Of a stretch of DNA of 64,000 nt, positions 1 to 64,000 are shown in pieces. Below the pieces are notes generated by a model. The model saw only the letters and a program-made list of their open reading frames with translations, searched no databases and had not been told where the DNA came from. Each line of letters starts with the position of its first letter. Position 1 is the first letter of the stretch. A program made the translations under genes and the position numbers. Location of the stretch: the NCBI GenBank assembly GCA_028286615.1, contig JAQBRG010000004.1, forward strand, positions 111,867 through 175,866. Direction: 5' to 3'. Source of the stretch: Parcubacteria group bacterium (GTDB lineage: Bacteria; Patescibacteriota; Minisyncoccia; Phycocordibacterales; Phycocordibacteraceae).

Positions 1-434
1 CCGACATAAACCCTGTTGCGGTTGAGAATACAAATATTAACTTCAAGAAATTCAACCTTTCGAATGCGGTGGCTGTTGTGTCGGATGTATTTTCTAATGT
101 ACCCAAGAAGAAGTACGACTCAATAATCTTTAATCTTCCGTACCATGACGGGGTGCCTGCAAATGATCTGGAGAAAGGTGTTATTGATGCTGGCTATACA
201 GCAATGATCCAATTCTTTGCGCAGGCAAAACCTTTTCTCGCTGAGGATGGAAAGATGTATATAGGATTCTCTCAATCGGGAAATATTCAGAAGTTCATGG
301 AGACGCTGGAGGAAAATCACATTCAGATTGAAGATATGGAAGAAAAGAATTCGTGGGACCAGCCAGGGTACACAGGTTCTGATTTCCACTACAACTGTCA
401 GGTATATACGTGTTCCTTCAAGACAGCTGCATAA
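1..434 (+). CDS. Class I SAM-dependent methyltransferase (PrmC/HemK-like), 5'-truncated by the window
   Basis: Frame open from base 3: DINPVAVENTNIN...SDVFSNV...YDSIIFNLPYH (NPPY-like motif IV). Confidence 0.75.
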   Translation, partial: DINPVAVENTNINFKKFNLSNAVAVVSDVFSNVPKKKYDSIIFNLPYHDGVPANDLEKGVIDAGYTAMIQFFAQAKPFLAEDGKMYIGFSQSGNIQKFMETLEENHIQIEDMEEKNSWDQPGYTGSDFHYNCQVYTCSFKTAA

Positions 435-439
435 ATCCC

Positions 440-2209
440 GTGAAGAACCCCTCTCGCATTGAGTTGGTTGATTTCGAGTCTGTAAAGGACATTCTTAAAA
501 ATGTTTCTGCAGATAATTCTGGATACCACTCTATTCCTACAGGTAATGTAAAAGCTCTAGAAGCTTTTCTCCTCAAGAAGAAGGGAAACATAACCAGAGT
601 AGAGTATGCGAAAGGGGAAGATGTAGTGCAAAAAGGAGTCGTTACTTTTAAGTCTTTGAAGAACAACACAGAGTTCTCCTATGCGCAGGTGCCGCTCGGC
701 ATCGTCCTAAAAGGAAGTCTCGTTGTTCTTAAGAACGGAAGAGGAACAAAGACTCTTTCAGAGGGGGACTTTCTAGGCCTCTTTGAAACAAGTGATTGGT
801 TGCTTACAAAACATACGCGTCACATAGGGGATTGGACGCTCGTAGCAGATACCGATACGAAAGTAGCGTTCTTCGACAAGAGCCTTCTTTCTGAAAGTAA
901 CCCAGAGGCAGAAGGTTTTAGGGACTATCTAATAGAGCTAGCTCGGGCAGATCACGTCCCGCAGCCTATTAGCACGTTGCCGCTTCTAGATTGGATCGCT
1001 GCACACACTACGCGCAAACGCCTGGATGATTGCGCTGTAGTAGTTCATACACACCTATTACCAAATAGTTTCCCTTTCTTTCGTCACCTCGCTCACTTGG
1101 TTGGTCCCGGTCGTATCTTTATCTTAGAGAAACCGTACTCAACTATTCGTTCAGTCTTCAATGATCTGGTGAGGTCTGGATATGACGTGACGCAGGTTCG
1201 TATGGAGCAAGATATGCCCTACGAGTTTGCTACACAGAAGAGTACAGAGATCTTATGGCGAAAGGTTGTTCAACTTCAGAAGAAACAAGGCTTCAAGAAA
1301 ATACTTGTAGTAGATGATGGAGGAGATCTGTGGCTGTCTATTCCATGGCAAGAGCTTAATGGAGTGGAGATAGTGGGCGTTGAACAAACTCAACGGGGCA
1401 TAGCTCGTATAGAAGGCGGAGGTGTAAGGACTCCACCCATAGTGAGTGTTGCGTCTTCAGGGATAAAGAAGTTAGTTGAATCTGAATTCATAGGCATCTC
1501 GGTTGTTAAAAAACTGAAGGAAGTCGGGGCCCTTGATGCTGCAAAGCAAATAGGAATACTTGGCGTGGGTAGCATAGGCGCTGCTGTAGAACGAGCGCTT
1601 GTCGCTGAAGGACGCACGGTTATTTGTTATGACCCTGCGTATCACTCGTCTACTTTGAAGCCAGGTAATGCCATCAGTTCAATAGACGTTCTTTTGAATA
1701 AGAGCGATCTCATTATCGGAACTGTCGGCGATGATTCCGTAATCGGCACAGCGTTAGAGCGTGTTTCAGGAGATAAGGTTTTTGCAAGCGCATCGTCAGC
1801 AGACATAGAGTTCGGATCGCTACTCAAGCTTGCAGAACCCTCGTTGGATATCTTTGGTACAAGGACAGTGCAGGTACATAAAGACTTTCGTATACAGATC
1901 CTAAACGGAGGTTACCCAATCAACTTTGACCGCATAAAGGACTCAACTCCCGACGAAGATATCGTTCTAACACGCTGCCTCCTCTACATAGGAGCTATGC
2001 AGGCCGCACATCTTCTTTCAGAACATATACAGAAGCCTGGACTCTATGATCTAGACAAGGTCTCGCAGCAACATCTCCTAAAGCGTTGGATTGAATATAA
2101 ACGCCAGCTTGGACAGAAACATCACGTGAAAGACGAAGATGTGGCTAAGATTCTCGCATATAGTTCGCTAAAGGACGCCATGAGGACACCTAGTGTCTGG
2201 GAGGAGTAG
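440..2209 (+). CDS. Cyclic-nucleotide-binding-like domain fused to an S-adenosylhomocysteine hydrolase-like domain
   Basis: N-term YAKGEDVVQKG..IVLKGSLVV..LSEGDFLGLFE; C-term VDDGGDL, GVEQTQRG, Rossmann GVGSIG, NGGYPINF. GTG at 440 chosen (ORF open from 410). Confidence 0.65.
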   Translation: MKNPSRIELVDFESVKDILKNVSADNSGYHSIPTGNVKALEAFLLKKKGNITRVEYAKGEDVVQKGVVTFKSLKNNTEFSYAQVPLGIVLKGSLVVLKNGRGTKTLSEGDFLGLFETSDWLLTKHTRHIGDWTLVADTDTKVAFFDKSLLSESNPEAEGFRDYLIELARADHVPQPISTLPLLDWIAAHTTRKRLDDCAVVVHTHLLPNSFPFFRHLAHLVGPGRIFILEKPYSTIRSVFNDLVRSGYDVTQVRMEQDMPYEFATQKSTEILWRKVVQLQKKQGFKKILVVDDGGDLWLSIPWQELNGVEIVGVEQTQRGIARIEGGGVRTPPIVSVASSGIKKLVESEFIGISVVKKLKEVGALDAAKQIGILGVGSIGAAVERALVAEGRTVICYDPAYHSSTLKPGNAISSIDVLLNKSDLIIGTVGDDSVIGTALERVSGDKVFASASSADIEFGSLLKLAEPSLDIFGTRTVQVHKDFRIQILNGGYPINFDRIKDSTPDEDIVLTRCLLYIGAMQAAHLLSEHIQKPGLYDLDKVSQQHLLKRWIEYKRQLGQKHHVKDEDVAKILAYSSLKDAMRTPSVWEE

Positions 2210-2248
2210 CTTCATGCAAACCCAACCCTATAGGCGTAGTATGTTTCT

Positions 2249-3436
2249 ATGGAACCGCTCGCGGCACGCCTCCGGCCCAAAACCATAGACGAAGTGGTGG
2301 GACAGGAGCATTTGGTAGGGGAAGGGAAGCCTCTTCGAGTTGCTATAGAGAAGAAACATCTCTTCTCCTTTTTGCTATGGGGACCTCCGGGAACAGGAAA
2401 GACAACCATTGCTCGTATATATGCGAACGCGCTCGATGCAGACCTATACGAACTCTCTGCAGTCTCAGCAGGGAAGGAAGACATTCGGCAGATTGTTGAG
2501 GGGAATACGCCCAAGAAGAAAAGAGGAGACTTCCAAGAACCTTTTAGCTCAGATGTGTTCGCGCCTTCGAAACCAAAACTCTTGTTTCTAGATGAGATAC
2601 ATCGTTTTAACAAAGCCCAACAAGATTTCTTGCTTCCATATGTTGAAAGCGGACAGCTAACTCTTATAGGAGCAACAACGGAGAATCCGTCATTCGAAGT
2701 TATTCCCGCACTTCTCTCTCGTGCACGCGTATTTGTGCTTGAACCGCTCTCAGAAGAGGCACTACGCTCCATTGTGTCTCGTGCGGGTGTAAAGCTTGGT
2801 AGCGACGCGTTTGAGTGGCTTATGGGCTATGCCAATGGCGATGCTCGCAAGGCTCTCGGACTCCTTGAAGGCGTAATAGCTCTCTATGGAAAAAAGATTA
2901 CGGTTGCGAACCTAAACAAAGCACTTGAGTCTCCGCACCTTCGCTACGACAAGAAGGGAGAAGAACACTACGACACCATCTCAGCGTTCATTAAAAGCAT
3001 GCGAGCCTCACAACCTGATGCTTCTATATACTATCTAGCTCGCATGGTTGAAGCCGGCGAAGATCCACTTTTCATTGCGCGTCGCATGGTTATATTCGCT
3101 TCTGAAGATATAGGACTTGCTCAACCAACCGCTCTTGTTGTTGCGAACGCAGTGTTCCGCGCTTGCGAGGTTATTGGATACCCAGAATGCGCTATTAACC
3201 TCGCGCATGGCGTTGCATACCTTGCTCGCTGCAAGAAGACTAAGTCTGCGTATGAAGCACTAAGGGCGGCACAGGCGGACATTGCTAAGTACGGGAATCT
3301 TCCAATACCTAAGAAGATACGAAATGCGCCAACCAAGCTCATGAAAGACCTAGATTATGGCAAAGGGTATGAACGATACGATACCGAGAGTTATTTACCG
3401 GAGAAGTTGAAGGACAGGAAATACTTGGAGGAGTAA
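2249..3436 (+). CDS. rarA: Replication-associated recombination protein A (RarA/MgsA AAA+ ATPase)
   Basis: PLAARLRP, GPPGTGKT, DEIHRFNKAQQD, GATTENPSF, YDKKGEEHYDTISAFIKS. Confidence 0.95.
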   Translation: MEPLAARLRPKTIDEVVGQEHLVGEGKPLRVAIEKKHLFSFLLWGPPGTGKTTIARIYANALDADLYELSAVSAGKEDIRQIVEGNTPKKKRGDFQEPFSSDVFAPSKPKLLFLDEIHRFNKAQQDFLLPYVESGQLTLIGATTENPSFEVIPALLSRARVFVLEPLSEEALRSIVSRAGVKLGSDAFEWLMGYANGDARKALGLLEGVIALYGKKITVANLNKALESPHLRYDKKGEEHYDTISAFIKSMRASQPDASIYYLARMVEAGEDPLFIARRMVIFASEDIGLAQPTALVVANAVFRACEVIGYPECAINLAHGVAYLARCKKTKSAYEALRAAQADIAKYGNLPIPKKIRNAPTKLMKDLDYGKGYERYDTESYLPEKLKDRKYLEE

Positions 3437-3440
3437 AAAG

Positions 3441-3470
3441 AAATCGCACTGATAGAAATCAGCGCGATTT
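3441..3470. terminator. Bidirectional intrinsic terminator
   Basis: aaatcgcactgat-agaa-atcagcgcgattt between convergent genes. Confidence 0.6.
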
Positions 3471-3498
3471 GATGAATGAACATCCAGGAACTAAAACA

Positions 3499-3978
3499 CT
3501 ATTCTTCTAATGGATGAGGGAACCAGAAAGGATTAATAGATAATCTTTTGGCTTTATCCGTAGATAGAAGCTTCTGGCGTTCTCCATTTCGAGACTGCAT
3601 CTTAACCAGGCTCCCCTTTGCGTGTCTGATGCACCCAGATGTAAATCGCTGCTGTTGCTTGATGAAGTAGTAGGCAGCAGCTTGAGCATGAAGAGCGAGC
3701 TGCTCCTCTGTTTCGGCCAGCTCGATGTTGCAAACGTGAAAGTAGTTAGTCCAGACGCCGGCTTTTGGGAGAAGGTGAACAACGAAGTTCCCACCATCTT
3801 CGCCACCCGGGCAGTGCCGGAAGTCCCACGCTTCGTAGGGAAGTTCTTCATTTGCGAGCAGGAGCTCGTTCATGAAAACCTCTACGAACAGAAATGCGGT
3901 TGGCATAGCCCGACTCTGATCGATTGTGTCGGGTTCGATAAACCACTTGTCGTCTTGGCTATAAGTAATCGAGGTCAT
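3499..3978 (-). CDS. Hypothetical protein (SD-led orphan cassette)
   Basis: 159-aa ORF; AAAGGG upstream of ATG 3978; no recognised family. Confidence 0.6.
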   Translation of the reverse strand: MTSITYSQDDKWFIEPDTIDQSRAMPTAFLFVEVFMNELLLANEELPYEAWDFRHCPGGEDGGNFVVHLLPKAGVWTNYFHVCNIELAETEEQLALHAQAAAYYFIKQQQRFTSGCIRHAKGSLVKMQSRNGERQKLLSTDKAKRLSINPFWFPHPLEE

Positions 3979-4084
3979 GATTCGCCCTTTCAAGGTGCAT
4001 TGTTCCTATCAGTCGCCGAACGATTTCAGCGCCTGAATAAGAGGGAGAAGCATGCTTCTCCCAAGTTCTTGTCAGTCCGGACAC

Positions 4085-4450
4085 CTACTCCCTAGGTTGG
4101 GGATGCAAGCTCCATGCCGCAGCAACCAGTTCGTCAGGAGTCGGGCCATTCAGAAGACCAAAGATATCGAGCCCTGCTTCCTCTTTGTATTGACTAAAGA
4201 GCACCACGCCCATCCCTCCGTCAGCCCTAGCGTTCGAGCTCCCTTCCCCAATCATCTTACCGAGAGTGGCAATAGAGTTCTTGCAGCAGGAACAGACGCC
4301 GAAGAGAAGAATTTCGGGACGCTCTTCCAGCGGGCTCACCATTCTTGCGCCGACAGCTTCAAAGGCTGCACGCACATCAGCGGGAATAGTCTTACCAGAC
4401 TGGTGAGAGTAGTAGCCGACACGGGTCTTACGACCAACCATGAAGTTCAT
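4085..4450 (-). CDS. Hypothetical protein (SD-led orphan cassette)
   Basis: AAGGAGG before ATG 4450; TTGACT-N17-CATACT promoter upstream. Confidence 0.6.
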   Translation of the reverse strand: MNFMVGRKTRVGYYSHQSGKTIPADVRAAFEAVGARMVSPLEERPEILLFGVCSCCKNSIATLGKMIGEGSSNARADGGMGVVLFSQYKEEAGLDIFGLLNGPTPDELVAAAWSLHPQPRE

Positions 4451-4603
4451 TCGAGTGCCCCTCCTTAGGGCATTGGTGCAAGGCACCGTTTAAATGGAAG
4501 TTTCAATTTGACTCTGGTGAGAAGTATGTCATAAGTATCAAAATAGTCAAGTAATGTCGGACATGTGTTGACAAGTCTTCGACAACAAATTAGGCTGTAT
4601 CTA

Positions 4604-5362
4604 ATGGATGAAAAACTCCTAGAACCGCTGAATCTTAATGAAAGCGAGATAGCCGTATACCAGGCCGTGCTTCGAAGTGGAGCCATCGCGCCGGCAGACC
4701 TTGCTAAGGCTTCGGGAATTAAACGCACAACCGCCTACAGCGTTGCTCGTTCCTTGGTAGATAAAGGACTGCTTTCGGAAGATGCCACTCGCAGACCTCG
4801 AGTATTTACCCCCTCAACTCCTGAGCAGGTGTCCGGCCTTATTGAAACGGAAAGGCGACAACTTGTCTTAAAAGAGGAATCTCTTAATAAGGTTGCTGCA
4901 GAGCTTGCTAAGCTCTCAGCTAAAACGACCTACCCTGTTCCAACGGTACGTTTTATAGAGGAAGCGAAGATTGATTCGTTTCTCAGGCAACAGACACCAA
5001 TATGGGATAAGAATCTTAAGGAGACTGAGCCAACATGGTGGGGCTTCCAAGACCATACATTTGTAGAGCACTTTGCTAAATGGATTAGCTGGTATTGGAA
5101 CCAGTCTTCTAAAGATGTGAATCTCAAACTTCTATCAAACAGGGCACCAGCCGAGGTTGCTTTTGGAGATAAGTACGCAGATCAGCGACATATTAAGTTC
5201 TGGGGTGAAGCAAATAACTTTATGTCTACTACATGGATCATAGGAGACTACATAGTGATGATTAATACACGAGCCAAACCTTTCTATCTTGTAGAGATAC
5301 ACGACAAGCTTATGGCACACGATCAACGAGAAGTATTTAGGAATCTATGGGATTTGGTGTAG
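4604..5362 (+). CDS. TrmB-family transcriptional regulator
   Basis: LNLNESEIAVYQAVL..DLAKASGIKRTTAYSVARSLVDKGLL HTH; TTGACA-N17-TAGGCT 7 nt before ATG (leaderless). Confidence 0.85.
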   Translation: MDEKLLEPLNLNESEIAVYQAVLRSGAIAPADLAKASGIKRTTAYSVARSLVDKGLLSEDATRRPRVFTPSTPEQVSGLIETERRQLVLKEESLNKVAAELAKLSAKTTYPVPTVRFIEEAKIDSFLRQQTPIWDKNLKETEPTWWGFQDHTFVEHFAKWISWYWNQSSKDVNLKLLSNRAPAEVAFGDKYADQRHIKFWGEANNFMSTTWIIGDYIVMINTRAKPFYLVEIHDKLMAHDQREVFRNLWDLV

Positions 5363-5372
5363 GCTAGCGAAT

Positions 5373-5933
5373 ATGAAAATCGGCATCATGGGCGCGCAGG
5401 GAAGCTTCTCGGAAGAAGCAGCAAGGAAGTATGTAGAGAAAGAGTCGTTAGAGAATGTAGACATTGAATACCTCATATCAGCTGAACGCGTACTCTCAGC
5501 TCTTGAGGCAGGAGAGATAGACCTCGGAGTATTCCCAATAGAAAACAGCAACGGCGGCATTGTTATAGAAGCCGTGCACGCCATGGCAGCACACCGCTTC
5601 AAGGTTAAGAAGATGTTTGAGATTGACGTGCACCAGAACCTGCTCGCTATGAAGGGAGTAAATCCAGAACAGATAACACTTATAACCTCGCACGACCAAG
5701 CACTGAAGCAATGTCGTATGTATTTAAAACGTAAGTGGCCAGGCGTAGATATTCAGGAATACGCAGACACCGCCAAGGCAGCACAGGATCTTGCTTCCGG
5801 AGCACTTCCTCCAACAACTGCTGTTATTGCTTCACGCGCTGCAGCAGACTTATACAACCTAGAGATTCTCGAAGAGAGTATTCAGGATCTGAAATTTAAC
5901 TACACGAGTTTCGTTGTTGCAGAGAAGATCTAG
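5373..5933 (+). CDS. pheA: Prephenate dehydratase catalytic domain (no ACT domain)
   Basis: GAQGSFSEEAA, PIENSNGG, SHDQALKQC, IQDLKFNYTSF. Confidence 0.85.
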   Translation: MKIGIMGAQGSFSEEAARKYVEKESLENVDIEYLISAERVLSALEAGEIDLGVFPIENSNGGIVIEAVHAMAAHRFKVKKMFEIDVHQNLLAMKGVNPEQITLITSHDQALKQCRMYLKRKWPGVDIQEYADTAKAAQDLASGALPPTTAVIASRAAADLYNLEILEESIQDLKFNYTSFVVAEKI

Positions 5934-5940
5934 CAAAAAG

Positions 5941-5966
5941 AAAAACCCCGCATCTGCGGGGTTTTT
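5941..5966. terminator. Bidirectional intrinsic terminator
   Basis: aaaaaccccgc-atct-gcggggttttt. Confidence 0.8.
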
Positions 5967-5981
5967 CTTTAAGCAAACTGC

Positions 5982-6254
5982 TTATTTAACTGAATCCTTA
6001 AGGGCCTTTGCGGCGCGGAACTTAGGAGTACGAGTTGCAGCGATCTTGATAGTCTCGCCGGTACGTGGGTTGCGGCCAGTACGAGCTGGACGAGCCTTGG
6101 CGCTGAAGATGCCGAGACCTGCGATTGAAACTTCGTCACCAGACTTAAGGCCTGTTGTGATGCTCTCGATAACAGCTTCAACTGCGCGCTCTGCATCAGC
6201 CTTTGTGCTGCCGAGAACGTCCTGCACCTTTGCTGCAATATCTGCTTTATTCAT
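5982..6254 (-). CDS. hup: DNA-binding protein HU
   Basis: MNKADIA..GLGIFSAKARPARTGRNPRTGETIKIAA..PKFRAAKALKD. Confidence 0.95.
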   Translation of the reverse strand: MNKADIAAKVQDVLGSTKADAERAVEAVIESITTGLKSGDEVSIAGLGIFSAKARPARTGRNPRTGETIKIAATRTPKFRAAKALKDSVK

Positions 6255-6411
6255 AGTACTTGTTTTTGGGTTAATCCCTTCCGGGGTTCTTACGAGCCCC
6301 TCGGGAGGGCTATGCTCAAAAGTATAGGAAATGAGCCATATTACGCAAGAGGGCTTGAAAAAATCGGTGGATAAGGTGAAATTAGGAATTTCAGCAGATT
6401 ATACTGTTTAC

Positions 6412-6708
6412 ATGAGCATGGAACATGGTGGAACTTTAAATCATGGAGAGAATCTAAATAGAGAAAAGAGGCATCCAACCCGTGAAGAGTACGAAGCTAA
6501 GGTTGTGGCAGATCTCGAGCAACAATTTAAAACGATTAGAGAGAATCTAAACAACGGCAAGCGCGGTATAAGTAAGTATTTAACTGGATATGCTTATGAC
6601 AGGCTGCTAGAACTAGAGGAAAAGAAGCACATACCAGCTGACATAGCAGAAAGACTGCGCGACGAGGCGGATAAGTTCTTTGATGAGCTGGGAGAAAAGG
6701 CAGCTTAA
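6412..6708 (+). CDS. Hypothetical protein
   Basis: TATACT 6 nt before ATG 6412; charged 98-aa ORF. Confidence 0.6.
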   Translation: MSMEHGGTLNHGENLNREKRHPTREEYEAKVVADLEQQFKTIRENLNNGKRGISKYLTGYAYDRLLELEEKKHIPADIAERLRDEADKFFDELGEKAA

Positions 6709-6713
6709 AATAG

Positions 6714-6748
6714 TTGACTTACAAGTATACTTTAAAGTATACTTGTAA
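6714..6748 (+). promoter_or_regulatory. Toxin-antitoxin promoter with 30-bp perfect palindromic operator
   Basis: TTGACT (6714) -N18- TATACT (6738); ttacaagtatactttaaagtatacttgtaa at 6719-6748 is self-complementary. Confidence 0.75.
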
Positions 6749-6749
6749 C

Positions 6750-6995
6750 ATGACTCCTCAAATCATTGGCATTAAAGAATTACAGAACAAATTAAAGTAC
6801 GTAGCTGATGCAACGCTGCTTGGTGTTTCTTTTACTGTAGTGCGTGGTTCTAAGCCAGTTTTTCGCATCGAGCCAATTCTTCCTACTAAACGAACAGGTA
6901 CATTAGAGGACGCATTTAAGGCCTTGGCTTTTAAAGGAGAAAAGGATTTATCTCAGCGAATTGACGACATCGTATATGGCGGGAAACTTCATTGA
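6750..6995 (+). CDS. Phd/YefM-like antitoxin
   Basis: IIGIKELQNKL..FTVVRGSKPVFRIEP; directly upstream of a PIN gene. Confidence 0.75.
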   Translation: MTPQIIGIKELQNKLKYVADATLLGVSFTVVRGSKPVFRIEPILPTKRTGTLEDAFKALAFKGEKDLSQRIDDIVYGGKLH

Positions 6996-7371
6996 TACAA
7001 GCGTTCTCATTTCATTCTTCAATGAAAAAGACTCGCTGCATGAGCGAGCTCAGTTAATTTTAAGAGAGATCCAAAAACCCCTGCTTGTGCATGAATACGT
7101 AGTCTTAGAAACCGCTACTGTGCTTATGAATCGAGTTGGAAAATCCTCGGCAGATGAGTTTATGCGAATAACGCTGGGAAATGCAGACTTTGAACTCCAC
7201 TTGAGCTCAGAGGTAGGATTCCTTGCTTCAGCAGAAACTTTTGTTCAGAATCAAAACAAACTTTCTTTTGTAGACACGGCGTTGCTCTCTTTGTCAGGAA
7301 CTAGTCAAATTATTACCTTTGACGAAGAACTTAACCGTGCAATTAAGAAGCGTAAGGAAAAGAAAGATTAG
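6976..7371 (+). CDS. vapC: PIN-domain (VapC-like) toxin
   Basis: FIDTSVLI, VVLETATVL, LSFVDT, IITFDEEL acidic PIN residues. Confidence 0.85.
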   Translation: MAGNFIDTSVLISFFNEKDSLHERAQLILREIQKPLLVHEYVVLETATVLMNRVGKSSADEFMRITLGNADFELHLSSEVGFLASAETFVQNQNKLSFVDTALLSLSGTSQIITFDEELNRAIKKRKEKKD

Positions 7372-8897
7372 CGAGCAAACTCAACAACTCGGTTCTCACG
7401 TATAACGTTAACCTTAATCTCTCCAGGATAACGGAGTTCCTTTTGAATACGCTCAGATATTTCGCGTGCCAGTTTGTGCATCGCGAGGTCCGTAACCTTG
7501 CCCGGATTAACGAACACACGTATCTCGCGGCCTGCAGATATGGCATATACCTTCTCAACTCCAGGGAAGGTTGAAGCAATTCGCTCAAGATCTCCAAGGC
7601 GTTCAAGATATCGCTCAACAGTGTCGCGACGTGCGCCAGGACGTCCCGCAGATATGGCATCTGCAACCTGCACAATTATAGATTCAGGTGTTTCATACGG
7701 ATATTCCTCGTGATGCGATTGCATCGCTTGGATTATTTCTTTCTTAACACCGAACTTCTCAAGAATACGACGACCTATCTCAACGTGCGTACCCTGCACT
7801 TCGTGGTCTACGGCTTTTCCAATGTCATGAAGAAGAGCACCTGCGCGAGCAGTTTGGGCATTAGCTCCAAGTTCTTCTGCGAGCATGCCGGCGATATGTG
7901 CCATTTCAATAGAGTGCTGCAGTACGTTCTGTCCGTAGCTCGTACGGAACCAGAGGCGCCCAAGAAGCGCTATAAGGCGAGGATCAAGACCAACGATACC
8001 AACTTCAAATGCAGCTTCTTCGCCCTTCTGCTTAATTGTCTCGTTAATCTCAGCCTTTGCTTTTGCAACGGTCTCTTCAATCTTTGCGGGCTGAATACGG
8101 CCATCAGTTAGAAGGCTTTCAAGTGCGAGCTTAGCTGTATGGCGGCGAAGCGGATCAAACGAAGAAAGCGTTATTTTGTCGGGTGCCTCATCGATTATTA
8201 CATCTACTCCCGTAGCGCGTTCAAAAGCTTTGATGTTGCGGCCATCCTTTCCGATTATCTTTCCCTTCATCTCCTCAGAAGGAATAGGTACTGAAAGCGT
8301 CATAACTTCCGCATTAACTGCGCTACCCATGCGATGTATAACGGAGAGAAGAATAGATTTAGCTCGAGCTTCAAGCTGCTCGCGTCCGTGAGCCTCAAGC
8401 TTCTGAAGACGAGAAAGAAAAGACTCTTCCTGAGAAGCCTCAACTTCTTTCATAAGTTCCTTGCTGGCTTCAAGTTCAGAAAGGCGGCCAATGCGTACGA
8501 GCTCTTGGCGGCGTTCAGCAAGCGTCTTCTCAGCTTCGCGCTTTACATTGGCTGCTTCGTTCTCACGGTTACGTATCTCCTCAGCTTCACTTGAGAGGTG
8601 TTGCTCTCGTTCATCAAGGAATTCCTCACGCTTTGCGATACGTTCTGCAGCCTTTGAAAGTTTCTCCTCACGAGCACGAAGAGGTTCCATGCGCTCTTTC
8701 TCAAGCTTTATGGCACGTTCTTCCGCTTCTGCGAGCAAACGGCTTGCGCGCTCCTTGGCCTCGAGCATCTTTTGCTTAACTTCAAGCTCCAAAGAGCCTC
8801 GTTGGGACAAGGAAATAAGCCACCTGAGCACATAGCCAAGCGCGATGCCGGCGGTGCCCGAAAGCGCCAGAAGAGCGAGAATGAGTTTTATAGACAT
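7368..8897 (-). CDS. rny: Ribonuclease Y
   Basis: N-term TM, coiled coil, KH (KGKIIGKDGRNI), HD (LLHDIGKA), ADAISAGRPGAR. Confidence 0.96.
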   Translation of the reverse strand: MSIKLILALLALSGTAGIALGYVLRWLISLSQRGSLELEVKQKMLEAKERASRLLAEAEERAIKLEKERMEPLRAREEKLSKAAERIAKREEFLDEREQHLSSEAEEIRNRENEAANVKREAEKTLAERRQELVRIGRLSELEASKELMKEVEASQEESFLSRLQKLEAHGREQLEARAKSILLSVIHRMGSAVNAEVMTLSVPIPSEEMKGKIIGKDGRNIKAFERATGVDVIIDEAPDKITLSSFDPLRRHTAKLALESLLTDGRIQPAKIEETVAKAKAEINETIKQKGEEAAFEVGIVGLDPRLIALLGRLWFRTSYGQNVLQHSIEMAHIAGMLAEELGANAQTARAGALLHDIGKAVDHEVQGTHVEIGRRILEKFGVKKEIIQAMQSHHEEYPYETPESIIVQVADAISAGRPGARRDTVERYLERLGDLERIASTFPGVEKVYAISAGREIRVFVNPGKVTDLAMHKLAREISERIQKELRYPGEIKVNVIRENRVVEFAR

Positions 8898-9023
8898 ACT
8901 GAAAGCCCGTATGGGGTTAATCCCACCTTACCGTAAAGGATATGAGGCGTAAATGAGAGGCTATTTGACTATGTAATTTACTCGTGCTCTTATACTCTCA
9001 ACCTAATCCAAAGGAGAAATGGG

Positions 9024-9407
9024 ATGAGGAAGTACCTTATAGTAAGCATCTTCGTTTTGGTTGCCGCTTGTGATCAGCCACCTCCTACTCCGCAACAGTC
9101 CGCGAAGCACTCCGCTGCTCTACAGGAGTGGAAAGACAACTGCACGGAGGAGAAACTCAAGACTTGTTTGGGGGCATTCGTGGTCTGGAGCAACTCCAGG
9201 ATCACACATATCGTGACGGGCCCTTCTCGGAGGGTGGGAGCAGACCTGCACGATGAGTACGCGACTTCCAATGGCTATATGAAGGATATGGTCGATCAAG
9301 ACACCAGCTACGGCTATATCGAAAAGATCGTGCGACCTGGCGAAGCTGACTGGTACGATACCGCCGTTGCGTTCAGTCGTCAGTTTTTGTACAAACCTGG
9401 GATGTAA
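9024..9407 (+). CDS. Putative lipoprotein (SD-led orphan cassette)
   Basis: MRKYLIVSIFVLVAAC lipobox; AAGGAG 7 nt upstream; terminator 9428-9455. Confidence 0.7.
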   Translation: MRKYLIVSIFVLVAACDQPPPTPQQSAKHSAALQEWKDNCTEEKLKTCLGAFVVWSNSRITHIVTGPSRRVGADLHDEYATSNGYMKDMVDQDTSYGYIEKIVRPGEADWYDTAVAFSRQFLYKPGM

Positions 9408-9427
9408 CACCAGACAAGCTAACGCAA

Positions 9428-9455
9428 AACGGCGCGGACTCACATCCGCGCCGTT
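9428..9455. terminator. Intrinsic terminator hairpin
   Basis: aacggcgcgga-ctcaca-tccgcgccgtt between convergent genes. Confidence 0.7.
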
Positions 9456-9458
9456 CGT

Positions 9459-10067
9459 CTATTTAACTTTGTAGACCTGGTCTACGATGCCGTATTTCTT
9501 TGCCTCCTCAGCTGTTAGGAAGAAGTCTCGATCTACATCACGTTCTATCTTCTCAAGAGGCTGGCCAGACTGCTTTGCGAGGATCTTGTTCAAACGATCG
9601 CGAAGAGAAAGGATACGCTTGGCACTAATTTCAATGTCTGTTGCCTGTCCTTCAGCTCCGCCGTGTGGCTGGTGGATCATGATGTCTGCATTTGGAAGAG
9701 CGAAACGCTTTCCTTTAGCTCCTGAAGCAAGAATGATAGAGCCCATAGATGCGGCCATACCAACTGCAACCGTAGCAACGTCTGGCTTCACGTGGTTCAT
9801 GGCGTCAACAATAGCGAGGCCTGAGTGTACGTGGCCACCCGGGGAGTTAACGTAAAGGTAGATATCTTTCTTCGGGTCCTCAGACTCAAGGAAAAGAAGC
9901 TGGGAGATGATGAGGTTGGCAACATCGTCATCAATACCGCCGCCAAGAAAGACGATACGGTCTTTAAGAAGTCGAGAGTATATGTCGTATCCTCGCTCTC
10001 CGAACTGGGACTTTTCTATAACCATTGGCACAAGCATGGAAGCGGAAGGGATTTTTGAGTTTTTCAT
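9459..10067 (-). CDS. clpP: ATP-dependent Clp protease proteolytic subunit
   Basis: [34 protein letters not shown]. Confidence 0.96.
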
Positions 10068-10158
10068 AAGCAAAGCGTTAGTAGAGGCATGGTAGCAGAA
10101 ATGGCAACAAAGGAAAAACCGCGATGTCTCCATCGCGATTTATCAAAGTATATCTAGC

Positions 10159-10533
10159 TTAGGCCGAGATCTCGCGGGAGCGTTCGGTCATAACGCGTTT
10201 GCGTTCATACTGTTGCCCGAGCTCAAAGAATATATGCCCGATTCCTTCCGCCAGCTCACGCACACCCTGGCTAGATTCACTGGTTGACCAGTACAATCCA
10301 ATCGCGCTTTGGACGCATCTTTTTTCAGTGTAGCCGGATCCCTTACGCATAGCTTCAATTAAAGACACCACTGCGCAAACTTCCCGGCATTCTTCAGCTG
10401 CTTCTTCATGAATCTCTTCGAGAGTGAGGTCGTCGTGCAGCATGCACGTCAAAGGAACACTGACGGGTTCAGTAGATCGGTATATAACCAGATTCAAATT
10501 CGGCAGAGCAATTTTATTTCGGCTACCAGCCAT
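10159..10533 (-). CDS. Hypothetical protein (SD-led orphan cassette)
   Basis: AGAGGAG before ATG 10533; TTGACC-type promoter upstream. Confidence 0.6.
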   Translation of the reverse strand: MAGSRNKIALPNLNLVIYRSTEPVSVPLTCMLHDDLTLEEIHEEAAEECREVCAVVSLIEAMRKGSGYTEKRCVQSAIGLYWSTSESSQGVRELAEGIGHIFFELGQQYERKRVMTERSREISA

Positions 10534-10595
10534 GGGAATCTCTCCTCTTTCTCGCAAAACCTTACGCTTTTAACTAATGAGGGTCAATCACGTGA

Positions 10596-10823
10596 TTAGA
10601 TTGGATACGTTGAAGTTGCTCTCGCGTTAACCGTAGTGTCTTCTTCCCCTGTATCTGTTTGAGTATCTTCGGTCTGCGTCACCGGGATAACCTCAGTATT
10701 TTCAGTTGCTCGCTTATGCCACATGTACGCTGCACCCGCGACTATAACAATAAGGAGTACTACGATACTCAGTACGCTTCCGTATGAAGTGCGAACAACT
10801 GGGGCTTCGGGGTTCTGGTCCAT
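10596..10823 (-). CDS. Small single-pass membrane protein
   Basis: SYGSVLSIVVLLIVIVAGAAYMW TM helix plus acidic/Thr tail; no SD. Confidence 0.65.
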   Translation of the reverse strand: MDQNPEAPVVRTSYGSVLSIVVLLIVIVAGAAYMWHKRATENTEVIPVTQTEDTQTDTGEEDTTVNARATSTYPI

Positions 10824-10892
10824 GTAAATTACGTTAGTACGCTAAGTATAGTTTGAAGGTACGGTATTACAGCTGTGGACATGATGAAGAAA

Positions 10893-10924
10893 ACAAAAGA
10901 CCCCGCAGATGCGGGGTCTTTTGT
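10893..10924. terminator. Intrinsic terminator after ppa
   Basis: acaaaagaccccgc-agat-gcggggtcttttgt. Confidence 0.8.
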
Positions 10925-10936
10925 GTAAGACGTAAA

Positions 10937-11458
10937 TTAACTCTTCTTGTCGGTGTAGAGCTGGCAGGCGCGTGTAAACGCTTCTTCTGCATCAGCTTTT
11001 CCCTTGAAGTCTCCAAGAGATACTTCCTTCCCCTGAAGCTGTTTATAGGTTGAGAAGAAGTGCGCGATTTCTTTAAGCTGATGCTTGTTGAGATCGGCCA
11101 GATCTTTGATGTCTGCGAAACGAGGATCGTCAGCAGGAACAGCAATTATCTTTTCGTCTGCCTCGCCGCCATCAACCATGGGGAGAATGGCAACAGGACG
11201 AGCACGTACGAGGATGCCTGGGATAAGAGGGTAGGTAGTGAGTACTACTACATCAAGCGCATCGCCATCATCCCAAAGTGTCTGCGGTACGAAACCGTAG
11301 TCGAAAGGATAATCCTGCGCGCTGTGCATCACGCGATCAAGCGCAATGAGCCCAGTCTCTTTATCAATCTCATACTTATTCTTAGAACCTTTAGGAATCT
11401 CGATGATTACGTTCATCTCTTCCTTCGAACCTGGGTGAATGTCGTGAAGAAGGTTCAT
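10937..11458 (-). CDS. ppa: Inorganic pyrophosphatase (family I)
   Basis: EIPKGSKNKYEIDKE, YGFVPQTLWDDGDALDV. Confidence 0.96.
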   Translation of the reverse strand: MNLLHDIHPGSKEEMNVIIEIPKGSKNKYEIDKETGLIALDRVMHSAQDYPFDYGFVPQTLWDDGDALDVVVLTTYPLIPGILVRARPVAILPMVDGGEADEKIIAVPADDPRFADIKDLADLNKHQLKEIAHFFSTYKQLQGKEVSLGDFKGKADAEEAFTRACQLYTDKKS

Positions 11459-11463
11459 GCGGG

Positions 11464-12885
11464 TTACGCGTTATCGCTAATAGTTTCAGAAGACTCGTCG
11501 CGTGCCTCTTCAGCATCGCTAACTGAACCGTTGTCGGTCATCTTGGTCTCTTCCTCCATAGTAAGGGATGAGCCAGACGGATCTTCTTCTGTAACAACAG
11601 ATTCGGTCTCAGTTGGATCGATTCCTGCAGCAACTGCTGGGTCCATGTCTTCAGTACTGTCGGCTTCTGCAACTGATTCGTCTGAGGCTCCAGCTGGAGT
11701 TTCAGAAACCGTTACGCCTTCGCCATTAGATTCGGCAACGCTTTTGCCGCCAACTGATTCGATGTCAATGTTCCAGCCCGTGAGCTTGGCTGCAAGACGA
11801 ACGTTCTGCCCTCCGCGACCAATAGCGAGAGACTGCTGGTCTTCGGTAACAGTAACGGTTGCGCGATGATTCTCTTCGTCGAGCTTAACTTCAACGATAG
11901 TAGCGGGAGAGAGAGACTCCTTAACGAATGCGGTCTGGTCTTCAGACCATTCGATAATATCGATACGCTCTCCGCCAAGTGCTGCCATAACAGTAGAAAC
12001 ACGAACTCCGCGCTGGCCAACGAGTGAACCAACCGGATCTACGTGCGGATCGTTTGAAGCAATAGCAATCTTGGTGCGGCTACCCGGTTCGCGAGCAATA
12101 CCCTTAACCTCGATGCTTCCTGCAGCAAGTTCAGGCACTTCCATCTCAAAGAGACGAACGAGGAAGCGGGGGTGTGAACGGGAAAGACGGAGGTATACGC
12201 CACGGAATCCCTCATCAACCGCATAGAGGTATGCGCTAACGCGTTCTCCTGGACGGTATCGCTCTCCTGGAATCTGTTCCTCGTAAGGAATGATGCCGGT
12301 TGCGCGTCCGAGGTCGAGGAATATAGAACCGCGTTCAACGCGCTGGACGATACCCGTAACAACCTCGCCCTTCTTGTGGCCGAATTCGTCGAGGATAGAA
12401 AGCTTTTCAGCTTCGCGTATCTTCTGGATAACAACCTGCTTTGCAGTCTGTGCTGCAATGCGACCGAAGTCGTCCTGTGGCTCAAGAGGGAAGATCATCT
12501 CTTCTCCAACCTCAATACCACGCTTGATGCGCTTAGCGTCGTCTATAAGCATGTGCTTTTCAGCGTCAAAGCGAGGGAGCTCGCCTTCAGCAACTACTTC
12601 CTCATGCTCGTGCTGAGGGAAGTGCGGGTGCGGTACTTCTGCTTCCACCTCTCCTTCTTCAGGGAAACGGACCATAGTGTCGTCCACAACAAGCTTTACC
12701 TGCTCGAAAGCTACGGTGCCTGAGTTCATATCAAGCTTGCCGCGAACAACCTGTCCACGCTTTCCGTATTCCTTCTTGTAGGCAGTTGCCATTGCCTGCT
12801 CTATTGCGTCTACCATCACCTCCTTAGAGATGCCGCGCTCCTCGAACTCTCCGAGCACTAGATTTATTGTTTTGAGATCCAACAT
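11464..12885 (-). CDS. nusA: Transcription termination factor NusA with acidic C-terminal tail
   Basis: FGRIAAQTAKQV, AREPGSRTKIA, SLAIGRGGQNVRLAAKLTGWNIDI. Confidence 0.97.
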   Translation of the reverse strand: MLDLKTINLVLGEFEERGISKEVMVDAIEQAMATAYKKEYGKRGQVVRGKLDMNSGTVAFEQVKLVVDDTMVRFPEEGEVEAEVPHPHFPQHEHEEVVAEGELPRFDAEKHMLIDDAKRIKRGIEVGEEMIFPLEPQDDFGRIAAQTAKQVVIQKIREAEKLSILDEFGHKKGEVVTGIVQRVERGSIFLDLGRATGIIPYEEQIPGERYRPGERVSAYLYAVDEGFRGVYLRLSRSHPRFLVRLFEMEVPELAAGSIEVKGIAREPGSRTKIAIASNDPHVDPVGSLVGQRGVRVSTVMAALGGERIDIIEWSEDQTAFVKESLSPATIVEVKLDEENHRATVTVTEDQQSLAIGRGGQNVRLAAKLTGWNIDIESVGGKSVAESNGEGVTVSETPAGASDESVAEADSTEDMDPAVAAGIDPTETESVVTEEDPSGSSLTMEEETKMTDNGSVSDAEEARDESSETISDNA

Positions 12886-13082
12886 ACCTTTCTGTATTTA
12901 ATTGTGCGCACCTTTATATATGTAAGGAAATAGCTTCCTTAAAAAGAAAGGTCCGCGGGTGCGGACATTTCAGATAGATAAAACATACCATATATAGGTA
13001 TGTTGCGTCAATGCGAGGAGGAGAGTAAGGTTGCCGGTAGATAGGGTATTGTCCCACAGTCAATTGAATACAGGAGGACGAC

Positions 13083-13715
13083 ATGGAAGTCGCTCAAGAA
13101 ACAGTCCGTCAGCCTACCGCTCGGGCTATCTCCAAGATGAAAACAAAGGAAGGGGTCTTACGGGCAGCCCGCGAGCTCTTCAGTACGCAGGAATACGAAA
13201 GCGTAACCACTCGAGGTGTCGCCGAAAAAGCCGGCATGAGCACGGGGGCCATGTTCGCAAACTTCGAAAACAAGGCCGACCTGTTTGCTGCCGTTCTCGG
13301 GCAGGCTGTCGAAGAGCGCAGAAAGCTTATCGAAATCTCAATGGAGGAGGCGGAAGATTCTGCGGAGGAAGCACTGCTTGCCATTTTTTCCGCAGCCTAT
13401 ACCTTCCATTACGAGCAACGTACTCTATCGAGTTCTTTGATGGCCGCTTTGTGGATGCGGTATCCTGACGAAGTTTTGGCTCGCGCTACTTCCGAGATGC
13501 GCAAACAAGACAGCTTGTTTATCCATCAGGCTCTTTGGAAGGGTGCGGAGAAGGGGAAATTCCATGCCAAGCTCGCCTTGGACATGGATCTTGTTGCAGA
13601 CACTCTGCACGCACTTCTCTTATCTCAACAGTTTCTGTGTATGGCAGGGCACACCCTAGCAATCCATAAGGTGCACGCTCAGATAAAGTTGGTGCTCGGA
13701 ACATTGAGCAAGTAA
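13083..13715 (+). CDS. TetR/AcrR-family regulator (SD-led cassette)
   Basis: VLRAARELF..YESVTTRGVAEKAGMSTGAMFANFENKADLF; AGGAGG SD. Confidence 0.9.
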   Translation: MEVAQETVRQPTARAISKMKTKEGVLRAARELFSTQEYESVTTRGVAEKAGMSTGAMFANFENKADLFAAVLGQAVEERRKLIEISMEEAEDSAEEALLAIFSAAYTFHYEQRTLSSSLMAALWMRYPDEVLARATSEMRKQDSLFIHQALWKGAEKGKFHAKLALDMDLVADTLHALLLSQQFLCMAGHTLAIHKVHAQIKLVLGTLSK

Positions 13716-13740
13716 GACATCTGGCATTAATGTAAGAAAT

Positions 13741-13773
13741 AGGCGCGCTACGAGATACTCGTAGCGCGCCTTT
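13741..13773 (+). terminator. Intrinsic terminator
   Basis: aggcgcgctacgag-ata-ctcgtagcgcgcct-tt. Confidence 0.75.
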
Positions 13774-13894
13774 ATTGACAATATAATTTAATACTGTACT
13801 CTGTCGTCAGTATCTAGCCACGTGGCTTACATCACCTCCACCTGAGGCGATCTACGATCTTTGTAATCGTCTCAAACCCAAAAAGGGAAAGAAA

Positions 13895-14347
13895 ATGAAC
13901 GAACGCATGCTTGGTCTTCCGAACGGCCGCAACCTGAGTAGCGAGCAGCGCGTTCGGCGCTCACTCATCGACCAGCTGCTTCGCTGGGGGATGCTCGGCG
14001 CGGTCGGGGTCTGTCTGGTGTTGATGGTCCACGCCGAATACAGATATCACCACCAACCCCTCCAACATTTGGCCATCAGTCACGATGGAAATCTGATCGA
14101 TGTGCCGGCAGGCCCTTACCAAACTGGCATCTATCGCGCGTTTCAAATCGCCAAAGACGCCAAGCGGCCGGTCTGTTTCGGTGGTGACATCCGTTACTTC
14201 TGCAACAAGGACTACGCACTATTCCAGCATCTCTGGGCCTATCATGACGCAATCTCAGTCAATGTTCCTGTCCGCGCCGGCGAGGAATTCACCCGCGACC
14301 GGCACGGCGTCTGGCACGATGGCCCACCCTCGCGCCTTCCGAAGTAG
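13895..14347 (+). CDS. Hypothetical single-TM protein (SD-led cassette)
   Basis: TTGACA at 13775; AAGGGA upstream; TM WGMLGAVGVCLVLMV; terminator 14373-14410. Confidence 0.65.
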   Translation: MNERMLGLPNGRNLSSEQRVRRSLIDQLLRWGMLGAVGVCLVLMVHAEYRYHHQPLQHLAISHDGNLIDVPAGPYQTGIYRAFQIAKDAKRPVCFGGDIRYFCNKDYALFQHLWAYHDAISVNVPVRAGEEFTRDRHGVWHDGPPSRLPK

Positions 14348-14430
14348 CCACCCGCGGGTCGTGTTTTGAGACGAAGCGCCCACCGAACCTAACTCGGTGG
14401 GCGTCTTCTTATTTACATACCGTGAGATAT

Positions 14431-14458
14431 TTGACAAATACAGTATTTACCCTATAAT
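14431..14458 (+). promoter_or_regulatory. Consensus sigma70 promoter
   Basis: TTGACA-N16-TATAAT. Confidence 0.75.
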
Positions 14459-14507
14459 CTACGCAGCACCATTCACATCCACAAGACTCAATCGAAGGGG
14501 TACGAAT

Positions 14508-15581
14508 ATGAGTTCCTTGAGAGTTAATCGTCGTTTTTTGCTTGCCACTGCACTCGGTTCGACTGCAGTGGTTGTTGGCGGCGCGGCTCTCATGTTGAGA
14601 AACCACGCCCCGACTCTGGAACAACCGAGCGCCAGCTCTGAATACCCGATGGGGAAACTCGCTGGTCGGAACATCGGGAGCCTCTACGCCATCTACATCG
14701 GCTACGAGGGCAAGATCCCGTCCAGACTTAAGATCAACTGGCCGCAACGCATGGAATACATGTGGACCGCTAAGGTCACCAACTCGCATAACAACCGAGT
14801 GGTGCGCCAGACGCGAGACAAGTTGCTGCCTGAGTTTGCGCACGGGGAACCCAAGCGCATGTCGCTCGCCGCCTATCTCAAGGTGGCGGACGGCCAAGCC
14901 GATCTTCTGCATAAGAAGCTCGACTGGGACAAGGTCGGCAGCATGTACTTCACCCGTCAGGGGAAGGTCAACAAGCGCAAGCAACGCCTCCTCAAGAATG
15001 TCGCAGGGCAGGTTCGGGGGAACGAGTTGATCGCCTACGCTCTGACCGAGCTCATGCCCGGTCAGAATGACGGCGCCTTCAACCGCGACTTCCTCGACTT
15101 CCTGCTTCGGCAAGGAGGAAGGGAATTCGTTGAACGCATTCCTGCGCTCTACGACGACCGCACGTCGTTCGGCACCTACCAATTCACCTCGTTCGCTCTC
15201 TACGACGTTCCGGGTGAAAGGCGCGGCGCTTCGAATGTGAACCAGGCGTTGCCTCCGATGTATCGGATTCCCGGGAGCGTGATGCTTCTCCGGGAGAACG
15301 ATCACTTCAAGGCGGCCTATCTGTTCGCCGTGCACAACCTGGCGGTTGCTATCGCCAGACTGGACGACAAGCAGGTGCACACCTTCGAACGCAATCGTCG
15401 GCAGAAGGTGGATTCCATCGTGGAGTTCATCGCCGTCGCGCACCACGGCCCTGCCGCCGCTTACAATGCTTGCGGACGCTGGCTCGACAACAAAGCCAAG
15501 CAACCCTTCAGGAACTCCTGCTCGGGTCGCTATCGCACCTACGCAAACAAGACGGCGAATAACTACAAAGCTTTGGCGTAA
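14508..15581 (+). CDS. Putative exported lysozyme/lytic-transglycosylase-like protein with twin-arginine-like signal
   Basis: NRRFLLATALG + hydrophobic stretch; ALTELMP...SFGTYQFT...AVAHHGP; AAGGGG SD; terminator 15594-15634. Confidence 0.55.
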   Translation: MSSLRVNRRFLLATALGSTAVVVGGAALMLRNHAPTLEQPSASSEYPMGKLAGRNIGSLYAIYIGYEGKIPSRLKINWPQRMEYMWTAKVTNSHNNRVVRQTRDKLLPEFAHGEPKRMSLAAYLKVADGQADLLHKKLDWDKVGSMYFTRQGKVNKRKQRLLKNVAGQVRGNELIAYALTELMPGQNDGAFNRDFLDFLLRQGGREFVERIPALYDDRTSFGTYQFTSFALYDVPGERRGASNVNQALPPMYRIPGSVMLLRENDHFKAAYLFAVHNLAVAIARLDDKQVHTFERNRRQKVDSIVEFIAVAHHGPAAAYNACGRWLDNKAKQPFRNSCSGRYRTYANKTANNYKALA

Positions 15582-15653
15582 ATGCCACAAACTAAAAACA
15601 CCCGAGTTGGTCCTGCCAATTCGGGTGTCTTTTTATATACACTAGTCTCTATT

Positions 15654-15944
15654 TCATGCAGCCTCTCTAATTTCCTCCCCTGGAGCGATGGAGTTGAGGA
15701 TTTCAAGCGCTTCTTCTGTAGACTTTCCCTCACACGAAAGTACCTTTTCGGGATCTGCGGCGAATAGCGTACGAAGTTTGTCGTGCGCCTCGTTAGAATC
15801 ATGCGCGCTGATTACGCCGGAAGCGCCTGCATCTTTGAGTAGTACGTAATAAAGAGGATCGCCGCTAGTAAGTCGGACAGACTCGGGGGTGGGTTTAGCC
15901 TCCGAAGAAGGACCTTTAGCAAAGACATTTTCGTGTGAGTTCAT
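15654..15944 (-). CDS. Hypothetical protein
   Basis: TACAAT shortly before ATG; 96 aa; no SD. Confidence 0.6.
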   Translation of the reverse strand: MNSHENVFAKGPSSEAKPTPESVRLTSGDPLYYVLLKDAGASGVISAHDSNEAHDKLRTLFAADPEKVLSCEGKSTEEALEILNSIAPGEEIREAA

Positions 15945-16093
15945 ATATATAAATTGTACTGCATGTTTCCGTGTCTATAAACAGGAGGCAGGAGAGGGTT
16001 ATTGCCTTGACGATATGAGTTTTCTTAGTATAGTTGCGACAGTACCAATAGATTTTTGACTTCAACCTACTGCTCCCTGAGGAGGGCTAACGT

Positions 16094-16882
16094 ATGAACC
16101 GTACGCAATGGACTACCAGGCACGTCGTTATCGGCGTGGTTGGCGCAGGCGCGCTTCTCGTCGCAGGAATCATGCTGTTCGGCCCGAAGGCTTCGGCCAG
16201 GGTCGACGTGGTCGAGGGGATCAAACCCGTCTCCACGCAGATGCTCGGCATCGCCGGCACCATCGACGACATGGCCAAGCTTCCGGTGGCGGAACGTGGC
16301 GCCTATCTCGAGCGCAACTGGCCGCATCTCTCGGAGGACATGGTTTTCTTCCTCCAGCGGCGCGGCAAGATCGCTCCGGGTGTCGAACCCACGAAGGTCG
16401 AGTTCTACTTCGGCTCGATGGACAAGGTGCTCGCCGAGAATGGCGACGGCGGCCGGCAACGTGGCTACTTCGCGAACCAACTGGTCGCCGTGGTGACAGT
16501 TCCGGGCCAAAAGGATCCCATCAAGGTCCTGGTCCAATGCACCAACGGCACCTTCGCGCTCGTCGAAGACCTGCGCAAGCTGCAGGCCGTCGGCGAGCAC
16601 ACTCCGCAAATGCGCTTCACTCTGGGCGCAGGCGAGGGGTTCACGCGTCACCTCGACTACCCGGCGGCGATCCAGCTCGCTCAAGATCTGGGCAAGCCGC
16701 TCTTCCGCACCGGGCGTATGACTCCGGAGAACCGGATCACTCCGGATCAAGCGCGGGCCCTCGAGAGCAGCCTGGACTGGGTGCAGGTTACCGTCGGCAA
16801 CGTCTTCCAAGGCGACAAGGTCGACCTGATCGCCGGCACCTACACTCCGGTCAACGGCCAGGTGATCCGCTTCCATCACTAA
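16094..16882 (+). CDS. Hypothetical membrane-anchored/exported protein, GC-rich (SD-led cassette)
   Basis: TTGACG..TATAGT promoter, AGGAGG SD, N-term hydrophobic helix, terminator about 16910-16945. Confidence 0.75.
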   Translation: MNRTQWTTRHVVIGVVGAGALLVAGIMLFGPKASARVDVVEGIKPVSTQMLGIAGTIDDMAKLPVAERGAYLERNWPHLSEDMVFFLQRRGKIAPGVEPTKVEFYFGSMDKVLAENGDGGRQRGYFANQLVAVVTVPGQKDPIKVLVQCTNGTFALVEDLRKLQAVGEHTPQMRFTLGAGEGFTRHLDYPAAIQLAQDLGKPLFRTGRMTPENRITPDQARALESSLDWVQVTVGNVFQGDKVDLIAGTYTPVNGQVIRFHH

Positions 16883-17014
16883 GCTTCAAGACCTCGATTT
16901 TTTCGAGGCAACGCTCGTCGATTCATTTCGATGAGCGTTTTTCTTTTCCCCGCACACACAAATACGCGCACATGCCTTTGGTACGCGCGCGTTATACTTT
17001 GAATAAACAACGGC

Positions 17015-18766
17015 ATGCAAGTATCTGAAAGCGAACTAAAAGAATTCATTCTCGATTCGGGACTCGTGTCTCGAAAGGATGTTGAAGATGCCGATGACGA
17101 GGCAAAGAAAAAGAAACAGTCTATTGGAGACATTCTTGTATCTCGCGGTACTCTTTCTCCTGACGCGCTCAGGCGTATTAAGGCATACGTGCTCGGTATT
17201 CCTTTCGTTAACCTGAAGGACAAGAAGATTCCTCTAGATGTTCTTTCCCTTATCCCTGAACCAATTGCTCGCACGCACAGTATCGTTGCGTTTAAGAAGG
17301 AAGGAGACAATCTTGAGGTTGCCATGCTTGATACCGAAGATCTTCCGGCTATAGACTCGGTACGAAAGACTACAGGACTTAAGATCCTTGCTCGCCTGAC
17401 GGATGACGAATCTCTCAAACACATTCTTCTTCAGTACCAGAAGTCTCTCAAGGAAGAATTTGGAGACCTCATAACAACAGAAGCAGGGAAGATTAACGTT
17501 ATCAAAGACGAAGAAGGGCAGGAGATTTCAGGAGACGATCTTAAGAAGATGGCAGAAGACCTGCCAATTGTGCGTATTGTTGATACGTTGCTGCGCCACG
17601 CCATTATCCAGAAGGCTTCCGACATTCATGTGGAGCATATGGAGAACGAGGTGTTGGTTCGCTACCGCATAGACGGTGTGCTACATGACGCCATGACTCT
17701 GCCACGCTCTGCAGCCGCCGGTATAACCGCACGTATAAAGGTGCTCGCGAACCTGAAGCTCGACGAGAAGCGTCTTCCGCAGGATGGACGATTCAAGATG
17801 GAGACTGAAGCCGACAAGGTCTCATTCCGTGTATCGCTTCTCCCAACCTATTACGGAGAGAAGATCGTTATGCGTCTCCTTCGCGAAACAGGAGAGGGCT
17901 TTACGCTTGATGTCCTTGGCTTCCATGGAAGTTCTCTTGAGCGCATACACCAGTCCATGAAGCAGACGACGGGTATTCTTCTCATCTCAGGACCTACTGG
18001 TTCCGGAAAGACCACAACGCTCTACACCATTCTCGATATTCTTAATACGCCCGACGTTAACATTTCAACGGTTGAAGATCCTATCGAGTACCAGATGAAG
18101 CGCGTTAACCAAACACAGGTTAATCCTGCTATTGGTTTTACATTCGCTAACGGTCTCCGTGCACTCCTTCGCCAGGACCCGAACATCATCATGGTTGGAG
18201 AGATTCGAGATAGCGAGACCGCATCGCTCGCTATTAACGCTGCTCTTACGGGACACCTCGTGCTCTCAACTATTCACACCAACTCAGCAGCCGGTGCTAT
18301 TCCTCGCCTTATGGATATGGGTGTTGAACCGTTCCTTCTCGTCTCAACCCTTCGTATGGTTATGGGACAGCGCCTTGTGCGCAGACTTTGCGATGGACAT
18401 GAGGAATATACGCTTGATAAGACAGAGCGTTCCAAGGTAGCGAGTGAAGATAAGTTTGAAGCAGCTCTTGCAGCTCTTGCTGAAGAGAAGCTTGTTAAGG
18501 CCGGAACAAAGCTAGACAATCTTCCTTTCCATAAAGCGATGCCTTCTGCTGAGTGTGAAGACGGATACGCAGGACGTATTGGTATCCATGAGATTCTTAC
18601 CGTTTCTCCTGCTATTCGCGACCTTATTCTGCACAACGCTCCACCGGATGCTATTGAAGCGCAGGCTCGCAAAGAGAATATGCTTACAATGCTTGAAGAC
18701 GGTATTTATAAAGCATCACGTGGCATTACAAGTCTTGAAGAGGTGTTGAGGGCAGTTTCGGAATAA
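17015..18766 (+). CDS. pilB: Type IV pilus assembly ATPase (PilB/GspE)
   Basis: ASDIHVE, RLPQDGRF, GPTGSGKTTTLY, LRQDPNIIMVGEIRD, TGHLVLSTIHTN. Confidence 0.93.
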   Translation: MQVSESELKEFILDSGLVSRKDVEDADDEAKKKKQSIGDILVSRGTLSPDALRRIKAYVLGIPFVNLKDKKIPLDVLSLIPEPIARTHSIVAFKKEGDNLEVAMLDTEDLPAIDSVRKTTGLKILARLTDDESLKHILLQYQKSLKEEFGDLITTEAGKINVIKDEEGQEISGDDLKKMAEDLPIVRIVDTLLRHAIIQKASDIHVEHMENEVLVRYRIDGVLHDAMTLPRSAAAGITARIKVLANLKLDEKRLPQDGRFKMETEADKVSFRVSLLPTYYGEKIVMRLLRETGEGFTLDVLGFHGSSLERIHQSMKQTTGILLISGPTGSGKTTTLYTILDILNTPDVNISTVEDPIEYQMKRVNQTQVNPAIGFTFANGLRALLRQDPNIIMVGEIRDSETASLAINAALTGHLVLSTIHTNSAAGAIPRLMDMGVEPFLLVSTLRMVMGQRLVRRLCDGHEEYTLDKTERSKVASEDKFEAALAALAEEKLVKAGTKLDNLPFHKAMPSAECEDGYAGRIGIHEILTVSPAIRDLILHNAPPDAIEAQARKENMLTMLEDGIYKASRGITSLEEVLRAVSE

Positions 18767-18840
18767 GATTGATTTAAATAACAGCTTGTGGTGTAGTCAT
18801 GGGCAGAGCCGGCTTTTCCCGGTACCAATGAGGGTTACTC

Positions 18841-19230
18841 ATGCCCGTAGAGTTCATGCCCGCCCTGAACAGGTGGATACGCAGATTCTTGTTCGCCATT
18901 GTTGTTGGAGTCGCGGTATTCATCTATATGCTGCGGTTTATGCCTGATGATTTTTTCGCTCCTACCCAGGGCAACGAGATGGTTACGGTCGTCATGGTGC
19001 CTGTTTTTGCCGCAGCGTTCGCGTTTTTGGGATATCGAAGCCCTGTTGTAACTGGCGTGGGCTGCTTGCTCTTCGCGGGAATATTTTGGGTACTTGCCTG
19101 GACTACTCCTTCGCCAGCAACAAACGAGTTTCAGGTTGCGCATGTGATAACGCTGATGTGCATTGCGGGCCCCATCTGCGCAGGTGCGTGGTTGGTCAAG
19201 GCCGGCTGGAAACTCTCTCGTGGTCGGTAA
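18841..19230 (+). CDS. Small multi-pass membrane protein (SD-led cassette between pilB and pilC)
   Basis: About 4 hydrophobic helices; GAGGG SD; terminator 19252-19284. Confidence 0.65.
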   Translation: MPVEFMPALNRWIRRFLFAIVVGVAVFIYMLRFMPDDFFAPTQGNEMVTVVMVPVFAAAFAFLGYRSPVVTGVGCLLFAGIFWVLAWTTPSPATNEFQVAHVITLMCIAGPICAGAWLVKAGWKLSRGR

Positions 19231-19303
19231 TTGCCATTACGTGCGCACCTTAACCCGCAGCTCTTCAAACGGCTGCGGGTTTTTGCATGCTACGATTATC
19301 CCA

Positions 19304-20518
19304 ATGAAGTTCCGCGTTGTTGTTAAGAGTGCAGAAGGCAAAGAAGAGAAGCGTCTCATGGATGCTCCTAATCGTTTTGCGGTATATAGCGAGATAGAGA
19401 AGGAAGGCTCCTCGGTCGTGTCTGTTGAAGAGGGGGCTGGAAGTCTTCTTCCTAAATGGGCCACCATTTCTATTGGTGGAGGAGGCGTTAAGACTGACGA
19501 GAAGATAACTTTCACAAAGAACCTCTCGGCCATGCTTGGAGCCGGACTTACGCTTTCTCGTGCACTCTCAGTTATTCAGCGACAGGCAACGAACAAGAAC
19601 CTGAAGCGCGTAACAAATACGCTTGAGAACGAGGTTAAGAAGGGAAGCGCATTCCATGAGGCGCTCGCAATGCATCCGCACATTTTCTCAAAGCTTTTCA
19701 TAGCGATGACAAAAGCGGGCGAGGAATCAGGAACACTTGCTGACGCGCTTAAGGTTGTAGCAAAGCAAATGGAACGCTCTAACAATCTTCAAAAGAAGGT
19801 TAAGGGAGCCATGATCTACCCATCTATTATTCTCGTAGCCATTCTGGTTATCGGAGTGCTTATGATGATCTTCGTGGTGCCAACACTTTCAGCAACGTTC
19901 AAATCGCTTAACGTAGACCTTCCTAAGGCAACTCAGATAATTGTTGCGATGTCTGACTTCATGGCGAACAATGCCATTTTGGTACTCGTACTTCTAGCCG
20001 CAGGTATTGGAGGATTCATTCTTTTCCTCAAGACCAAGATAGGAGGGACTATAACGCTCGCTATTTCGCTTCGCATTCCTGTTATTGGAGAGCTGGTACG
20101 CGAGACTATGAGCGCACGCGCAGCGCGCGCTATGTCCTCGCTTCTTTCTTCAGGAGTTGAAATGCTCTCAGCTCTCTCAATTGCAGGAGAGGTTGTTGGA
20201 GAGAATACGTTTGGAAAGGTTATTAAAGAAGCAGAAGAACGTGTACGTAAAGGAGAATCTCTATCTGCAGCGTTTGAAGCGCACAACAAGCTCTATCCTA
20301 TTTTCGTATCTGAGATGATTACGGTTGGAGAGGAGACAGGAAAGGTTGCAGACATGCTTGGGCAGGTTGCCGAGTATTATGAAAGCGATGTGGAGGAGCG
20401 AACAAAAGACCTCTCAACTATTATCGAACCGGTTCTCATGCTCGTTATCGGAGGATTCGTAGGAATCTTCGCTATCTCAATGATTTCTCCTATCTACTCG
20501 TTGTCTGACAAGATTTAG
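19304..20518 (+). CDS. pilC: Type IV pilus platform protein (PilC/GspF)
   Basis: AGEESGTL, KVKGAMIYP, VGEETGKV, IIEPVLM; TGcTACGAT 7 nt before ATG. Confidence 0.93.
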   Translation: MKFRVVVKSAEGKEEKRLMDAPNRFAVYSEIEKEGSSVVSVEEGAGSLLPKWATISIGGGGVKTDEKITFTKNLSAMLGAGLTLSRALSVIQRQATNKNLKRVTNTLENEVKKGSAFHEALAMHPHIFSKLFIAMTKAGEESGTLADALKVVAKQMERSNNLQKKVKGAMIYPSIILVAILVIGVLMMIFVVPTLSATFKSLNVDLPKATQIIVAMSDFMANNAILVLVLLAAGIGGFILFLKTKIGGTITLAISLRIPVIGELVRETMSARAARAMSSLLSSGVEMLSALSIAGEVVGENTFGKVIKEAEERVRKGESLSAAFEAHNKLYPIFVSEMITVGEETGKVADMLGQVAEYYESDVEERTKDLSTIIEPVLMLVIGGFVGIFAISMISPIYSLSDKI

Positions 20519-20608
20519 TTCGATACCTAGTCTGCAAGCAAAGCTGGTCGCAGGCTTAATCCAGTCTCACGAAATATGGTATACCTTCTTCAGAAGAAGG
20601 AGCGTTAA

Positions 20609-20803
20609 ATGAAGAGACATCTTGCAACTCGTGAATCTATCGCGAAGCTACAGGAGGCTCGCAAGAAGCGTGTGTCCCAAGCCCTGGCCAAGAAAGGGAA
20701 CGAAAACGGGCTTTCTAAGGCACAGGTCCACCAAGCCGTTATGTCTATATCCAAGTCTGGATATAGGGTGCCGGCAAAACTTGTGCCCAAAGTCCCCTCC
20801 TAG
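20609..20803 (+). CDS. Small basic hypothetical protein (SD-led cassette)
   Basis: AAGGAG SD, TATACC -10, hairpin agtcccctcc-ta-ggaggggact over the stop. Confidence 0.55.
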   Translation: MKRHLATRESIAKLQEARKKRVSQALAKKGNENGLSKAQVHQAVMSISKSGYRVPAKLVPKVPS

Positions 20804-20927
20804 GAGGGGACTTTCAGATTCTAGGATTAAGAAAAAGTTCCCAACATCGTCCCAGACAGCAATAGTATTTGATATTGGTGTATCCTCGTGGTTCACTAAC
20901 CGGCAGGTGGCAGTAAGGAGAATAAAA

Positions 20928-21170
20928 ATGGTCGATTGGTGTAAGCCGATCCGGTTCGAAAATGGCGAGCCATGCGAGCTGCAAAGAACGAATCCTGACG
21001 GATGGAAACAGTGGGGTACCCGTGAAGACGGCGCCTATCCAACTCGAGAAATCCACCGGCTTGGCATAGACGAATCAACGCTCGGTGGAGCAATGTCTGC
21101 TCATTGGTTCGTGCATGAAGACGGGGAAATACACTGGCCAGGCTATAACGTCGTGAATATTCCTGAGTAG
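20928..21170 (+). CDS. Hypothetical protein (SD-led cassette)
   Basis: TAAGGAG 7 nt before ATG; terminator 21181-21213. Confidence 0.65.
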   Translation: MVDWCKPIRFENGEPCELQRTNPDGWKQWGTREDGAYPTREIHRLGIDESTLGGAMSAHWFVHEDGEIHWPGYNVVNIPE

Positions 21171-21266
21171 AACAAGTGGCGCCGCCCTAGACTTCGATGA
21201 CTAGGGCGGCTTTACATACAAAACTTTCAAGATTGCCCTGAGCTCTCCGAGGTATAATGTTCCTAT

Positions 21267-21605
21267 ATGAAATACTTTGTCACATACCAAATGCCGCATA
21301 CAGGGTTAGATGAGTGGATGAAAATGCCAGAAGATGAACGAAAAGCCCAAGAGGTCCAGATGCAGTCCGATTGGAATACTTGGATGGCAGATCATAAAGA
21401 CGTGGTTACTGAAACTGCAGGTGTTGGAAAGCCTAAGCGCATAACTTCAACAGGAGTAGAAGATGCACGTAACGATTTAATGATGTACTCGTTTGTAGAG
21501 GCAGAATCAATCGAGGCAGCTGCAGAAATGTTTAAGAACCATCCGCACTTCGGTATCCCAGGAGCATGGATTGAGGTTATGTCAGTAAACAAGAACATAA
21601 ATTAA
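21267..21605 (+). CDS. YCII/DGPF-like protein
   Basis: MKYFVTY..WNTWM..YSFVEAESIEAAAEMFKNHPH..IEVM; TATAAT just upstream. Confidence 0.7.
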   Translation: MKYFVTYQMPHTGLDEWMKMPEDERKAQEVQMQSDWNTWMADHKDVVTETAGVGKPKRITSTGVEDARNDLMMYSFVEAESIEAAAEMFKNHPHFGIPGAWIEVMSVNKNIN

Positions 21606-21613
21606 ATTCAACC

Positions 21614-21663
21614 TTAGCTATGTAAAAAGCACGCCATCGATGGCGTGCTTTTTACATAGCTAA
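21614..21663. repeat. 50-bp perfect palindrome / bidirectional terminator
   Basis: ttagctatgtaaaaagcacgccatc|gatggcgtgctttttacatagctaa. Confidence 0.85.
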
Positions 21664-21673
21664 CAGAACTTAT

Positions 21674-22114
21674 TTATTGTGCAGATGCCCCAGCCTGCAC
21701 GTTAACTGAAAGCTTCTTGATGAGGTTTGAGAGGGTGTCGAGGAAGTTTCCTGTTCCTGCACGTGCCTGTGCCTCAAACTCGTCAAAGTTAGCGCTGATA
21801 GCAGCCCACTCCTGCTTGCCTGCTTCATCAGCATTTTCATATGAAGCAGCAAGGCGTGCGCGAACCGCAGCATACTGGTCCTTCAAAGAGTCATACGTTT
21901 CCCCAGCTTGTTCTCGTGCGCGAAGCGCAGTGAGGTCTGCCACTGCCTGAGCACGGACTGCGGTGCGATCCATAGCCTGCGCAGTTGTTGTTGCAGCTTG
22001 CTGAGTATTATTTACTGCCTTATCAGCGGCCCCTCGCCCAAAGGCAAGAAATGCTAGAAGCAAAAGTATGACCACGCCCACTACAATCCATACGTTCTTG
22101 TTAGTACTGTCCAT
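21674..22114 (-). CDS. Hypothetical membrane-anchored helical protein
   Basis: N-term TM VWIVVGVVILLLLAFLAF; Ala-rich helices. Confidence 0.7.
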   Translation of the reverse strand: MDSTNKNVWIVVGVVILLLLAFLAFGRGAADKAVNNTQQAATTTAQAMDRTAVRAQAVADLTALRAREQAGETYDSLKDQYAAVRARLAASYENADEAGKQEWAAISANFDEFEAQARAGTGNFLDTLSNLIKKLSVNVQAGASAQ

Positions 22115-22217
22115 ATCTTTGTATTTTTAATTAAGGTGTTCGACTACCTTACGACTAGGAACGTGTTGATTTCATGAAAGGGAATAGAGTCCGAGCAATG
22201 CGGTATCATACCTATAT

Positions 22218-23930
22218 ATGAAGCCCATGCGCGGCCTGTCCCTTATTGATGTGCTTGTAGGCACCGCTCTTTCTGTTGTTATATTTCTCGCACTCTTCGG
22301 ACTTCTTCGCGCTTCACTTCTCGTTTCTTCTCTCGCAAAAGCAAAAGCAGGCGCTACCGCTGTTGCAGACAGCCAGATGGAATATATTCGCTCTCTTGAT
22401 TACGACTCCGTTGGTGTTGCAGGAGGTATTCCAGCAGGAACCATCCCTCAGTACGCAACAACAACGCTCAACAGTATCCCGTACGGTGTTCGTACTCTCA
22501 TTGAATATTATGACGACGCTAAAGACGGTCTTGGGGCCAGCGACTCTAACGGCATCACAACCGATTACCGACGTATAAAGATAGCCATAACGTATTACGT
22601 GCGCGGGAAGCAGTATGAGGTTGATGTGATATCGAACTACGCACCTCCTTCCATAGAGACAACCGTTAACGGGGGAACTCTCAAGGTTGCGGTTGTGAAC
22701 GCGTCGGGTGTCGCGGTGTCTGGAGCTTCGGTTCGTGTGCAGAACACTAGTACTTCTCCAACGATCGACTTCACCACCTTCTCCGATATAACGGGCAGCA
22801 TCTCTCTTCCGGGCGCACCTACGTCAACGCAGTACCAGATTGCTGTTAGCAAGGCGGGATACTCAAGTGCACAAACATACGCGCGTGATGCAACTAATCA
22901 GAATCCAAACCCTGGATACTTCACCGTTGCAAAGAACCAGACAACAACAGGAACTTTTGCCATAGATCTCCTCTCCTCTCTTACGCTTCGTACGTTCTTG
23001 CCTATAGCTACCGGCACCTCAACTGATTCGTTCCCAAACAGCTCGAACCTCAGCAGCATGAGCAACACGGTAGTTTCTACAGGCGCCGTCGCACTAAGCT
23101 CAGTTGTTGGTGTATACAGCACTTCTGGCACTGCAGTTTCAACCACGACAGCTCCAACCTATCTCGCATCTTGGACTAGTGCTTCAGCAACTGAGTCAAA
23201 GCCAGCAAGTACGGACATACTGGTGCGTGTAGTTGATAGCTCGGGCACACCGCTCTCTGAGACTGATCTCCCGGGTAACAGCGCAGGCTTTACGACATTC
23301 CCTATAAACCTCTCAACTGTTTCAACAACTACGTACCCTAGCCTAGCTCTCTCAGCCACGCTTACAACTTCAGACACAACAGTTACGCCCCAGCTACAAG
23401 ACTGGGCGCTTGTATACAAGGCAGGACCGACGCCAGTTCCAAACGTTGCGTTCACGCTTACCGGCGCCAAAACAACTGGTTCAACAGGAGCGGGAGCTGC
23501 TATATACAAGACCAACGTTTCGAACACTACAGATTCAACAGGAAGCCGAACTATGAGTCTTGAGTGGGACTCATACAAGTTAGGGCTTACGAGCAACGAT
23601 GTTATTGATGCCTGCACTCCTCCTCCATACGCGCTTACGCCTGGAGTTTCTTACGACCAGTCTCTCTATCTGGGTACGGCAACAACGAACCGTGCGCTTA
23701 TCTCGGTACGTGACAATGCAGGTAACGTAGTGCCAGGAGCCTCAGTTACACTCGCGCGTACTGGCTTTACGCAGACCGTAACCACATCTAACTGCGGCAC
23801 GGCGTACTTCGGAGGGGTTACAAGTGCTACCAACTACACCGTTACCATTTCAAAGTCCGGCTATACTACCTCTACATACACCAATGTCTCAGTATCCGGA
23901 CAAACTTTCTATGCAGCATCATTCCCGTAG
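22218..23930 (+). CDS. Large pilin-like protein with Ser/Thr-rich Ig/carboxypeptidase-regulatory-like domains
   Basis: Class III signal RG|LSLIDVLVG; repeats GVAVSGASVRV..YQIAVSKAGY and GNVVPGASVTL..YTVTISKSGY. Confidence 0.8.
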   Translation: MKPMRGLSLIDVLVGTALSVVIFLALFGLLRASLLVSSLAKAKAGATAVADSQMEYIRSLDYDSVGVAGGIPAGTIPQYATTTLNSIPYGVRTLIEYYDDAKDGLGASDSNGITTDYRRIKIAITYYVRGKQYEVDVISNYAPPSIETTVNGGTLKVAVVNASGVAVSGASVRVQNTSTSPTIDFTTFSDITGSISLPGAPTSTQYQIAVSKAGYSSAQTYARDATNQNPNPGYFTVAKNQTTTGTFAIDLLSSLTLRTFLPIATGTSTDSFPNSSNLSSMSNTVVSTGAVALSSVVGVYSTSGTAVSTTTAPTYLASWTSASATESKPASTDILVRVVDSSGTPLSETDLPGNSAGFTTFPINLSTVSTTTYPSLALSATLTTSDTTVTPQLQDWALVYKAGPTPVPNVAFTLTGAKTTGSTGAGAAIYKTNVSNTTDSTGSRTMSLEWDSYKLGLTSNDVIDACTPPPYALTPGVSYDQSLYLGTATTNRALISVRDNAGNVVPGASVTLARTGFTQTVTTSNCGTAYFGGVTSATNYTVTISKSGYTTSTYTNVSVSGQTFYAASFP

Positions 23931-24507
23931 AGCGTTCTCGCTAGCCGAGACAGTTGTGGTTGTTGCTATTACCTCTGTAGTTGGCATAGCTATCACTGGA
24001 TCTATAGCGTACTTCTATAAAGCGAATGCATTCGTATTGCAGCAGGTTAGTTCTATTGATAGTGCGCACCGCGGTCTCGACATCTCTTTCCGCAACCTGC
24101 GAGAAGCTTCGTATGGAGACGACGGTTCGTATCCAATTGCGAGCGTTGCAACCTCCTCGATTATTTTCTTCAGCGATGTTGATAACGACGGGGTAGTGGA
24201 GAAGATTCGTCTGTATCTTCTTAACGGTACTTTATACCGCACGGTAGCTAATTCGGCCGGCAGCCCGCCTTCATACGTAGGACAGACAGAGGCTACCAGT
24301 ACAATCGCCACAACCGTGGTGAACTCAGCATCGACACCAATATTCAGGTACTACAACTCTGCGGGCACCGAACTAACGGGCACTATCAATCTTTCGCAGA
24401 TAACCTCAATTGAGACGCGTCTCGATGTGGACCTTAACCCGCTTCGTGCGCCGGACCTCTTCACGCTTAAGGCTTCAGCAACACTTCGCAACCTGCGGAC
24501 GCAGTAA
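23911..24507 (+). CDS. Minor pilin (PilW-like)
   Basis: RRA|FSLAETVVVVAI prepilin motif. Confidence 0.8.
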   Translation: MQHHSRRAFSLAETVVVVAITSVVGIAITGSIAYFYKANAFVLQQVSSIDSAHRGLDISFRNLREASYGDDGSYPIASVATSSIIFFSDVDNDGVVEKIRLYLLNGTLYRTVANSAGSPPSYVGQTEATSTIATTVVNSASTPIFRYYNSAGTELTGTINLSQITSIETRLDVDLNPLRAPDLFTLKASATLRNLRTQ

Positions 24508-24516
24508 TATAGAGAT

Positions 24517-25932
24517 ATGAAAAAAGCACCACGCGGATACCTCATGCTTCTCGCACTCGTGTTCGGTGCCATATTCCTTTTGGTACTCGGGGCGCTCTCG
24601 AGCTTTGTGCTCTCTGAAAACAAGCTGCAGTCTAGTGCAACAGCAAAGTCTCGAGGCCTCGCTATTGCTGAAGCCGGACTCGAATACTATCGATGGTTCT
24701 TGGCGCACAACCCAAACGACGTGCAGAACGGGACAGGCGTAGCTGGACCATATGTTATTCCCTACAACGATCCAGAGGGAGGAGAGACCGGCAGTATTTC
24801 TCTAGCCGTAACCGCAAACACTTCTTGCGGACTGACCACCTCAATAGATATTCGTTCAACGGGTACACCTTCTGAAAACGTTAACGCAAAACGTACTATC
24901 GCAGCTCGTTACGCACGTCCAACTGTTGCGCAGTACTCCTATATATTGAACGACAGCGTATGGGCAGGTTCAGATCGTGTTATTAGCGGACCGTATCACA
25001 GCAATGGAGGAGTGCGCATGGACGGCACCGCGAATTCTTCGGTAAGCAGCTCGCTTTCGACATGGCTCTGCACCTCGTCCTTCGGCTGTTCTTCTAACCA
25101 GACCAAAGCAGGAGTGTGGGGAGCAGGTACTAACCAGACACTTTGGAGCTACCCAACGCCACAAGTAGACTTCGCAGCTATCTCTGCCAACTTTGCTACG
25201 CTTAAAACAACCGCAACCGCGCAAGGATTGTATTTTCCTCGTTACAGTTCAGGCACAAGCGGCGTCTCTGCTAACAAGGGCTACCATCTTATTTTCAATA
25301 GCAACGGAACGGTTACGGTGTACCGTGTTTCAAACGAATACGTAACCGACATTCGAGCAGCGGTAGATGGTTCGGATGACACATCAGACTACGCTCGTAT
25401 AAAGACGGAAGCGCTCTACAACACATACACCATTCCTGCGAACTGCGGACTTATCTACATAGAGGACAATGTATGGGTTGAAGGCACGCTTAACAGCAAG
25501 GTTACGGTTGTTGCAGCAAATACTATTACTACGGGCGTGGCGCCAAACGCATACCTTCCAGACAACATTTCCTATGTAGCTACTGACGGAACCGACGGCC
25601 TCGCACTTATCGCTGAGAACAACATCCTTGTTACGCCCGACTCTCCTTCAACGATGAGCGTAAAGGGAATCTTTATTGCCCAGGACGGTGCCTTTGGACG
25701 CAATCTCTACGACTGCCCATCAAGCTTTGAGCCAAAAGGAACCCTCACCATCACTGGTACTACCGTTTCAAACAAGCGTACTGGTACGAAATGGGTAAAT
25801 GGATGCGGATCAAGTGACGGGGGCTACCAGACACGTATCGATACCTATGACCGTAAGCTTTCAACAGATCCTCCAGCATTTACGCCTTACACTAGTACCG
25901 ACTACAGCTTCGTTGAGTGGAAAGAGGAATAG
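24517..25932 (+). CDS. PilX-like minor pilin
   Basis: RG|YLMLLALVF..GLAIAEAGLEYY PilX N-terminal motif. Confidence 0.8.
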   Translation: MKKAPRGYLMLLALVFGAIFLLVLGALSSFVLSENKLQSSATAKSRGLAIAEAGLEYYRWFLAHNPNDVQNGTGVAGPYVIPYNDPEGGETGSISLAVTANTSCGLTTSIDIRSTGTPSENVNAKRTIAARYARPTVAQYSYILNDSVWAGSDRVISGPYHSNGGVRMDGTANSSVSSSLSTWLCTSSFGCSSNQTKAGVWGAGTNQTLWSYPTPQVDFAAISANFATLKTTATAQGLYFPRYSSGTSGVSANKGYHLIFNSNGTVTVYRVSNEYVTDIRAAVDGSDDTSDYARIKTEALYNTYTIPANCGLIYIEDNVWVEGTLNSKVTVVAANTITTGVAPNAYLPDNISYVATDGTDGLALIAENNILVTPDSPSTMSVKGIFIAQDGAFGRNLYDCPSSFEPKGTLTITGTTVSNKRTGTKWVNGCGSSDGGYQTRIDTYDRKLSTDPPAFTPYTSTDYSFVEWKEE

Positions 25933-26009
25933 ATACTTGCAGATTAAAGAAGGTTAGTGCGTAATGGGGGAAGACGTTAATGTCATCACATATTGTTCAA
26001 GAGGGTGCG

Positions 26010-26384
26010 ATGAGTGGAGCTTTAAACAGGCCCCTGACTGGGATTGAAGCTGCGCGTGCTGAGCTTCAGGCAAGTCAAATAGAAAGAGAACTTCGAAAGC
26101 TGCTTTTATCCATTCCGCAATTGCACGTAACTTCGCATGTCCAGGTGCGAAATCTGATGTTGGTAACCAAGCAAACGCCAGCAGAAGATTTTCAAAGAAA
26201 CGCGGTTTCGGTTGAGATACGCTCAAATGTATCTGCATCCCCGCTAGTTCGAGTTATCTGCAAATACGATGGCTGGCTGTACTGTCTCATTCGCGGCAAG
26301 ACCGCGTGGAGAGAATCAGCCACCCATCAAGCTTCAGTGTTCGACAAAATCAAACAGATCCTTGTGGAGAAGCTCCATACTTGA
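26010..26384 (+). CDS. Hypothetical protein (SD-led cassette)
   Basis: GAGGG before ATG 26010; hairpin about 26397-26424. Confidence 0.55.
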   Translation: MSGALNRPLTGIEAARAELQASQIERELRKLLLSIPQLHVTSHVQVRNLMLVTKQTPAEDFQRNAVSVEIRSNVSASPLVRVICKYDGWLYCLIRGKTAWRESATHQASVFDKIKQILVEKLHT

Positions 26385-26457
26385 GGAAACCTTAGAGGAG
26401 GCGGCCAACACAGCCGTCTCTTTCTGTATGTAGCCCCCAGCCTGCTATCATACGAGT

Positions 26458-27198
26458 ATGCTTATTGTCGGAAATTGGAAAGCGTACGTAGAAACGGTTG
26501 AAAAGGCCAAGAAGTTGTTTGCTTCTGCAAAGACTTTGGCTAGCAAGGGAGAGACGGAAATTGTAGTTGCTCCTCCAGCTCCATACCTCGGCGTTATTTC
26601 AGGAGGGAAGAATAAGGTAGCACTTGCTGCTCAAGATGTTTCTATAACTACCGGAGGCGCGCAGACAGGAGAAGTAACGGTTGCGCTCCTCGCGGAACTT
26701 GGTGTTACGTACGCTATTGTCGGACATTCCGAACGACGTGCTCGCGGAGAAACAGATGCGATGGTTGCGGAGAAGGTTCGTCATGCTCTCGCGCACGGCA
26801 TTACCCCCATTCTTTGCATAGGCGAAAAGGAACGAGATCCTGACGCGCAGTACCTAAAGCGTATCCGCGAAGAGATAACTTCAGTGTTCGTAGCACTCTC
26901 ACAGAAAGAACGTATGCAGATTGTTATCGCGTACGAACCTATATGGGCTATTGGGAAATCTGTACTTGAAGCCATAACCCCAGCAGAACTTGCTGAGATG
27001 GTGCTTTATATAAGAAAGGTGCTCGGAGAATTTCTTCCTGGACGCGGAAACCTGAAGTCCAGAGTTTTGTATGGAGGTTCAGTTGAGCCTGCTAATGCGC
27101 GACAGCTCGCAGCCGGCAGCGGTATTGATGGATTCCTTGTAGGGCGTGCAAGTACTGATGCTGCTACGTTTGCTGCGTTAGTTAAAGCAGTCTCTTAA
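26458..27198 (+). CDS. tpiA: Triosephosphate isomerase
   Basis: VGNWK, GHSERR, AYEPIWAIG, LYGGSV. Confidence 0.96.
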   Translation: MLIVGNWKAYVETVEKAKKLFASAKTLASKGETEIVVAPPAPYLGVISGGKNKVALAAQDVSITTGGAQTGEVTVALLAELGVTYAIVGHSERRARGETDAMVAEKVRHALAHGITPILCIGEKERDPDAQYLKRIREEITSVFVALSQKERMQIVIAYEPIWAIGKSVLEAITPAELAEMVLYIRKVLGEFLPGRGNLKSRVLYGGSVEPANARQLAAGSGIDGFLVGRASTDAATFAALVKAVS

Positions 27199-27202
27199 AA
27201 GT

Positions 27203-28348
27203 ATGCAGACGGTTCGCGACATCCCAATTCTCGAGAATATCCCTGTACTAGTACGTACGGCACTTAACGTACCTGTTAAGGACGGAAAGGTTGCGGGTGC
27301 CTTTCGTTTACATCGCGCACTTCCAACTATTAATTATCTTCGCGAGCGACATGCACGCGTTGTCCTAATTGGACACATTGGAGAGAAGGGAACAGAAACA
27401 CTTGAGCCCGTGTACCGAGCCATGAAGGAAATGGTGCCAGGACTTGAGTTCTGTCCGGTTACAACCGGTGAAGCTGCGCGTGCTGCTGTGCGGCAACTAG
27501 CACCAGGCGGCGTGCTTATGCTTGAGAACTTACGTAGAGACAAAGGAGAAGTTGGGAACGACAAGAAGTTTGCTACAGCGCTTGCCGAACTCGCTGACGT
27601 GTTTGTCATGGATTCCTTTGACGTATGTCACAGACCACACGCATCGGTTGTTGGGGTGCCTGAGCTGCTGCCGGCGTACGCAGGCCTTTTGGTTGAAGAA
27701 GAAGTGCGAGAACTTTCTAAAGCGCTTAAGCCAAAGCACCCATCGCTTGCGGTTATCGGAGGTGCAAAATTCTCAACAAAGGAACCAGTACTCAAGAAAC
27801 TTCTCGAACTGTACGACCATGTGTTTGTGGGAGGTGCACTCGCAAACGATTTCATGCAGGCACTTGGAAAACCTGTAGGAAAATCCCTTATATCAGGTGC
27901 AGACAAAGCTGCCGTCAAGATTCTTCTTGGAAACAGAAAGCTCGCTCTACCTCTTGATTACGTACTTGCTCCTATGGGTGCAGATAGAAGCGTAGGAAGA
28001 GTTGCTGCTACAGACGATGTGCAGCCAGAAGAAGCGATACTGGATGATGGGCCTAAGACTTCTGAAATGCTTAATGGATATGTCGCAAAAGCTAAGACAG
28101 TTCTTTGGAACGGACCTCTTGGAAACTACGAGCATGGATTTACTGATGGAACCGAAGCTTTTGCACACGCTATAGCAAAAAGTCCCACGCATTCTATCGT
28201 TGGAGGAGGGGATACTGTTGCTGCAATTGAGAAACGCGGGCTTACAGACCACATCTCATTCATTTCAACAGGAGGAGGAGCCATGCTCGATTTCTTAGCA
28301 TATGGAACGCTCCCAGGGCTAAAGGCTCTTGATAAGAAATATAAATAG
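27203..28348 (+). CDS. pgk: Phosphoglycerate kinase
   Basis: LNVP, LENLR, IGGAK, WNGPLG, GGGDT, ISTGGGA. Confidence 0.95.
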   Translation: MQTVRDIPILENIPVLVRTALNVPVKDGKVAGAFRLHRALPTINYLRERHARVVLIGHIGEKGTETLEPVYRAMKEMVPGLEFCPVTTGEAARAAVRQLAPGGVLMLENLRRDKGEVGNDKKFATALAELADVFVMDSFDVCHRPHASVVGVPELLPAYAGLLVEEEVRELSKALKPKHPSLAVIGGAKFSTKEPVLKKLLELYDHVFVGGALANDFMQALGKPVGKSLISGADKAAVKILLGNRKLALPLDYVLAPMGADRSVGRVAATDDVQPEEAILDDGPKTSEMLNGYVAKAKTVLWNGPLGNYEHGFTDGTEAFAHAIAKSPTHSIVGGGDTVAAIEKRGLTDHISFISTGGGAMLDFLAYGTLPGLKALDKKYK

Positions 28349-28420
28349 GGTATAATACCCTTCAGAACCGCCCCATTCTGCCCCTGAGACGGGCTCAGTT
28401 ATTTTCTTGGAGAGATCAAG

Positions 28421-29059
28421 ATGGCTGCTGCAATTCCGATGCGTGAACAAAAGGTCGAAAGATCAAGGAAGCACAACAAGTCCGAGACCCCCGTGAAGTA
28501 CCTTTTGGACAGCCCAAAAATACATATCAAGTCGGGTTTTCTGGATATTTGTCTTCTCGCCTTGGTCCCGGAATCACAAGACCCTGCGCCCTTCGCGATG
28601 GAGGTCGCCGACGGCGAAGAGACGATGGGTGAGGTCCGTCCTTTGGAAGATGCCGAGGCACCTTCGTCCAAGACTCGGCGCAGAAGGAAGACGGAGATTG
28701 AAGGTCGATTTAAGGACGGTCTCCAGACTGATCTGCGCGGCGCACTTCGCAAATTCTACTCCTTGCATGATGAGATCGAGAAGGGTGGCACAAACTCGTT
28801 CATCCTGATCCTGATGCGAGGAAAGCAAGCGCTGCACATTGACTACGAAAAAGGGAGATCCAAGAAAGGATCCAAGAAGCCCTATCATGTACGAGTCGGT
28901 CCGTACAAAGAGACCCAGATTCCTGCAAAAGGATGGACCATCTACTTCCGTCCCTCGGACGACTATAAGCCTCCCAAACCCAAACCGGAGCCCGCACCAT
29001 TCGTTTCCAAGGCTCAACTCGCTGCCGAAGCTGAGCAACGAGCAGCAGCAGCCAACTAA
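28421..29059 (+). CDS. Basic hypothetical protein (SD-led cassette)
   Basis: TATAAT upstream, GGAG SD; 212 aa, K/R-rich. Confidence 0.65.
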   Translation: MAAAIPMREQKVERSRKHNKSETPVKYLLDSPKIHIKSGFLDICLLALVPESQDPAPFAMEVADGEETMGEVRPLEDAEAPSSKTRRRRKTEIEGRFKDGLQTDLRGALRKFYSLHDEIEKGGTNSFILILMRGKQALHIDYEKGRSKKGSKKPYHVRVGPYKETQIPAKGWTIYFRPSDDYKPPKPKPEPAPFVSKAQLAAEAEQRAAAAN

Positions 29060-29136
29060 AAATCTGTCCTACAGCTAAATATTGTTTCAATACCTATTGA
29101 AACAACCCCCGGAGCTTTGCGGCCCCGGGGGATCTT

Positions 29137-29556
29137 CTATTCTATGGAAAGCACCGCGCGAAGTTTCTCAGCCAGCTTGCTGCTCTCGCTCGGGTTGTAC
29201 GGCGTCTTTGCTTGCCAATGCGCGTACCCGTCATTCTCAAAACGAGGAATGATATGTACATGCGTGTGAAAGACAGCTTGCCCTGCAGGCTCTTCATTAT
29301 TCATTTGAATATTGATGCCGTCTGCGCCAACAGTCTCCTTAATAACTGGAGTGAGCTTGTGTACGGTTTTCATAACAGCAGCAAACGATTCCTGGTTTAT
29401 ATCTAAGAGATTGCGAGACGGTACTTTTGGAATAACAAGCGCATGCCCAAGGTTAATTGGGTGCGAATCAAGAAAAGCTAGCGTATCTTCGTCTTCGTGT
29501 ATGATTTCAGCCGGGATTTCCCGGTTGATTATCTTCATAAAAATAGTATCTTCCAT
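29137..29556 (-). CDS. HIT-family nucleotide hydrolase
   Basis: TIFMKIINREIP..GQAVFHTHVHIIPR. Confidence 0.93.
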   Translation of the reverse strand: MEDTIFMKIINREIPAEIIHEDEDTLAFLDSHPINLGHALVIPKVPSRNLLDINQESFAAVMKTVHKLTPVIKETVGADGINIQMNNEEPAGQAVFHTHVHIIPRFENDGYAHWQAKTPYNPSESSKLAEKLRAVLSIE

Positions 29557-29601
29557 ACCCTCAGCATACTGGTTCGGCGTTTCTGATACAATGCGCCCAC
29601 G

Positions 29602-31338
29602 ATGTTCTCTTTGCATGATCCTATTGATGACGAAGTACGCAAGGCTTTCGCTGCCTACGATGACTTTACTGCAGCACTCCTTTCAAGAAGGGGTATAAAA
29701 ACTAAAGAAGAAGCAGAAGCCTTTCTTTCTCCTTCCTATGACGAGCATATCCATGACCCTATGCTTATTACTGACATGCCTAAGGCCGCAGCACGTGTAG
29801 CGGCAGCGATTAATTCAGGAGAGCGGATAACGGTGTGGAGCGATTATGACTGTGACGGTATTCCAGGAGGCGTTATATTGCATGACTTCCTTAAGAAAGC
29901 AGGGGCCAATTTCACAAACTATATTCCGCACCGCCACCTTGAAGGATACGGAGTTAATACTGACGGCATAGAGAAGCTCGCGAAAGAGGGAACGAAGCTC
30001 GTTATTACCGTTGACTCAGGTATTACCGATAACGAAGCAGTTGCACGAGCTTCTGAACTTGGCATGGACGTTATTGTTACTGACCATCACTTGCCTGGGA
30101 AAGAACTTCCTCCTGCGTTTGCGGTAGTTGATCCTAATGCGCGCGTGGATGAGACCTATCCCTTCCGCGAACTATGTGGCGCCGCTCTCGCATGGAAACT
30201 CGTATGCGCAACACTCGCACAAGGATTTAATGGAAGAGAAAAGATTCCTGTTGGATGGGAGAAGTGGCTGCTCGATATGGCAGGCCTCGCAACCATTGCA
30301 GACATGGTCCCGCTCTCGGGAGAGAACCGAGTTATAGCAAAGTACGGACTCTACGTTATGCGTAAGTCTCCACGTATTGGTCTACAGAAACTCTGTAAGG
30401 CAGCTCGCGTTAATCAAAGATTTATTGATGAAGGTGATGTTGGTTTTATGATTGCGCCACGCGTGAATGCTGCATCTCGTATGGGAGACCCGCGCGAAGC
30501 ATTCAGACTTTTTACAACAGAAGACGAGAGTGAAGCAGAAACTTTAGCCAAGGGTCTTGAGTCTTTGAATCGAACACGTCGCGCAACCGCAGGAGCCATC
30601 ACTCGTGCAGTACATGAAAAGATAGAAGCGCGATTGCTTGAAGGAAAAGAATTAGGAACCGTTATCGCTCTTGGCGATCCTGATTGGCGCCCGGGACTTC
30701 TCGGACTTGTTGCAAGCGGCATTGCAGACGAATACGAGCGTCCAGTATTTTTGTGGGGAAGAGAAGGGAACGACACGCTCAAAGGTTCGTGTAGAAGCGG
30801 CCCAGGAAAAGTTAGCGTGAATGCAATTATGATTGCAGCGAAAGATACGTTTATCGAATTCGGAGGACATGCAGTTTCCGGAGGATTCTCTATTGCTCCC
30901 AATGCAGTGTTCGATCTTGAAGACAGACTCGTAGCGGCACTCGCATCCATGCCTGCAGGGGAATTAATTGAAATACCACGCGCAGATGGAGAGCTCACAC
31001 CCGAGCAGGCAACATCAAAACTTCTTTCAAGTCTTGAGAGGTTCGCTCCCTACGGCATGAAGAACGAGAAACCAAAGTTCGCTTTTCCAAATGTGCTTTT
31101 GCAGGAAGTGTCTTGGTTTGGAAAAGCCGGCGAACATCTCCGCATAAAAATACTTCGCGGAGACGAGCAGTTTCCAGACGTACCTCTCGAGGCAATCTGC
31201 TTTTATGCAAAACGCGAGCTTGGAAACATCTCTACCAAAATTGAACCAGGGGAGCGCAGACATGTGATGGCATTCCTTGAGAAGGACCAGTTCTCCCGAG
31301 GACAGCCAATTCGGTTGCGACTCATCGCCATTTCTTAA
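29602..31338 (+). CDS. recJ: ssDNA exonuclease RecJ
   Basis: SDYDCDG, ITVDSG, TDHH, IAPRVNAASRMG, FGGHA. Confidence 0.95.
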   Translation: MFSLHDPIDDEVRKAFAAYDDFTAALLSRRGIKTKEEAEAFLSPSYDEHIHDPMLITDMPKAAARVAAAINSGERITVWSDYDCDGIPGGVILHDFLKKAGANFTNYIPHRHLEGYGVNTDGIEKLAKEGTKLVITVDSGITDNEAVARASELGMDVIVTDHHLPGKELPPAFAVVDPNARVDETYPFRELCGAALAWKLVCATLAQGFNGREKIPVGWEKWLLDMAGLATIADMVPLSGENRVIAKYGLYVMRKSPRIGLQKLCKAARVNQRFIDEGDVGFMIAPRVNAASRMGDPREAFRLFTTEDESEAETLAKGLESLNRTRRATAGAITRAVHEKIEARLLEGKELGTVIALGDPDWRPGLLGLVASGIADEYERPVFLWGREGNDTLKGSCRSGPGKVSVNAIMIAAKDTFIEFGGHAVSGGFSIAPNAVFDLEDRLVAALASMPAGELIEIPRADGELTPEQATSKLLSSLERFAPYGMKNEKPKFAFPNVLLQEVSWFGKAGEHLRIKILRGDEQFPDVPLEAICFYAKRELGNISTKIEPGERRHVMAFLEKDQFSRGQPIRLRLIAIS

Positions 31339-31357
31339 GTTGGTATACTGAACCTAT

Positions 31358-31774
31358 ATGCATTTCACTATTTACGCGGACGGAGGAGCCAGAGGCAATC
31401 CGGGTCCCGCTGGAGCTGGAGCTGTTGTGCGAGACGAACAAGGCAAAACCATATCCGAAGTCTCGGAGTTTTTAGGACACGCAACCAACAATGTCGCAGA
31501 GTACACGGCGATAGTACGTGCGCTCGAGCAGCTAACAGACATTCTTAAGGACAAAGCAGGCGAAGCATCCGTAACCATCAATATGGATAGCATGCTCGTG
31601 GTTAAGCAGATGACAGGAGAATGGAAGCTCAAGCATCCAGGACTAAAACCACTCGCAGCGAGAGTTAAAGAGATGTGTGCCCTGTTTCACACGGTGACTT
31701 TCAACCACGTATATAGAGAGAAGAATAAGGATGCAGACGCGCTTGCTAACAGAGCAATGGATCTAGGCCGCTGA
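31358..31774 (+). CDS. rnhA: Ribonuclease HI
   Basis: DGGARGNPGPAGAG, TNNVAEY, DSMLVV, NKDADALAN. Confidence 0.93.
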   Translation: MHFTIYADGGARGNPGPAGAGAVVRDEQGKTISEVSEFLGHATNNVAEYTAIVRALEQLTDILKDKAGEASVTINMDSMLVVKQMTGEWKLKHPGLKPLAARVKEMCALFHTVTFNHVYREKNKDADALANRAMDLGR

Positions 31775-31824
31775 TCTTATCAAAAAGTCATAATTATTTT
31801 ATCTCAGTGTGTTAACTTCTGCGG

Positions 31825-33318
31825 ATGCCAGGATACGGGCTCTCTGCAGCTCTCGGATTTACAGTCGGTGTAGGTCTTGGAACGTTTAGTGCGCTGTCTT
31901 GGCCGACATTACTATTCTTTGGCTTGCTTTCGCTACTGATTTTGGGCAGTGGTGTGTGGCCGGTGCGAAGAAACACCTGTATCGCCGTAGGCATATTTTT
32001 GCTCATGGTGGTACTAGGCGTTTGCCGTTTCATGGAAAGCGAACAGAGGAAAGTAGCCTCTGTGATGATAGTTCCGAGGTTCGGTGTTTCACAAGAAGGA
32101 AAGATCGTAGCGGACCCTGATATACGAGAGAGTTCGCAGCGCGTAACGGTTGAGATTGAAATAGAAGGAAAGAAGACACGAATTCTTGCCGTTACCCCTC
32201 TGTACCCTCAGCTTTCTTTCGGACAAAGAGTTCTTGTCTCTGGGACTCCTGAACTACCTAAACCCTTTGAGACAGATGGGGGACGAACATTCAGGTACGA
32301 CAAGTTTCTTGAGAAGGATGGCATCTTTGCCATCGTGCAGAAAGCGAATGTTAAAGTTCTCGGTCCTCCTGAAGGGCTGTTTGCTCAACTGCTTTCCTAC
32401 CTCTATCTTGGAAAACACATCTTTACGGATGCCCTTGGAGCGGCGCTTCCGGAACCCGAGTCCAGCCTCGCTGTTGGAATTCTCACAGGAGGAAAGCAGG
32501 GACTAGGAAAAGAATTGCTTGAAGCGTTTACGATTGCCGGACTCCTGCCTGTTGTTGTCTTGTCTGGATACAACGTGATGATTGTGGTTGAGGCAGTGCT
32601 GCGAATATTTTCTTTTCTGCCAAAGCGGATTTCCATTGTTGTGGCTGCGATAACCATTACGCTTTTCGTACTTGTTGCGGGTGCCGGGTCTTCAGCAGTC
32701 CGTGCAGGGTTCATGGCTGGACTCGGATTACTCGCACGATTTACTGACCGAACATACGATGTGCTGCGTGCGCTCATTATCGTACTTGTGGTGATGCTGA
32801 TAATTAATCCACTCTACCTTGTGTATGATCCTGGGTTTCAATTCTCATTCGCTGCAACACTCGGTCTTGTTCTCGGCTCGCCACTCGTACTAGAGAGACT
32901 CTCCTGGATCAAGGGAAGATTCTTACGAGAGATTCTTGCTTCAACAATTGCAGCTCAAGTATTTGTGCTCCCGCTTCTTCTGTACCAAACAGGAAATCTT
33001 TCTCTGGTCTCGCTTCCTGCAAATGTTCTTGTGCTTCCGGTTGTGCCGCTTGCGATGCTTTTCTCTGCGATAGCAGGAGTGTGCACTTTAGTGTTTCCCG
33101 CACTCGGACCCTTGATCGCTTTTCCTGCGTACACGCTTCTATGGTTCGTTATTGCTGTCGCAGAGAATATTGCACGACTCCCGTTTGCAGATGTTGTTAT
33201 TCCAATCTTTCCGTTTTGGGTTGTGGGTCTTTCGTACGTGGTTTTGTTTTGGATAGGAAAGAGAATAAAAAAGAACCAGTGGGATGACCCACTGGTTCAG
33301 ACTTCGAACAAGGACTAG
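31825..33318 (+). CDS. comEC: ComEC competence membrane channel (OB + Competence domains)
   Basis: VVLSGYNV, SAVRAGFMA, DPGFQFSFAAT; multi-TM. Confidence 0.9.
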   Translation: MPGYGLSAALGFTVGVGLGTFSALSWPTLLFFGLLSLLILGSGVWPVRRNTCIAVGIFLLMVVLGVCRFMESEQRKVASVMIVPRFGVSQEGKIVADPDIRESSQRVTVEIEIEGKKTRILAVTPLYPQLSFGQRVLVSGTPELPKPFETDGGRTFRYDKFLEKDGIFAIVQKANVKVLGPPEGLFAQLLSYLYLGKHIFTDALGAALPEPESSLAVGILTGGKQGLGKELLEAFTIAGLLPVVVLSGYNVMIVVEAVLRIFSFLPKRISIVVAAITITLFVLVAGAGSSAVRAGFMAGLGLLARFTDRTYDVLRALIIVLVVMLIINPLYLVYDPGFQFSFAATLGLVLGSPLVLERLSWIKGRFLREILASTIAAQVFVLPLLLYQTGNLSLVSLPANVLVLPVVPLAMLFSAIAGVCTLVFPALGPLIAFPAYTLLWFVIAVAENIARLPFADVVIPIFPFWVVGLSYVVLFWIGKRIKKNQWDDPLVQTSNKD

Positions 33319-33971
33319 GTTAGTGTTATTTGCAGCTTGAGAAAACTTTCACCTCGTCTTGTTCTGTATATGCTCGCTATCTTCTTAAACAGCTCGAAGT
33401 TTCCAACGGCCGGAGGATCGAGGACGTATGCTTCGAGCTTATCGATGTCTTCTTGCCGGACCAGCAAAACTTTCAGAATCCTGGTCCGCTTATCGTCAGA
33501 AAGGTCACGGATCAAACAGATTTGGTAACGGGTTTCGGTGTAGGGAAGTCCTGCGGCCCTTTTTGCTTCGTGCGTAGCAAAGGACGAAGCGATCCTGTCT
33601 CGTATTGGCCCCAGAAATATTTCTGTGTGCTTGCCGAAACTCAAGACGGGTTTGTCTGGTCTAGCCAAAATAGACTTCAGGACAACCGACACAAAGAGAA
33701 AACGGTTTTTCAGGTAGATGTCCCGGATAGAGAGCGTCGGTCCGAACACACGGCTCTGGCAAGCATCGGATTTCCCTTTCCAGATTAGCCCTCTTTGCTT
33801 TCGGTTGTGGTCGTTACGGGTAAAGTACATTCCCGCAATCTTGATATTCGTGAAGTCTTGCCGGGTTAGGGCAAGGTAGATATCGAGCGCATGATACAAC
33901 GCGTACGCGATCAACCCGACAATAATGGCGGCGAGGATCTTCACGAAGACCGAATCAAACAACCCTGTCAT
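33315..33971 (-). CDS. Hypothetical single-TM protein (SD-led cassette)
   Basis: AGGAGGT before ATG 33971; TTGACG upstream; N-term TM. Confidence 0.65.
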   Translation of the reverse strand: MTGLFDSVFVKILAAIIVGLIAYALYHALDIYLALTRQDFTNIKIAGMYFTRNDHNRKQRGLIWKGKSDACQSRVFGPTLSIRDIYLKNRFLFVSVVLKSILARPDKPVLSFGKHTEIFLGPIRDRIASSFATHEAKRAAGLPYTETRYQICLIRDLSDDKRTRILKVLLVRQEDIDKLEAYVLDPPAVGNFELFKKIASIYRTRRGESFLKLQITLT

Positions 33972-34136
33972 GTCCCACCTCCTCTTCAAGGTTCAATTTC
34001 TCCATATGGAGTCGGGGTCACATTAGAACTAATCCAGGAAAGCGTCAATTTTGCATAGTAATTTAGGAATTGAGTAGCAAAGAGAAACTCCCGCGCTAAG
34101 CGGGAGCCTCTTTAATTCGATCTAATAGTTGGAAGA

Positions 34137-34718
34137 CTATACGAACCGCTTCTCAACCGCAGTCCAATTCAAGTTATCTAGGAATGCTTCAACGTAGGTC
34201 TTCTTCTCTGCAGGAACGTAATCAACCATGTAGGCATGTTCCCAAAGGTCTATCGCAAGGATGATAGGAAGGCCAGCGAGCTGTCCTATCTCGTGATCGT
34301 TCACGAATGCAGTGTGAAGCGTGTCTGCAACCGCATCGAAGTAGGTAACAACCCAACCAATACCGCGAGTGCCGGCTACTTCTTTAAGATGAGCGATAAA
34401 CGCGTCCCAGCTGCCATACTTCTTAATTGCAGCTCGTACAAGCGCTCCATCTGCCGCAGGAGCCACTGCGCCGTCCTCAAGCTGAGAGAAGTAGTATTCG
34501 TGCATGCGCATGCCGTCAAACTCAAATCCGAGGCGTCGGCGAAGCTCGTTCATAGTGAAAGCGTTTCCTTCAGCGTCTTCTTCACGAAGCTTGGCAATCT
34601 TCTCAAGGATGAGGTTTACGTGCTTTACATAGCCTTCGTAAAGAGCGAGATGGACTTCTATCTGCTTGGCTGAGATTCCCTTAAGTTCAGGAAGGTTAAA
34701 TTTCTGTGCGGTGTACAT
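34137..34718 (-). CDS. Fe/Mn superoxide dismutase family protein
   Basis: HLALYEGYV, HEYYF, DLWEHAYMVDY. Confidence 0.9.
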   Translation of the reverse strand: MYTAQKFNLPELKGISAKQIEVHLALYEGYVKHVNLILEKIAKLREEDAEGNAFTMNELRRRLGFEFDGMRMHEYYFSQLEDGAVAPAADGALVRAAIKKYGSWDAFIAHLKEVAGTRGIGWVVTYFDAVADTLHTAFVNDHEIGQLAGLPIILAIDLWEHAYMVDYVPAEKKTYVEAFLDNLNWTAVEKRFV

Positions 34719-34756
34719 ATATGTCTTAGTTATCAGTGGCAAAAGTATACCTTTTC

Positions 34757-35215
34757 CTATATATTCTGGTGTTTTGAGTATAAATCGAGCACATCGTCTA
34801 CAGATTCTGAACGATTGAGGCTCTTGATCTCTTCAAGCGTAAACCAGCCGGCCTTGTCCACATTCTTAGTGTCTATCTTGTATTCAGGAGAATTAACTTG
34901 GGCGTGGAAAGCACACACCACATCCTTCTTGTACTGGCGGGTATGAAAATAGTTACCAATCGAGACCAGTTCTGCAGGGGCTACGGTTAGATCTCGTCTA
35001 ACTCGACGCCAGGCTGTTTCTTCTGGTGTTTCGTTACGCTTCTTGCGGCCTCCAGGAAGCGTCCAGTATTTAATACCGTATGTCTTGGTTATAAGGAGGA
35101 ATCGGTTTTCGTACTGAATAAGAAGCTTGGCGCTTTCGGCACGGGGCTCAGTTAGACGCCAAAAAGCGAGCTCCAAGGGACCTTTCATACGATTCCTGAG
35201 TCGTTTTAGAAACAT
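34757..35215 (-). CDS. NUDIX-family hydrolase (degenerate Nudix box)
   Basis: WTLPGGRKKRNETPEETAWRRVRRD (lacks canonical RE..EE); TACACT 7 nt before ATG. Confidence 0.7.
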   Translation of the reverse strand: MFLKRLRNRMKGPLELAFWRLTEPRAESAKLLIQYENRFLLITKTYGIKYWTLPGGRKKRNETPEETAWRRVRRDLTVAPAELVSIGNYFHTRQYKKDVVCAFHAQVNSPEYKIDTKNVDKAGWFTLEEIKSLNRSESVDDVLDLYSKHQNI

Positions 35216-35266
35216 TTTATATAGTGTACACGAAATTTTGAGGAATATCCGTATATACTCCCTCTT

Positions 35267-36142
35267 GTGAACATCTCTATTTCTCGTAGTCCTTGGATAG
35301 GAATTCTTGCCGTTACGCTCTTGGTTGGAGTAAATATTGCTGTTGCGGCTCTGGTTATCCATCCAGACAGCCCAAATTTGAAGGTCTCATTCTTAAATGT
35401 AGGGCAAGGAGACTCTATTTTGATACAAAGCCCTTCGGGTACGGATTTATTAATAGATGGAGGGCCGGATCGTGCAGTATTGCGAGAGCTTGGAAAGAAG
35501 CTGGGGCTATTTGATAGAAGTATCGATATGGTTGTTGAGACACATCCGGACAAAGACCATATCGCGGGACTTTCGGACGTCCTGGCACGCTACAAAGTGT
35601 CTACATTCATGAGCCCGAACGTTAAAAACGATACGGCAACCTTCGCTCGTCTTACAGATGCTGTGGCAAAGGAGCCGGGACTTACGAACATAATAGCCAA
35701 AAGAGGCATGCGCATTCATCTCGGAGACGGCGCGTACGCAGACGTGCTCTATCCAGACCACGACGTATCTGCCTTAACGGAGACCAATGACGGCTCAATC
35801 GTGCTCCACGTTGTCTATGGAGCAACATCTTTCATGCTAACGGGAGACCTGCCTTCAACGCTTGAAGACAAGATAATTACGTACGACAACAATGACGGGG
35901 TACTAAAGAGCCAGGTGCTCAAAGCCGGACATCATGGGTCTAAGACTTCAACGGACGCTGCGTGGCTCGCGGTAGTTGACCCGGACACGGTTGTTATTTC
36001 AGCAGGGAGGGACAATACATACGGACACCCAGCTCCTGACACGCTCGATAGGATACGTGCTTCAGGTGCCAGTATCCTCTCAACTATAGATAGCGGAACT
36101 ATCACATTCGTGAGTGATGGAAAGATTGTGAGGGAGGAGTAA
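35267..36142 (+). CDS. ComEC-type metallo-beta-lactamase-fold nuclease (stand-alone)
   Basis: VGQGDSI, THPDKDHIAG, LTGDL, KAGHHGSKTS, NTYGHP. Confidence 0.9.
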   Translation: MNISISRSPWIGILAVTLLVGVNIAVAALVIHPDSPNLKVSFLNVGQGDSILIQSPSGTDLLIDGGPDRAVLRELGKKLGLFDRSIDMVVETHPDKDHIAGLSDVLARYKVSTFMSPNVKNDTATFARLTDAVAKEPGLTNIIAKRGMRIHLGDGAYADVLYPDHDVSALTETNDGSIVLHVVYGATSFMLTGDLPSTLEDKIITYDNNDGVLKSQVLKAGHHGSKTSTDAAWLAVVDPDTVVISAGRDNTYGHPAPDTLDRIRASGASILSTIDSGTITFVSDGKIVREE

Positions 36143-36216
36143 GTCCAGCCGCCTCGACATTTCAAGTAAATTATTTTATAGTCCGATTTAAGTAACCAAT
36201 CAAATAGGAGGTTTAC

Positions 36217-36819
36217 GTGTTCTTTTCTCTCAGCTCTAGCAATAGTGGCCTGCCCCTACTGGTCCACTGCGAATGGGACGCTCATAATACATCCTGCGAT
36301 CTCTTCTTTTGCTGCTCGCAAGAGCAACTCCGGGAACTGCTCGCTTCGGGCAGTCTGCATGAAGGCATTGTCGAACTCCAGACTGCCTTGAACGAGCTGC
36401 CGCCGACTTCTGAAGAACCTGCAATTCATTTGACCGGCGATGTTGCTGCCTCAACGGGCGCGTCAATCGTCGCTCTCGTAAATAACGGCGTGGAGATCCA
36501 TACACTGACCAGCAATTCAGAACTGAGTGGTTTCTGGCAACCCTCGCCCGATCGTCCTGCTGGCTCAGGCATATTGATTTGGGTCGACATGGAGACGAAG
36601 TATCACGTCGCCATCGCGCACTCCAAGGAGCAAGCCTGCTCAGTTGTTCGTGGGTTAGCGGACTGGATGGACCATGCTCGAATTCAACAGCTTTTGAACA
36701 AGATCAGTTTGTGGAATGCTCCGGATACGTCTGAAGATCCAGCGCTTCTGATTCAAGGTAAAGTTGCCGAGCTCATGCACTGGGGCTCAATGTTCGGTAA
36801 AATAGCGCAGGTGCTTTGA
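36217..36819 (+). CDS. Hypothetical protein with internal duplication (SD-led cassette)
   Basis: AGGAGGT before GTG; two similar halves; terminator about 36836-36870. Confidence 0.65.
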   Translation: MFFSLSSSNSGLPLLVHCEWDAHNTSCDLFFCCSQEQLRELLASGSLHEGIVELQTALNELPPTSEEPAIHLTGDVAASTGASIVALVNNGVEIHTLTSNSELSGFWQPSPDRPAGSGILIWVDMETKYHVAIAHSKEQACSVVRGLADWMDHARIQQLLNKISLWNAPDTSEDPALLIQGKVAELMHWGSMFGKIAQVL

Positions 36820-36935
36820 CAAATATTGACTGAGATCGATCCCGGGAAGCTTAGGCTGCCCGGGATTTTTCTGTAATTCCAGACAGATAATGCACAAAAA
36901 AGAAACCTCGGCCGGAGCACGAGGCTCCTCCGAGG

Positions 36936-37268
36936 TTAAAAGGGATTGTCTGGAGCATTAATGCGTACTCCGATTTCGCGAAACCGCATCTTCATGCGTA
37001 CCCTGGTATGGGTAAATCCGTTTTCGATAACAAGATGATTCATGCGCGATGCCGCCGCTTCCTTCAGAGCTTTTGCGATTTCTCGAGCTTCTTTTTGGGG
37101 AGCCACTTTCTCGATAGTTACCAGCAGTTGATAGGCGGCGACAGCCTGGTCAGCCGACATGGACGTAATACTTCCAAACACCTTGTGAAGCTGACTCACC
37201 AGATTATCCGGGCTCAGGTCACGAAGCTCTTCGAAGGTGGCGGTAACAGCTGCAACTTCATTAGTCAT
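36936..37268 (-). CDS. Hypothetical protein (SD-led cassette)
   Basis: AAGGTG before ATG; 110 aa. Confidence 0.6.
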   Translation of the reverse strand: MTNEVAAVTATFEELRDLSPDNLVSQLHKVFGSITSMSADQAVAAYQLLVTIEKVAPQKEAREIAKALKEAAASRMNHLVIENGFTHTRVRMKMRFREIGVRINAPDNPF

Positions 37269-37403
37269 TGTTGTTCACCTTGTTTGGTTTTGGCCTAGAC
37301 AGACCCTAGCATGTGTTGCAAAAAGACTCCAGTATCGTCCCAGGAACACTAGCAAAAGAGCCTCCGAACGAGGCTCTTTTGCTTACTTTTCTTAGTCAGA
37401 TAT

Positions 37404-37646
37404 TTAAATAAGACCTGCCTTTTTGAGAGTGGCGAATGCGCCGTTCTTCTTAATGTGACGAAGTCCGTTTACTGAAATGTCGAGAAGGAAAGACTTGCCG
37501 AGTTCTGCAACGAAGATGTTGCGCTTGTGGAGATTAGCCTTACGACGAACCTTGCCAGTTGGGTTGAACTGGGTTGCACGGGTACGGTTAGAGTAGCGCC
37601 CACCGATTTGGGTGCTCTTTCCGGTTATGTCGCAGCTTCGTGCCAT
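37404..37646 (-). CDS. rpmB: 50S ribosomal protein L28
   Basis: MARSCDITGK..RRKANLHKR..ISVNGLRHIKKNG. Confidence 0.9.
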   Translation of the reverse strand: MARSCDITGKSTQIGGRYSNRTRATQFNPTGKVRRKANLHKRNIFVAELGKSFLLDISVNGLRHIKKNGAFATLKKAGLI

Positions 37647-37691
37647 AGTCCCCGCATGCTAGCATAGGGCCACGTACTTAGGCAAATCATT

Positions 37692-38321
37692 ATGGAAATC
37701 GCTATTTTCGGCATCGTAGTCCTCATCTTCTCCATCATCGTGCATGAGGTGGCTCATGGGTATGCAGCTAATGCTCTTGGAGACCCAACAGCCAAGCTTC
37801 AGGGCCGCCTAACGTTGAATCCATTGCCTCATATAGACCTGATTGGCTCTATTATCATTCCAGCGATACTTGTTCTTACGCACTCAGGGTTTCTTTTTGG
37901 TTGGGCTAAGCCTGTGCCCTATAATCCCTACAACCTTAAGAACAGGAGGTGGGGTGAGGCGATTGTTGGTGTGGCGGGCGTGGCAACGAACCTTATCATT
38001 GCTGTTGTCTTTGCGTTCGTAACGCGCTTTGCAGCAGAGGCTGGAAATGAAGCGTTTGCGAATCTTGCAGCCATCGTTACGCTCACGAATCTGTACTTGG
38101 GACTTTTCAACCTCGTACCAATTCCGCCACTCGACGGGTTTACGGTACTTCGCGGCATTCTTCCGTTCCGTGCCTCGCAATCTCTGGCTGCCTTTGAAGA
38201 GAAGCTTCAGGCAGGAGGTATTCTCACGCTTATAGTTATTCTCTTTTTGTTCTCACACTTCCTCGCCGCACCATTCAGTATCTTGGTTCAGAATATATTT
38301 GTGTTTCTTGTAGGCGTGTAA
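37692..38321 (+). CDS. Site-2 protease (M50)
   Basis: HEVAHG, GWAKPVP, FNLVPIPPLDG. Confidence 0.92.
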   Translation: MEIAIFGIVVLIFSIIVHEVAHGYAANALGDPTAKLQGRLTLNPLPHIDLIGSIIIPAILVLTHSGFLFGWAKPVPYNPYNLKNRRWGEAIVGVAGVATNLIIAVVFAFVTRFAAEAGNEAFANLAAIVTLTNLYLGLFNLVPIPPLDGFTVLRGILPFRASQSLAAFEEKLQAGGILTLIVILFLFSHFLAAPFSILVQNIFVFLVGV

Positions 38322-38330
38322 CTTACTTAC

Positions 38331-38723
38331 ATGAAAGACTTTGAAGAAAAGATCCGTAAACATCTCGAAGAACGCGCGTGGAATGAACTGCGTCCTTCAG
38401 ATCTCGCCAAATCAATAATTATTGAAGGAGCTGAACTGCTCGAACTCTTTCAATGGAATAATCCTGAATATACAGACGTTAAAGAAGATGCAGAGAAGAT
38501 GGCCCAGATTCGCAAAGAGCTCGCTGATGTAATGATCTATTGTTTTGATATGGCCGTTATTCTCGGTATAGATGTTGAAACTATGTTGAACGAAAAGTTA
38601 GCCAAGGTCGCGGAGAAATATCCTACACATTTGTTTAATAAAGAAACACGAGATAAGGAACCTGGCACTGAGGACGCGTATCTAAAGATAAAGGAGGAAT
38701 ATCGAAGAAAAGGGAAAAATTAA
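38331..38723 (+). CDS. MazG-like nucleotide pyrophosphohydrolase
   Basis: IEGAELLELFQW..ELADVMIY..EKYP. Confidence 0.88.
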   Translation: MKDFEEKIRKHLEERAWNELRPSDLAKSIIIEGAELLELFQWNNPEYTDVKEDAEKMAQIRKELADVMIYCFDMAVILGIDVETMLNEKLAKVAEKYPTHLFNKETRDKEPGTEDAYLKIKEEYRRKGKN

Positions 38724-38727
38724 ATGT

Positions 38728-39315
38728 ATGGAATCTACTCTCAAGTTCATGAGCCTGCTTCTAGATTTTCAGAAGATACGGCGCGCGTATCATGCGAACG
38801 GAGAAGAGAGGAACGAGAACGATGTAGAGCATAGCTACAAGCTCGCCATGTTGGCATGGTATGTAGCTTCAGCCGGGAATACAAAATTGAATATGGATTT
38901 AATTCTGCGCTACGCACTCGCACACGATTTGGTTGAGGTGCATGCAGGAGATACCTATATCTATTCTAAGGACACCGAACATTTAGCTTCAAAGATTGAA
39001 CGAGAAGAAGCAGCTGCACAAAAACTCAAAGAAGATTTCCCAGAGTTTCCGGAGTTGCACAAATGCATTCAGGCGTACGAGAGACGCGAGGATAAAGAGA
39101 GTAGATTCGTATACGCATTAGACAAGGTCCTCCCTGTGCTAGACATCTATTTAGACAACGGACGTTCTTGGAAGCGCGACATGGTTACACTCCAAATGCT
39201 TATAGAGAACAAGACCTCCAAGGTCGCCCTGTCTCCCGAAGTAGAACCGTATTTTACGGAGTTGCTAGAAATCCTTCGTTCAAAGGAAGGAAGTCTTTTT
39301 CCTAAAGATACATAA
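38728..39315 (+). CDS. HD-domain hydrolase (YfbR/HDDC2-like)
   Basis: ENDVEHSY, AHDLVEVHAGD, FVYALDK. Confidence 0.88.
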   Translation: MESTLKFMSLLLDFQKIRRAYHANGEERNENDVEHSYKLAMLAWYVASAGNTKLNMDLILRYALAHDLVEVHAGDTYIYSKDTEHLASKIEREEAAAQKLKEDFPEFPELHKCIQAYERREDKESRFVYALDKVLPVLDIYLDNGRSWKRDMVTLQMLIENKTSKVALSPEVEPYFTELLEILRSKEGSLFPKDT

Positions 39316-39377
39316 AAGAAAAAGCGACCCGTTTGTGACGAGTCGCTTCTCCCTATATAAGGAAGTGTTCGAAGAAC

Positions 39378-39854
39378 TTACTGCTCTTCGGGGTTTGCGT
39401 CCATGCCGGCTAGGGCGCGGATGAGGTCGAGGATCTTGTGACGGACTCGACCGCGCCTGATCTTCGGGAAGACCGTGGCGATCTCCAGGCCTTCGGCGGT
39501 CATCAGGAAATCGTGGACGGCGCGATCGTCGCTGGCGGGCGCGAGCTCGACGATGCCGAGCAGCGGATCGGCCAGACCTTCGAAGAAGTAGGAGATCGGG
39601 GCCTGGAGGGCCTGAGCGATCTGATACAGCTTGGAGGCGCTGACGCGGTTGGCGCCACGTTCGTACTTCTGGACCTGCTGGAACGTCAGCTCCAGAGCGT
39701 CGGCCAGGTGTTCCTGGCTGACGCCCAGGATTTTGCGGCGCATGCGGATGCGGGCGCCGACGTGCAGGTCGACCGGATTGGGCTGATGGCTGGCGTCATT
39801 CGCCGCGTGGGCTGCAGAGCCCATGGGCTTCCGGGCGTTGTTGGATGATGGCAC
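39378..39854 (-). CDS. XRE-family regulator, alphaproteobacterial PraR/PhrR type (GC-rich SD-led cassette)
   Basis: PNPVDLHVGARIRMRRKILGVSQE..LTFQQVQKYERGANRVSASKL..YFFEGL; AGGAGG before GTG; TTGACA promoter. Confidence 0.9.
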   Translation of the reverse strand: MPSSNNARKPMGSAAHAANDASHQPNPVDLHVGARIRMRRKILGVSQEHLADALELTFQQVQKYERGANRVSASKLYQIAQALQAPISYFFEGLADPLLGIVELAPASDDRAVHDFLMTAEGLEIATVFPKIRRGRVRHKILDLIRALAGMDANPEEQ

Positions 39855-39957
39855 TTTGTTGTCCTCCTGGACGGTACTGTTGAAACAGCCCATACATTAA
39901 TACATATATAGGTATTTGTCAATCTTTCTAACCGTTACACACCTCTGTTCTTGCGTA

Positions 39958-39973
39958 TCGAACAATTGTTCGA
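39958..39973. promoter_or_regulatory. SOS box (GAAC-N4-GTTC) within the lexA promoter
   Basis: tcGAACaattGTTCga between TTGCGT (39951) and TATACT (39975). Confidence 0.8.
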
Positions 39974-39986
39974 CTATACTAGAAAC

Positions 39987-40547
39987 ATGGAACACAAAGC
40001 CAAAATCCACTCCTTTTATAAGAAGAATCGCCGGATGCCTTCTATAACGGAGATAATGAAGCTGTGCGGGCTACGCTCTCGAAGCTCCGCATTCTATGTA
40101 TCGGAGCAGCTTGTTAAGGACGGGATGGTTAAGAAGGATAAGGCAGGGAAGTTGGTGCCGGCCGAAGGAATGTTCTCGCTTCCTCTCGTGGGACATATAC
40201 GCGCAGGGTTTGCCGCTCCTGCCGAAGAAGAACTTGCAGATACTATTTCAATAGGCGAGTACATGCTGCGAGACCCGAATGCGAGCTACCTGCTCCAGGT
40301 AGAAGGGGACTCAATGGAGGATGCGGGTATTCATGGGGGAGACATGGTGGTGTTCGAGCGCACACAGAACTTCAAGCCAGGAGACATTGTTGTTGCTCTC
40401 ATTGAGGACGGATACACGCTCAAATATTTGCGTAAGAAGGGAAGTGCTTTTTATTTGGAAGCTGCGAACGACAGGTATCCAGACATACATCCGAAAGAAG
40501 GACAGATTGTAGGAGTGGTAACAGCAACGTTCCGTAAATATAAATAG
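39987..40547 (+). CDS. lexA: LexA repressor (S24 peptidase)
   Basis: MPSITEI wHTH, IRAG cleavage site, VEGDSM, TLKY. Confidence 0.85.
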   Translation: MEHKAKIHSFYKKNRRMPSITEIMKLCGLRSRSSAFYVSEQLVKDGMVKKDKAGKLVPAEGMFSLPLVGHIRAGFAAPAEEELADTISIGEYMLRDPNASYLLQVEGDSMEDAGIHGGDMVVFERTQNFKPGDIVVALIEDGYTLKYLRKKGSAFYLEAANDRYPDIHPKEGQIVGVVTATFRKYK

Positions 40548-40548
40548 T

Positions 40549-41844
40549 ATGGCGGACTACACTCAAGCAATTATCCATTTCGATGGCGACTCGTTCTTCG
40601 CTTCAGTTGAGCAAGCGCTTGATTATCGCCTCCGAGGGAAGCCGGTAGTAACCGGTGCTGAACGCGGGGCAGCAACGTCGCTTTCACACGAAGCCAAACT
40701 GCGTGGCGTGCATCGCAGTATGAACATGAAAGAGATACGACGTATCTGTCCTGAAGCAATTCTCGTACCTTCGAACTACACCGCATACTCAGTCTTCGCG
40801 CAGCGCATGTATCGCATCGCACGAGAGTTCACTCCTTTCGTAGAGGAGTACAGTATCGACGAATGTTTCGCGGACATAACCGGTCTCGCTGAAGACAGGG
40901 GTACTACGTACGAAGCCATAGCGCTTGCTGTAAAAGCAAAGCTCGAACAAAGTCTCGGTGTTACGTTTGGTGTAGGACTTGCGCCGTCAAAGACGCTTGC
41001 GAAGGTTGCGTCGAAATACCACAAACCTGCAGGCTTCACTTCTATTCCGAACGACGCTATCGAAGACATTCTTCGCGATATGCCCGTGCACGATATCTGG
41101 GGACTGGGAGGAAGCTCGAGTGCCACACTTAAAAACTTAGGAGTACACACCGCGCTTGAGTATGCACAGAAGAGCGATGCGTGGATGCGGGAACACAATC
41201 TTGCTAAACCCATGCGTGAGATATGGCTTGAGCTGCAAGGATATGCAATCAAGCAACTCACTCTTACGCATAGCCATAGGATTAAATCCATTATGAAAAC
41301 GCGCACGTTTACGCCGCCTTCTTTAGATCAGGCATATATATTTTCGCAGCTCTCAAAGAATGTAGAAGCCGCATGCCAAGGACTGCGGTGGCGTCATGCG
41401 AAAGCACGTGCAGGAAGTTTCTATCTTAAGACTCAAGAATTTACCTACCACAGCGTGTCGTTAGGATTCCCAACACCAACGAACGATCCTTCAGAAGTAC
41501 TCAAAGCAATCGCGGCTCATTTCTCTAAAGTGTACGCAACAGAAATTCTGTACCGTGCGAGTGGTGTAACACTGCATACACTTGTGCCAGACGAAGTTGA
41601 AACGCCAGACCTCTTTGGGGATTCTGTATTAGCGCAGGAAAAAGAAGGAACACTTATATCAGTAGACGCGCTTAACCGAAGACATGGACACCACACAGTC
41701 TTTCTCGGCTCTACACTCGCTGCACTATCTGAACGCAAAGACGCACCTGCGAGGAAGAAAAATATACACACACCCAAGTTCCTCCAGGCAGGAGATTCTC
41801 TAAAGAAGTCTCTCAACATTCCATACCTAGGTACTGTTCACTAA
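40549..41844 (+). CDS. dinB: Y-family DNA polymerase (DinB/UmuC-like)
   Basis: HFDGDSFFASVEQ, YSIDECFAD, KTLAKVASKYHKPAG. Confidence 0.88.
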   Translation: MADYTQAIIHFDGDSFFASVEQALDYRLRGKPVVTGAERGAATSLSHEAKLRGVHRSMNMKEIRRICPEAILVPSNYTAYSVFAQRMYRIAREFTPFVEEYSIDECFADITGLAEDRGTTYEAIALAVKAKLEQSLGVTFGVGLAPSKTLAKVASKYHKPAGFTSIPNDAIEDILRDMPVHDIWGLGGSSSATLKNLGVHTALEYAQKSDAWMREHNLAKPMREIWLELQGYAIKQLTLTHSHRIKSIMKTRTFTPPSLDQAYIFSQLSKNVEAACQGLRWRHAKARAGSFYLKTQEFTYHSVSLGFPTPTNDPSEVLKAIAAHFSKVYATEILYRASGVTLHTLVPDEVETPDLFGDSVLAQEKEGTLISVDALNRRHGHHTVFLGSTLAALSERKDAPARKKNIHTPKFLQAGDSLKKSLNIPYLGTVH

Positions 41845-41901
41845 TTCCGTAAAAGAGGTGTAGAGTTTGGAAAGGACGCAACCAATAAGGGAGAGAAGCC
41901 T

Positions 41902-42243
41902 ATGCGTAAGCTCTTTGTTGTAACAACAGCAGCCATATTCCTTCTCTCTGCGGGGGAGGTTGTGGCAGAAGATAACTGCGGGAACAAGTCTCGAGATTCG
42001 AGACCGCCAAACTTCTGCTTTATGAATTCAAATAAAGCACAACCACCTGTAAAAGATGTGCGCGAGGATGACCCGTTTCGGGTTGTTATGCCGCTCTCCG
42101 CTAAGGGAGAACGGAAAATAAAGCGCAGCATCAGTCTCTGGCAGGGAGGTGTCTCGAAATATGGCGACCAGAACATGAGCTCGTCTGTCGAAGCAAAATC
42201 CAAGAACCGGGGAATCGCTATCGAAGCGAAAATCCTGTTCTAA
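41902..42243 (+). CDS. Putative secreted protein (SD-led cassette)
   Basis: Signal peptide MRKLFVVTTAAIFLLSAGEVVA; AAGGGAG upstream. Confidence 0.6.
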   Translation: MRKLFVVTTAAIFLLSAGEVVAEDNCGNKSRDSRPPNFCFMNSNKAQPPVKDVREDDPFRVVMPLSAKGERKIKRSISLWQGGVSKYGDQNMSSSVEAKSKNRGIAIEAKILF

Positions 42244-42289
42244 CAATCTATTTATAGGACGTCCTAATCTGAGGACGTCCTAAGTTGTT

Positions 42290-42757
42290 TTATACCGTTC
42301 GCTTATACCGGCCAATTAATTCCGCCGTCTCAATTACGTGTCCTTCCATAGCATTCTCAACTGTCTCGCGCGTAGAGCCTTCAGGTATATCAAGCATGGA
42401 ATCTAGAGCATACAGCTTGAAGAAATAACGGTGTTCAGATGGTTCGTGATCTGTTGGAGGACAAGGACCGGTGTAATGCTTGTCGCCGCGCCCGTTTGCT
42501 CCGGGGGTGCCAACTGTCTCTCCTTCAGGTATCTCCTCGGTGTCGGCAGGGATGTTAAACAAAACCCAATGCGTAAAGACTCCTTCTGGCATAAGTGCCT
42601 TGGGCACGTCTGGATCGTCAGCTATTAGTGCTAAAAATCGTGCTCCTTCTGGCACATCTTCTACCTGAAGGGCAGGCGACAATAAGCGGTCTCCGTCGCA
42701 AGTGTACTCAGAGGGAATAGCCCCACCCTCTTCAAATGCAGTGCTGGTTATTTTCAT
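42290..42757 (-). CDS. YbhB/YbcL (PEBP/Raf-kinase-inhibitor-like) protein
   Basis: YTCDG, DDPDVP, FTHWVLFNIP, YTGPCPP, HRYFFKLYALD. Confidence 0.92.
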   Translation of the reverse strand: MKITSTAFEEGGAIPSEYTCDGDRLLSPALQVEDVPEGARFLALIADDPDVPKALMPEGVFTHWVLFNIPADTEEIPEGETVGTPGANGRGDKHYTGPCPPTDHEPSEHRYFFKLYALDSMLDIPEGSTRETVENAMEGHVIETAELIGRYKRTV

Positions 42758-44940
42758 ATGTTTTCAGTATACGTATGCCAGATGATGTTTCTGTGTGGAA
42801 GGAAAGACAAAATTCTTCTTAAGATCTGCATGCAGAAGTCTACAATCTTCCTAAAACCACTCTGGTCTACGGTTGAGAGAGTTGCAGACGGCCCATCTTC
42901 TGGAATTCGCTGAACGCTAGGCGTGCTTTCTTCTTGAGTTTCTACAAGGCGAGACGGTTGATGCTCCTGCGCTTGAGGCACCGCGAACACTGTTGCAGAC
43001 GTACTGCTTGGCAGAGAGATTGTATCTGTGAGATGCACGGACGAAGTGTGAGACGGGCTTTCCTGGGCGTGCTCTATATTAGAAGTCTCTGTAGGAATCT
43101 CAGATTCTTCTGGAGTTTCTTTTCCATACACAGTTGTACTTCCAATGGTTAGTGGAATTTCTATATCAATAGTTCCGTCCCCATCTTCGTCTACAGCAAG
43201 AGGAAATGCTTCTGAAATACTGCCGTGAATGTGCATGGTTGCTATCGTGTTCGCCGTTGCTGGTACGTCGGCAATAGTCGATGTCGCAACAATCAGATCA
43301 TCAGACTTCTCTTGTATATCAAGCGAGAAAGTTCCTTCTGCCTGTCCACGCATAACCAGTTCGTACACATCTTCGGCTGGAACAATTGCATACTTAACGT
43401 CACCGAATTCCCCATACTCGCCAACAACTTCGTGCTCCTCGTTATACAGCTCAAGCGTAAGAGGGGAGTGCAAGAAAAAGAAAAGTTCTCTGAGGGGATT
43501 TTGAACTGGCTCAACATTTAAGACATGCTCAGAAGTTTCTGGTTCTTCATACAAGATCTTTTTGATAAAAGATCGTACCTCCTGCACTTCAAACAGATCT
43601 CCGTGCGTGTACTTGTGTATTCCTGTACGCAGAGTTGAAAGATTAATCCAGTATTTATGTACTGAACCGCCCGTATCTATAAGATGCGCACTTGTTGCAG
43701 GCACCACGCCATCTCCAGCCTTAAAGAACTGCGGTCTGTATAAAGATTTGTATGTGCCATCAATCGTCTCTTGTTCGTAGAACTCTATGCCTGAGAACGT
43801 ATTCGCACCCCACCCTGCGAGCTCATATACATCAATCTCTGAAGGAGGCATCCACAAGTCCAAGTTCGCATGCGTACTCGCTCCATTAAATAGAAATGGA
43901 TGCGTAAGCACGTTCGCACTTTCTATGTCTTCTACTTCAGGCTTTGTCCTTCCTCCTTCTTTTGATTCAAGAAAGCCTTCAAGCTCGAGCCATGAATTAA
44001 TACTTTCTCCGTACGCGTCTTTCTCAAGCGTGTATGAATTCCTTGCAGAGAATGTTGTGACGGGAGGATTAATTACATTGTTCAAGTATGAGAAGGATGG
44101 AAGCAAGTTGTATGCCATGGGCGCATGTTCTGCGAGAGTGCGTGCCGTTGCACGAGAGGTGAACAGAGAACAGAGAGAACCCAGAATACTATTTGTAGAG
44201 CATGCATCGAATGGAAGTGCTTCTCCATATCCAAACAGAAGGCCTCCTATAGCTTGAGGTGCGCCACTCTGAGGTACGCCAACTAGGACAATTTTGTCTA
44301 CCAGATTCTCTACGTGCTCCTCAACAAGCTTCTGCAACAAAGCCTTAGCTAGAAGTCCTCCGTTGCTGTGCGCTACGATGCTAACTTTTCCTGTCTGCGA
44401 ACTCGCAGCAAGTTGTGCCAGTGTCTGTTCTATATAAGGTGTACTGGTCGCAACGTTGAAGTAGATCTTAGTGTCTTCTCTCGTGCCGTTCGTAAGAAGA
44501 TCGTCTAAAGAAAGTCGCCAGTCGTATGCGACAGCTTTCCAATCAGAAATGGTGCCTTGGTCCTTAAGACTGGCTAAGTCTTGTAGAAATGAAGCGTAGA
44601 ACCTCAATCCGAAAGACTCGTCGAGCACATCACCCTCGTTGGTATGAATATCAGCTCTAATGCCTTTGCCGTCGTCGTTCAAGAAGAGATCTTTCTCGTC
44701 CCTGTCTCGTTTAGGCTCCCATACCTTGGTCTCCCCACAGGATTCGCCACTATTTACACAAACTGCCGCTTTATACAGCCGGCTTCCTTTAATACCAGGC
44801 AGAAACAGAACATTTGAGACTTTCGGAGCCTCAGAACCCAGCAAACTCGGGCTTTCAAGGTCTTCAGCTCTAGCCAAGCCAGGGCCTGATAGAAGAAAGG
44901 CACCTATTAATAGGGGTGTAAGGCATGTTTTGTGTTTCAT
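42754..44940 (-). CDS. Exported alpha/beta-hydrolase (LCAT/lipase-like)
   Basis: Signal peptide, FLPGIKGS, AYDWR, AHSNGG nucleophile elbow, GDGVVP. Confidence 0.8.
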   Translation of the reverse strand: MKHKTCLTPLLIGAFLLSGPGLARAEDLESPSLLGSEAPKVSNVLFLPGIKGSRLYKAAVCVNSGESCGETKVWEPKRDRDEKDLFLNDDGKGIRADIHTNEGDVLDESFGLRFYASFLQDLASLKDQGTISDWKAVAYDWRLSLDDLLTNGTREDTKIYFNVATSTPYIEQTLAQLAASSQTGKVSIVAHSNGGLLAKALLQKLVEEHVENLVDKIVLVGVPQSGAPQAIGGLLFGYGEALPFDACSTNSILGSLCSLFTSRATARTLAEHAPMAYNLLPSFSYLNNVINPPVTTFSARNSYTLEKDAYGESINSWLELEGFLESKEGGRTKPEVEDIESANVLTHPFLFNGASTHANLDLWMPPSEIDVYELAGWGANTFSGIEFYEQETIDGTYKSLYRPQFFKAGDGVVPATSAHLIDTGGSVHKYWINLSTLRTGIHKYTHGDLFEVQEVRSFIKKILYEEPETSEHVLNVEPVQNPLRELFFFLHSPLTLELYNEEHEVVGEYGEFGDVKYAIVPAEDVYELVMRGQAEGTFSLDIQEKSDDLIVATSTIADVPATANTIATMHIHGSISEAFPLAVDEDGDGTIDIEIPLTIGSTTVYGKETPEESEIPTETSNIEHAQESPSHTSSVHLTDTISLPSSTSATVFAVPQAQEHQPSRLVETQEESTPSVQRIPEDGPSATLSTVDQSGFRKIVDFCMQILRRILSFLPHRNIIWHTYTENI

Positions 44941-45062
44941 CCGGGCAGGATACCTGATGGAGATATGAGAAAAATGACGGCTAAAACCAAGCAAAGGTTT
45001 GCATTTCCTAGCAGCCTCCTATATATTGCAGGTATCCCGCAGAGCGGGTTTTCATTTGCCAC

Positions 45063-45473
45063 ATGGCCACAATCAACCAGCTCACAAAGTCCGCCCGCAA
45101 GAACAAGACCCGCAAATCAAAGGTGGTGGCCCTTGGTCGTGGTTTCAATGCACTTAAGAACCGCCCTACCTTCTACCCAGCTCCTTTCAAGCGTGGCGTT
45201 TGCACGAAGGTAACTACGAAAACCCCTCGCAAGCCTAACTCAGCTATCCGTAAGATCGCTCGCGTACGTCTCACCAACGGCATGGAAGTAACCGCATACA
45301 TTCCAGGAGAGGGACACAACCTCCAGGAACACTCAGTGGTTATGCTTCGTGGTGGTCGCGTGAAGGACATTGGTGTGCAGTACACCATCGTTCGCGGACG
45401 TCTCGACACGGCCGGTCTTGATAAGCGCCGCCGCTCTCGCTCTCGCTATGGTGCTAAGAAGCCAAAAGCATAG
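45063..45473 (+). CDS. rpsL: 30S ribosomal protein S12
   Basis: [24 protein letters not shown]. Confidence 0.98.
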
Positions 45474-45498
45474 GCTCTATCAGTTTTAGTACGAAATC

Positions 45499-45963
45499 AT
45501 GCGCCATCCTGTAAAAAACAAGTATCCTCGCCGACCAGACCTTATCTATCAGTCTGAGGCTATCTCCCGTTTCATTAACACTGTTATGTGGGACGGAAAG
45601 AAAGACACAGCTCGTGCCGTTGTGTACGCTGCTCTTGATAAGATCAAGGCACAGGAACTCGATCCTCTTGAGACTTTTGAGACTGCTATCCGCAACGTTT
45701 CTCCGCTCATGGAGGTTCGTTCTCGCCGCGTCGGAGGTGCTAACTACCAGGTTCCTCGCGAAGTTCCTCAGCAGCGCCGCGTATCTCTTGCATACCGTTG
45801 GCTCATCAACGCAGCTCGCGCAAAGAAGGGAAAGCCTATGGCAGACAAGCTTGCAGAAGAAATCATGCTCGCTGTTAAGAACGAAGGCTCAGCAATCAAG
45901 AAGAAGGACGACATGCACCGCATGGCAGACGCCAACAAGGCATTTGCCCACTTCGCTTGGTAA
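45499..45963 (+). CDS. rpsG: 30S ribosomal protein S7
   Basis: EVRSRRVGGANYQVP, MADANKAFAHF. Confidence 0.98.
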   Translation: MRHPVKNKYPRRPDLIYQSEAISRFINTVMWDGKKDTARAVVYAALDKIKAQELDPLETFETAIRNVSPLMEVRSRRVGGANYQVPREVPQQRRVSLAYRWLINAARAKKGKPMADKLAEEIMLAVKNEGSAIKKKDDMHRMADANKAFAHFAW

Positions 45964-46023
45964 TTCCAATAACAAGAAAGCAGAAACCGCGCTCAAGCTT
46001 GGGCGCGGTTTTTGTTATTTATC

Positions 46024-46284
46024 TCATTGGGGTTTCTTCAAATCTCCCATCTTCTCAAGAAGCTCCCTTGATTGCTTAGAGGTATTTCTGAAGCCTAGGG
46101 AGGAAAGATCGTGAGTGCCTGTTGCTCCCCAAGACTGACCCATATTGTCGGTGGCGTAAGTAATGCCGCCGACAGAAGTAAAGCTGGGCGTTCTGCTCGC
46201 TTTTTGATCGCTTGAGAAAGTTATGTTTGGCATAGGCTTAAAGCCTAACTTACGTAACTGTTTACTTAGCCTGCTCGTAGCCAT
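46024..46284 (-). CDS. Hypothetical protein, paralog of 46772-47110 (SD-led cassette)
   Basis: AGGAG SD; LGFKP..GGITYATDNMGQSW..DLSSLGF. Confidence 0.65.
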   Translation of the reverse strand: MATSRLSKQLRKLGFKPMPNITFSSDQKASRTPSFTSVGGITYATDNMGQSWGATGTHDLSSLGFRNTSKQSRELLEKMGDLKKPQ

Positions 46285-46498
46285 CTACGGCTCCTATTGT
46301 TCGAGGCAATTGATGAAGGCGAAGTTTGTGTCTGCCTTGCAATCCGGATGTTTGGTTTCCGCGTATCTGGGAACATCTAGCACGTAGCCTACGCTTATTT
46401 TACGTGTCAGCAAGAATTCTTTTATTGCGCAGATTAAGAACGAGGCATATATTCAAAACAGGACTCCATGGGGAGTTGAGAGTAGGGAAGGAAGTCAG

Positions 46499-46708
46499 AT
46501 GGACGGATCAGAGAAACCAGTGCGTCGCTCCGCACCTCGCGGATTCGCGGCAATGGACGCCGATAAACGTCGCGAGATCGCTCGCAAAGGCGGCAAGAGC
46601 GTCCCGGACGAGAAGCGCAGCTTCTTCCAAGACCGCACTCTGGCCGCCGACGCCGGCAGGAAAGGCGGCAAGCAAACGCAGTCGGGACGGACTCCTGAAA
46701 TCCAGTAG
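46499..46708 (+). CDS. KGG-repeat general stress protein
   Basis: RGFAAMDADKRREIARKGG..RSFFQDRTLAADAGRKGG. Confidence 0.85.
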   Translation: MDGSEKPVRRSAPRGFAAMDADKRREIARKGGKSVPDEKRSFFQDRTLAADAGRKGGKQTQSGRTPEIQ

Positions 46709-46771
46709 TCACTAAATAAGACCCAAAATAAAGCCGCGCCTCCTCCCAGGGGCGCGGTTTCTACAATGTAT

Positions 46772-47110
46772 TCAATTCGGTAGCACAGCTTTCCCGACGT
46801 GTGTGAATCCATAGGGCTCAAGATCGACACATTTAAGGATTCGCCACGCTTGGCCAGTTTCATCATAGGCAATGGTCAGACCACCGAGCTTGTTACCAAA
46901 TTCCATAGACATAAAACAAGGTTCGTTTTCAGCTAGGGGACGAAAAACCTTCTTTGCCTCGAGAGGGCTGATTTTGGGCGGGGCTACCTCCTCCGAAAGA
47001 AGGTAGCGAGCTTTAATTAAAGAAACCTCTCGCTTGTCATCTTTGGGGTTGAATGGCTCGAATCCAAGGTGATAAAGCTTGGCTGCGAAAGGGCCTAGGG
47101 AGTCGGTCAC
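46772..47110 (-). CDS. Hypothetical protein, paralog of 46024-46284 (SD-led cassette)
   Basis: AGGAG before GTG; LGFEP..GGLTIAYDETGQAW..DLEPYGF. Confidence 0.65.
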   Translation of the reverse strand: MTDSLGPFAAKLYHLGFEPFNPKDDKREVSLIKARYLLSEEVAPPKISPLEAKKVFRPLAENEPCFMSMEFGNKLGGLTIAYDETGQAWRILKCVDLEPYGFTHVGKAVLPN

Positions 47111-47270
47111 TGGACATCTCCTCTGTCTGGCAGGACTCTAACACTTTGGCCGCTTTTTGTCTGTATTTTCGTCTCGAGAGACTTGACAAAGTGACTCTGT
47201 TGCTGTATATTAGACGCAGCTCATAAGCGCAGGATGTTCCTGCCATGCAAGGCTCAGGAGGGCCTAGAAC

Positions 47271-47510
47271 ATGAATTCTTCGAAAATCCTCGGTTCGATC
47301 GCGGTTATCGGAATGGTCATGATGGCGGTTTCGACCCCCATCCTGCTCAACCAGCCCACCGATTTCTACATCGACGCCGTCTTCAACAAGTACCTGTCCT
47401 TCGTCATGATCTTCGCCGTCGGCCTCGGAATCTTCGCTTCGGCCACCCCGTTCGCCGTCCGCGCCTGGTTCCACGAGCGTCAGCAACTGCTGGCCATCGA
47501 AGCCAACTAA
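47271..47510 (+). CDS. Small 2-TM membrane protein, GC-rich (SD-led cassette)
   Basis: TTGACA-N17-TATATT, AGGAGG, terminator about 47533-47570. Confidence 0.7.
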   Translation: MNSSKILGSIAVIGMVMMAVSTPILLNQPTDFYIDAVFNKYLSFVMIFAVGLGIFASATPFAVRAWFHERQQLLAIEAN

Positions 47511-47647
47511 ACAACCCCGCCTCCAAGGAGGCACCGGTCGTAGCAATAAAATGCTATGACCGGTTTTTCGTTTCTTGCGCTTTGGTGCCGCTTTCAGTAC
47601 ATTATAGGTAACGCATTGGCGGGCTTTTTATTTTATTTACTCTACTT

Positions 47648-49795
47648 ATGAACCGCGATTATCCTCTCGAGAAAGTGCGCAACTTCGGTATCGTCGCCCA
47701 CGTGGACGCCGGCAAGACCACCACGTCTGAACGTGTGCTCTTCTACACAGGCTCCCAGCACAAGATTGGAGAGGTGCACGAAGGAGAGACCACCACAGAC
47801 TGGATGGAACAGGAGCGCGAGCGCGGCATCACTATTACTGCTGCTGCCATTACCTGTTTCTGGACTAAGTCCCAGGAGAAGGACAAGAAGGATGTTGCGA
47901 AGAAGTATCGCTTCAATGTTATCGACACTCCAGGACACATCGACTTCACCGCCGAGGTTAAGCGTTCTATGCGTGTGCTCGACGGCGCAATTGTAGTGTT
48001 CGACGGCGTGGCTGGAGTTGAGCCTCAGTCTGAGACTAACTGGCGCTACGCAGACGAAGCCAAAGTGCCTCGCGTTTGTTTCATCAACAAGCTTGACCGT
48101 ACTGGTGCATCGTTCGAAGACTCATACCAGTCCATCCTCGACCGTCTTTCAAAGAAAGCAGTACGTGCACAGATTCCTATGGGAGCTGAAGGAGACTTCG
48201 AAGGAGTTGTGGATCTTCTTTCAATGAAGGCATACACCTTCTCTGGAAACATGGGCGAAGAAGTAATCGAGGGAGAGGTACCAGAGAAGTATCTTGAAGA
48301 TGCTAAGAAGTACCGCACCGAACTCGTTGAGCGCATCGTTGAACATGACGAGGCCCAGATGAACGCGTTCTTCGAAGGAAATGAGCCAACACTCGACGAG
48401 CTCAAGGCAACGCTTCGCAAGGCAGTTATTGATAACGAGATTTTCCCCGTATACACCGGTTCTGCTCTTAAGAACAAGGGTGTGCAGCTCGTACTTGATG
48501 CGGTTGTGGACTTCCTTCCGTCTCCAGTAGACCTCAAGCCAGTTAAGGGAATCAATCCAAAGACCGGAGAAGAAATTGAACGAAAGCCGGACGACAGCGA
48601 GCCATTTACAGCGCTTGCTTTCAAACTTCAGACAGACCCATTCGTTGGAGCTCTTACCTTCTTCCGTGTGTACGCAGGTACTGTTACTGCTGGTTCATAC
48701 GTATACAACGCCAACACCGGTTCTAAGGAGCGTGTAGGACGTATCGTGCGTCTTCAGGCAGACAAGCGTGAGGAAGTGGAGAAGGTTTTCACCGGAGAGA
48801 TCGCCGCTATGGTGGGTCTTAAGGATACGAAGACCTCACACACTCTTTGTGACGAAGCTAATCCAATCATCCTTGAGGAGATTAAATTCCCTGAGCCTGT
48901 GGTATCGCTTCGCATTGAACCAAAGACTAAGGCAGACCAAGAGAAGATGGGCATGGCACTTAAGAAGCTTTCGGACGAAGACCCAACCTTCAAAGTTTCT
49001 TCTGACGACGAGACTGGCGAGACCATCATCGCAGGTATGGGTGAGCTCCACCTTGAGATTCTTGTGGATCGCATGCAGCGCGAGTTCAACGTGGGAGCTA
49101 ACGTTGGTAAGCCACAGGTGGCATACCGCGAAACTATCATGGGAACTGCTGACGTTGATAACAAGTACATCAAACAGACAGGAGGTAAGGGTCAGTATGG
49201 TCACGTGAAGATCAAAGTTAAGCACATGGAGCCAGTTGATCCTGAGGCCAAGGTTGCCAAGAACACTACTCGTGAAGACCACTTCGAGTTCATCAACAAC
49301 ATTAAGGGAGGTGTTATTCCATCTGAATACTTCAACCCTATTGAAAAGGGTATTCGCGAAGCAATGAACCGTGGTGTTCTTGCTGGATACCAGATGGTTG
49401 ATGTGTCCGTAGACCTCTATGATGGGTCCTTCCATGATGTGGACTCCTCTGAAATCGCCTTCAAGATCGCAGCATCTCAGGCATTCCAGGAAGCAGCTCA
49501 GAAGGCTAAGCCAGTTATCCTTGAGCCTATTATGAACGTTGAGGTTGTTGTCCCTGAGCAGTTCATGGGAGACATCACGGGTTCTATCTCAGGTAAGCGT
49601 GGTTCTATCGAAGGAATGGAAGATCGCGGTATGAACAAGGCTATCAAGGCCAAGGTACCGCTTTCAGAAATGTTCGGATACACCACTTCTCTCCGCTCTA
49701 TGACGGAAGGACGCGGTTCTATGACTATGGAATTCGATCACTACGAGGTTGTTCCTCAGAACGTGGCGGCAGATATCATCGCAAGCAGGAAGTAA
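47648..49795 (+). CDS. fusA: Elongation factor G
   Basis: [31 protein letters not shown]. Confidence 0.98.
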
Positions 49796-49907
49796 TTTCT
49801 GAGTGGAGTTTGCAAAAGACCGCTTTCAAGCGGCCTTTTGCTTTGTATGAAATAAGAAAAGGCTTGAGTGGTTAAATACTCAAGCCTTTTCGCACGAAAG
49901 ATCGTCG

Positions 49908-50147
49908 TCAATTGCTGCTCTTTGGGGGCATGTTGATTCGTAACAGGCACACGATGATAGTGATGAGCATGAAGATCAACGAAAGCAGAATGGCCCCTCT
50001 CCACCAGATAGAGGGGTAGCTTACATTTCCCCAAGCAGAGCCTAGCGCTGTCATCCCCCACACCGCGACCCCAAATGGGTGGCCAAAGAGCCACCCAAAA
50101 ACCAGGATGATGGTTGGCGGTCTCATCGTGCTATGCATAAGAGCCAT
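49908..50147 (-). CDS. Small membrane protein between fusA and tuf (start uncertain)
   Basis: AGAGGAGAAGG before ATG 50147; hydrophobic helices; frame open further upstream. Confidence 0.5.
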   Translation of the reverse strand: MALMHSTMRPPTIILVFGWLFGHPFGVAVWGMTALGSAWGNVSYPSIWWRGAILLSLIFMLITIIVCLLRINMPPKSSN

Positions 50148-50440
50148 TGGAACCTTCTCCTCTGAAGCGTTATTGCCTCCTACCCGAACGGTACTTTCAA
50201 TGTCCGTATCTGTAAAGCAATCTCTATCTTTTAGCTTGACCGGCCGGTATCTCTCCGGTATCTTAATTGTTAACGCGAGTACGGCGCTCTTTTCAATGTT
50301 CCTCTCCATACGGGGTAGGGATGGCTGGAAGGCGCTGCGCGGGGGAAAACACCTAACGCCTTGGTCGCCTGCCATTCTCTGATAGAAGCAGGCAGGCGCG
50401 GTGAAGTTATCACTTTTAGCTACCACTAACTTACAAACGT

Positions 50441-51643
50441 ATGGCAGATGCATTCGATCGAAGCAAGCCGCACATGAACGTGGGCACCATCGGCCACGTT
50501 GACCACGGCAAGACGACGCTCACCGCGGCGATCCTCAATGTGCTTAACCTCAACAAGGCAGCAGGCTACAAGGCCCGCGCCGAGAACGTCGATAACATCG
50601 ACAACGCGCCTGAAGAAAAGGCTCGTGGTATTACTATCGCGCTCCACCACTCGGAGTACGAGAGTCCTAACCGTCACTACGCTCACATCGATGCGCCAGG
50701 ACACGCGGACTACATCAAGAACATGATTACGGGAGCTGCCCAGATGGATGGTGCAGTACTCGTAGTTGCTGCTACTGATGGTGCTATGCCTCAGACTCGT
50801 GAGCACATCTTGCTCGCAAAGCAGGTTGGTGTGCCTCGCCTCATCATCTTCCTCAACAAGGTAGATATGGTGGACGATGCAGACATGCTCGACCTCGTTG
50901 AAGAGGAAATCCGTGAGCTTCTAACGAAGCAGGGATTTGATGGAGCAACAACTCCAGTTATTCGCGGTTCAGGTCTTAAGGCTCTTGAAGCAACAGACCC
51001 AACCAACGAATATGCTCTTAAGGTGAAGGAGCTCGTCGATACGATGGACTCTTACTTCCCACAGCCAGAGCGCGATCTTGATAAGCCATTCCTTATGCCT
51101 ATCGAGGACATCTTCTCGATCGAAGGACGCGGTACCGTTATTACGGGACGCATCGAGCGCGGAATCATCAAGGTTGGTGAGGAAGTTGAAATTGTCGGCC
51201 TTCAGCCAACAGCTAAGACAACCGTTACTGGTATCGAGATGTTCAACAAGCAGCTCCAGACAGGAGAGGCAGGCGACAACGCAGGTATTCTTCTCCGTGG
51301 TACGAAGAAGGAAGACGTTCACCGTGGTCAGGTTCTCGCAAAGTCTGGTTCTGTAACGCCTCACACTGACTTCGAAGCAGAGGTATACATCCTCTCTAAG
51401 GACGAAGGTGGACGTCACACTCCTTTCTTCTCAGGATACAAGCCTCAGTTCTACGTTCGTACAACCGACGTAACTGGCGAAGTAACCCTTCCAGATGGAA
51501 AGGAAATGGTTATGCCAGGTGACACTGTTACCTTCAAGGTAAAGCTCACCGCGCCTATCGCACTTGAGGACAACACCCGCTTCTCAGTTCGTGAAGGAGG
51601 CAAGACTGTGGGAGCAGGTGTGGTCACTAAGATCACTGCGTAA
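50441..51643 (+). CDS. tuf: Elongation factor Tu
   Basis: [26 protein letters not shown]. Confidence 0.98.
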
Positions 51644-51655
51644 GCACTTACTCGT

Positions 51656-52018
51656 ATGGCAACCACCGCGAAAAAGACTACGAAGAAAGCGGCCGCAGGC
51701 GAAGCCGCGGCGGAGCCCAAGCTTCGCATCCGCGTGCGCGCCTACGAGCATAAGATCCTCGACCTTTCAGTGAAGCAGATCATGGACACCGCGAATCGCT
51801 TTGAAGCGAAGATCGTAGGCCCAGTACCGCTTCCAACTGAGATAAAGCGATGGACCGTGAACCGTTCTACGTTCGTTCACAAGGACGCACGTGAGCAGTT
51901 CGAAATGCGCATCCACAAGCGTCTTATCGACATCCTTTCGCCAAACCCAAAGGTTATTGAGGCTCTCACGAATCTCAACCTTCCTTCAGGCGTAACGATT
52001 GATGTGAAGATGGTCTAA
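51656..52018 (+). CDS. rpsJ: 30S ribosomal protein S10
   Basis: [22 protein letters not shown]; K/A-rich N-extension. Confidence 0.97.
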
Positions 52019-52126
52019 CTCGAAAGAGAAGACAAAAGCAAAACCGCCCGAGAGGGCGGTTTTCTTTATTGCCTACTAAATATGTTATCTTTTGCATCTG
52101 TTCTTTAGTTTTAAGGAGGTGGCTTC

Positions 52127-52474
52127 ATGCCTACCGTAGGTGGAATACCGCCTGTAGATCCTCACAGGCTTTACTTGAAGCGAGCGCATCGGGTCGGGAT
52201 GGTCTGGAAAGGAATTGATGACCACAATGTAGCGGTAGCGGTAGAGCTGGAAAGACAGAAGGGCATTCCGCAGAAAAATACCGAACGCTGGAAAAAATGG
52301 AAGGACGAGAACGGTGTTCGTCCTCGGGGCTATGACACTCTTGAAGTGTGGCGCGACCCTCGGACAATGCGGTTTTCCAAACCACCCACACCTCAGCAAC
52401 TGGCTCAGATGTTCGGCATGAAGACAGGTGCAGATCTGCCAATTCCGAACAGACGAAACAATGTCAGACCATAA
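52127..52474 (+). CDS. Basic hypothetical protein (SD-led cassette)
   Basis: TAAGGAGGT SD; terminator 52502-52527. Confidence 0.7.
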   Translation: MPTVGGIPPVDPHRLYLKRAHRVGMVWKGIDDHNVAVAVELERQKGIPQKNTERWKKWKDENGVRPRGYDTLEVWRDPRTMRFSKPPTPQQLAQMFGMKTGADLPIPNRRNNVRP

Positions 52475-52550
52475 TCAAACTTGGTTATGCAAAATGAAGA
52501 ACGGCCCCGCGATAGTCTGCGGGGCCGCTTATTTTACGGTCCGAAAGGAC

Positions 52551-52682
52551 CTAGAGGCGAGTGGCGGAATCGACGAAGCCGTTGTCGGTTTCGCGCCTGA
52601 TGCCGCTGGAACCACCGTCGCCGATGGCTTCGCCTTCGGGCAAAATCCAGCTGGACGGATCACGCCTGATGTCCCGGTTCAT
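52551..52682 (-). CDS. Putative 43-aa small protein (not in the ORF track)
   Basis: MNRDIRRDPSSWILPEGEAIGDGGSSGIRRETDNGFVDSATRL*; GAGAGG SD; TGcTATAGT -10. Confidence 0.5.
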   Translation of the reverse strand: MNRDIRRDPSSWILPEGEAIGDGGSSGIRRETDNGFVDSATRL

Positions 52683-52864
52683 GAAAGACCTCTCTTCCTG
52701 TCTCGACGTTGAGACTTTCGCACTATAGCACCCCTATTTGCATTTAAAACCCGCCCCCTGTATAGTTCCCAAGTCGCTAAGTACGTCCTTCGGGACGGAC
52801 CAATGGCCGGAAGGCTCCGTTTGGGAGCCCAACGCGCTATTGGATTAGCGCGCTTTATTTTTAC

Positions 52865-53479
52865 ATGAAATTCATCCTCGCTCGCAAAGTTCGCATGACC
52901 CAAGTCTTCGAAGAAGATGGTCGTGTGTTTGCTGGTACCGTTCTAAAGACTGGTCCAGTTGAGGTAACTCAGGTAAAGACTATGGAAACTGACGGCTATG
53001 AGGCTGTTCAGGTTGGTTTCGGCGAGCAGAAAGCAGCTCGTCGTAGCAAGGCCGTTCTTGGACACACCAAGGGCAAAGCTTTCCAGGTCTTGAAGGAGTT
53101 CCGCGGCGAAGTAGGAGATCTTGCTCTTGGTGCTGAGATCACTCCTGACGTATTTGCTGCAGGAGACGCGGTTACAGTATCAGGCGTTTCTAAGGGAAAG
53201 GGCTTTGCGGGCGTGGTTAAGCGCCATGGTTTCCATGGAGGACGCCGCTCGCACGGTCAGAAGCACTCGGAGCGTGAAGCAGGTTCTATCGGTGGAGGCC
53301 CAGGCCGCGCTGGAGGACGTGTTTCTAAGGGCATTCGCATGGCCGGCCGCATGGGCACGGACCGCGTAACGGTGACGAATCTTCGGGTTCTTCGTGTCGA
53401 TACCGCACGTGGCGAAATCATCATCTCAGGCGCAGTGCCAGGAGCTCCTGGAACACTCGTTGAGGTTCGTGCACAGTAA
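52865..53479 (+). CDS. rplC: 50S ribosomal protein L3
   Basis: DGYEAVQVG, SKGKGFAGVVKRHGF, MAGRMG. Confidence 0.97.
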   Translation: MKFILARKVRMTQVFEEDGRVFAGTVLKTGPVEVTQVKTMETDGYEAVQVGFGEQKAARRSKAVLGHTKGKAFQVLKEFRGEVGDLALGAEITPDVFAAGDAVTVSGVSKGKGFAGVVKRHGFHGGRRSHGQKHSEREAGSIGGGPGRAGGRVSKGIRMAGRMGTDRVTVTNLRVLRVDTARGEIIISGAVPGAPGTLVEVRAQ

Positions 53480-53490
53480 TTTTCGTACTT

Positions 53491-54249
53491 ATGGCAACCG
53501 CAAAGAAAACAGTCGCAAAGAAAGCAGCACCTAAGAAGGTGGCAGCTACTCCTGTAGCCGCAAAGACTCTTGGCAACATGGAGGCATCTGTTTGGAACAT
53601 GGCAGGTACTTCAACAGGAACAATCACACTTCCTGAAGAACTCTTCGGTGTTCGTTGGAACGCAGACCTCGTACACCAGGTGGTAATTGGTATGCAAGCT
53701 AACGCTCGCCCAACAACTGCACACACGAAGTTCCGTGGAGAAGTAGCAGGAGGAGGAAAGAAGCCTTGGAAGCAGAAGGGTACAGGACGTGCTCGTCACG
53801 GTTCTACTCGCTCTCCAATCTGGAAGGGTGGAGGTGTAACGCACGGTCCACGCGCTGAAAAGGACTACACCGTTAAGATCAACCGCAAGATGCGCGCTGC
53901 TGCTCTTGCTGCTGTTCTCTCACGCAAGTTCAAGCACGGCGAGATCATCTTCGTAGACTCTCTTTCAATTGCTGCACCTAAGACTGCACAGGCTCGCACC
54001 GCGCTTATCGCAATTGCTAAGGCATCAGGACAGGCAATGCTCGCAACCAAGCGCAAGAACGCAGCCGTTGTGGCATTCGCAAAGAAGGATGCAATGAGCG
54101 AGAAGTCTTTCCGCAACATCAACAGCCTTACGCTCGACGAAGTTCGTAACCTCAACGCTGCAGACCTCGTAACAAAGAAGTACCTTGTTATCGAGAACCC
54201 AGCAGAGGCACTCCCAGTTCTAACAGCCCGCTTCGGCAAGAAGGCATAA
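53491..54249 (+). CDS. rplD: 50S ribosomal protein L4
   Basis: GGGKKPWKQKGTGRARHGS. Confidence 0.97.
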   Translation: MATAKKTVAKKAAPKKVAATPVAAKTLGNMEASVWNMAGTSTGTITLPEELFGVRWNADLVHQVVIGMQANARPTTAHTKFRGEVAGGGKKPWKQKGTGRARHGSTRSPIWKGGGVTHGPRAEKDYTVKINRKMRAAALAAVLSRKFKHGEIIFVDSLSIAAPKTAQARTALIAIAKASGQAMLATKRKNAAVVAFAKKDAMSEKSFRNINSLTLDEVRNLNAADLVTKKYLVIENPAEALPVLTARFGKKA

Positions 54250-54259
54250 CGATATCTAT

Positions 54260-54634
54260 ATGGCACTTTTCTCAAGCGACAAAAAGAAGACAGTATCAAA
54301 GAAGGCATCTGGAGATGTGGTAGTTCAGCGCGGCATGCTCGCACTTGATGACTCACGCATCGCTAACGTGCTTAAGCGCCCTTGGTTCTCTGAGAAGGCA
54401 CTTATTGGTACTGAAAAGGGAATCTACGTATTCGAAGTTCCTCCTTCCGTAACGAAGATCGATGTTAAGAACGCAATACAGAAGACGTACGGCGTTATGC
54501 CCCGCAAGGTTCGTATGGTTAACCTTCCTGCTAAAACTGTCTCACTTCGCTCACGTCGTGGCACAGGAACCCGTGCAGCCCGTCACAAGGCATACGTGTA
54601 CCTTAACGAGGGTGACAGCATTCAGTTTGCATAG
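54260..54634 (+). CDS. rplW: 50S ribosomal protein L23
   Basis: PWFSEKA, YVFEV, KAYVYL; synteny. Confidence 0.93.
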   Translation: MALFSSDKKKTVSKKASGDVVVQRGMLALDDSRIANVLKRPWFSEKALIGTEKGIYVFEVPPSVTKIDVKNAIQKTYGVMPRKVRMVNLPAKTVSLRSRRGTGTRAARHKAYVYLNEGDSIQFA

Positions 54635-54651
54635 TTTCTAATTATTTACGT

Positions 54652-55494
54652 ATGAAAAGCTTCAAGCCAACCTCAAAAAGCCGCCGCTCAATGACCGTCG
54701 TAACGTACCGCGGCGTGCTTTCTGGCGACAAGCCACACAAGGCACTTCTTTCAACGAAGAAGAACCAGGCAGGACGTAACAACTCTGGACGTATTACCGT
54801 TCGTCACCAGGGTGGAGGCCACAAGCGCCGTCTTCGCGATATCGACTTTAAGTACGACAAGAAGAACATCCCAGCTCGCGTTGAGACTATTGAGTACGAT
54901 CCATACCGAACCGCATTCATTGCTCTTTCAGTATTCGCCGATGGAGAGCGCCGTTACGTAACAGTTCCTAAGGACATGAAGGTTGGAGACACATTCATGG
55001 TTGGAGAGAATGCACCTATTAAGACTGGCAACCGTCTTCCTCTCGCGAAGATTCCTTCAGGAACATTCATCTACAACGTAGAGCTTCGTGCAGGAGCAGG
55101 AGCACGCATCGCTCGTTCAGCTGGTATCTACGCTGAGATCATCGCGCACGACGCAGGATACGTGCAGGTTAAGATGCCTTCAACTGAAGTTCGCAAGATT
55201 TCTGAACAGGCATGGGCATCTATCGGTGTTGTTGGAAACGAAGAGCAGCGTCTCGCTAACTACGGAAAGGCAGGTAAGAGCCGTTGGAAGGGTATTCGCC
55301 CAACCGTTCGTGGTACTGCCATGAACCCGGTAGACCACCCACACGGAGGTGGTGAAGGAAAGCAGGGACGTGGTCTCCGCCGTGCCAAGAGCATGTGGGG
55401 CAAGCCAACAGGCAAGGGCCAGAAGACTCGCACTCCAAAGAAATACTCAAACAAGCACATTGTTTCTCGCCGAAAGGTTGGAAAGAAGGGCTAA
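54652..55494 (+). CDS. rplB: 50S ribosomal protein L2
   Basis: GRITVRHQGGGHK, MNPVDHPHGGGEG. Confidence 0.98.
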   Translation: MKSFKPTSKSRRSMTVVTYRGVLSGDKPHKALLSTKKNQAGRNNSGRITVRHQGGGHKRRLRDIDFKYDKKNIPARVETIEYDPYRTAFIALSVFADGERRYVTVPKDMKVGDTFMVGENAPIKTGNRLPLAKIPSGTFIYNVELRAGAGARIARSAGIYAEIIAHDAGYVQVKMPSTEVRKISEQAWASIGVVGNEEQRLANYGKAGKSRWKGIRPTVRGTAMNPVDHPHGGGEGKQGRGLRRAKSMWGKPTGKGQKTRTPKKYSNKHIVSRRKVGKKG

Positions 55495-55496
55495 AG

Positions 55497-55522
55497 AAAA
55501 ACCCCGCAGAAGCGGGGTTTTC
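55497..55522 (+). terminator. Intrinsic terminator after rplB
   Basis: aaaaaccccgc-agaa-gcggggtttt. Confidence 0.8.
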
Positions 55523-55592
55523 TTTTATATAGATAACTTGACATATATAGAATTTAATTCTATATAAAGGGCAGTCAACAAAGGAGGCTTTC

Positions 55593-55823
55593 ATGCCCGT
55601 TCTCATCGCAATCTCTTTGATTTTGTATATCGTCTTCGTGCTCTTTGTCGCCTTAAAGTCTGGATCGGTCACAATCGACGGTCGGGAAATCAAGGACCCA
55701 TTCCTTCGGGGTCTTATTGCGCTAGCCATCTGGCCGTTAATTGGCCTTGTTCTCTGGCTGATTGGTTTGGTTGGTGGCTTTTTGCTCTTACCGTTCGCTG
55801 CTTTATTCGGCCTTGTCCATTAG
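55593..55823 (+). CDS. Small membrane protein (SD-led cassette)
   Basis: TTGACA promoter, AAGGAGG SD, two hydrophobic segments. Confidence 0.7.
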   Translation: MPVLIAISLILYIVFVLFVALKSGSVTIDGREIKDPFLRGLIALAIWPLIGLVLWLIGLVGGFLLLPFAALFGLVH

Positions 55824-55895
55824 ACGAGAGCGCCAGAAGTCTCGTGGAGAAGCTTTGCTTCCGCGAGGCTTTTTCATTTAATAAGGATCAATATT

Positions 55896-56330
55896 TTAAG
55901 CGAACTCTCGTATGTTTTGTGCAATCTCTTTAAGCTCTTCTTGCGGGCTGATTGGCCTGTCGCCAGTTGGCCGGTATAGGAATTCTCTTGGTTCGTATTC
56001 GTACACACCGGCATCTCCTTCTTTTCGAGGCAGGACATGCAGATGGAAATGCGGTACAGATTGTCCACCAATCTTCTCTTCGTTCCATGCATAGTTAAAT
56101 CCTTCTGTGCCAAACACTTTTTGCATAGAGACCTTAATTCCTGCACGAAGTTGCTCAATAGCTTCGCGCTCAGCTTCAGTTAGTTCCTCGTAGTACTGCA
56201 CATGTCGAATGGGCGATATGAGCGTGTGCCCAGGAACGATAGGAATGTTTGTAAGGAACGCGAAAGCTAAATCGTTCTTAACGATCGTACGATCTTCTAA
56301 TTCCGCATTGCCACAGAAAGCACACTCCAT
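55896..56330 (-). CDS. HIT-family hydrolase (Fhit-like)
   Basis: CAFC, PIVPGHTL, GQSVPHFHLHVLPR. Confidence 0.9.
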   Translation of the reverse strand: MECAFCGNAELEDRTIVKNDLAFAFLTNIPIVPGHTLISPIRHVQYYEELTEAEREAIEQLRAGIKVSMQKVFGTEGFNYAWNEEKIGGQSVPHFHLHVLPRKEGDAGVYEYEPREFLYRPTGDRPISPQEELKEIAQNIREFA

Positions 56331-56332
56331 AT

Positions 56333-57142
56333 TTATTGAACTTTATACCCAGGCTTCAGGATGTCTGAAAGCTGTGAGAGCGGAACAGGAAACTCAACAG
56401 TTCCAAGTACATACGGGCCAACGGCGTATGGAGAGAAGACAATAACGAGATTGTCACCCTCTACATAGAAGGTCTGGAAGCTCTCAACTACTGGCTTCGT
56501 ACCGTCTTCGATCATATCCATAGGCACTTCAGACACTGCTACCTGCTCGCGTTCAGCGATGATGCCAGGAAGCTGTGCACGAGAGATCTGGGAGAGCTTG
56601 GTTAGATAGTTTGCGCCTGGAACAAAGAGATTTCCAATAGCGAGGTTGATACCGGTTGAGGTGTCGAAGGTAAAGGAGTGATAGTAGGTGTTGGGGTGCG
56701 CTCCGAGAGTGTTCGCGTATATCTCGTAGAGATAGGTAATGGTGCTAGGAGACATGTGCGTGGTGTACGCGATGGTAAGTGCGTACTTGCGATCATCCTT
56801 CCCGATACCCTGCATATCAATATCTTCTTGAGTAAGATCATTTAGACCAGACTCCTTCTTAAAGGTATCGATAGTATCCGTTACCCACGCCTTCATAAGA
56901 GCAGCTGCCTGAATGCCCGCTCCGGCCTCGCTACTAGCTGAAAGAGCTGCAGCCTTAGGGAATAGTGCTCGAACCTCGTAGTACTGCTGAAGATCAATGA
57001 TTTGCTCGTTGTTCTGGGCTTCTTGCTCAGTACCTGTAGAAGTCTGCAACGCGGGAGCCGGGTGAGTGGCCATAAACCAAAGGGCAAGACCAAGAATAAT
57101 GAATGCGGCGATGCCAACCCCAACGAATTCCTTGTTTTTCAT
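56333..57142 (-). CDS. DUF3298/RsiV-like membrane-anchored protein
   Basis: N-term TM; TLGAHPNTYYHSFTFD; FSPYAVGPYVLG. Confidence 0.75.
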   Translation of the reverse strand: MKNKEFVGVGIAAFIILGLALWFMATHPAPALQTSTGTEQEAQNNEQIIDLQQYYEVRALFPKAAALSASSEAGAGIQAAALMKAWVTDTIDTFKKESGLNDLTQEDIDMQGIGKDDRKYALTIAYTTHMSPSTITYLYEIYANTLGAHPNTYYHSFTFDTSTGINLAIGNLFVPGANYLTKLSQISRAQLPGIIAEREQVAVSEVPMDMIEDGTKPVVESFQTFYVEGDNLVIVFSPYAVGPYVLGTVEFPVPLSQLSDILKPGYKVQ

Positions 57143-57199
57143 ATAGAGATAAGTATATATCTAAACAAAGGACCCTGCGCGTGCGCAGGGTCCGTACTC

Positions 57200-57721
57200 T
57201 TACATATGCCAGCAGATCATCTTATCGAGTTCGTCCGAAAGCAGGCTGCCGCCCGGGAAAACAAAGAACCAAATTTCCCAGGTTACTTGAAGTCGCTCAA
57301 ACATCTCGTGGACTTCGTTTCTTTCAAGAGCGCGGAAGGATTTTCTTGGATGCGGTTCAATTCCCACTAATTCATCGCTATCGATCGCTTCCCGTAACGC
57401 ACGGACAGCCAGCGGGATGCTTTGCTTAGAGACTCGCGATAAGCGCCACCCCAGCCACCTTGCCAGGCGCGAGTAATGTCGTTGCTGACGTCTGTCCCAT
57501 ACTGTGTTCAGTCGCTTGACGGCCTCGTCCTGTCGCTTTTCCAGGCTCGAAACCTTAGAAACGTGTTTAGTTAGCTTGTTATTTCGATCCGTAATCCGCA
57601 CCACCGTCTTGGACCGATGGCTAAAATCTCCAGTCTCAAGAGCTTCTCTGGAGGCCTGAATTACGTTACCTGCAGGTGGAAAGAACTCAATTTGGATGAT
57701 GTTTGGGAGTATATGCCCCAT
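57200..57721 (-). CDS. Hypothetical protein (SD-led cassette)
   Basis: AGGGAG 7 nt before ATG 57721; hairpin 57169-57193 downstream. Confidence 0.6.
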   Translation of the reverse strand: MGHILPNIIQIEFFPPAGNVIQASREALETGDFSHRSKTVVRITDRNNKLTKHVSKVSSLEKRQDEAVKRLNTVWDRRQQRHYSRLARWLGWRLSRVSKQSIPLAVRALREAIDSDELVGIEPHPRKSFRALERNEVHEMFERLQVTWEIWFFVFPGGSLLSDELDKMICWHM

Positions 57722-57842
57722 AACCGGTCTCCCTTTCTCATGAATGGACTGGCAAAACCCTAACATAACGGCCTAAAGTTTGACACTTACCGCCATTTCG
57801 TATAGATTTTACCTATCCCGCCCAGCGGGCTTTTAACTACTC

Positions 57843-58190
57843 ATGTCCCGTTCCCTCAAGAAAGGCCCATACGTCGACTTCAAGCTCCTGAAGAAAGTTC
57901 AGGACAAAAAGCCTGCATCTGCAGGGGTTATTAAGACGTGGGCACGTAACAGCCAGATCGCTCCTGAGTTCGTTGGATTCACATTCGGTGTACACAACGG
58001 CAAGCAGCACCTGGAAGTTCTTGTGGCTGAGGAGATGGTAGGGCACCGCCTGGGAGAATTCTCTCCAACTAAGAAGTTCGTTCGTCACGGAGGAAAGATG
58101 CAGAAGCAGCTTGAGCAGAAGAAGCAGCAGGCAGAAATAACCGCAGCTAAGGCTGCAAAGGCAGCTCCAGCAGCGCCTAAGAAGAAATAA
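57843..58190 (+). CDS. rpsS: 30S ribosomal protein S19
   Basis: [27 protein letters not shown]. Confidence 0.97.
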
Positions 58191-58191
58191 T

Positions 58192-58608
58192 ATGGCTTCT
58201 ACTGGAACACACCGACCGCCAGCTAAGGCTCGCAAAGAAGAAGCGAAGAAGCAGATTCGTGCTTCTATCGACACCTACAACCAGGCCCCTCGCAAGGTTC
58301 GTCTTGTGACCGACATGATCAAGGGCAAGCGCGTTGCTGACGCTATCGCTGCTCTCTCATTCCTTCCTAAGCGCGCATCTCTTCCAATCAAGAAGCTCAT
58401 CGAGTCAGCTGCAGCTAACGCAAAGCAGAAGGGAGAAGACGTAGACATGCTCCGCGTTGAGGATATTCGTGTAGACTCAGCAGGTATGCTCGTTCGATTC
58501 ATGCCTCGCGCTATGGGTCGTGCAGCTCCTATCCGCAAGCGTCGCAGCCAGGTGGTTATCACCCTCGGTATCGATCCTAAAGCCGTAGCTAAAGCTGCAA
58601 AGGCATAA
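58192..58608 (+). CDS. rplV: 50S ribosomal protein L22
   Basis: PRKVRLV, SAAANA, PRAMGRA. Confidence 0.96.
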   Translation: MASTGTHRPPAKARKEEAKKQIRASIDTYNQAPRKVRLVTDMIKGKRVADAIAALSFLPKRASLPIKKLIESAAANAKQKGEDVDMLRVEDIRVDSAGMLVRFMPRAMGRAAPIRKRRSQVVITLGIDPKAVAKAAKA

Positions 58609-58614
58609 TTTTAT

Positions 58615-59295
58615 ATGACACACACCGTACATCCTTACGCACACCGCCTTGGCATCATCCGTGATTGGAAGAGCCGTTGGTTTGCTATAGACAAGAAGTC
58701 ATACCGCGAGAATCTTGCGGTTGACGCTGCTATCCGTGGCTTCCTCAAGAAGCGTCTTAAGGGTATGCACGTTTCAGATACTGAAATCGAGCGTTCTGCT
58801 AACGAAGTACGCGTTATTCTCCACACTGCTCGCCCAGGTCTCGTAATCGGTCGCTCAGGTGAGAACGCAACCAAGCTCCGCACCGAGCTCAACAAGGTTG
58901 TTCGCAAGATCGCTCCAGCACACGGACGTTCAGTGAAGCTCGACATCATGGAAATCCGCCAGCCTGAGACTTCAGCTGCGGTTGTTGGCCAGATGGTTGC
59001 CGAAGGACTTGAGAAGCGTATGCCGTTCCGCCGCGTTCTTAAGGGAACAGTTGAGAAGGTCATGGGTGTTCGCGAGGTTATCGGAATCCGCATCGTGGTT
59101 TCCGGTCGTCTTGGTGGCGCTGACATGAGCCGCACCGAGCAGATCAAGCGCGGACGTATTCCTCTTCAGACTTTCCGTGCAAATATCGATTACGCGCAAG
59201 TCGAAGCGCTTCTTCCGTACGGAATCATCGGTATCAAGGTTTGGATCTACCTAGGTGAGACCTTCGAGTCCAGCACGCCAGCTACCACAAAATAA
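58615..59295 (+). CDS. rpsC: 30S ribosomal protein S3
   Basis: HPYAHRLGI, PGLVIG, SGRLGGA, PLQTFRANIDY. Confidence 0.97.
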   Translation: MTHTVHPYAHRLGIIRDWKSRWFAIDKKSYRENLAVDAAIRGFLKKRLKGMHVSDTEIERSANEVRVILHTARPGLVIGRSGENATKLRTELNKVVRKIAPAHGRSVKLDIMEIRQPETSAAVVGQMVAEGLEKRMPFRRVLKGTVEKVMGVREVIGIRIVVSGRLGGADMSRTEQIKRGRIPLQTFRANIDYAQVEALLPYGIIGIKVWIYLGETFESSTPATTK

Positions 59296-59297
59296 TT

Positions 59298-59717
59298 ATG
59301 TTGTTTCCTAAAAAAGTTAAACACCGCAAGTGGCAGACAGGACGTAAGTCCCCTGAGAAACTCGCACGTCCTGAGACTCGTGGTATCACGGTAGCCTTCG
59401 GTTCGTACGGTCTTAAGGCCACAAGTCCTTCACGCGTTACTTCTAACCAGATTGAGGCCGCTCGTAAGGTTCTTACACGCGTAACCGGAAAAGGTGGTAA
59501 GCTCTGGATTCGCATCTTCCCAGACCGTCCAATCACCAACAAGCCTGCTGAGGTAGGCATGGGTAAGGGTAAGGGAGATCCTAAGCACTTCGTGTTCGAG
59601 GTACGTCCAGGACGTGTGCTCTTCGAGCTTGATGGTGTGGACGATGCTAAGGCACGGGACGCACTTCGCCGCGCTGGTGGAAAGCTTCCGCTTAAGACTA
59701 CGATAGTCACCCGCTAG
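59298..59717 (+). CDS. rplP: 50S ribosomal protein L16
   Basis: QIEAAR, WIRIFPD, MGKGKG. Confidence 0.97.
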   Translation: MLFPKKVKHRKWQTGRKSPEKLARPETRGITVAFGSYGLKATSPSRVTSNQIEAARKVLTRVTGKGGKLWIRIFPDRPITNKPAEVGMGKGKGDPKHFVFEVRPGRVLFELDGVDDAKARDALRRAGGKLPLKTTIVTR

Positions 59718-59727
59718 ATATTTACGT

Positions 59728-59922
59728 ATGGCAAAGAAAATTTCATTCAAAGAGAAGAGTGCAGACGAGCTAGCAAAGCTTCTTATGGAGAAGCGTGAAG
59801 AGCTTCGTACCCTTCGTTTCTCATTCGCAGGTTCTCGTGGCAAAGACAGCAATGCTGCAGGAAAGACTCGCAAAGACGTCGCTCGTATCCTTACGGAGAT
59901 GACCGCAAAGAAGATCGCATAA
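59728..59922 (+). CDS. rpmC: 50S ribosomal protein L29
   Basis: LRTLRF..RKDVARILT; synteny. Confidence 0.93.
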   Translation: MAKKISFKEKSADELAKLLMEKREELRTLRFSFAGSRGKDSNAAGKTRKDVARILTEMTAKKIA

Positions 59923-59930
59923 ACACTACT

Positions 59931-60179
59931 ATGGAAAACACTAACCCAAAGCCTCAGACCTTCCGCGGAACCGTTGTTAAAACGGCCATGAAGGACACGG
60001 CTACCGTTTCCGTATCTCGCTACGTGAAGCACCCTAAGTACCAGAAGTTCCAGATCCTCACGAAGAAGTTCCTCGTTGACGACAAGGGTAACACTGCTAA
60101 GGAAGGGGACGAGGTTACTATCGTAGCCTGCGCACCTATCTCTAAGCGCAAGTCATTCAAGATCGCCAAGGCCGATTAA
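59931..60179 (+). CDS. rpsQ: 30S ribosomal protein S17
   Basis: GTVV..MKDT, HPKY, PISKRK. Confidence 0.96.
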   Translation: MENTNPKPQTFRGTVVKTAMKDTATVSVSRYVKHPKYQKFQILTKKFLVDDKGNTAKEGDEVTIVACAPISKRKSFKIAKAD

Positions 60180-60190
60180 CTACCTTTACC

Positions 60191-60568
60191 ATGATCCAGA
60201 CCCAATCAATCGTAACCATTGCAGACAACTCAGGCGGTAAAATCGCTCGTGTCTTCAAGGTGCTCGGTGGCTCAAAGCGTCGCTACGCACAGATCGGGGA
60301 TGTGGTTGTGGCTTCTATCCAGACTGCAGAACCTCGCAAGTCAGTTAAGAAGAAGGACATCGTTAAGTGCGTGGTTGTTCGTCAGCGCAAGGCATACCGC
60401 CGTGCTAACGGCATCTACGTGCGCTTTGATGACAACGCCGTTGTTATCATCGAGAAGCAGGGAAAGGAGATGGGTCCTAAGGGAAACCGTGTCTTTGGTC
60501 CTGTACCACGCGACCTCGTCGACCGCGGATGGCAGAACATCGCATCCCTCGCACCTGAGGTTGTATAA
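60191..60568 (+). CDS. rplN: 50S ribosomal protein L14
   Basis: MIQ..ADNSG, FDDNAVV, RVFGPV, SLAPEV. Confidence 0.97.
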   Translation: MIQTQSIVTIADNSGGKIARVFKVLGGSKRRYAQIGDVVVASIQTAEPRKSVKKKDIVKCVVVRQRKAYRRANGIYVRFDDNAVVIIEKQGKEMGPKGNRVFGPVPRDLVDRGWQNIASLAPEVV

Positions 60569-60578
60569 CATTTGATAT

Positions 60579-60923
60579 ATGTCTAAAGCATCTAAAGGTC
60601 TCCAGACCGCAAAGTTTAAAGTAAAGAAAGGTGACGAAGTTATCGTTATCTCAGGCAAGGACAAGGGCACAACCGGAAAGGTTGCTCGCGTTCTTCCTCA
60701 GGAAGCCAAGGTTGTTATCGACGGCGTTGCTCTCGTTAAGCGTCACCTTCGCAAGACCGGTCGCGGCCAGTCTGGGCGCATCATTGAGAAGCCTCGTGCA
60801 ATCGCTATCTCAAACGTTATGGTCTATGACGCAAAAGAGAAGAAGGGTACTCGCGTTAAGCGCGTTCTCGCAGACGGCAAGCGTTCACGCGTAACCGTAA
60901 AGAGCGGCACCACCCTCTCGTAA
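60579..60923 (+). CDS. rplX: 50S ribosomal protein L24
   Basis: KKGDEVIVISGKDKG KOW motif. Confidence 0.96.
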   Translation: MSKASKGLQTAKFKVKKGDEVIVISGKDKGTTGKVARVLPQEAKVVIDGVALVKRHLRKTGRGQSGRIIEKPRAIAISNVMVYDAKEKKGTRVKRVLADGKRSRVTVKSGTTLS

Positions 60924-60933
60924 TCCTATATTT

Positions 60934-61476
60934 ATGTTGATTTCAAAAGAAAAACAGGCAAGCGCATTTGATGCACTCAAAGGACAGTTCGGTTACGCGA
61001 ACGTCTTCGCGTCTCCCAAGCTCGTAAAGGTTACGGTGTCTTCAGGCGTAGGTAAGGCAGACAAGGCTCGCAAGGCACTTGTTGAGAGCCGTCTCGCTCG
61101 TATCACGGGCCAGAAGGCATCAGCTCGTCCTGCTAAGCAGTCCATCGCACAGTTCAAGATGCGTGAAGGCGATATCGTTGGCTTCCAGGTTACGCTCCGC
61201 GGCAACCGTATGAATGACTTCGTAGACAAGCTCATCCACATCGCACTTCCTCGTACTCGTGACTTCCGTGGTCTTACGGCGACAGCAATCGACGAGATGG
61301 GTAACCTCACGATCGGTATCAAGGACCATACAATCTTCCCCGAGACTACAGACGAAGATCTTAAGGACGTGTTTGGTATCGCCATCACCCTCGTTACAAC
61401 CGCCAAGAACAAGGTTGAAGCTGAAGCATTCTTCCGCCACCTAGGCATTCCGTTTAAGAACGAAACTGAGGCATAA
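60934..61476 (+). CDS. rplE: 50S ribosomal protein L5
   Basis: ITGQK, VTLRG, LPRTRDFRG, IFPE. Confidence 0.97.
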   Translation: MLISKEKQASAFDALKGQFGYANVFASPKLVKVTVSSGVGKADKARKALVESRLARITGQKASARPAKQSIAQFKMREGDIVGFQVTLRGNRMNDFVDKLIHIALPRTRDFRGLTATAIDEMGNLTIGIKDHTIFPETTDEDLKDVFGIAITLVTTAKNKVEAEAFFRHLGIPFKNETEA

Positions 61477-61599
61477 GACAAACGGCCCGAAAGGGCCGTT
61501 TTGCTTTAGCGGTTTTATAGCCATAGCTATTTGACAAGCTAGCTAATATTCAGTATTGTGATTTCAGACCCAATAACCAGCCCTTGAAAGGGGATACCC

Positions 61600-62136
61600 A
61601 TGACAGTTTCGTGTGATGCTGAATATGTATTCATCTCTCCTGACGCGATCCGTCTATCAGAACGTATGCGCAGTTTGGTCGAGGATGTTCAAAGCGTCCT
61701 CTGCGTTGAAGTGGAAGGGAAAAACTTAACGCTCAGGTTCTCTTTTGAGCGTGCGAACGAAGTAGGGATGAGCTCTGTTTATAGCATGACAAACGAGATA
61801 TTCGAGTTGGCAAAGATTCTTAAATACGCTGAGGAACAGCATCGTATTCCGCTTGACGACCTTCTCGAGTTCCTTCCGAGCGATAACATGACAGTCTCGG
61901 ACATGCGGAGTTCACTCGGAAGCCTGAACGAGAGAGTCACCAATGAGGTGGCTGGAATTATTGCCCATCGTTTCAACGAGAGCTACGTAACAGTTGAGGG
62001 ATGGAAAGATCGCGTGGAAGGCAGATTCTTGTTCGCTACAATAACCTTGGCCGGGCACGGCGAGGTGTTCGGTACCTTCGACAATGATTTTCCTTTTGAG
62101 GAAGCAGCCGTCTTGTTTGACGAAATAGAAAAGTAA
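61600..62136 (+). CDS. Acidic hypothetical protein (SD-led cassette)
   Basis: TTGACA-N17-TATTGT, AAGGGG SD, terminator about 62152-62178. Confidence 0.7.
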   Translation: MTVSCDAEYVFISPDAIRLSERMRSLVEDVQSVLCVEVEGKNLTLRFSFERANEVGMSSVYSMTNEIFELAKILKYAEEQHRIPLDDLLEFLPSDNMTVSDMRSSLGSLNERVTNEVAGIIAHRFNESYVTVEGWKDRVEGRFLFATITLAGHGEVFGTFDNDFPFEEAAVLFDEIEK

Positions 62137-62270
62137 GAAGCATCTTATTCAATGCCCTGCGGGAAAACCGCAGGGCATGGTTATTTTCGTCCCTATGGCC
62201 GGCGTTTGTTTGACAGATGCATCCTAAAAGTGTTTGATGCGCATAGATACAGCAAAGAAGGGAACTACCT

Positions 62271-62738
62271 ATGCAAGCGACTCTCGCGCGGCCGAGCCTC
62301 AAACTCGTGTCTTGGTGCCATCTGAAGCCGGTGACGATCAAGATCGAACAGCATGTTCCGGTCGATCCACGAATCTTCCCTGCGGCCCAGGAGGGGTTTG
62401 ATGACTTCTCCATGGCGTCTCAGGTCTCATATTTCGGCTATAAAATGGGGCTCGTCGACATCTCGGGCCTTACGCACGAGGAGGTGAAGGAGCGGGTTAA
62501 AATCGATTTTGATTACGGGCATTCGACATCGGCAGTCGAATTTCTTAGGTGTCTCGAGTTCATTCAGTCGGAGCACTGCACGCCTTTCCCGTTCGAGCGC
62601 ATCGCCGCGTATCCGGTAGGGAGCGAGCCTGTGGCCGCAGTACGCATCGAAAATGGCTTCAAACGTGTCCCGTGTCCCGATCCAGAGACCCTCTGGGAGC
62701 CCGGCACACTTGGCCTGTTCAACGTCCCAGACCTTTAG
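62271..62738 (+). CDS. Hypothetical protein (SD-led cassette)
   Basis: TTGACA upstream, AAGGGA SD, terminator about 62752-62772. Confidence 0.65.
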
Positions 62739-62874
62739 TCCAAGTATCCAAGGCCCCGCCAAGCGGGGTCTTGTCTTAATTTCACAGAAAGTAATGCGAC
62801 TGACCAGCCTAGGTTTGACAGCCTACTTCCTAGCTGATAGATTACTTGAACGGCTCCCCGGAGCTATTTTTCTT

Positions 62875-63144
62875 ATGGCAAAAGCATCCCAAATCGCCCG
62901 CAACAACAAGCGCATCAAGCTTGTTGCAAAGTACGCTGTTAAGCGTGCTGCTCTTAAGGCTGCGGGGGATTCAGTGGGTCTTCAGAAGCTTCCCAAGAAC
63001 TCTTCACCAGTACGTGTAAACAACCGCTGTGCCGTAACCGGCCGCCAGCGCGGATACATGCGTCCTTTCGGACTTTCTCGCATCACGTTCCGCGAACTCG
63101 CACGTGAGGGAAAGATCCCAGGTGTTAAGAAGGCTTCTTGGTAA
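62875..63144 (+). CDS. rpsN: 30S ribosomal protein S14 (89-aa, non-zinc-ribbon type)
   Basis: [40 protein letters not shown]. Confidence 0.96.
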
Positions 63145-63154
63145 TTTACGTACT

Positions 63155-63544
63155 ATGGTTACTGACCGCGTTGGAGATTTCATCATCCGTCTTAAGAATG
63201 CAGGAGCTATTAACAAAGCTTCGGTGTCTGTTCCGTACTCAAAGCATGTTGAAGAGATCGCAAACAAGCTTAAGTCTCTTGGCTACGTAGCTAACGTTGG
63301 AAAGAGCAAAGAGCCTTACATGTTTGAAGTTGCTCTCGCGTACGACGAACGTGGACAGCACAAGATCCGCGGCGTGAAGCGTGTTTCAAAGCCAGGTCGT
63401 CGTCTCTACATTCCTTCAACTGATGCACACACAGTGAAGAATGGTCTTGGTGCTCGTCTTATCTCAACTCCTCGTGGAGTTCTTACTGACTCAGAAGCTC
63501 GCAAGGTCCGTGCTGGCGGCGAGAATCTCTTTGAGATCTGGTAG
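63155..63544 (+). CDS. rpsH: 30S ribosomal protein S8
   Basis: RVSKPGRRLY, ISTPRGV, GGE. Confidence 0.96.
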   Translation: MVTDRVGDFIIRLKNAGAINKASVSVPYSKHVEEIANKLKSLGYVANVGKSKEPYMFEVALAYDERGQHKIRGVKRVSKPGRRLYIPSTDAHTVKNGLGARLISTPRGVLTDSEARKVRAGGENLFEIW

Positions 63545-63559
63545 TTTCATTTCTGTACT

Positions 63560-64000
63560 ATGTCCCGTCTCGCTAAAAAGCCTATCGCTATCCCTTCCAA
63601 AGTAACCGTCACTGCTGACGGAGGCATGCTTATGGTTAAGGGTTCAAAGGCAACACTCGAACGCTCCATTCACCCTGGTATCTTGATTGAAGTTACTCCT
63701 GAGGGCGTATTGGTTACTCCTCGCAACACGAGCAAGCTTTCTAAGGCTCTTACCGGAACTTTCGCCGCACACGCACAGGCAATGATGATGGGAGTAGAAA
63801 CTCCTTTTAAGAAGACGCTCATCATGAAGGGTGTTGGATTCAAGGTTGAACTTCGTGGACGCGACCTCGTGTTCAACGTAGGTTTCTCTCACCCCGTAAC
63901 CCTTACCGTTCCTGAGGGACTTGAGGCACGTGTTGAGAAGCTCAACATCATCGTTGAAGGCGCAGACAAGCAGAAGGTTGGACAGTTCGCAGCAGAGATT
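63560..64000 (+). CDS. rplF: 50S ribosomal protein L6, 3'-truncated by the window
   Basis: Manual translation MSRLAKKPIAIPS...GVGFKV..VGFSHPV..DKQKVGQFAAEI. Confidence 0.95.
   Translation, partial: MSRLAKKPIAIPSKVTVTADGGMLMVKGSKATLERSIHPGILIEVTPEGVLVTPRNTSKLSKALTGTFAAHAQAMMMGVETPFKKTLIMKGVGFKVELRGRDLVFNVGFSHPVTLTVPEGLEARVEKLNIIVEGADKQKVGQFAAEI

Follow-up and report, generated by a model that had tools for sequence, protein, structure and literature searches.

Shine-Dalgarno-led gene cassettes in a Paceibacteria-type genome without a canonical anti-Shine-Dalgarno tail: a candidate host-directed gene set

How a bacterium whose core genes dispense with Shine-Dalgarno (SD) sequences comes to carry a scattered class of genes that have them is the question raised by the DNA analysed here, a stretch of 64,000 nucleotides ("the window") from the 757-kb genome of a Paceibacteria-type member of the CPR. 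An earlier note had listed 29 such cassettes in the window and had proposed that they are formatted for the ribosome of a host. The reading we hold to be somewhat better than even is that these genes are directed at a host whose ribosomes translate them, probably after delivery as mRNA via a conserved T4SS. No published account of this SD pattern was found in the literature.

Two gene formats in one genome

All 29 coordinates listed earlier are start codons preceded by the purine tracts described (Table 1). Pairing with the canonical anti-SD is -5 kcal/mol or stronger in 27 of them, with 3978 and 37268 weaker, whereas the same 29 pair much more weakly with the cell's own 16S tail (-1.4 to -6.0). 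The least certain gene, 52682, has only 43 codons. Other features ascribed to the cassettes fared unevenly. Intrinsic terminators follow 28 of the 29, the exception being 20609, which may be co-transcribed with 20928. A TTGACN-like promoter had been claimed for most units, but a strict TTG(A/C)C -35 element occurs in only nine. Orphan status does not extend to the TetR, XRE, and KGG proteins, known by Pfam, or to the 14508 protein with its 452 homolog clusters; an ESM Atlas query with the 16094 product returned nothing. In a simple test for repeats around the units, flanking direct repeats longer than 8 nt were absent from 19 gaps. An Rfam scan of the window gave zero matches.

Table 1. Features of the window, with positions counted from its first nucleotide
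Position	Strand	Feature	Remarks
2249..63544	.	SD-less backbone, 38 genes checked	leaderless extended -10 or A/U-rich leaders
3499..3978	-	cassette ORF 159 aa, weak SD (-4.4), terminator	no Pfam or PHROG match
4085..4450	-	SD-led orphan 121 aa (TAAGGAGG), terminator	TTGAC..-10..YAG promoter 4550-4514
9024..9407	+	SD-led predicted lipoprotein (VAA-C), 127 aa	
10159..10533	-	SD-led orphan 124 aa	
13083..13715	+	SD-led TetR-family regulator 210 aa	PF00440
13895..14347	+	membrane orphan 150 aa, weak SD (-5.3)	
14508..15581	+	SD-led 357-aa protein, twin-arginine-like N-terminus	promoter 14431-14466
16094..16882	+	SD-led orphan 262 aa, hydrophobic N-terminal segment	promoter 16007-16042
18841..19230	+	SD-led membrane orphan 129 aa	
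20609..20803	+	SD-led 64-aa ORF, no terminator	
20928..21170	+	SD-led orphan 80 aa	
26010..26384	+	SD-led orphan 124 aa	
28421..29059	+	SD-led orphan 212 aa	
33315..33971	-	SD-led orphan 218 aa (AGGAGGTG)	
36217..36819	+	SD-led ORF 200 aa	
36936..37268	-	cassette ORF 110 aa (AAGGTGA)	headed by promoter module
37295..37346	-	degenerate module copy, GGAACC..TGCAA..TGnTAnGTT CTGTCYAG	six further copies elsewhere in genome
39378..39854	-	SD-led alphaproteobacterial-type XRE regulator 158 aa	PF01381
41902..42243	+	SD-led orphan 113 aa, signal-peptide-like N-terminus	
46024..46284	-	SD-led orphan 86 aa	
46499..46708	+	SD-led KGG stress protein 69 aa	PF10685
46772..47110	-	SD-led orphan 112 aa	
47271..47510	+	SD-led membrane orphan 79 aa	promoter 47183-47219
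49908..50147	-	SD-led orphan 79 aa	
52127..52474	+	SD-led orphan 115 aa (TAAGGAGGTG)	between rpsJ and rplC
52551..52682	-	SD-led 43-codon ORF	
55593..55823	+	SD-led membrane orphan 76 aa	
57200..57721	-	SD-led orphan 173 aa	
61600..62136	+	SD-led orphan 178 aa	promoter 61531-61567
62271..62738	+	orphan 155 aa, weak SD (-5.3)	

The core genes behave as the earlier note had described. None of the 38 conserved genes of the window reaches -5 kcal/mol, and TAnnnT lies 6-9 nt before the ATG in 14, including all seven genes named as having a -10 box near the start. With start codons picked blind to SD, a canonically spaced SD precedes 90 of 312 lineage-specific genes genome-wide versus 10 of 339 conserved genes (p=9e-22), so that about 30% of the lineage-specific genes are SD-led, at ribosome spacing. 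The end of GGAG falls 6-9 nt upstream of the start in 90 of 109 cases. Shuffled upstream regions give a maximum of 39 against the 90 observed; among uncalled ORFs, 182 of 1707 have an SD. The same SD-blind contrast in three relatives gives 82/486 versus 12/334, 29/111 versus 16/310, and 14/46 versus 8/152. Several automatic SD calls on conserved genes proved to be wrong start codons. In one relative, G017, an SD peak at -8 was due to one repeated gene family, leaving 61/400 once repeats were removed.

The cell's 16S tail (...GGAACAUAUCC) lacks CCUCC, as do all 19 readable tails of the order, this one among them. The sequence AAGGAGG pairs with it at -3.4 versus -10.7 for the canonical anti-SD; cassette SDs match the canonical tail and not the cell's own, and an SD variant complementary to the own tail showed no comparable enrichment. 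Cassette starts also lack the native initiation signature: a native-start model (AUC 0.89) scores them like internal ATGs, a result that is partly circular because a G-rich SD lowers the score.

A rather less probable explanation is that the cassettes encode host-directed effectors which the CPR cell nonetheless translates itself and exports in protein form. A native factor (an RNA-binding protein, a trans-acting RNA, or an altered 30S site) would then read the SD-like tract and so mark or time the class. Class-specific promoter features show native co-regulation: a YAG element is found in 53 of 123 cases in the class versus 35 of 309, and a shared module, described below, heads some of the genes. 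Against native translation stand the spacing, which is that of the canonical ribosome, the weak own-tail pairing just given, and the failure of searches made here for CsrA and bS21. As region 4.2 of the cell's own sigma factor is intact, -35 boxes are no proof of a host RNA polymerase.

A promoter module and rapid exchange of cassettes

Each SD-led unit is a single gene that brings its own promoter and terminator, and such units come and go at fixed intergenic sites; the backbone is syntenic in relatives, where its gaps hold different SD-led cassettes. The rpsJ/52127/rplC junction is bridged by one contig. The DNA run that bridges cassette junctions may be the source sample itself, and two RNA runs of the same study gave no useful cover.

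Some units are headed by a promoter module of about 60 bp, defined independently of SD and restricted to part of the genus (26 of 201 genomes, with none for a reversed control, and 0 of 250 other genomes of the order). The ORFs downstream are mostly unrelated to each other, yet 26 of 29 are SD-led, as are all seven metagenome module loci with an ORF; a 31% homolog of the 36217 ORF in G480 is likewise SD-led and lies behind the module. Three identities for the module were rejected. Its spacer of 19-20 nt differs from the 16-17 nt of EcfG promoters, its GG-to-GC distance of 9 nt sets it apart from sigma54 promoters, and the invariant GTTRRRY of attC is absent.

Tandem module-headed arrays include truncated copies, which suggest recombination at the module and would suit selfish units of one gene each, which travel by way of bacteria or phages that use SDs and only rest in CPR chromosomes. 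This explanation, taken together with its variant in which the genes belong to a life stage whose ribosome differs (through a second 16S or through subunits borrowed from the host), is very improbable. No module was found in the viral contigs searched, and PHROG matches 2 of 28 window cassettes, both regulators. The assembly does contain two 16S halves only 92.5% alike across their overlap, but both are Paceibacteria-like, each at a contig end, and single-contig relatives have one 16S locus each.

Fast turnover is also what continuous horizontal import by natural competence would produce, with the SDs as decaying donor leftovers and most units weakly expressed passengers, an explanation that we consider unlikely. 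ComEC is encoded inside the window, and horizontal transfer into Patescibacteria is documented (PMC12455944). GC at fourfold sites is raised in SD genes of this genome (0.515 versus 0.373) and of G032, but not of G017 or G059. The KGG protein, 76% identical to a copy in a Caulobacteraceae genome, is nearer in nucleotide identity to that copy (82% over 147 bases) than to the G059 copy (73%), which fits recent import. However, other imported-looking accessory genes are SD-less (59 of 125 with Pfam families), and nearly every gene headed by the resident module is SD-led. One module-led family has only five homologs among 5.8 billion proteins, the sole named one being from a Patescibacterium. Near-identity to donor DNA, flanks included, had been named beforehand as evidence against host direction; the KGG gene and the donor-like copy closest to it have no flanking DNA in common.

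Retention of the SD also argues against leftovers. In a check that the earlier note had proposed, shared cassettes keep their SDs despite divergence (25-87% identity); dN<dS in 10 hand-picked shared pairs shows purifying selection on them, and the SD persists at dS above 1.6. The KGG homolog in G059 is SD-led (dN 0.31, dS 1.61), while that in G456 has no SD; the XRE regulator occurs in 22 of 151 genus genomes and retains its SD in G060. This conservation rests on few families, since homologs were found for only 3 of the 29 window cassettes among the genomes compared.

Alphaproteobacterial regulators

Among the SD-led genes are those of alphaproteobacterial regulators: GcrA, a CtrA without its phospho-site, XRE, and KGG, three of them closest to Caulobacteraceae. 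The best plasmid matches of the XRE regulator are from Asticcacaulis (57%) and Phenylobacterium (51%). SD genes are not all alphaproteobacterial, as a DUF817 member is about 50% identical to proteins of Pasteurella, Serratia, and Bacillus.

The GcrA is 56-66% identical to its top matches, the named ones mostly from Caulobacteraceae, and scores 213 bits in NCBIfam, under the 280 cut-off. It keeps the Zn ligands (a CCCH zinc finger), the DNA-binding residues R33, I37, and G38, and most sigma contacts. Homologs in other families are SD-led in all five cases scored. In the cell's own sigmaA the NCR is missing, and the positions of Caulobacter G133, A136, and A143 are occupied by E, E, and K, by a numbering offset of one inferred from sequence; G133E, A136E, and A143R impair GcrA binding (PMC5887438). 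The own sigma thus appears incompatible with GcrA, a hint of function in another cell. Counting against host direction, a CcrM-like methyltransferase gene is present in native, SD-less format, and GcrA's DNA mark may therefore exist here.

The CtrA-like protein keeps 81 of 103 invariant residues and carries D8N, D51S, S79G, and K101R; by its sequence it is a CtrA-derived pseudo-receiver that has lost the phosphoacceptor D51. No such protein was found in 400 other genomes of the order (best 38%) or in phages. Its gene has been ameliorated (GC4 0.41), yet the frame is intact and a weak SD is still in place, which again speaks against leftovers. CtrA boxes and GANTC showed no enrichment. Native translation with protein export would account for GcrA, CtrA, and XRE equally well.

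Processing, export, and a possible route to the host

Searches of the cell's own genome failed to find partners or processing enzymes for several SD-led products. Genes with a lipobox (lipoprotein signal) are SD-led in 9 of 11 cases versus 450 of 2955, and neither Lgt nor LspA was found in the six genomes searched, again hinting at function in another cell. TatC was looked for in the genome and not found; the RR motif occurs in 41 of 150 homologs of the 14508 protein, of unassigned taxa, and the Tat argument is weak, with one clear case only. Lipoproteins and signal-peptide membrane proteins would fit synthesis within the target cell better than export of finished proteins.

The genome has VirB4-like and VirD4-like genes (PF19044 and PF10412, above cut-off), the latter for a coupling protein. 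We know of no bacterial T4SS that exports mRNA. As in the Patescibacteria T4SS (PMC12102498), a VirB4/PrgI cluster lies beside dnaA, with a separate VirD4-like gene; according to the same source, most Patescibacteria lack a relaxase and T4SSs commonly export proteins, the latter favoring native translation.

If the cassettes are host-directed, the cell's sigmaA would transcribe them into short terminated mRNAs, often with a predicted 5'-AG start, which would reach an alphaproteobacterium attached as host, most likely a member of the Caulobacteraceae, perhaps via the conserved T4SS. Host ribosomes would translate them, and the products would adjust cell cycle, stress response, and envelope of the host, while genes for the cell's own use would stay in SD-less format. 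Because the units are dispersed and no att sites were seen, mRNA is slightly favored over DNA as the cargo. More tentative is the fuller picture of a two-format, anti-SD-less Paceibacteria lineage with SD-less self genes and a fast-exchanged single-gene library injected as 5'-AG mRNAs, by which GcrA and a phosphorylation-independent CtrA might reprogram an alphaproteobacterial host. The host delivery proposed in the earlier note has thus come through in part: its own refutation tests turned out mostly favorable and the GcrA/sigma and lipobox hints agree with it, but translation in the same cell followed by protein secretion is a less probable alternative to it.

Relation to known systems

A Parcubacteria subgroup without the anti-SD (Tsurumaki 2022, PMC9297842) likewise has a tail lacking CCUCC and SD-less core genes. 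Loss of the anti-SD is reported to go with a general absence of SDs (Amin 2018, PMC6107228); unlike those organisms, this one keeps SDs in a large accessory class (90 of the 312 unique genes), which is not described in the portions of these two papers available to us. New here are the promoter module, the alphaproteobacterial regulators in the SD class, the SD-led lipobox genes, the SD-keeping shared cassettes, and the non-native cassette starts.

Agrobacterium T-DNA, too, consists of genes kept in a bacterium under expression signals for another cell, with a T4SS present. T-DNA is one bordered block moved into a eukaryote by a relaxase, whereas here the genes are dispersed singly, nothing like a border was seen, and a bacterium is the presumed target. 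Phage host-takeover genes offer another likeness, a parasite carrying host cell-cycle regulators, as phage phiCbk carries a GcrA homolog (PMC9437464); the carrier here differs in being a cell that has ribosomes of its own, in its low number of PHROG matches, and in the lack of a prophage structure in the window.

If host direction is right, a signal of 4-8 bases separates self genes from host-directed genes, the SD class yields host identity and an effector catalogue from sequence alone, and Caulobacteraceae are named as hosts to try for cultivation. It would also point to nucleic-acid delivery between bacteria and, on the more tentative fuller picture, to mRNA as a bacterium-to-bacterium effector. 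The result bears on host exploitation by CPR, the cargo of their T4SSs, and the hosts of Paceibacteria. Under native translation, too, the SD class is a candidate effector catalogue, and an SD kept without an anti-SD requires a new reader.

Integron cassette arrays resemble these genes in that units of one gene each can be exchanged for one another, some of them lined up in tandem behind a repeat. Here, by contrast, the repeat is promoter-like and at the unit head, most units lack it, and no integrase is nearby; the one Xer-like core gene that a motif scan picked up lies outside the window.

Shine-Dalgarno Motifs in Lineage-specific and Conserved Genes

The source genome (757 kb in eight contigs, C1 to C8; completeness 94.7%) is, by its gene content and 16S, that of a Paceibacteria-type CPR bacterium. 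All 29 cassette starts and Shine-Dalgarno (SD) sequences of the earlier note match the sequence it quoted; 27 of the 29 pair with the canonical anti-SD at −5 kcal/mol or below, and 28 have the terminator of their own that had been claimed. The accompanying promoter claim held in part, a strict −35 box being present at only nine. Among 38 conserved genes of the window, said to lack SDs, none bears one, and 14 are of leaderless type. In a public DNA run, possibly from the source sample, a single contig spans four window cassettes and their neighbors at even depth.

The split extends genome-wide. With classes assigned by homology, the start taken as the first plausible ATG, and the motif sought at −16 to −5, SDs precede 90 of 312 unique genes versus 10 of 339 conserved genes (7/154 and 6/43 in intermediate homology classes). 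Comparison covered the whole of the relatives G017 (one contig) and G032, syntenic stretches from five further genomes, and 197 kb of G059, with genes called by a purpose-made codon model that yields approximate gene sets. The same contrast was found in G017 (82/486 versus 12/334), G032 (29/111 versus 16/310), and G059 (14/46 versus 8/152). In unique genes the observed count exceeds every shuffle; in conserved genes it falls below the shuffle mean. No published description of the pattern was found in a search confined mostly to papers outside subscription and to their main texts; supplementary tables of Tsurumaki and of Amin may touch on it.

Which Ribosome Could Read the Motif

The 16S of this organism ends in ...GUGGAACAUAUCCAAUU, and CCUCC is absent from all 19 tails readable among 31 genomes searched. 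Loss of the anti-SD is already known in one Parcubacteria subgroup (an excerpt of PMC9297842), and organisms without it generally lack SDs as well (PMC6107228, likewise in excerpt). Two 16S halves lie at contig ends and are 92.5% alike over 478 bases, with the tail of the C7 half missing from the assembly; relatives assembled as one contig have a single 16S locus, and the halves probably reflect mixed assembly at one locus. In the C1 tail, the sequence that stands in place of the anti-SD can fold with the following spacer into a small, genus-conserved hairpin, UCCAAUUGGA.

Native translation followed by export of the proteins is a possibility to which we give limited weight. Of candidate alternative SD readers, CsrA and bS21 were searched for and not found. 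In a partly circular test, a model (AUC 0.89) trained on 157 homology-confirmed leadered native starts placed 78 accessory genes without an SD level with core genes, at 0.67, whereas the score of 87 cassette starts, −0.62, was close to that of internal ATGs (−0.72). We hold it somewhat more probable than not that the cassettes would be delivered as nucleic acid and translated by host ribosomes, RNA being mildly preferred over DNA as the form delivered. The genome has a type IV secretion system, a system that an excerpt of PMC12102498 describes as essential in a saccharibacterium, with the relaxase usually absent; that it might deliver the cassettes is conjecture.

SD Genes as a Class and Their Promoter Module

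With starts chosen in a way that favors SDs, terminators follow 74 of 123 SD genes versus 43 of 226 other accessory genes, a YAG triplet lies 4–6 nt past the −10 box in 53/123 versus 35/309 core genes (shuffled, 17%), and a −35 box is found at 47/83 versus 8/42 scored promoters of SD and comparison genes. Terrabacteria in general have YRR elements at their transcript starts (PMC12641261, in excerpt). Here YAG marks one gene class, at a predicted transcript start. Pfam matches (E 1e−5) number 20/109 for SD genes versus 59/125 for non-SD unique genes, both lists being hand-edited (from 108 SD genes, seven were removed and eight added; from the first 150 of 170 non-SD genes, 25 doubtful ones were dropped).

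A module of ~60 bp with YAG at its end occurs in seven copies in the present genome, some in tandem arrays alongside truncated copies; the C5 array and that of G032 share a site and carry different cargo. Within the genus, 26 of the 201 genomes have it (0 with the reversed pattern as control); it was not found in 250 other genomes of the order or in any viral contig searched. The first ORF after it bears an SD at 26 of 29 loci, or 23 of 26 without the source genomes of the pattern, the present one and G032; in two exceptions the SD precedes the next ATG. At eight metagenome loci, all seven with an ORF are SD-led. Only five related pairs occur among the first ORFs, and one family has five homologs in 5.8 billion proteins, the sole named one from a Patescibacterium. 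This distribution, with its SD-led ORFs, therefore indicates a CPR-born promoter coupled to SDs with which the cell cannot pair.

Selection on Shared Cassettes

That the SDs are leftover donor signals we consider unlikely. The KGG gene looks recently imported, and fourfold GC is raised in SD genes of two genomes, though not of two others. Against this, dN is below dS in ten hand-picked shared pairs (e.g. 0.15/1.73, 0.31/1.61), and both partners bear SD-like tracts, in one pair before the second ATG. In the DNA compared, homologs were found for only three of the 29 window cassettes; three of four scored homologs are SD-led, the exception being a KGG gene in genome G456. Equivalent intergenic sites in relatives are occupied by other SD-led genes. 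A small Cys-rich SD-led family occupies the same rplB-rpsS gap in three relatives (G059_0090, G060_0021, and G046).

Cargo Possibly Suited to Another Cell

The host-directed reading draws further on the cargo. GcrA retains the DNA- and sigma-binding residues given in an excerpt of PMC5887438; the sigmaA of the genome is Firmicutes-like and without the non-conserved region, with E, E, and K at Caulobacter positions G133, A136, and A143, where G133E, A136E, and A143R weaken GcrA binding (same excerpt). Among 401 order genomes, 13 have GcrA matches, nine above cut-off, and five of five scored are SD-led; the matches are only 25–29% alike to the present one and thus separate acquisitions. Caulobacter phages also carry GcrA (PMC9437464, in excerpt). 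(Order-wide CtrA-type and module counts, and probably that of GcrA, include an unpublished genome, G309, on which no conclusion depends by itself.) The CtrA derivative has lost D8, D51, S79, and K101, and its recognition helix is altered. Nearest relatives of the window XRE and KGG genes are from Caulobacteraceae, and those of an SD-led ECF sigma are alphaproteobacterial sigmas adjoining NepR. Of 11 lipobox genes predicted heuristically, 9 are SD-led, versus 450/2955; searches of this genome and five near-complete relatives detected neither Lgt nor LspA.

Several findings stand against the host-directed reading: a CcrM-like methyltransferase is present in native format, sigma region 4.2 is intact, and DUF817 and ParB-like SD genes suggest other lineages. 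The KGG and fourfold GC observations given above also count against it. Some quite different explanation is improbable.

Coordinates of the features discussed
Feature	Location	Remarks
Window	source genome C6:111867-175866	
GcrA	C8:232340-232846	56-66% identity to top matches, named ones mostly Caulobacteraceae
CtrA derivative	C5:26423-27112	~50% to CtrAs that share 73% among themselves
Module copy	window 37295-37346	degenerate
Module array	C5:54068-58577	tandem and truncated copies
Module array	C8:126420-127600	tandem and truncated copies
Module array	G032 C4:168765-170789	tandem and truncated copies
16S halves	C1:22332-23577; C7:14036-14705	
Family without Pfam model	window 14508-15581	452 clusters; twin-arginine-like motif in 41 of top 150
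Reverse transcriptase-DnaG-type zinc finger fusion	C5:42047-43264 (local locus L036:3534-4751, minus strand)	SD-led; then ~700 bp ORF-poor
Dihydroorotate dehydrogenase-like and dihydroorotase genes	C2:27757-29916	SD-led two-gene unit
CcrM-like methyltransferase and DUF6997 genes	C3:54470-56166	methyltransferase 297 aa; adjoining
SMODS nucleotidyltransferase and SLATT effector	C8:73845-75768 (local locus L049:17233-19157)	SD-less, native format

The methyltransferase and its DUF6997 neighbor are probably a restriction-modification pair, and the SMODS and SLATT genes form a CBASS-like defense pair. The reverse transcriptase fusion could conceivably act like a retron or in cassette capture; the dihydroorotate unit is metabolic cargo resembling phage AMGs. 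With labels read from matches, G017_0182 and G066_0040 are SD-led short paralogs of an SD-less RelA/SpoT-like gene, and further SD-led paralogs are HisS-like (G032_0406) and LemA-like (G066_0046). In G017, one ORF family recurs about 20 times with identical upstream sequence and is probably an insertion element.
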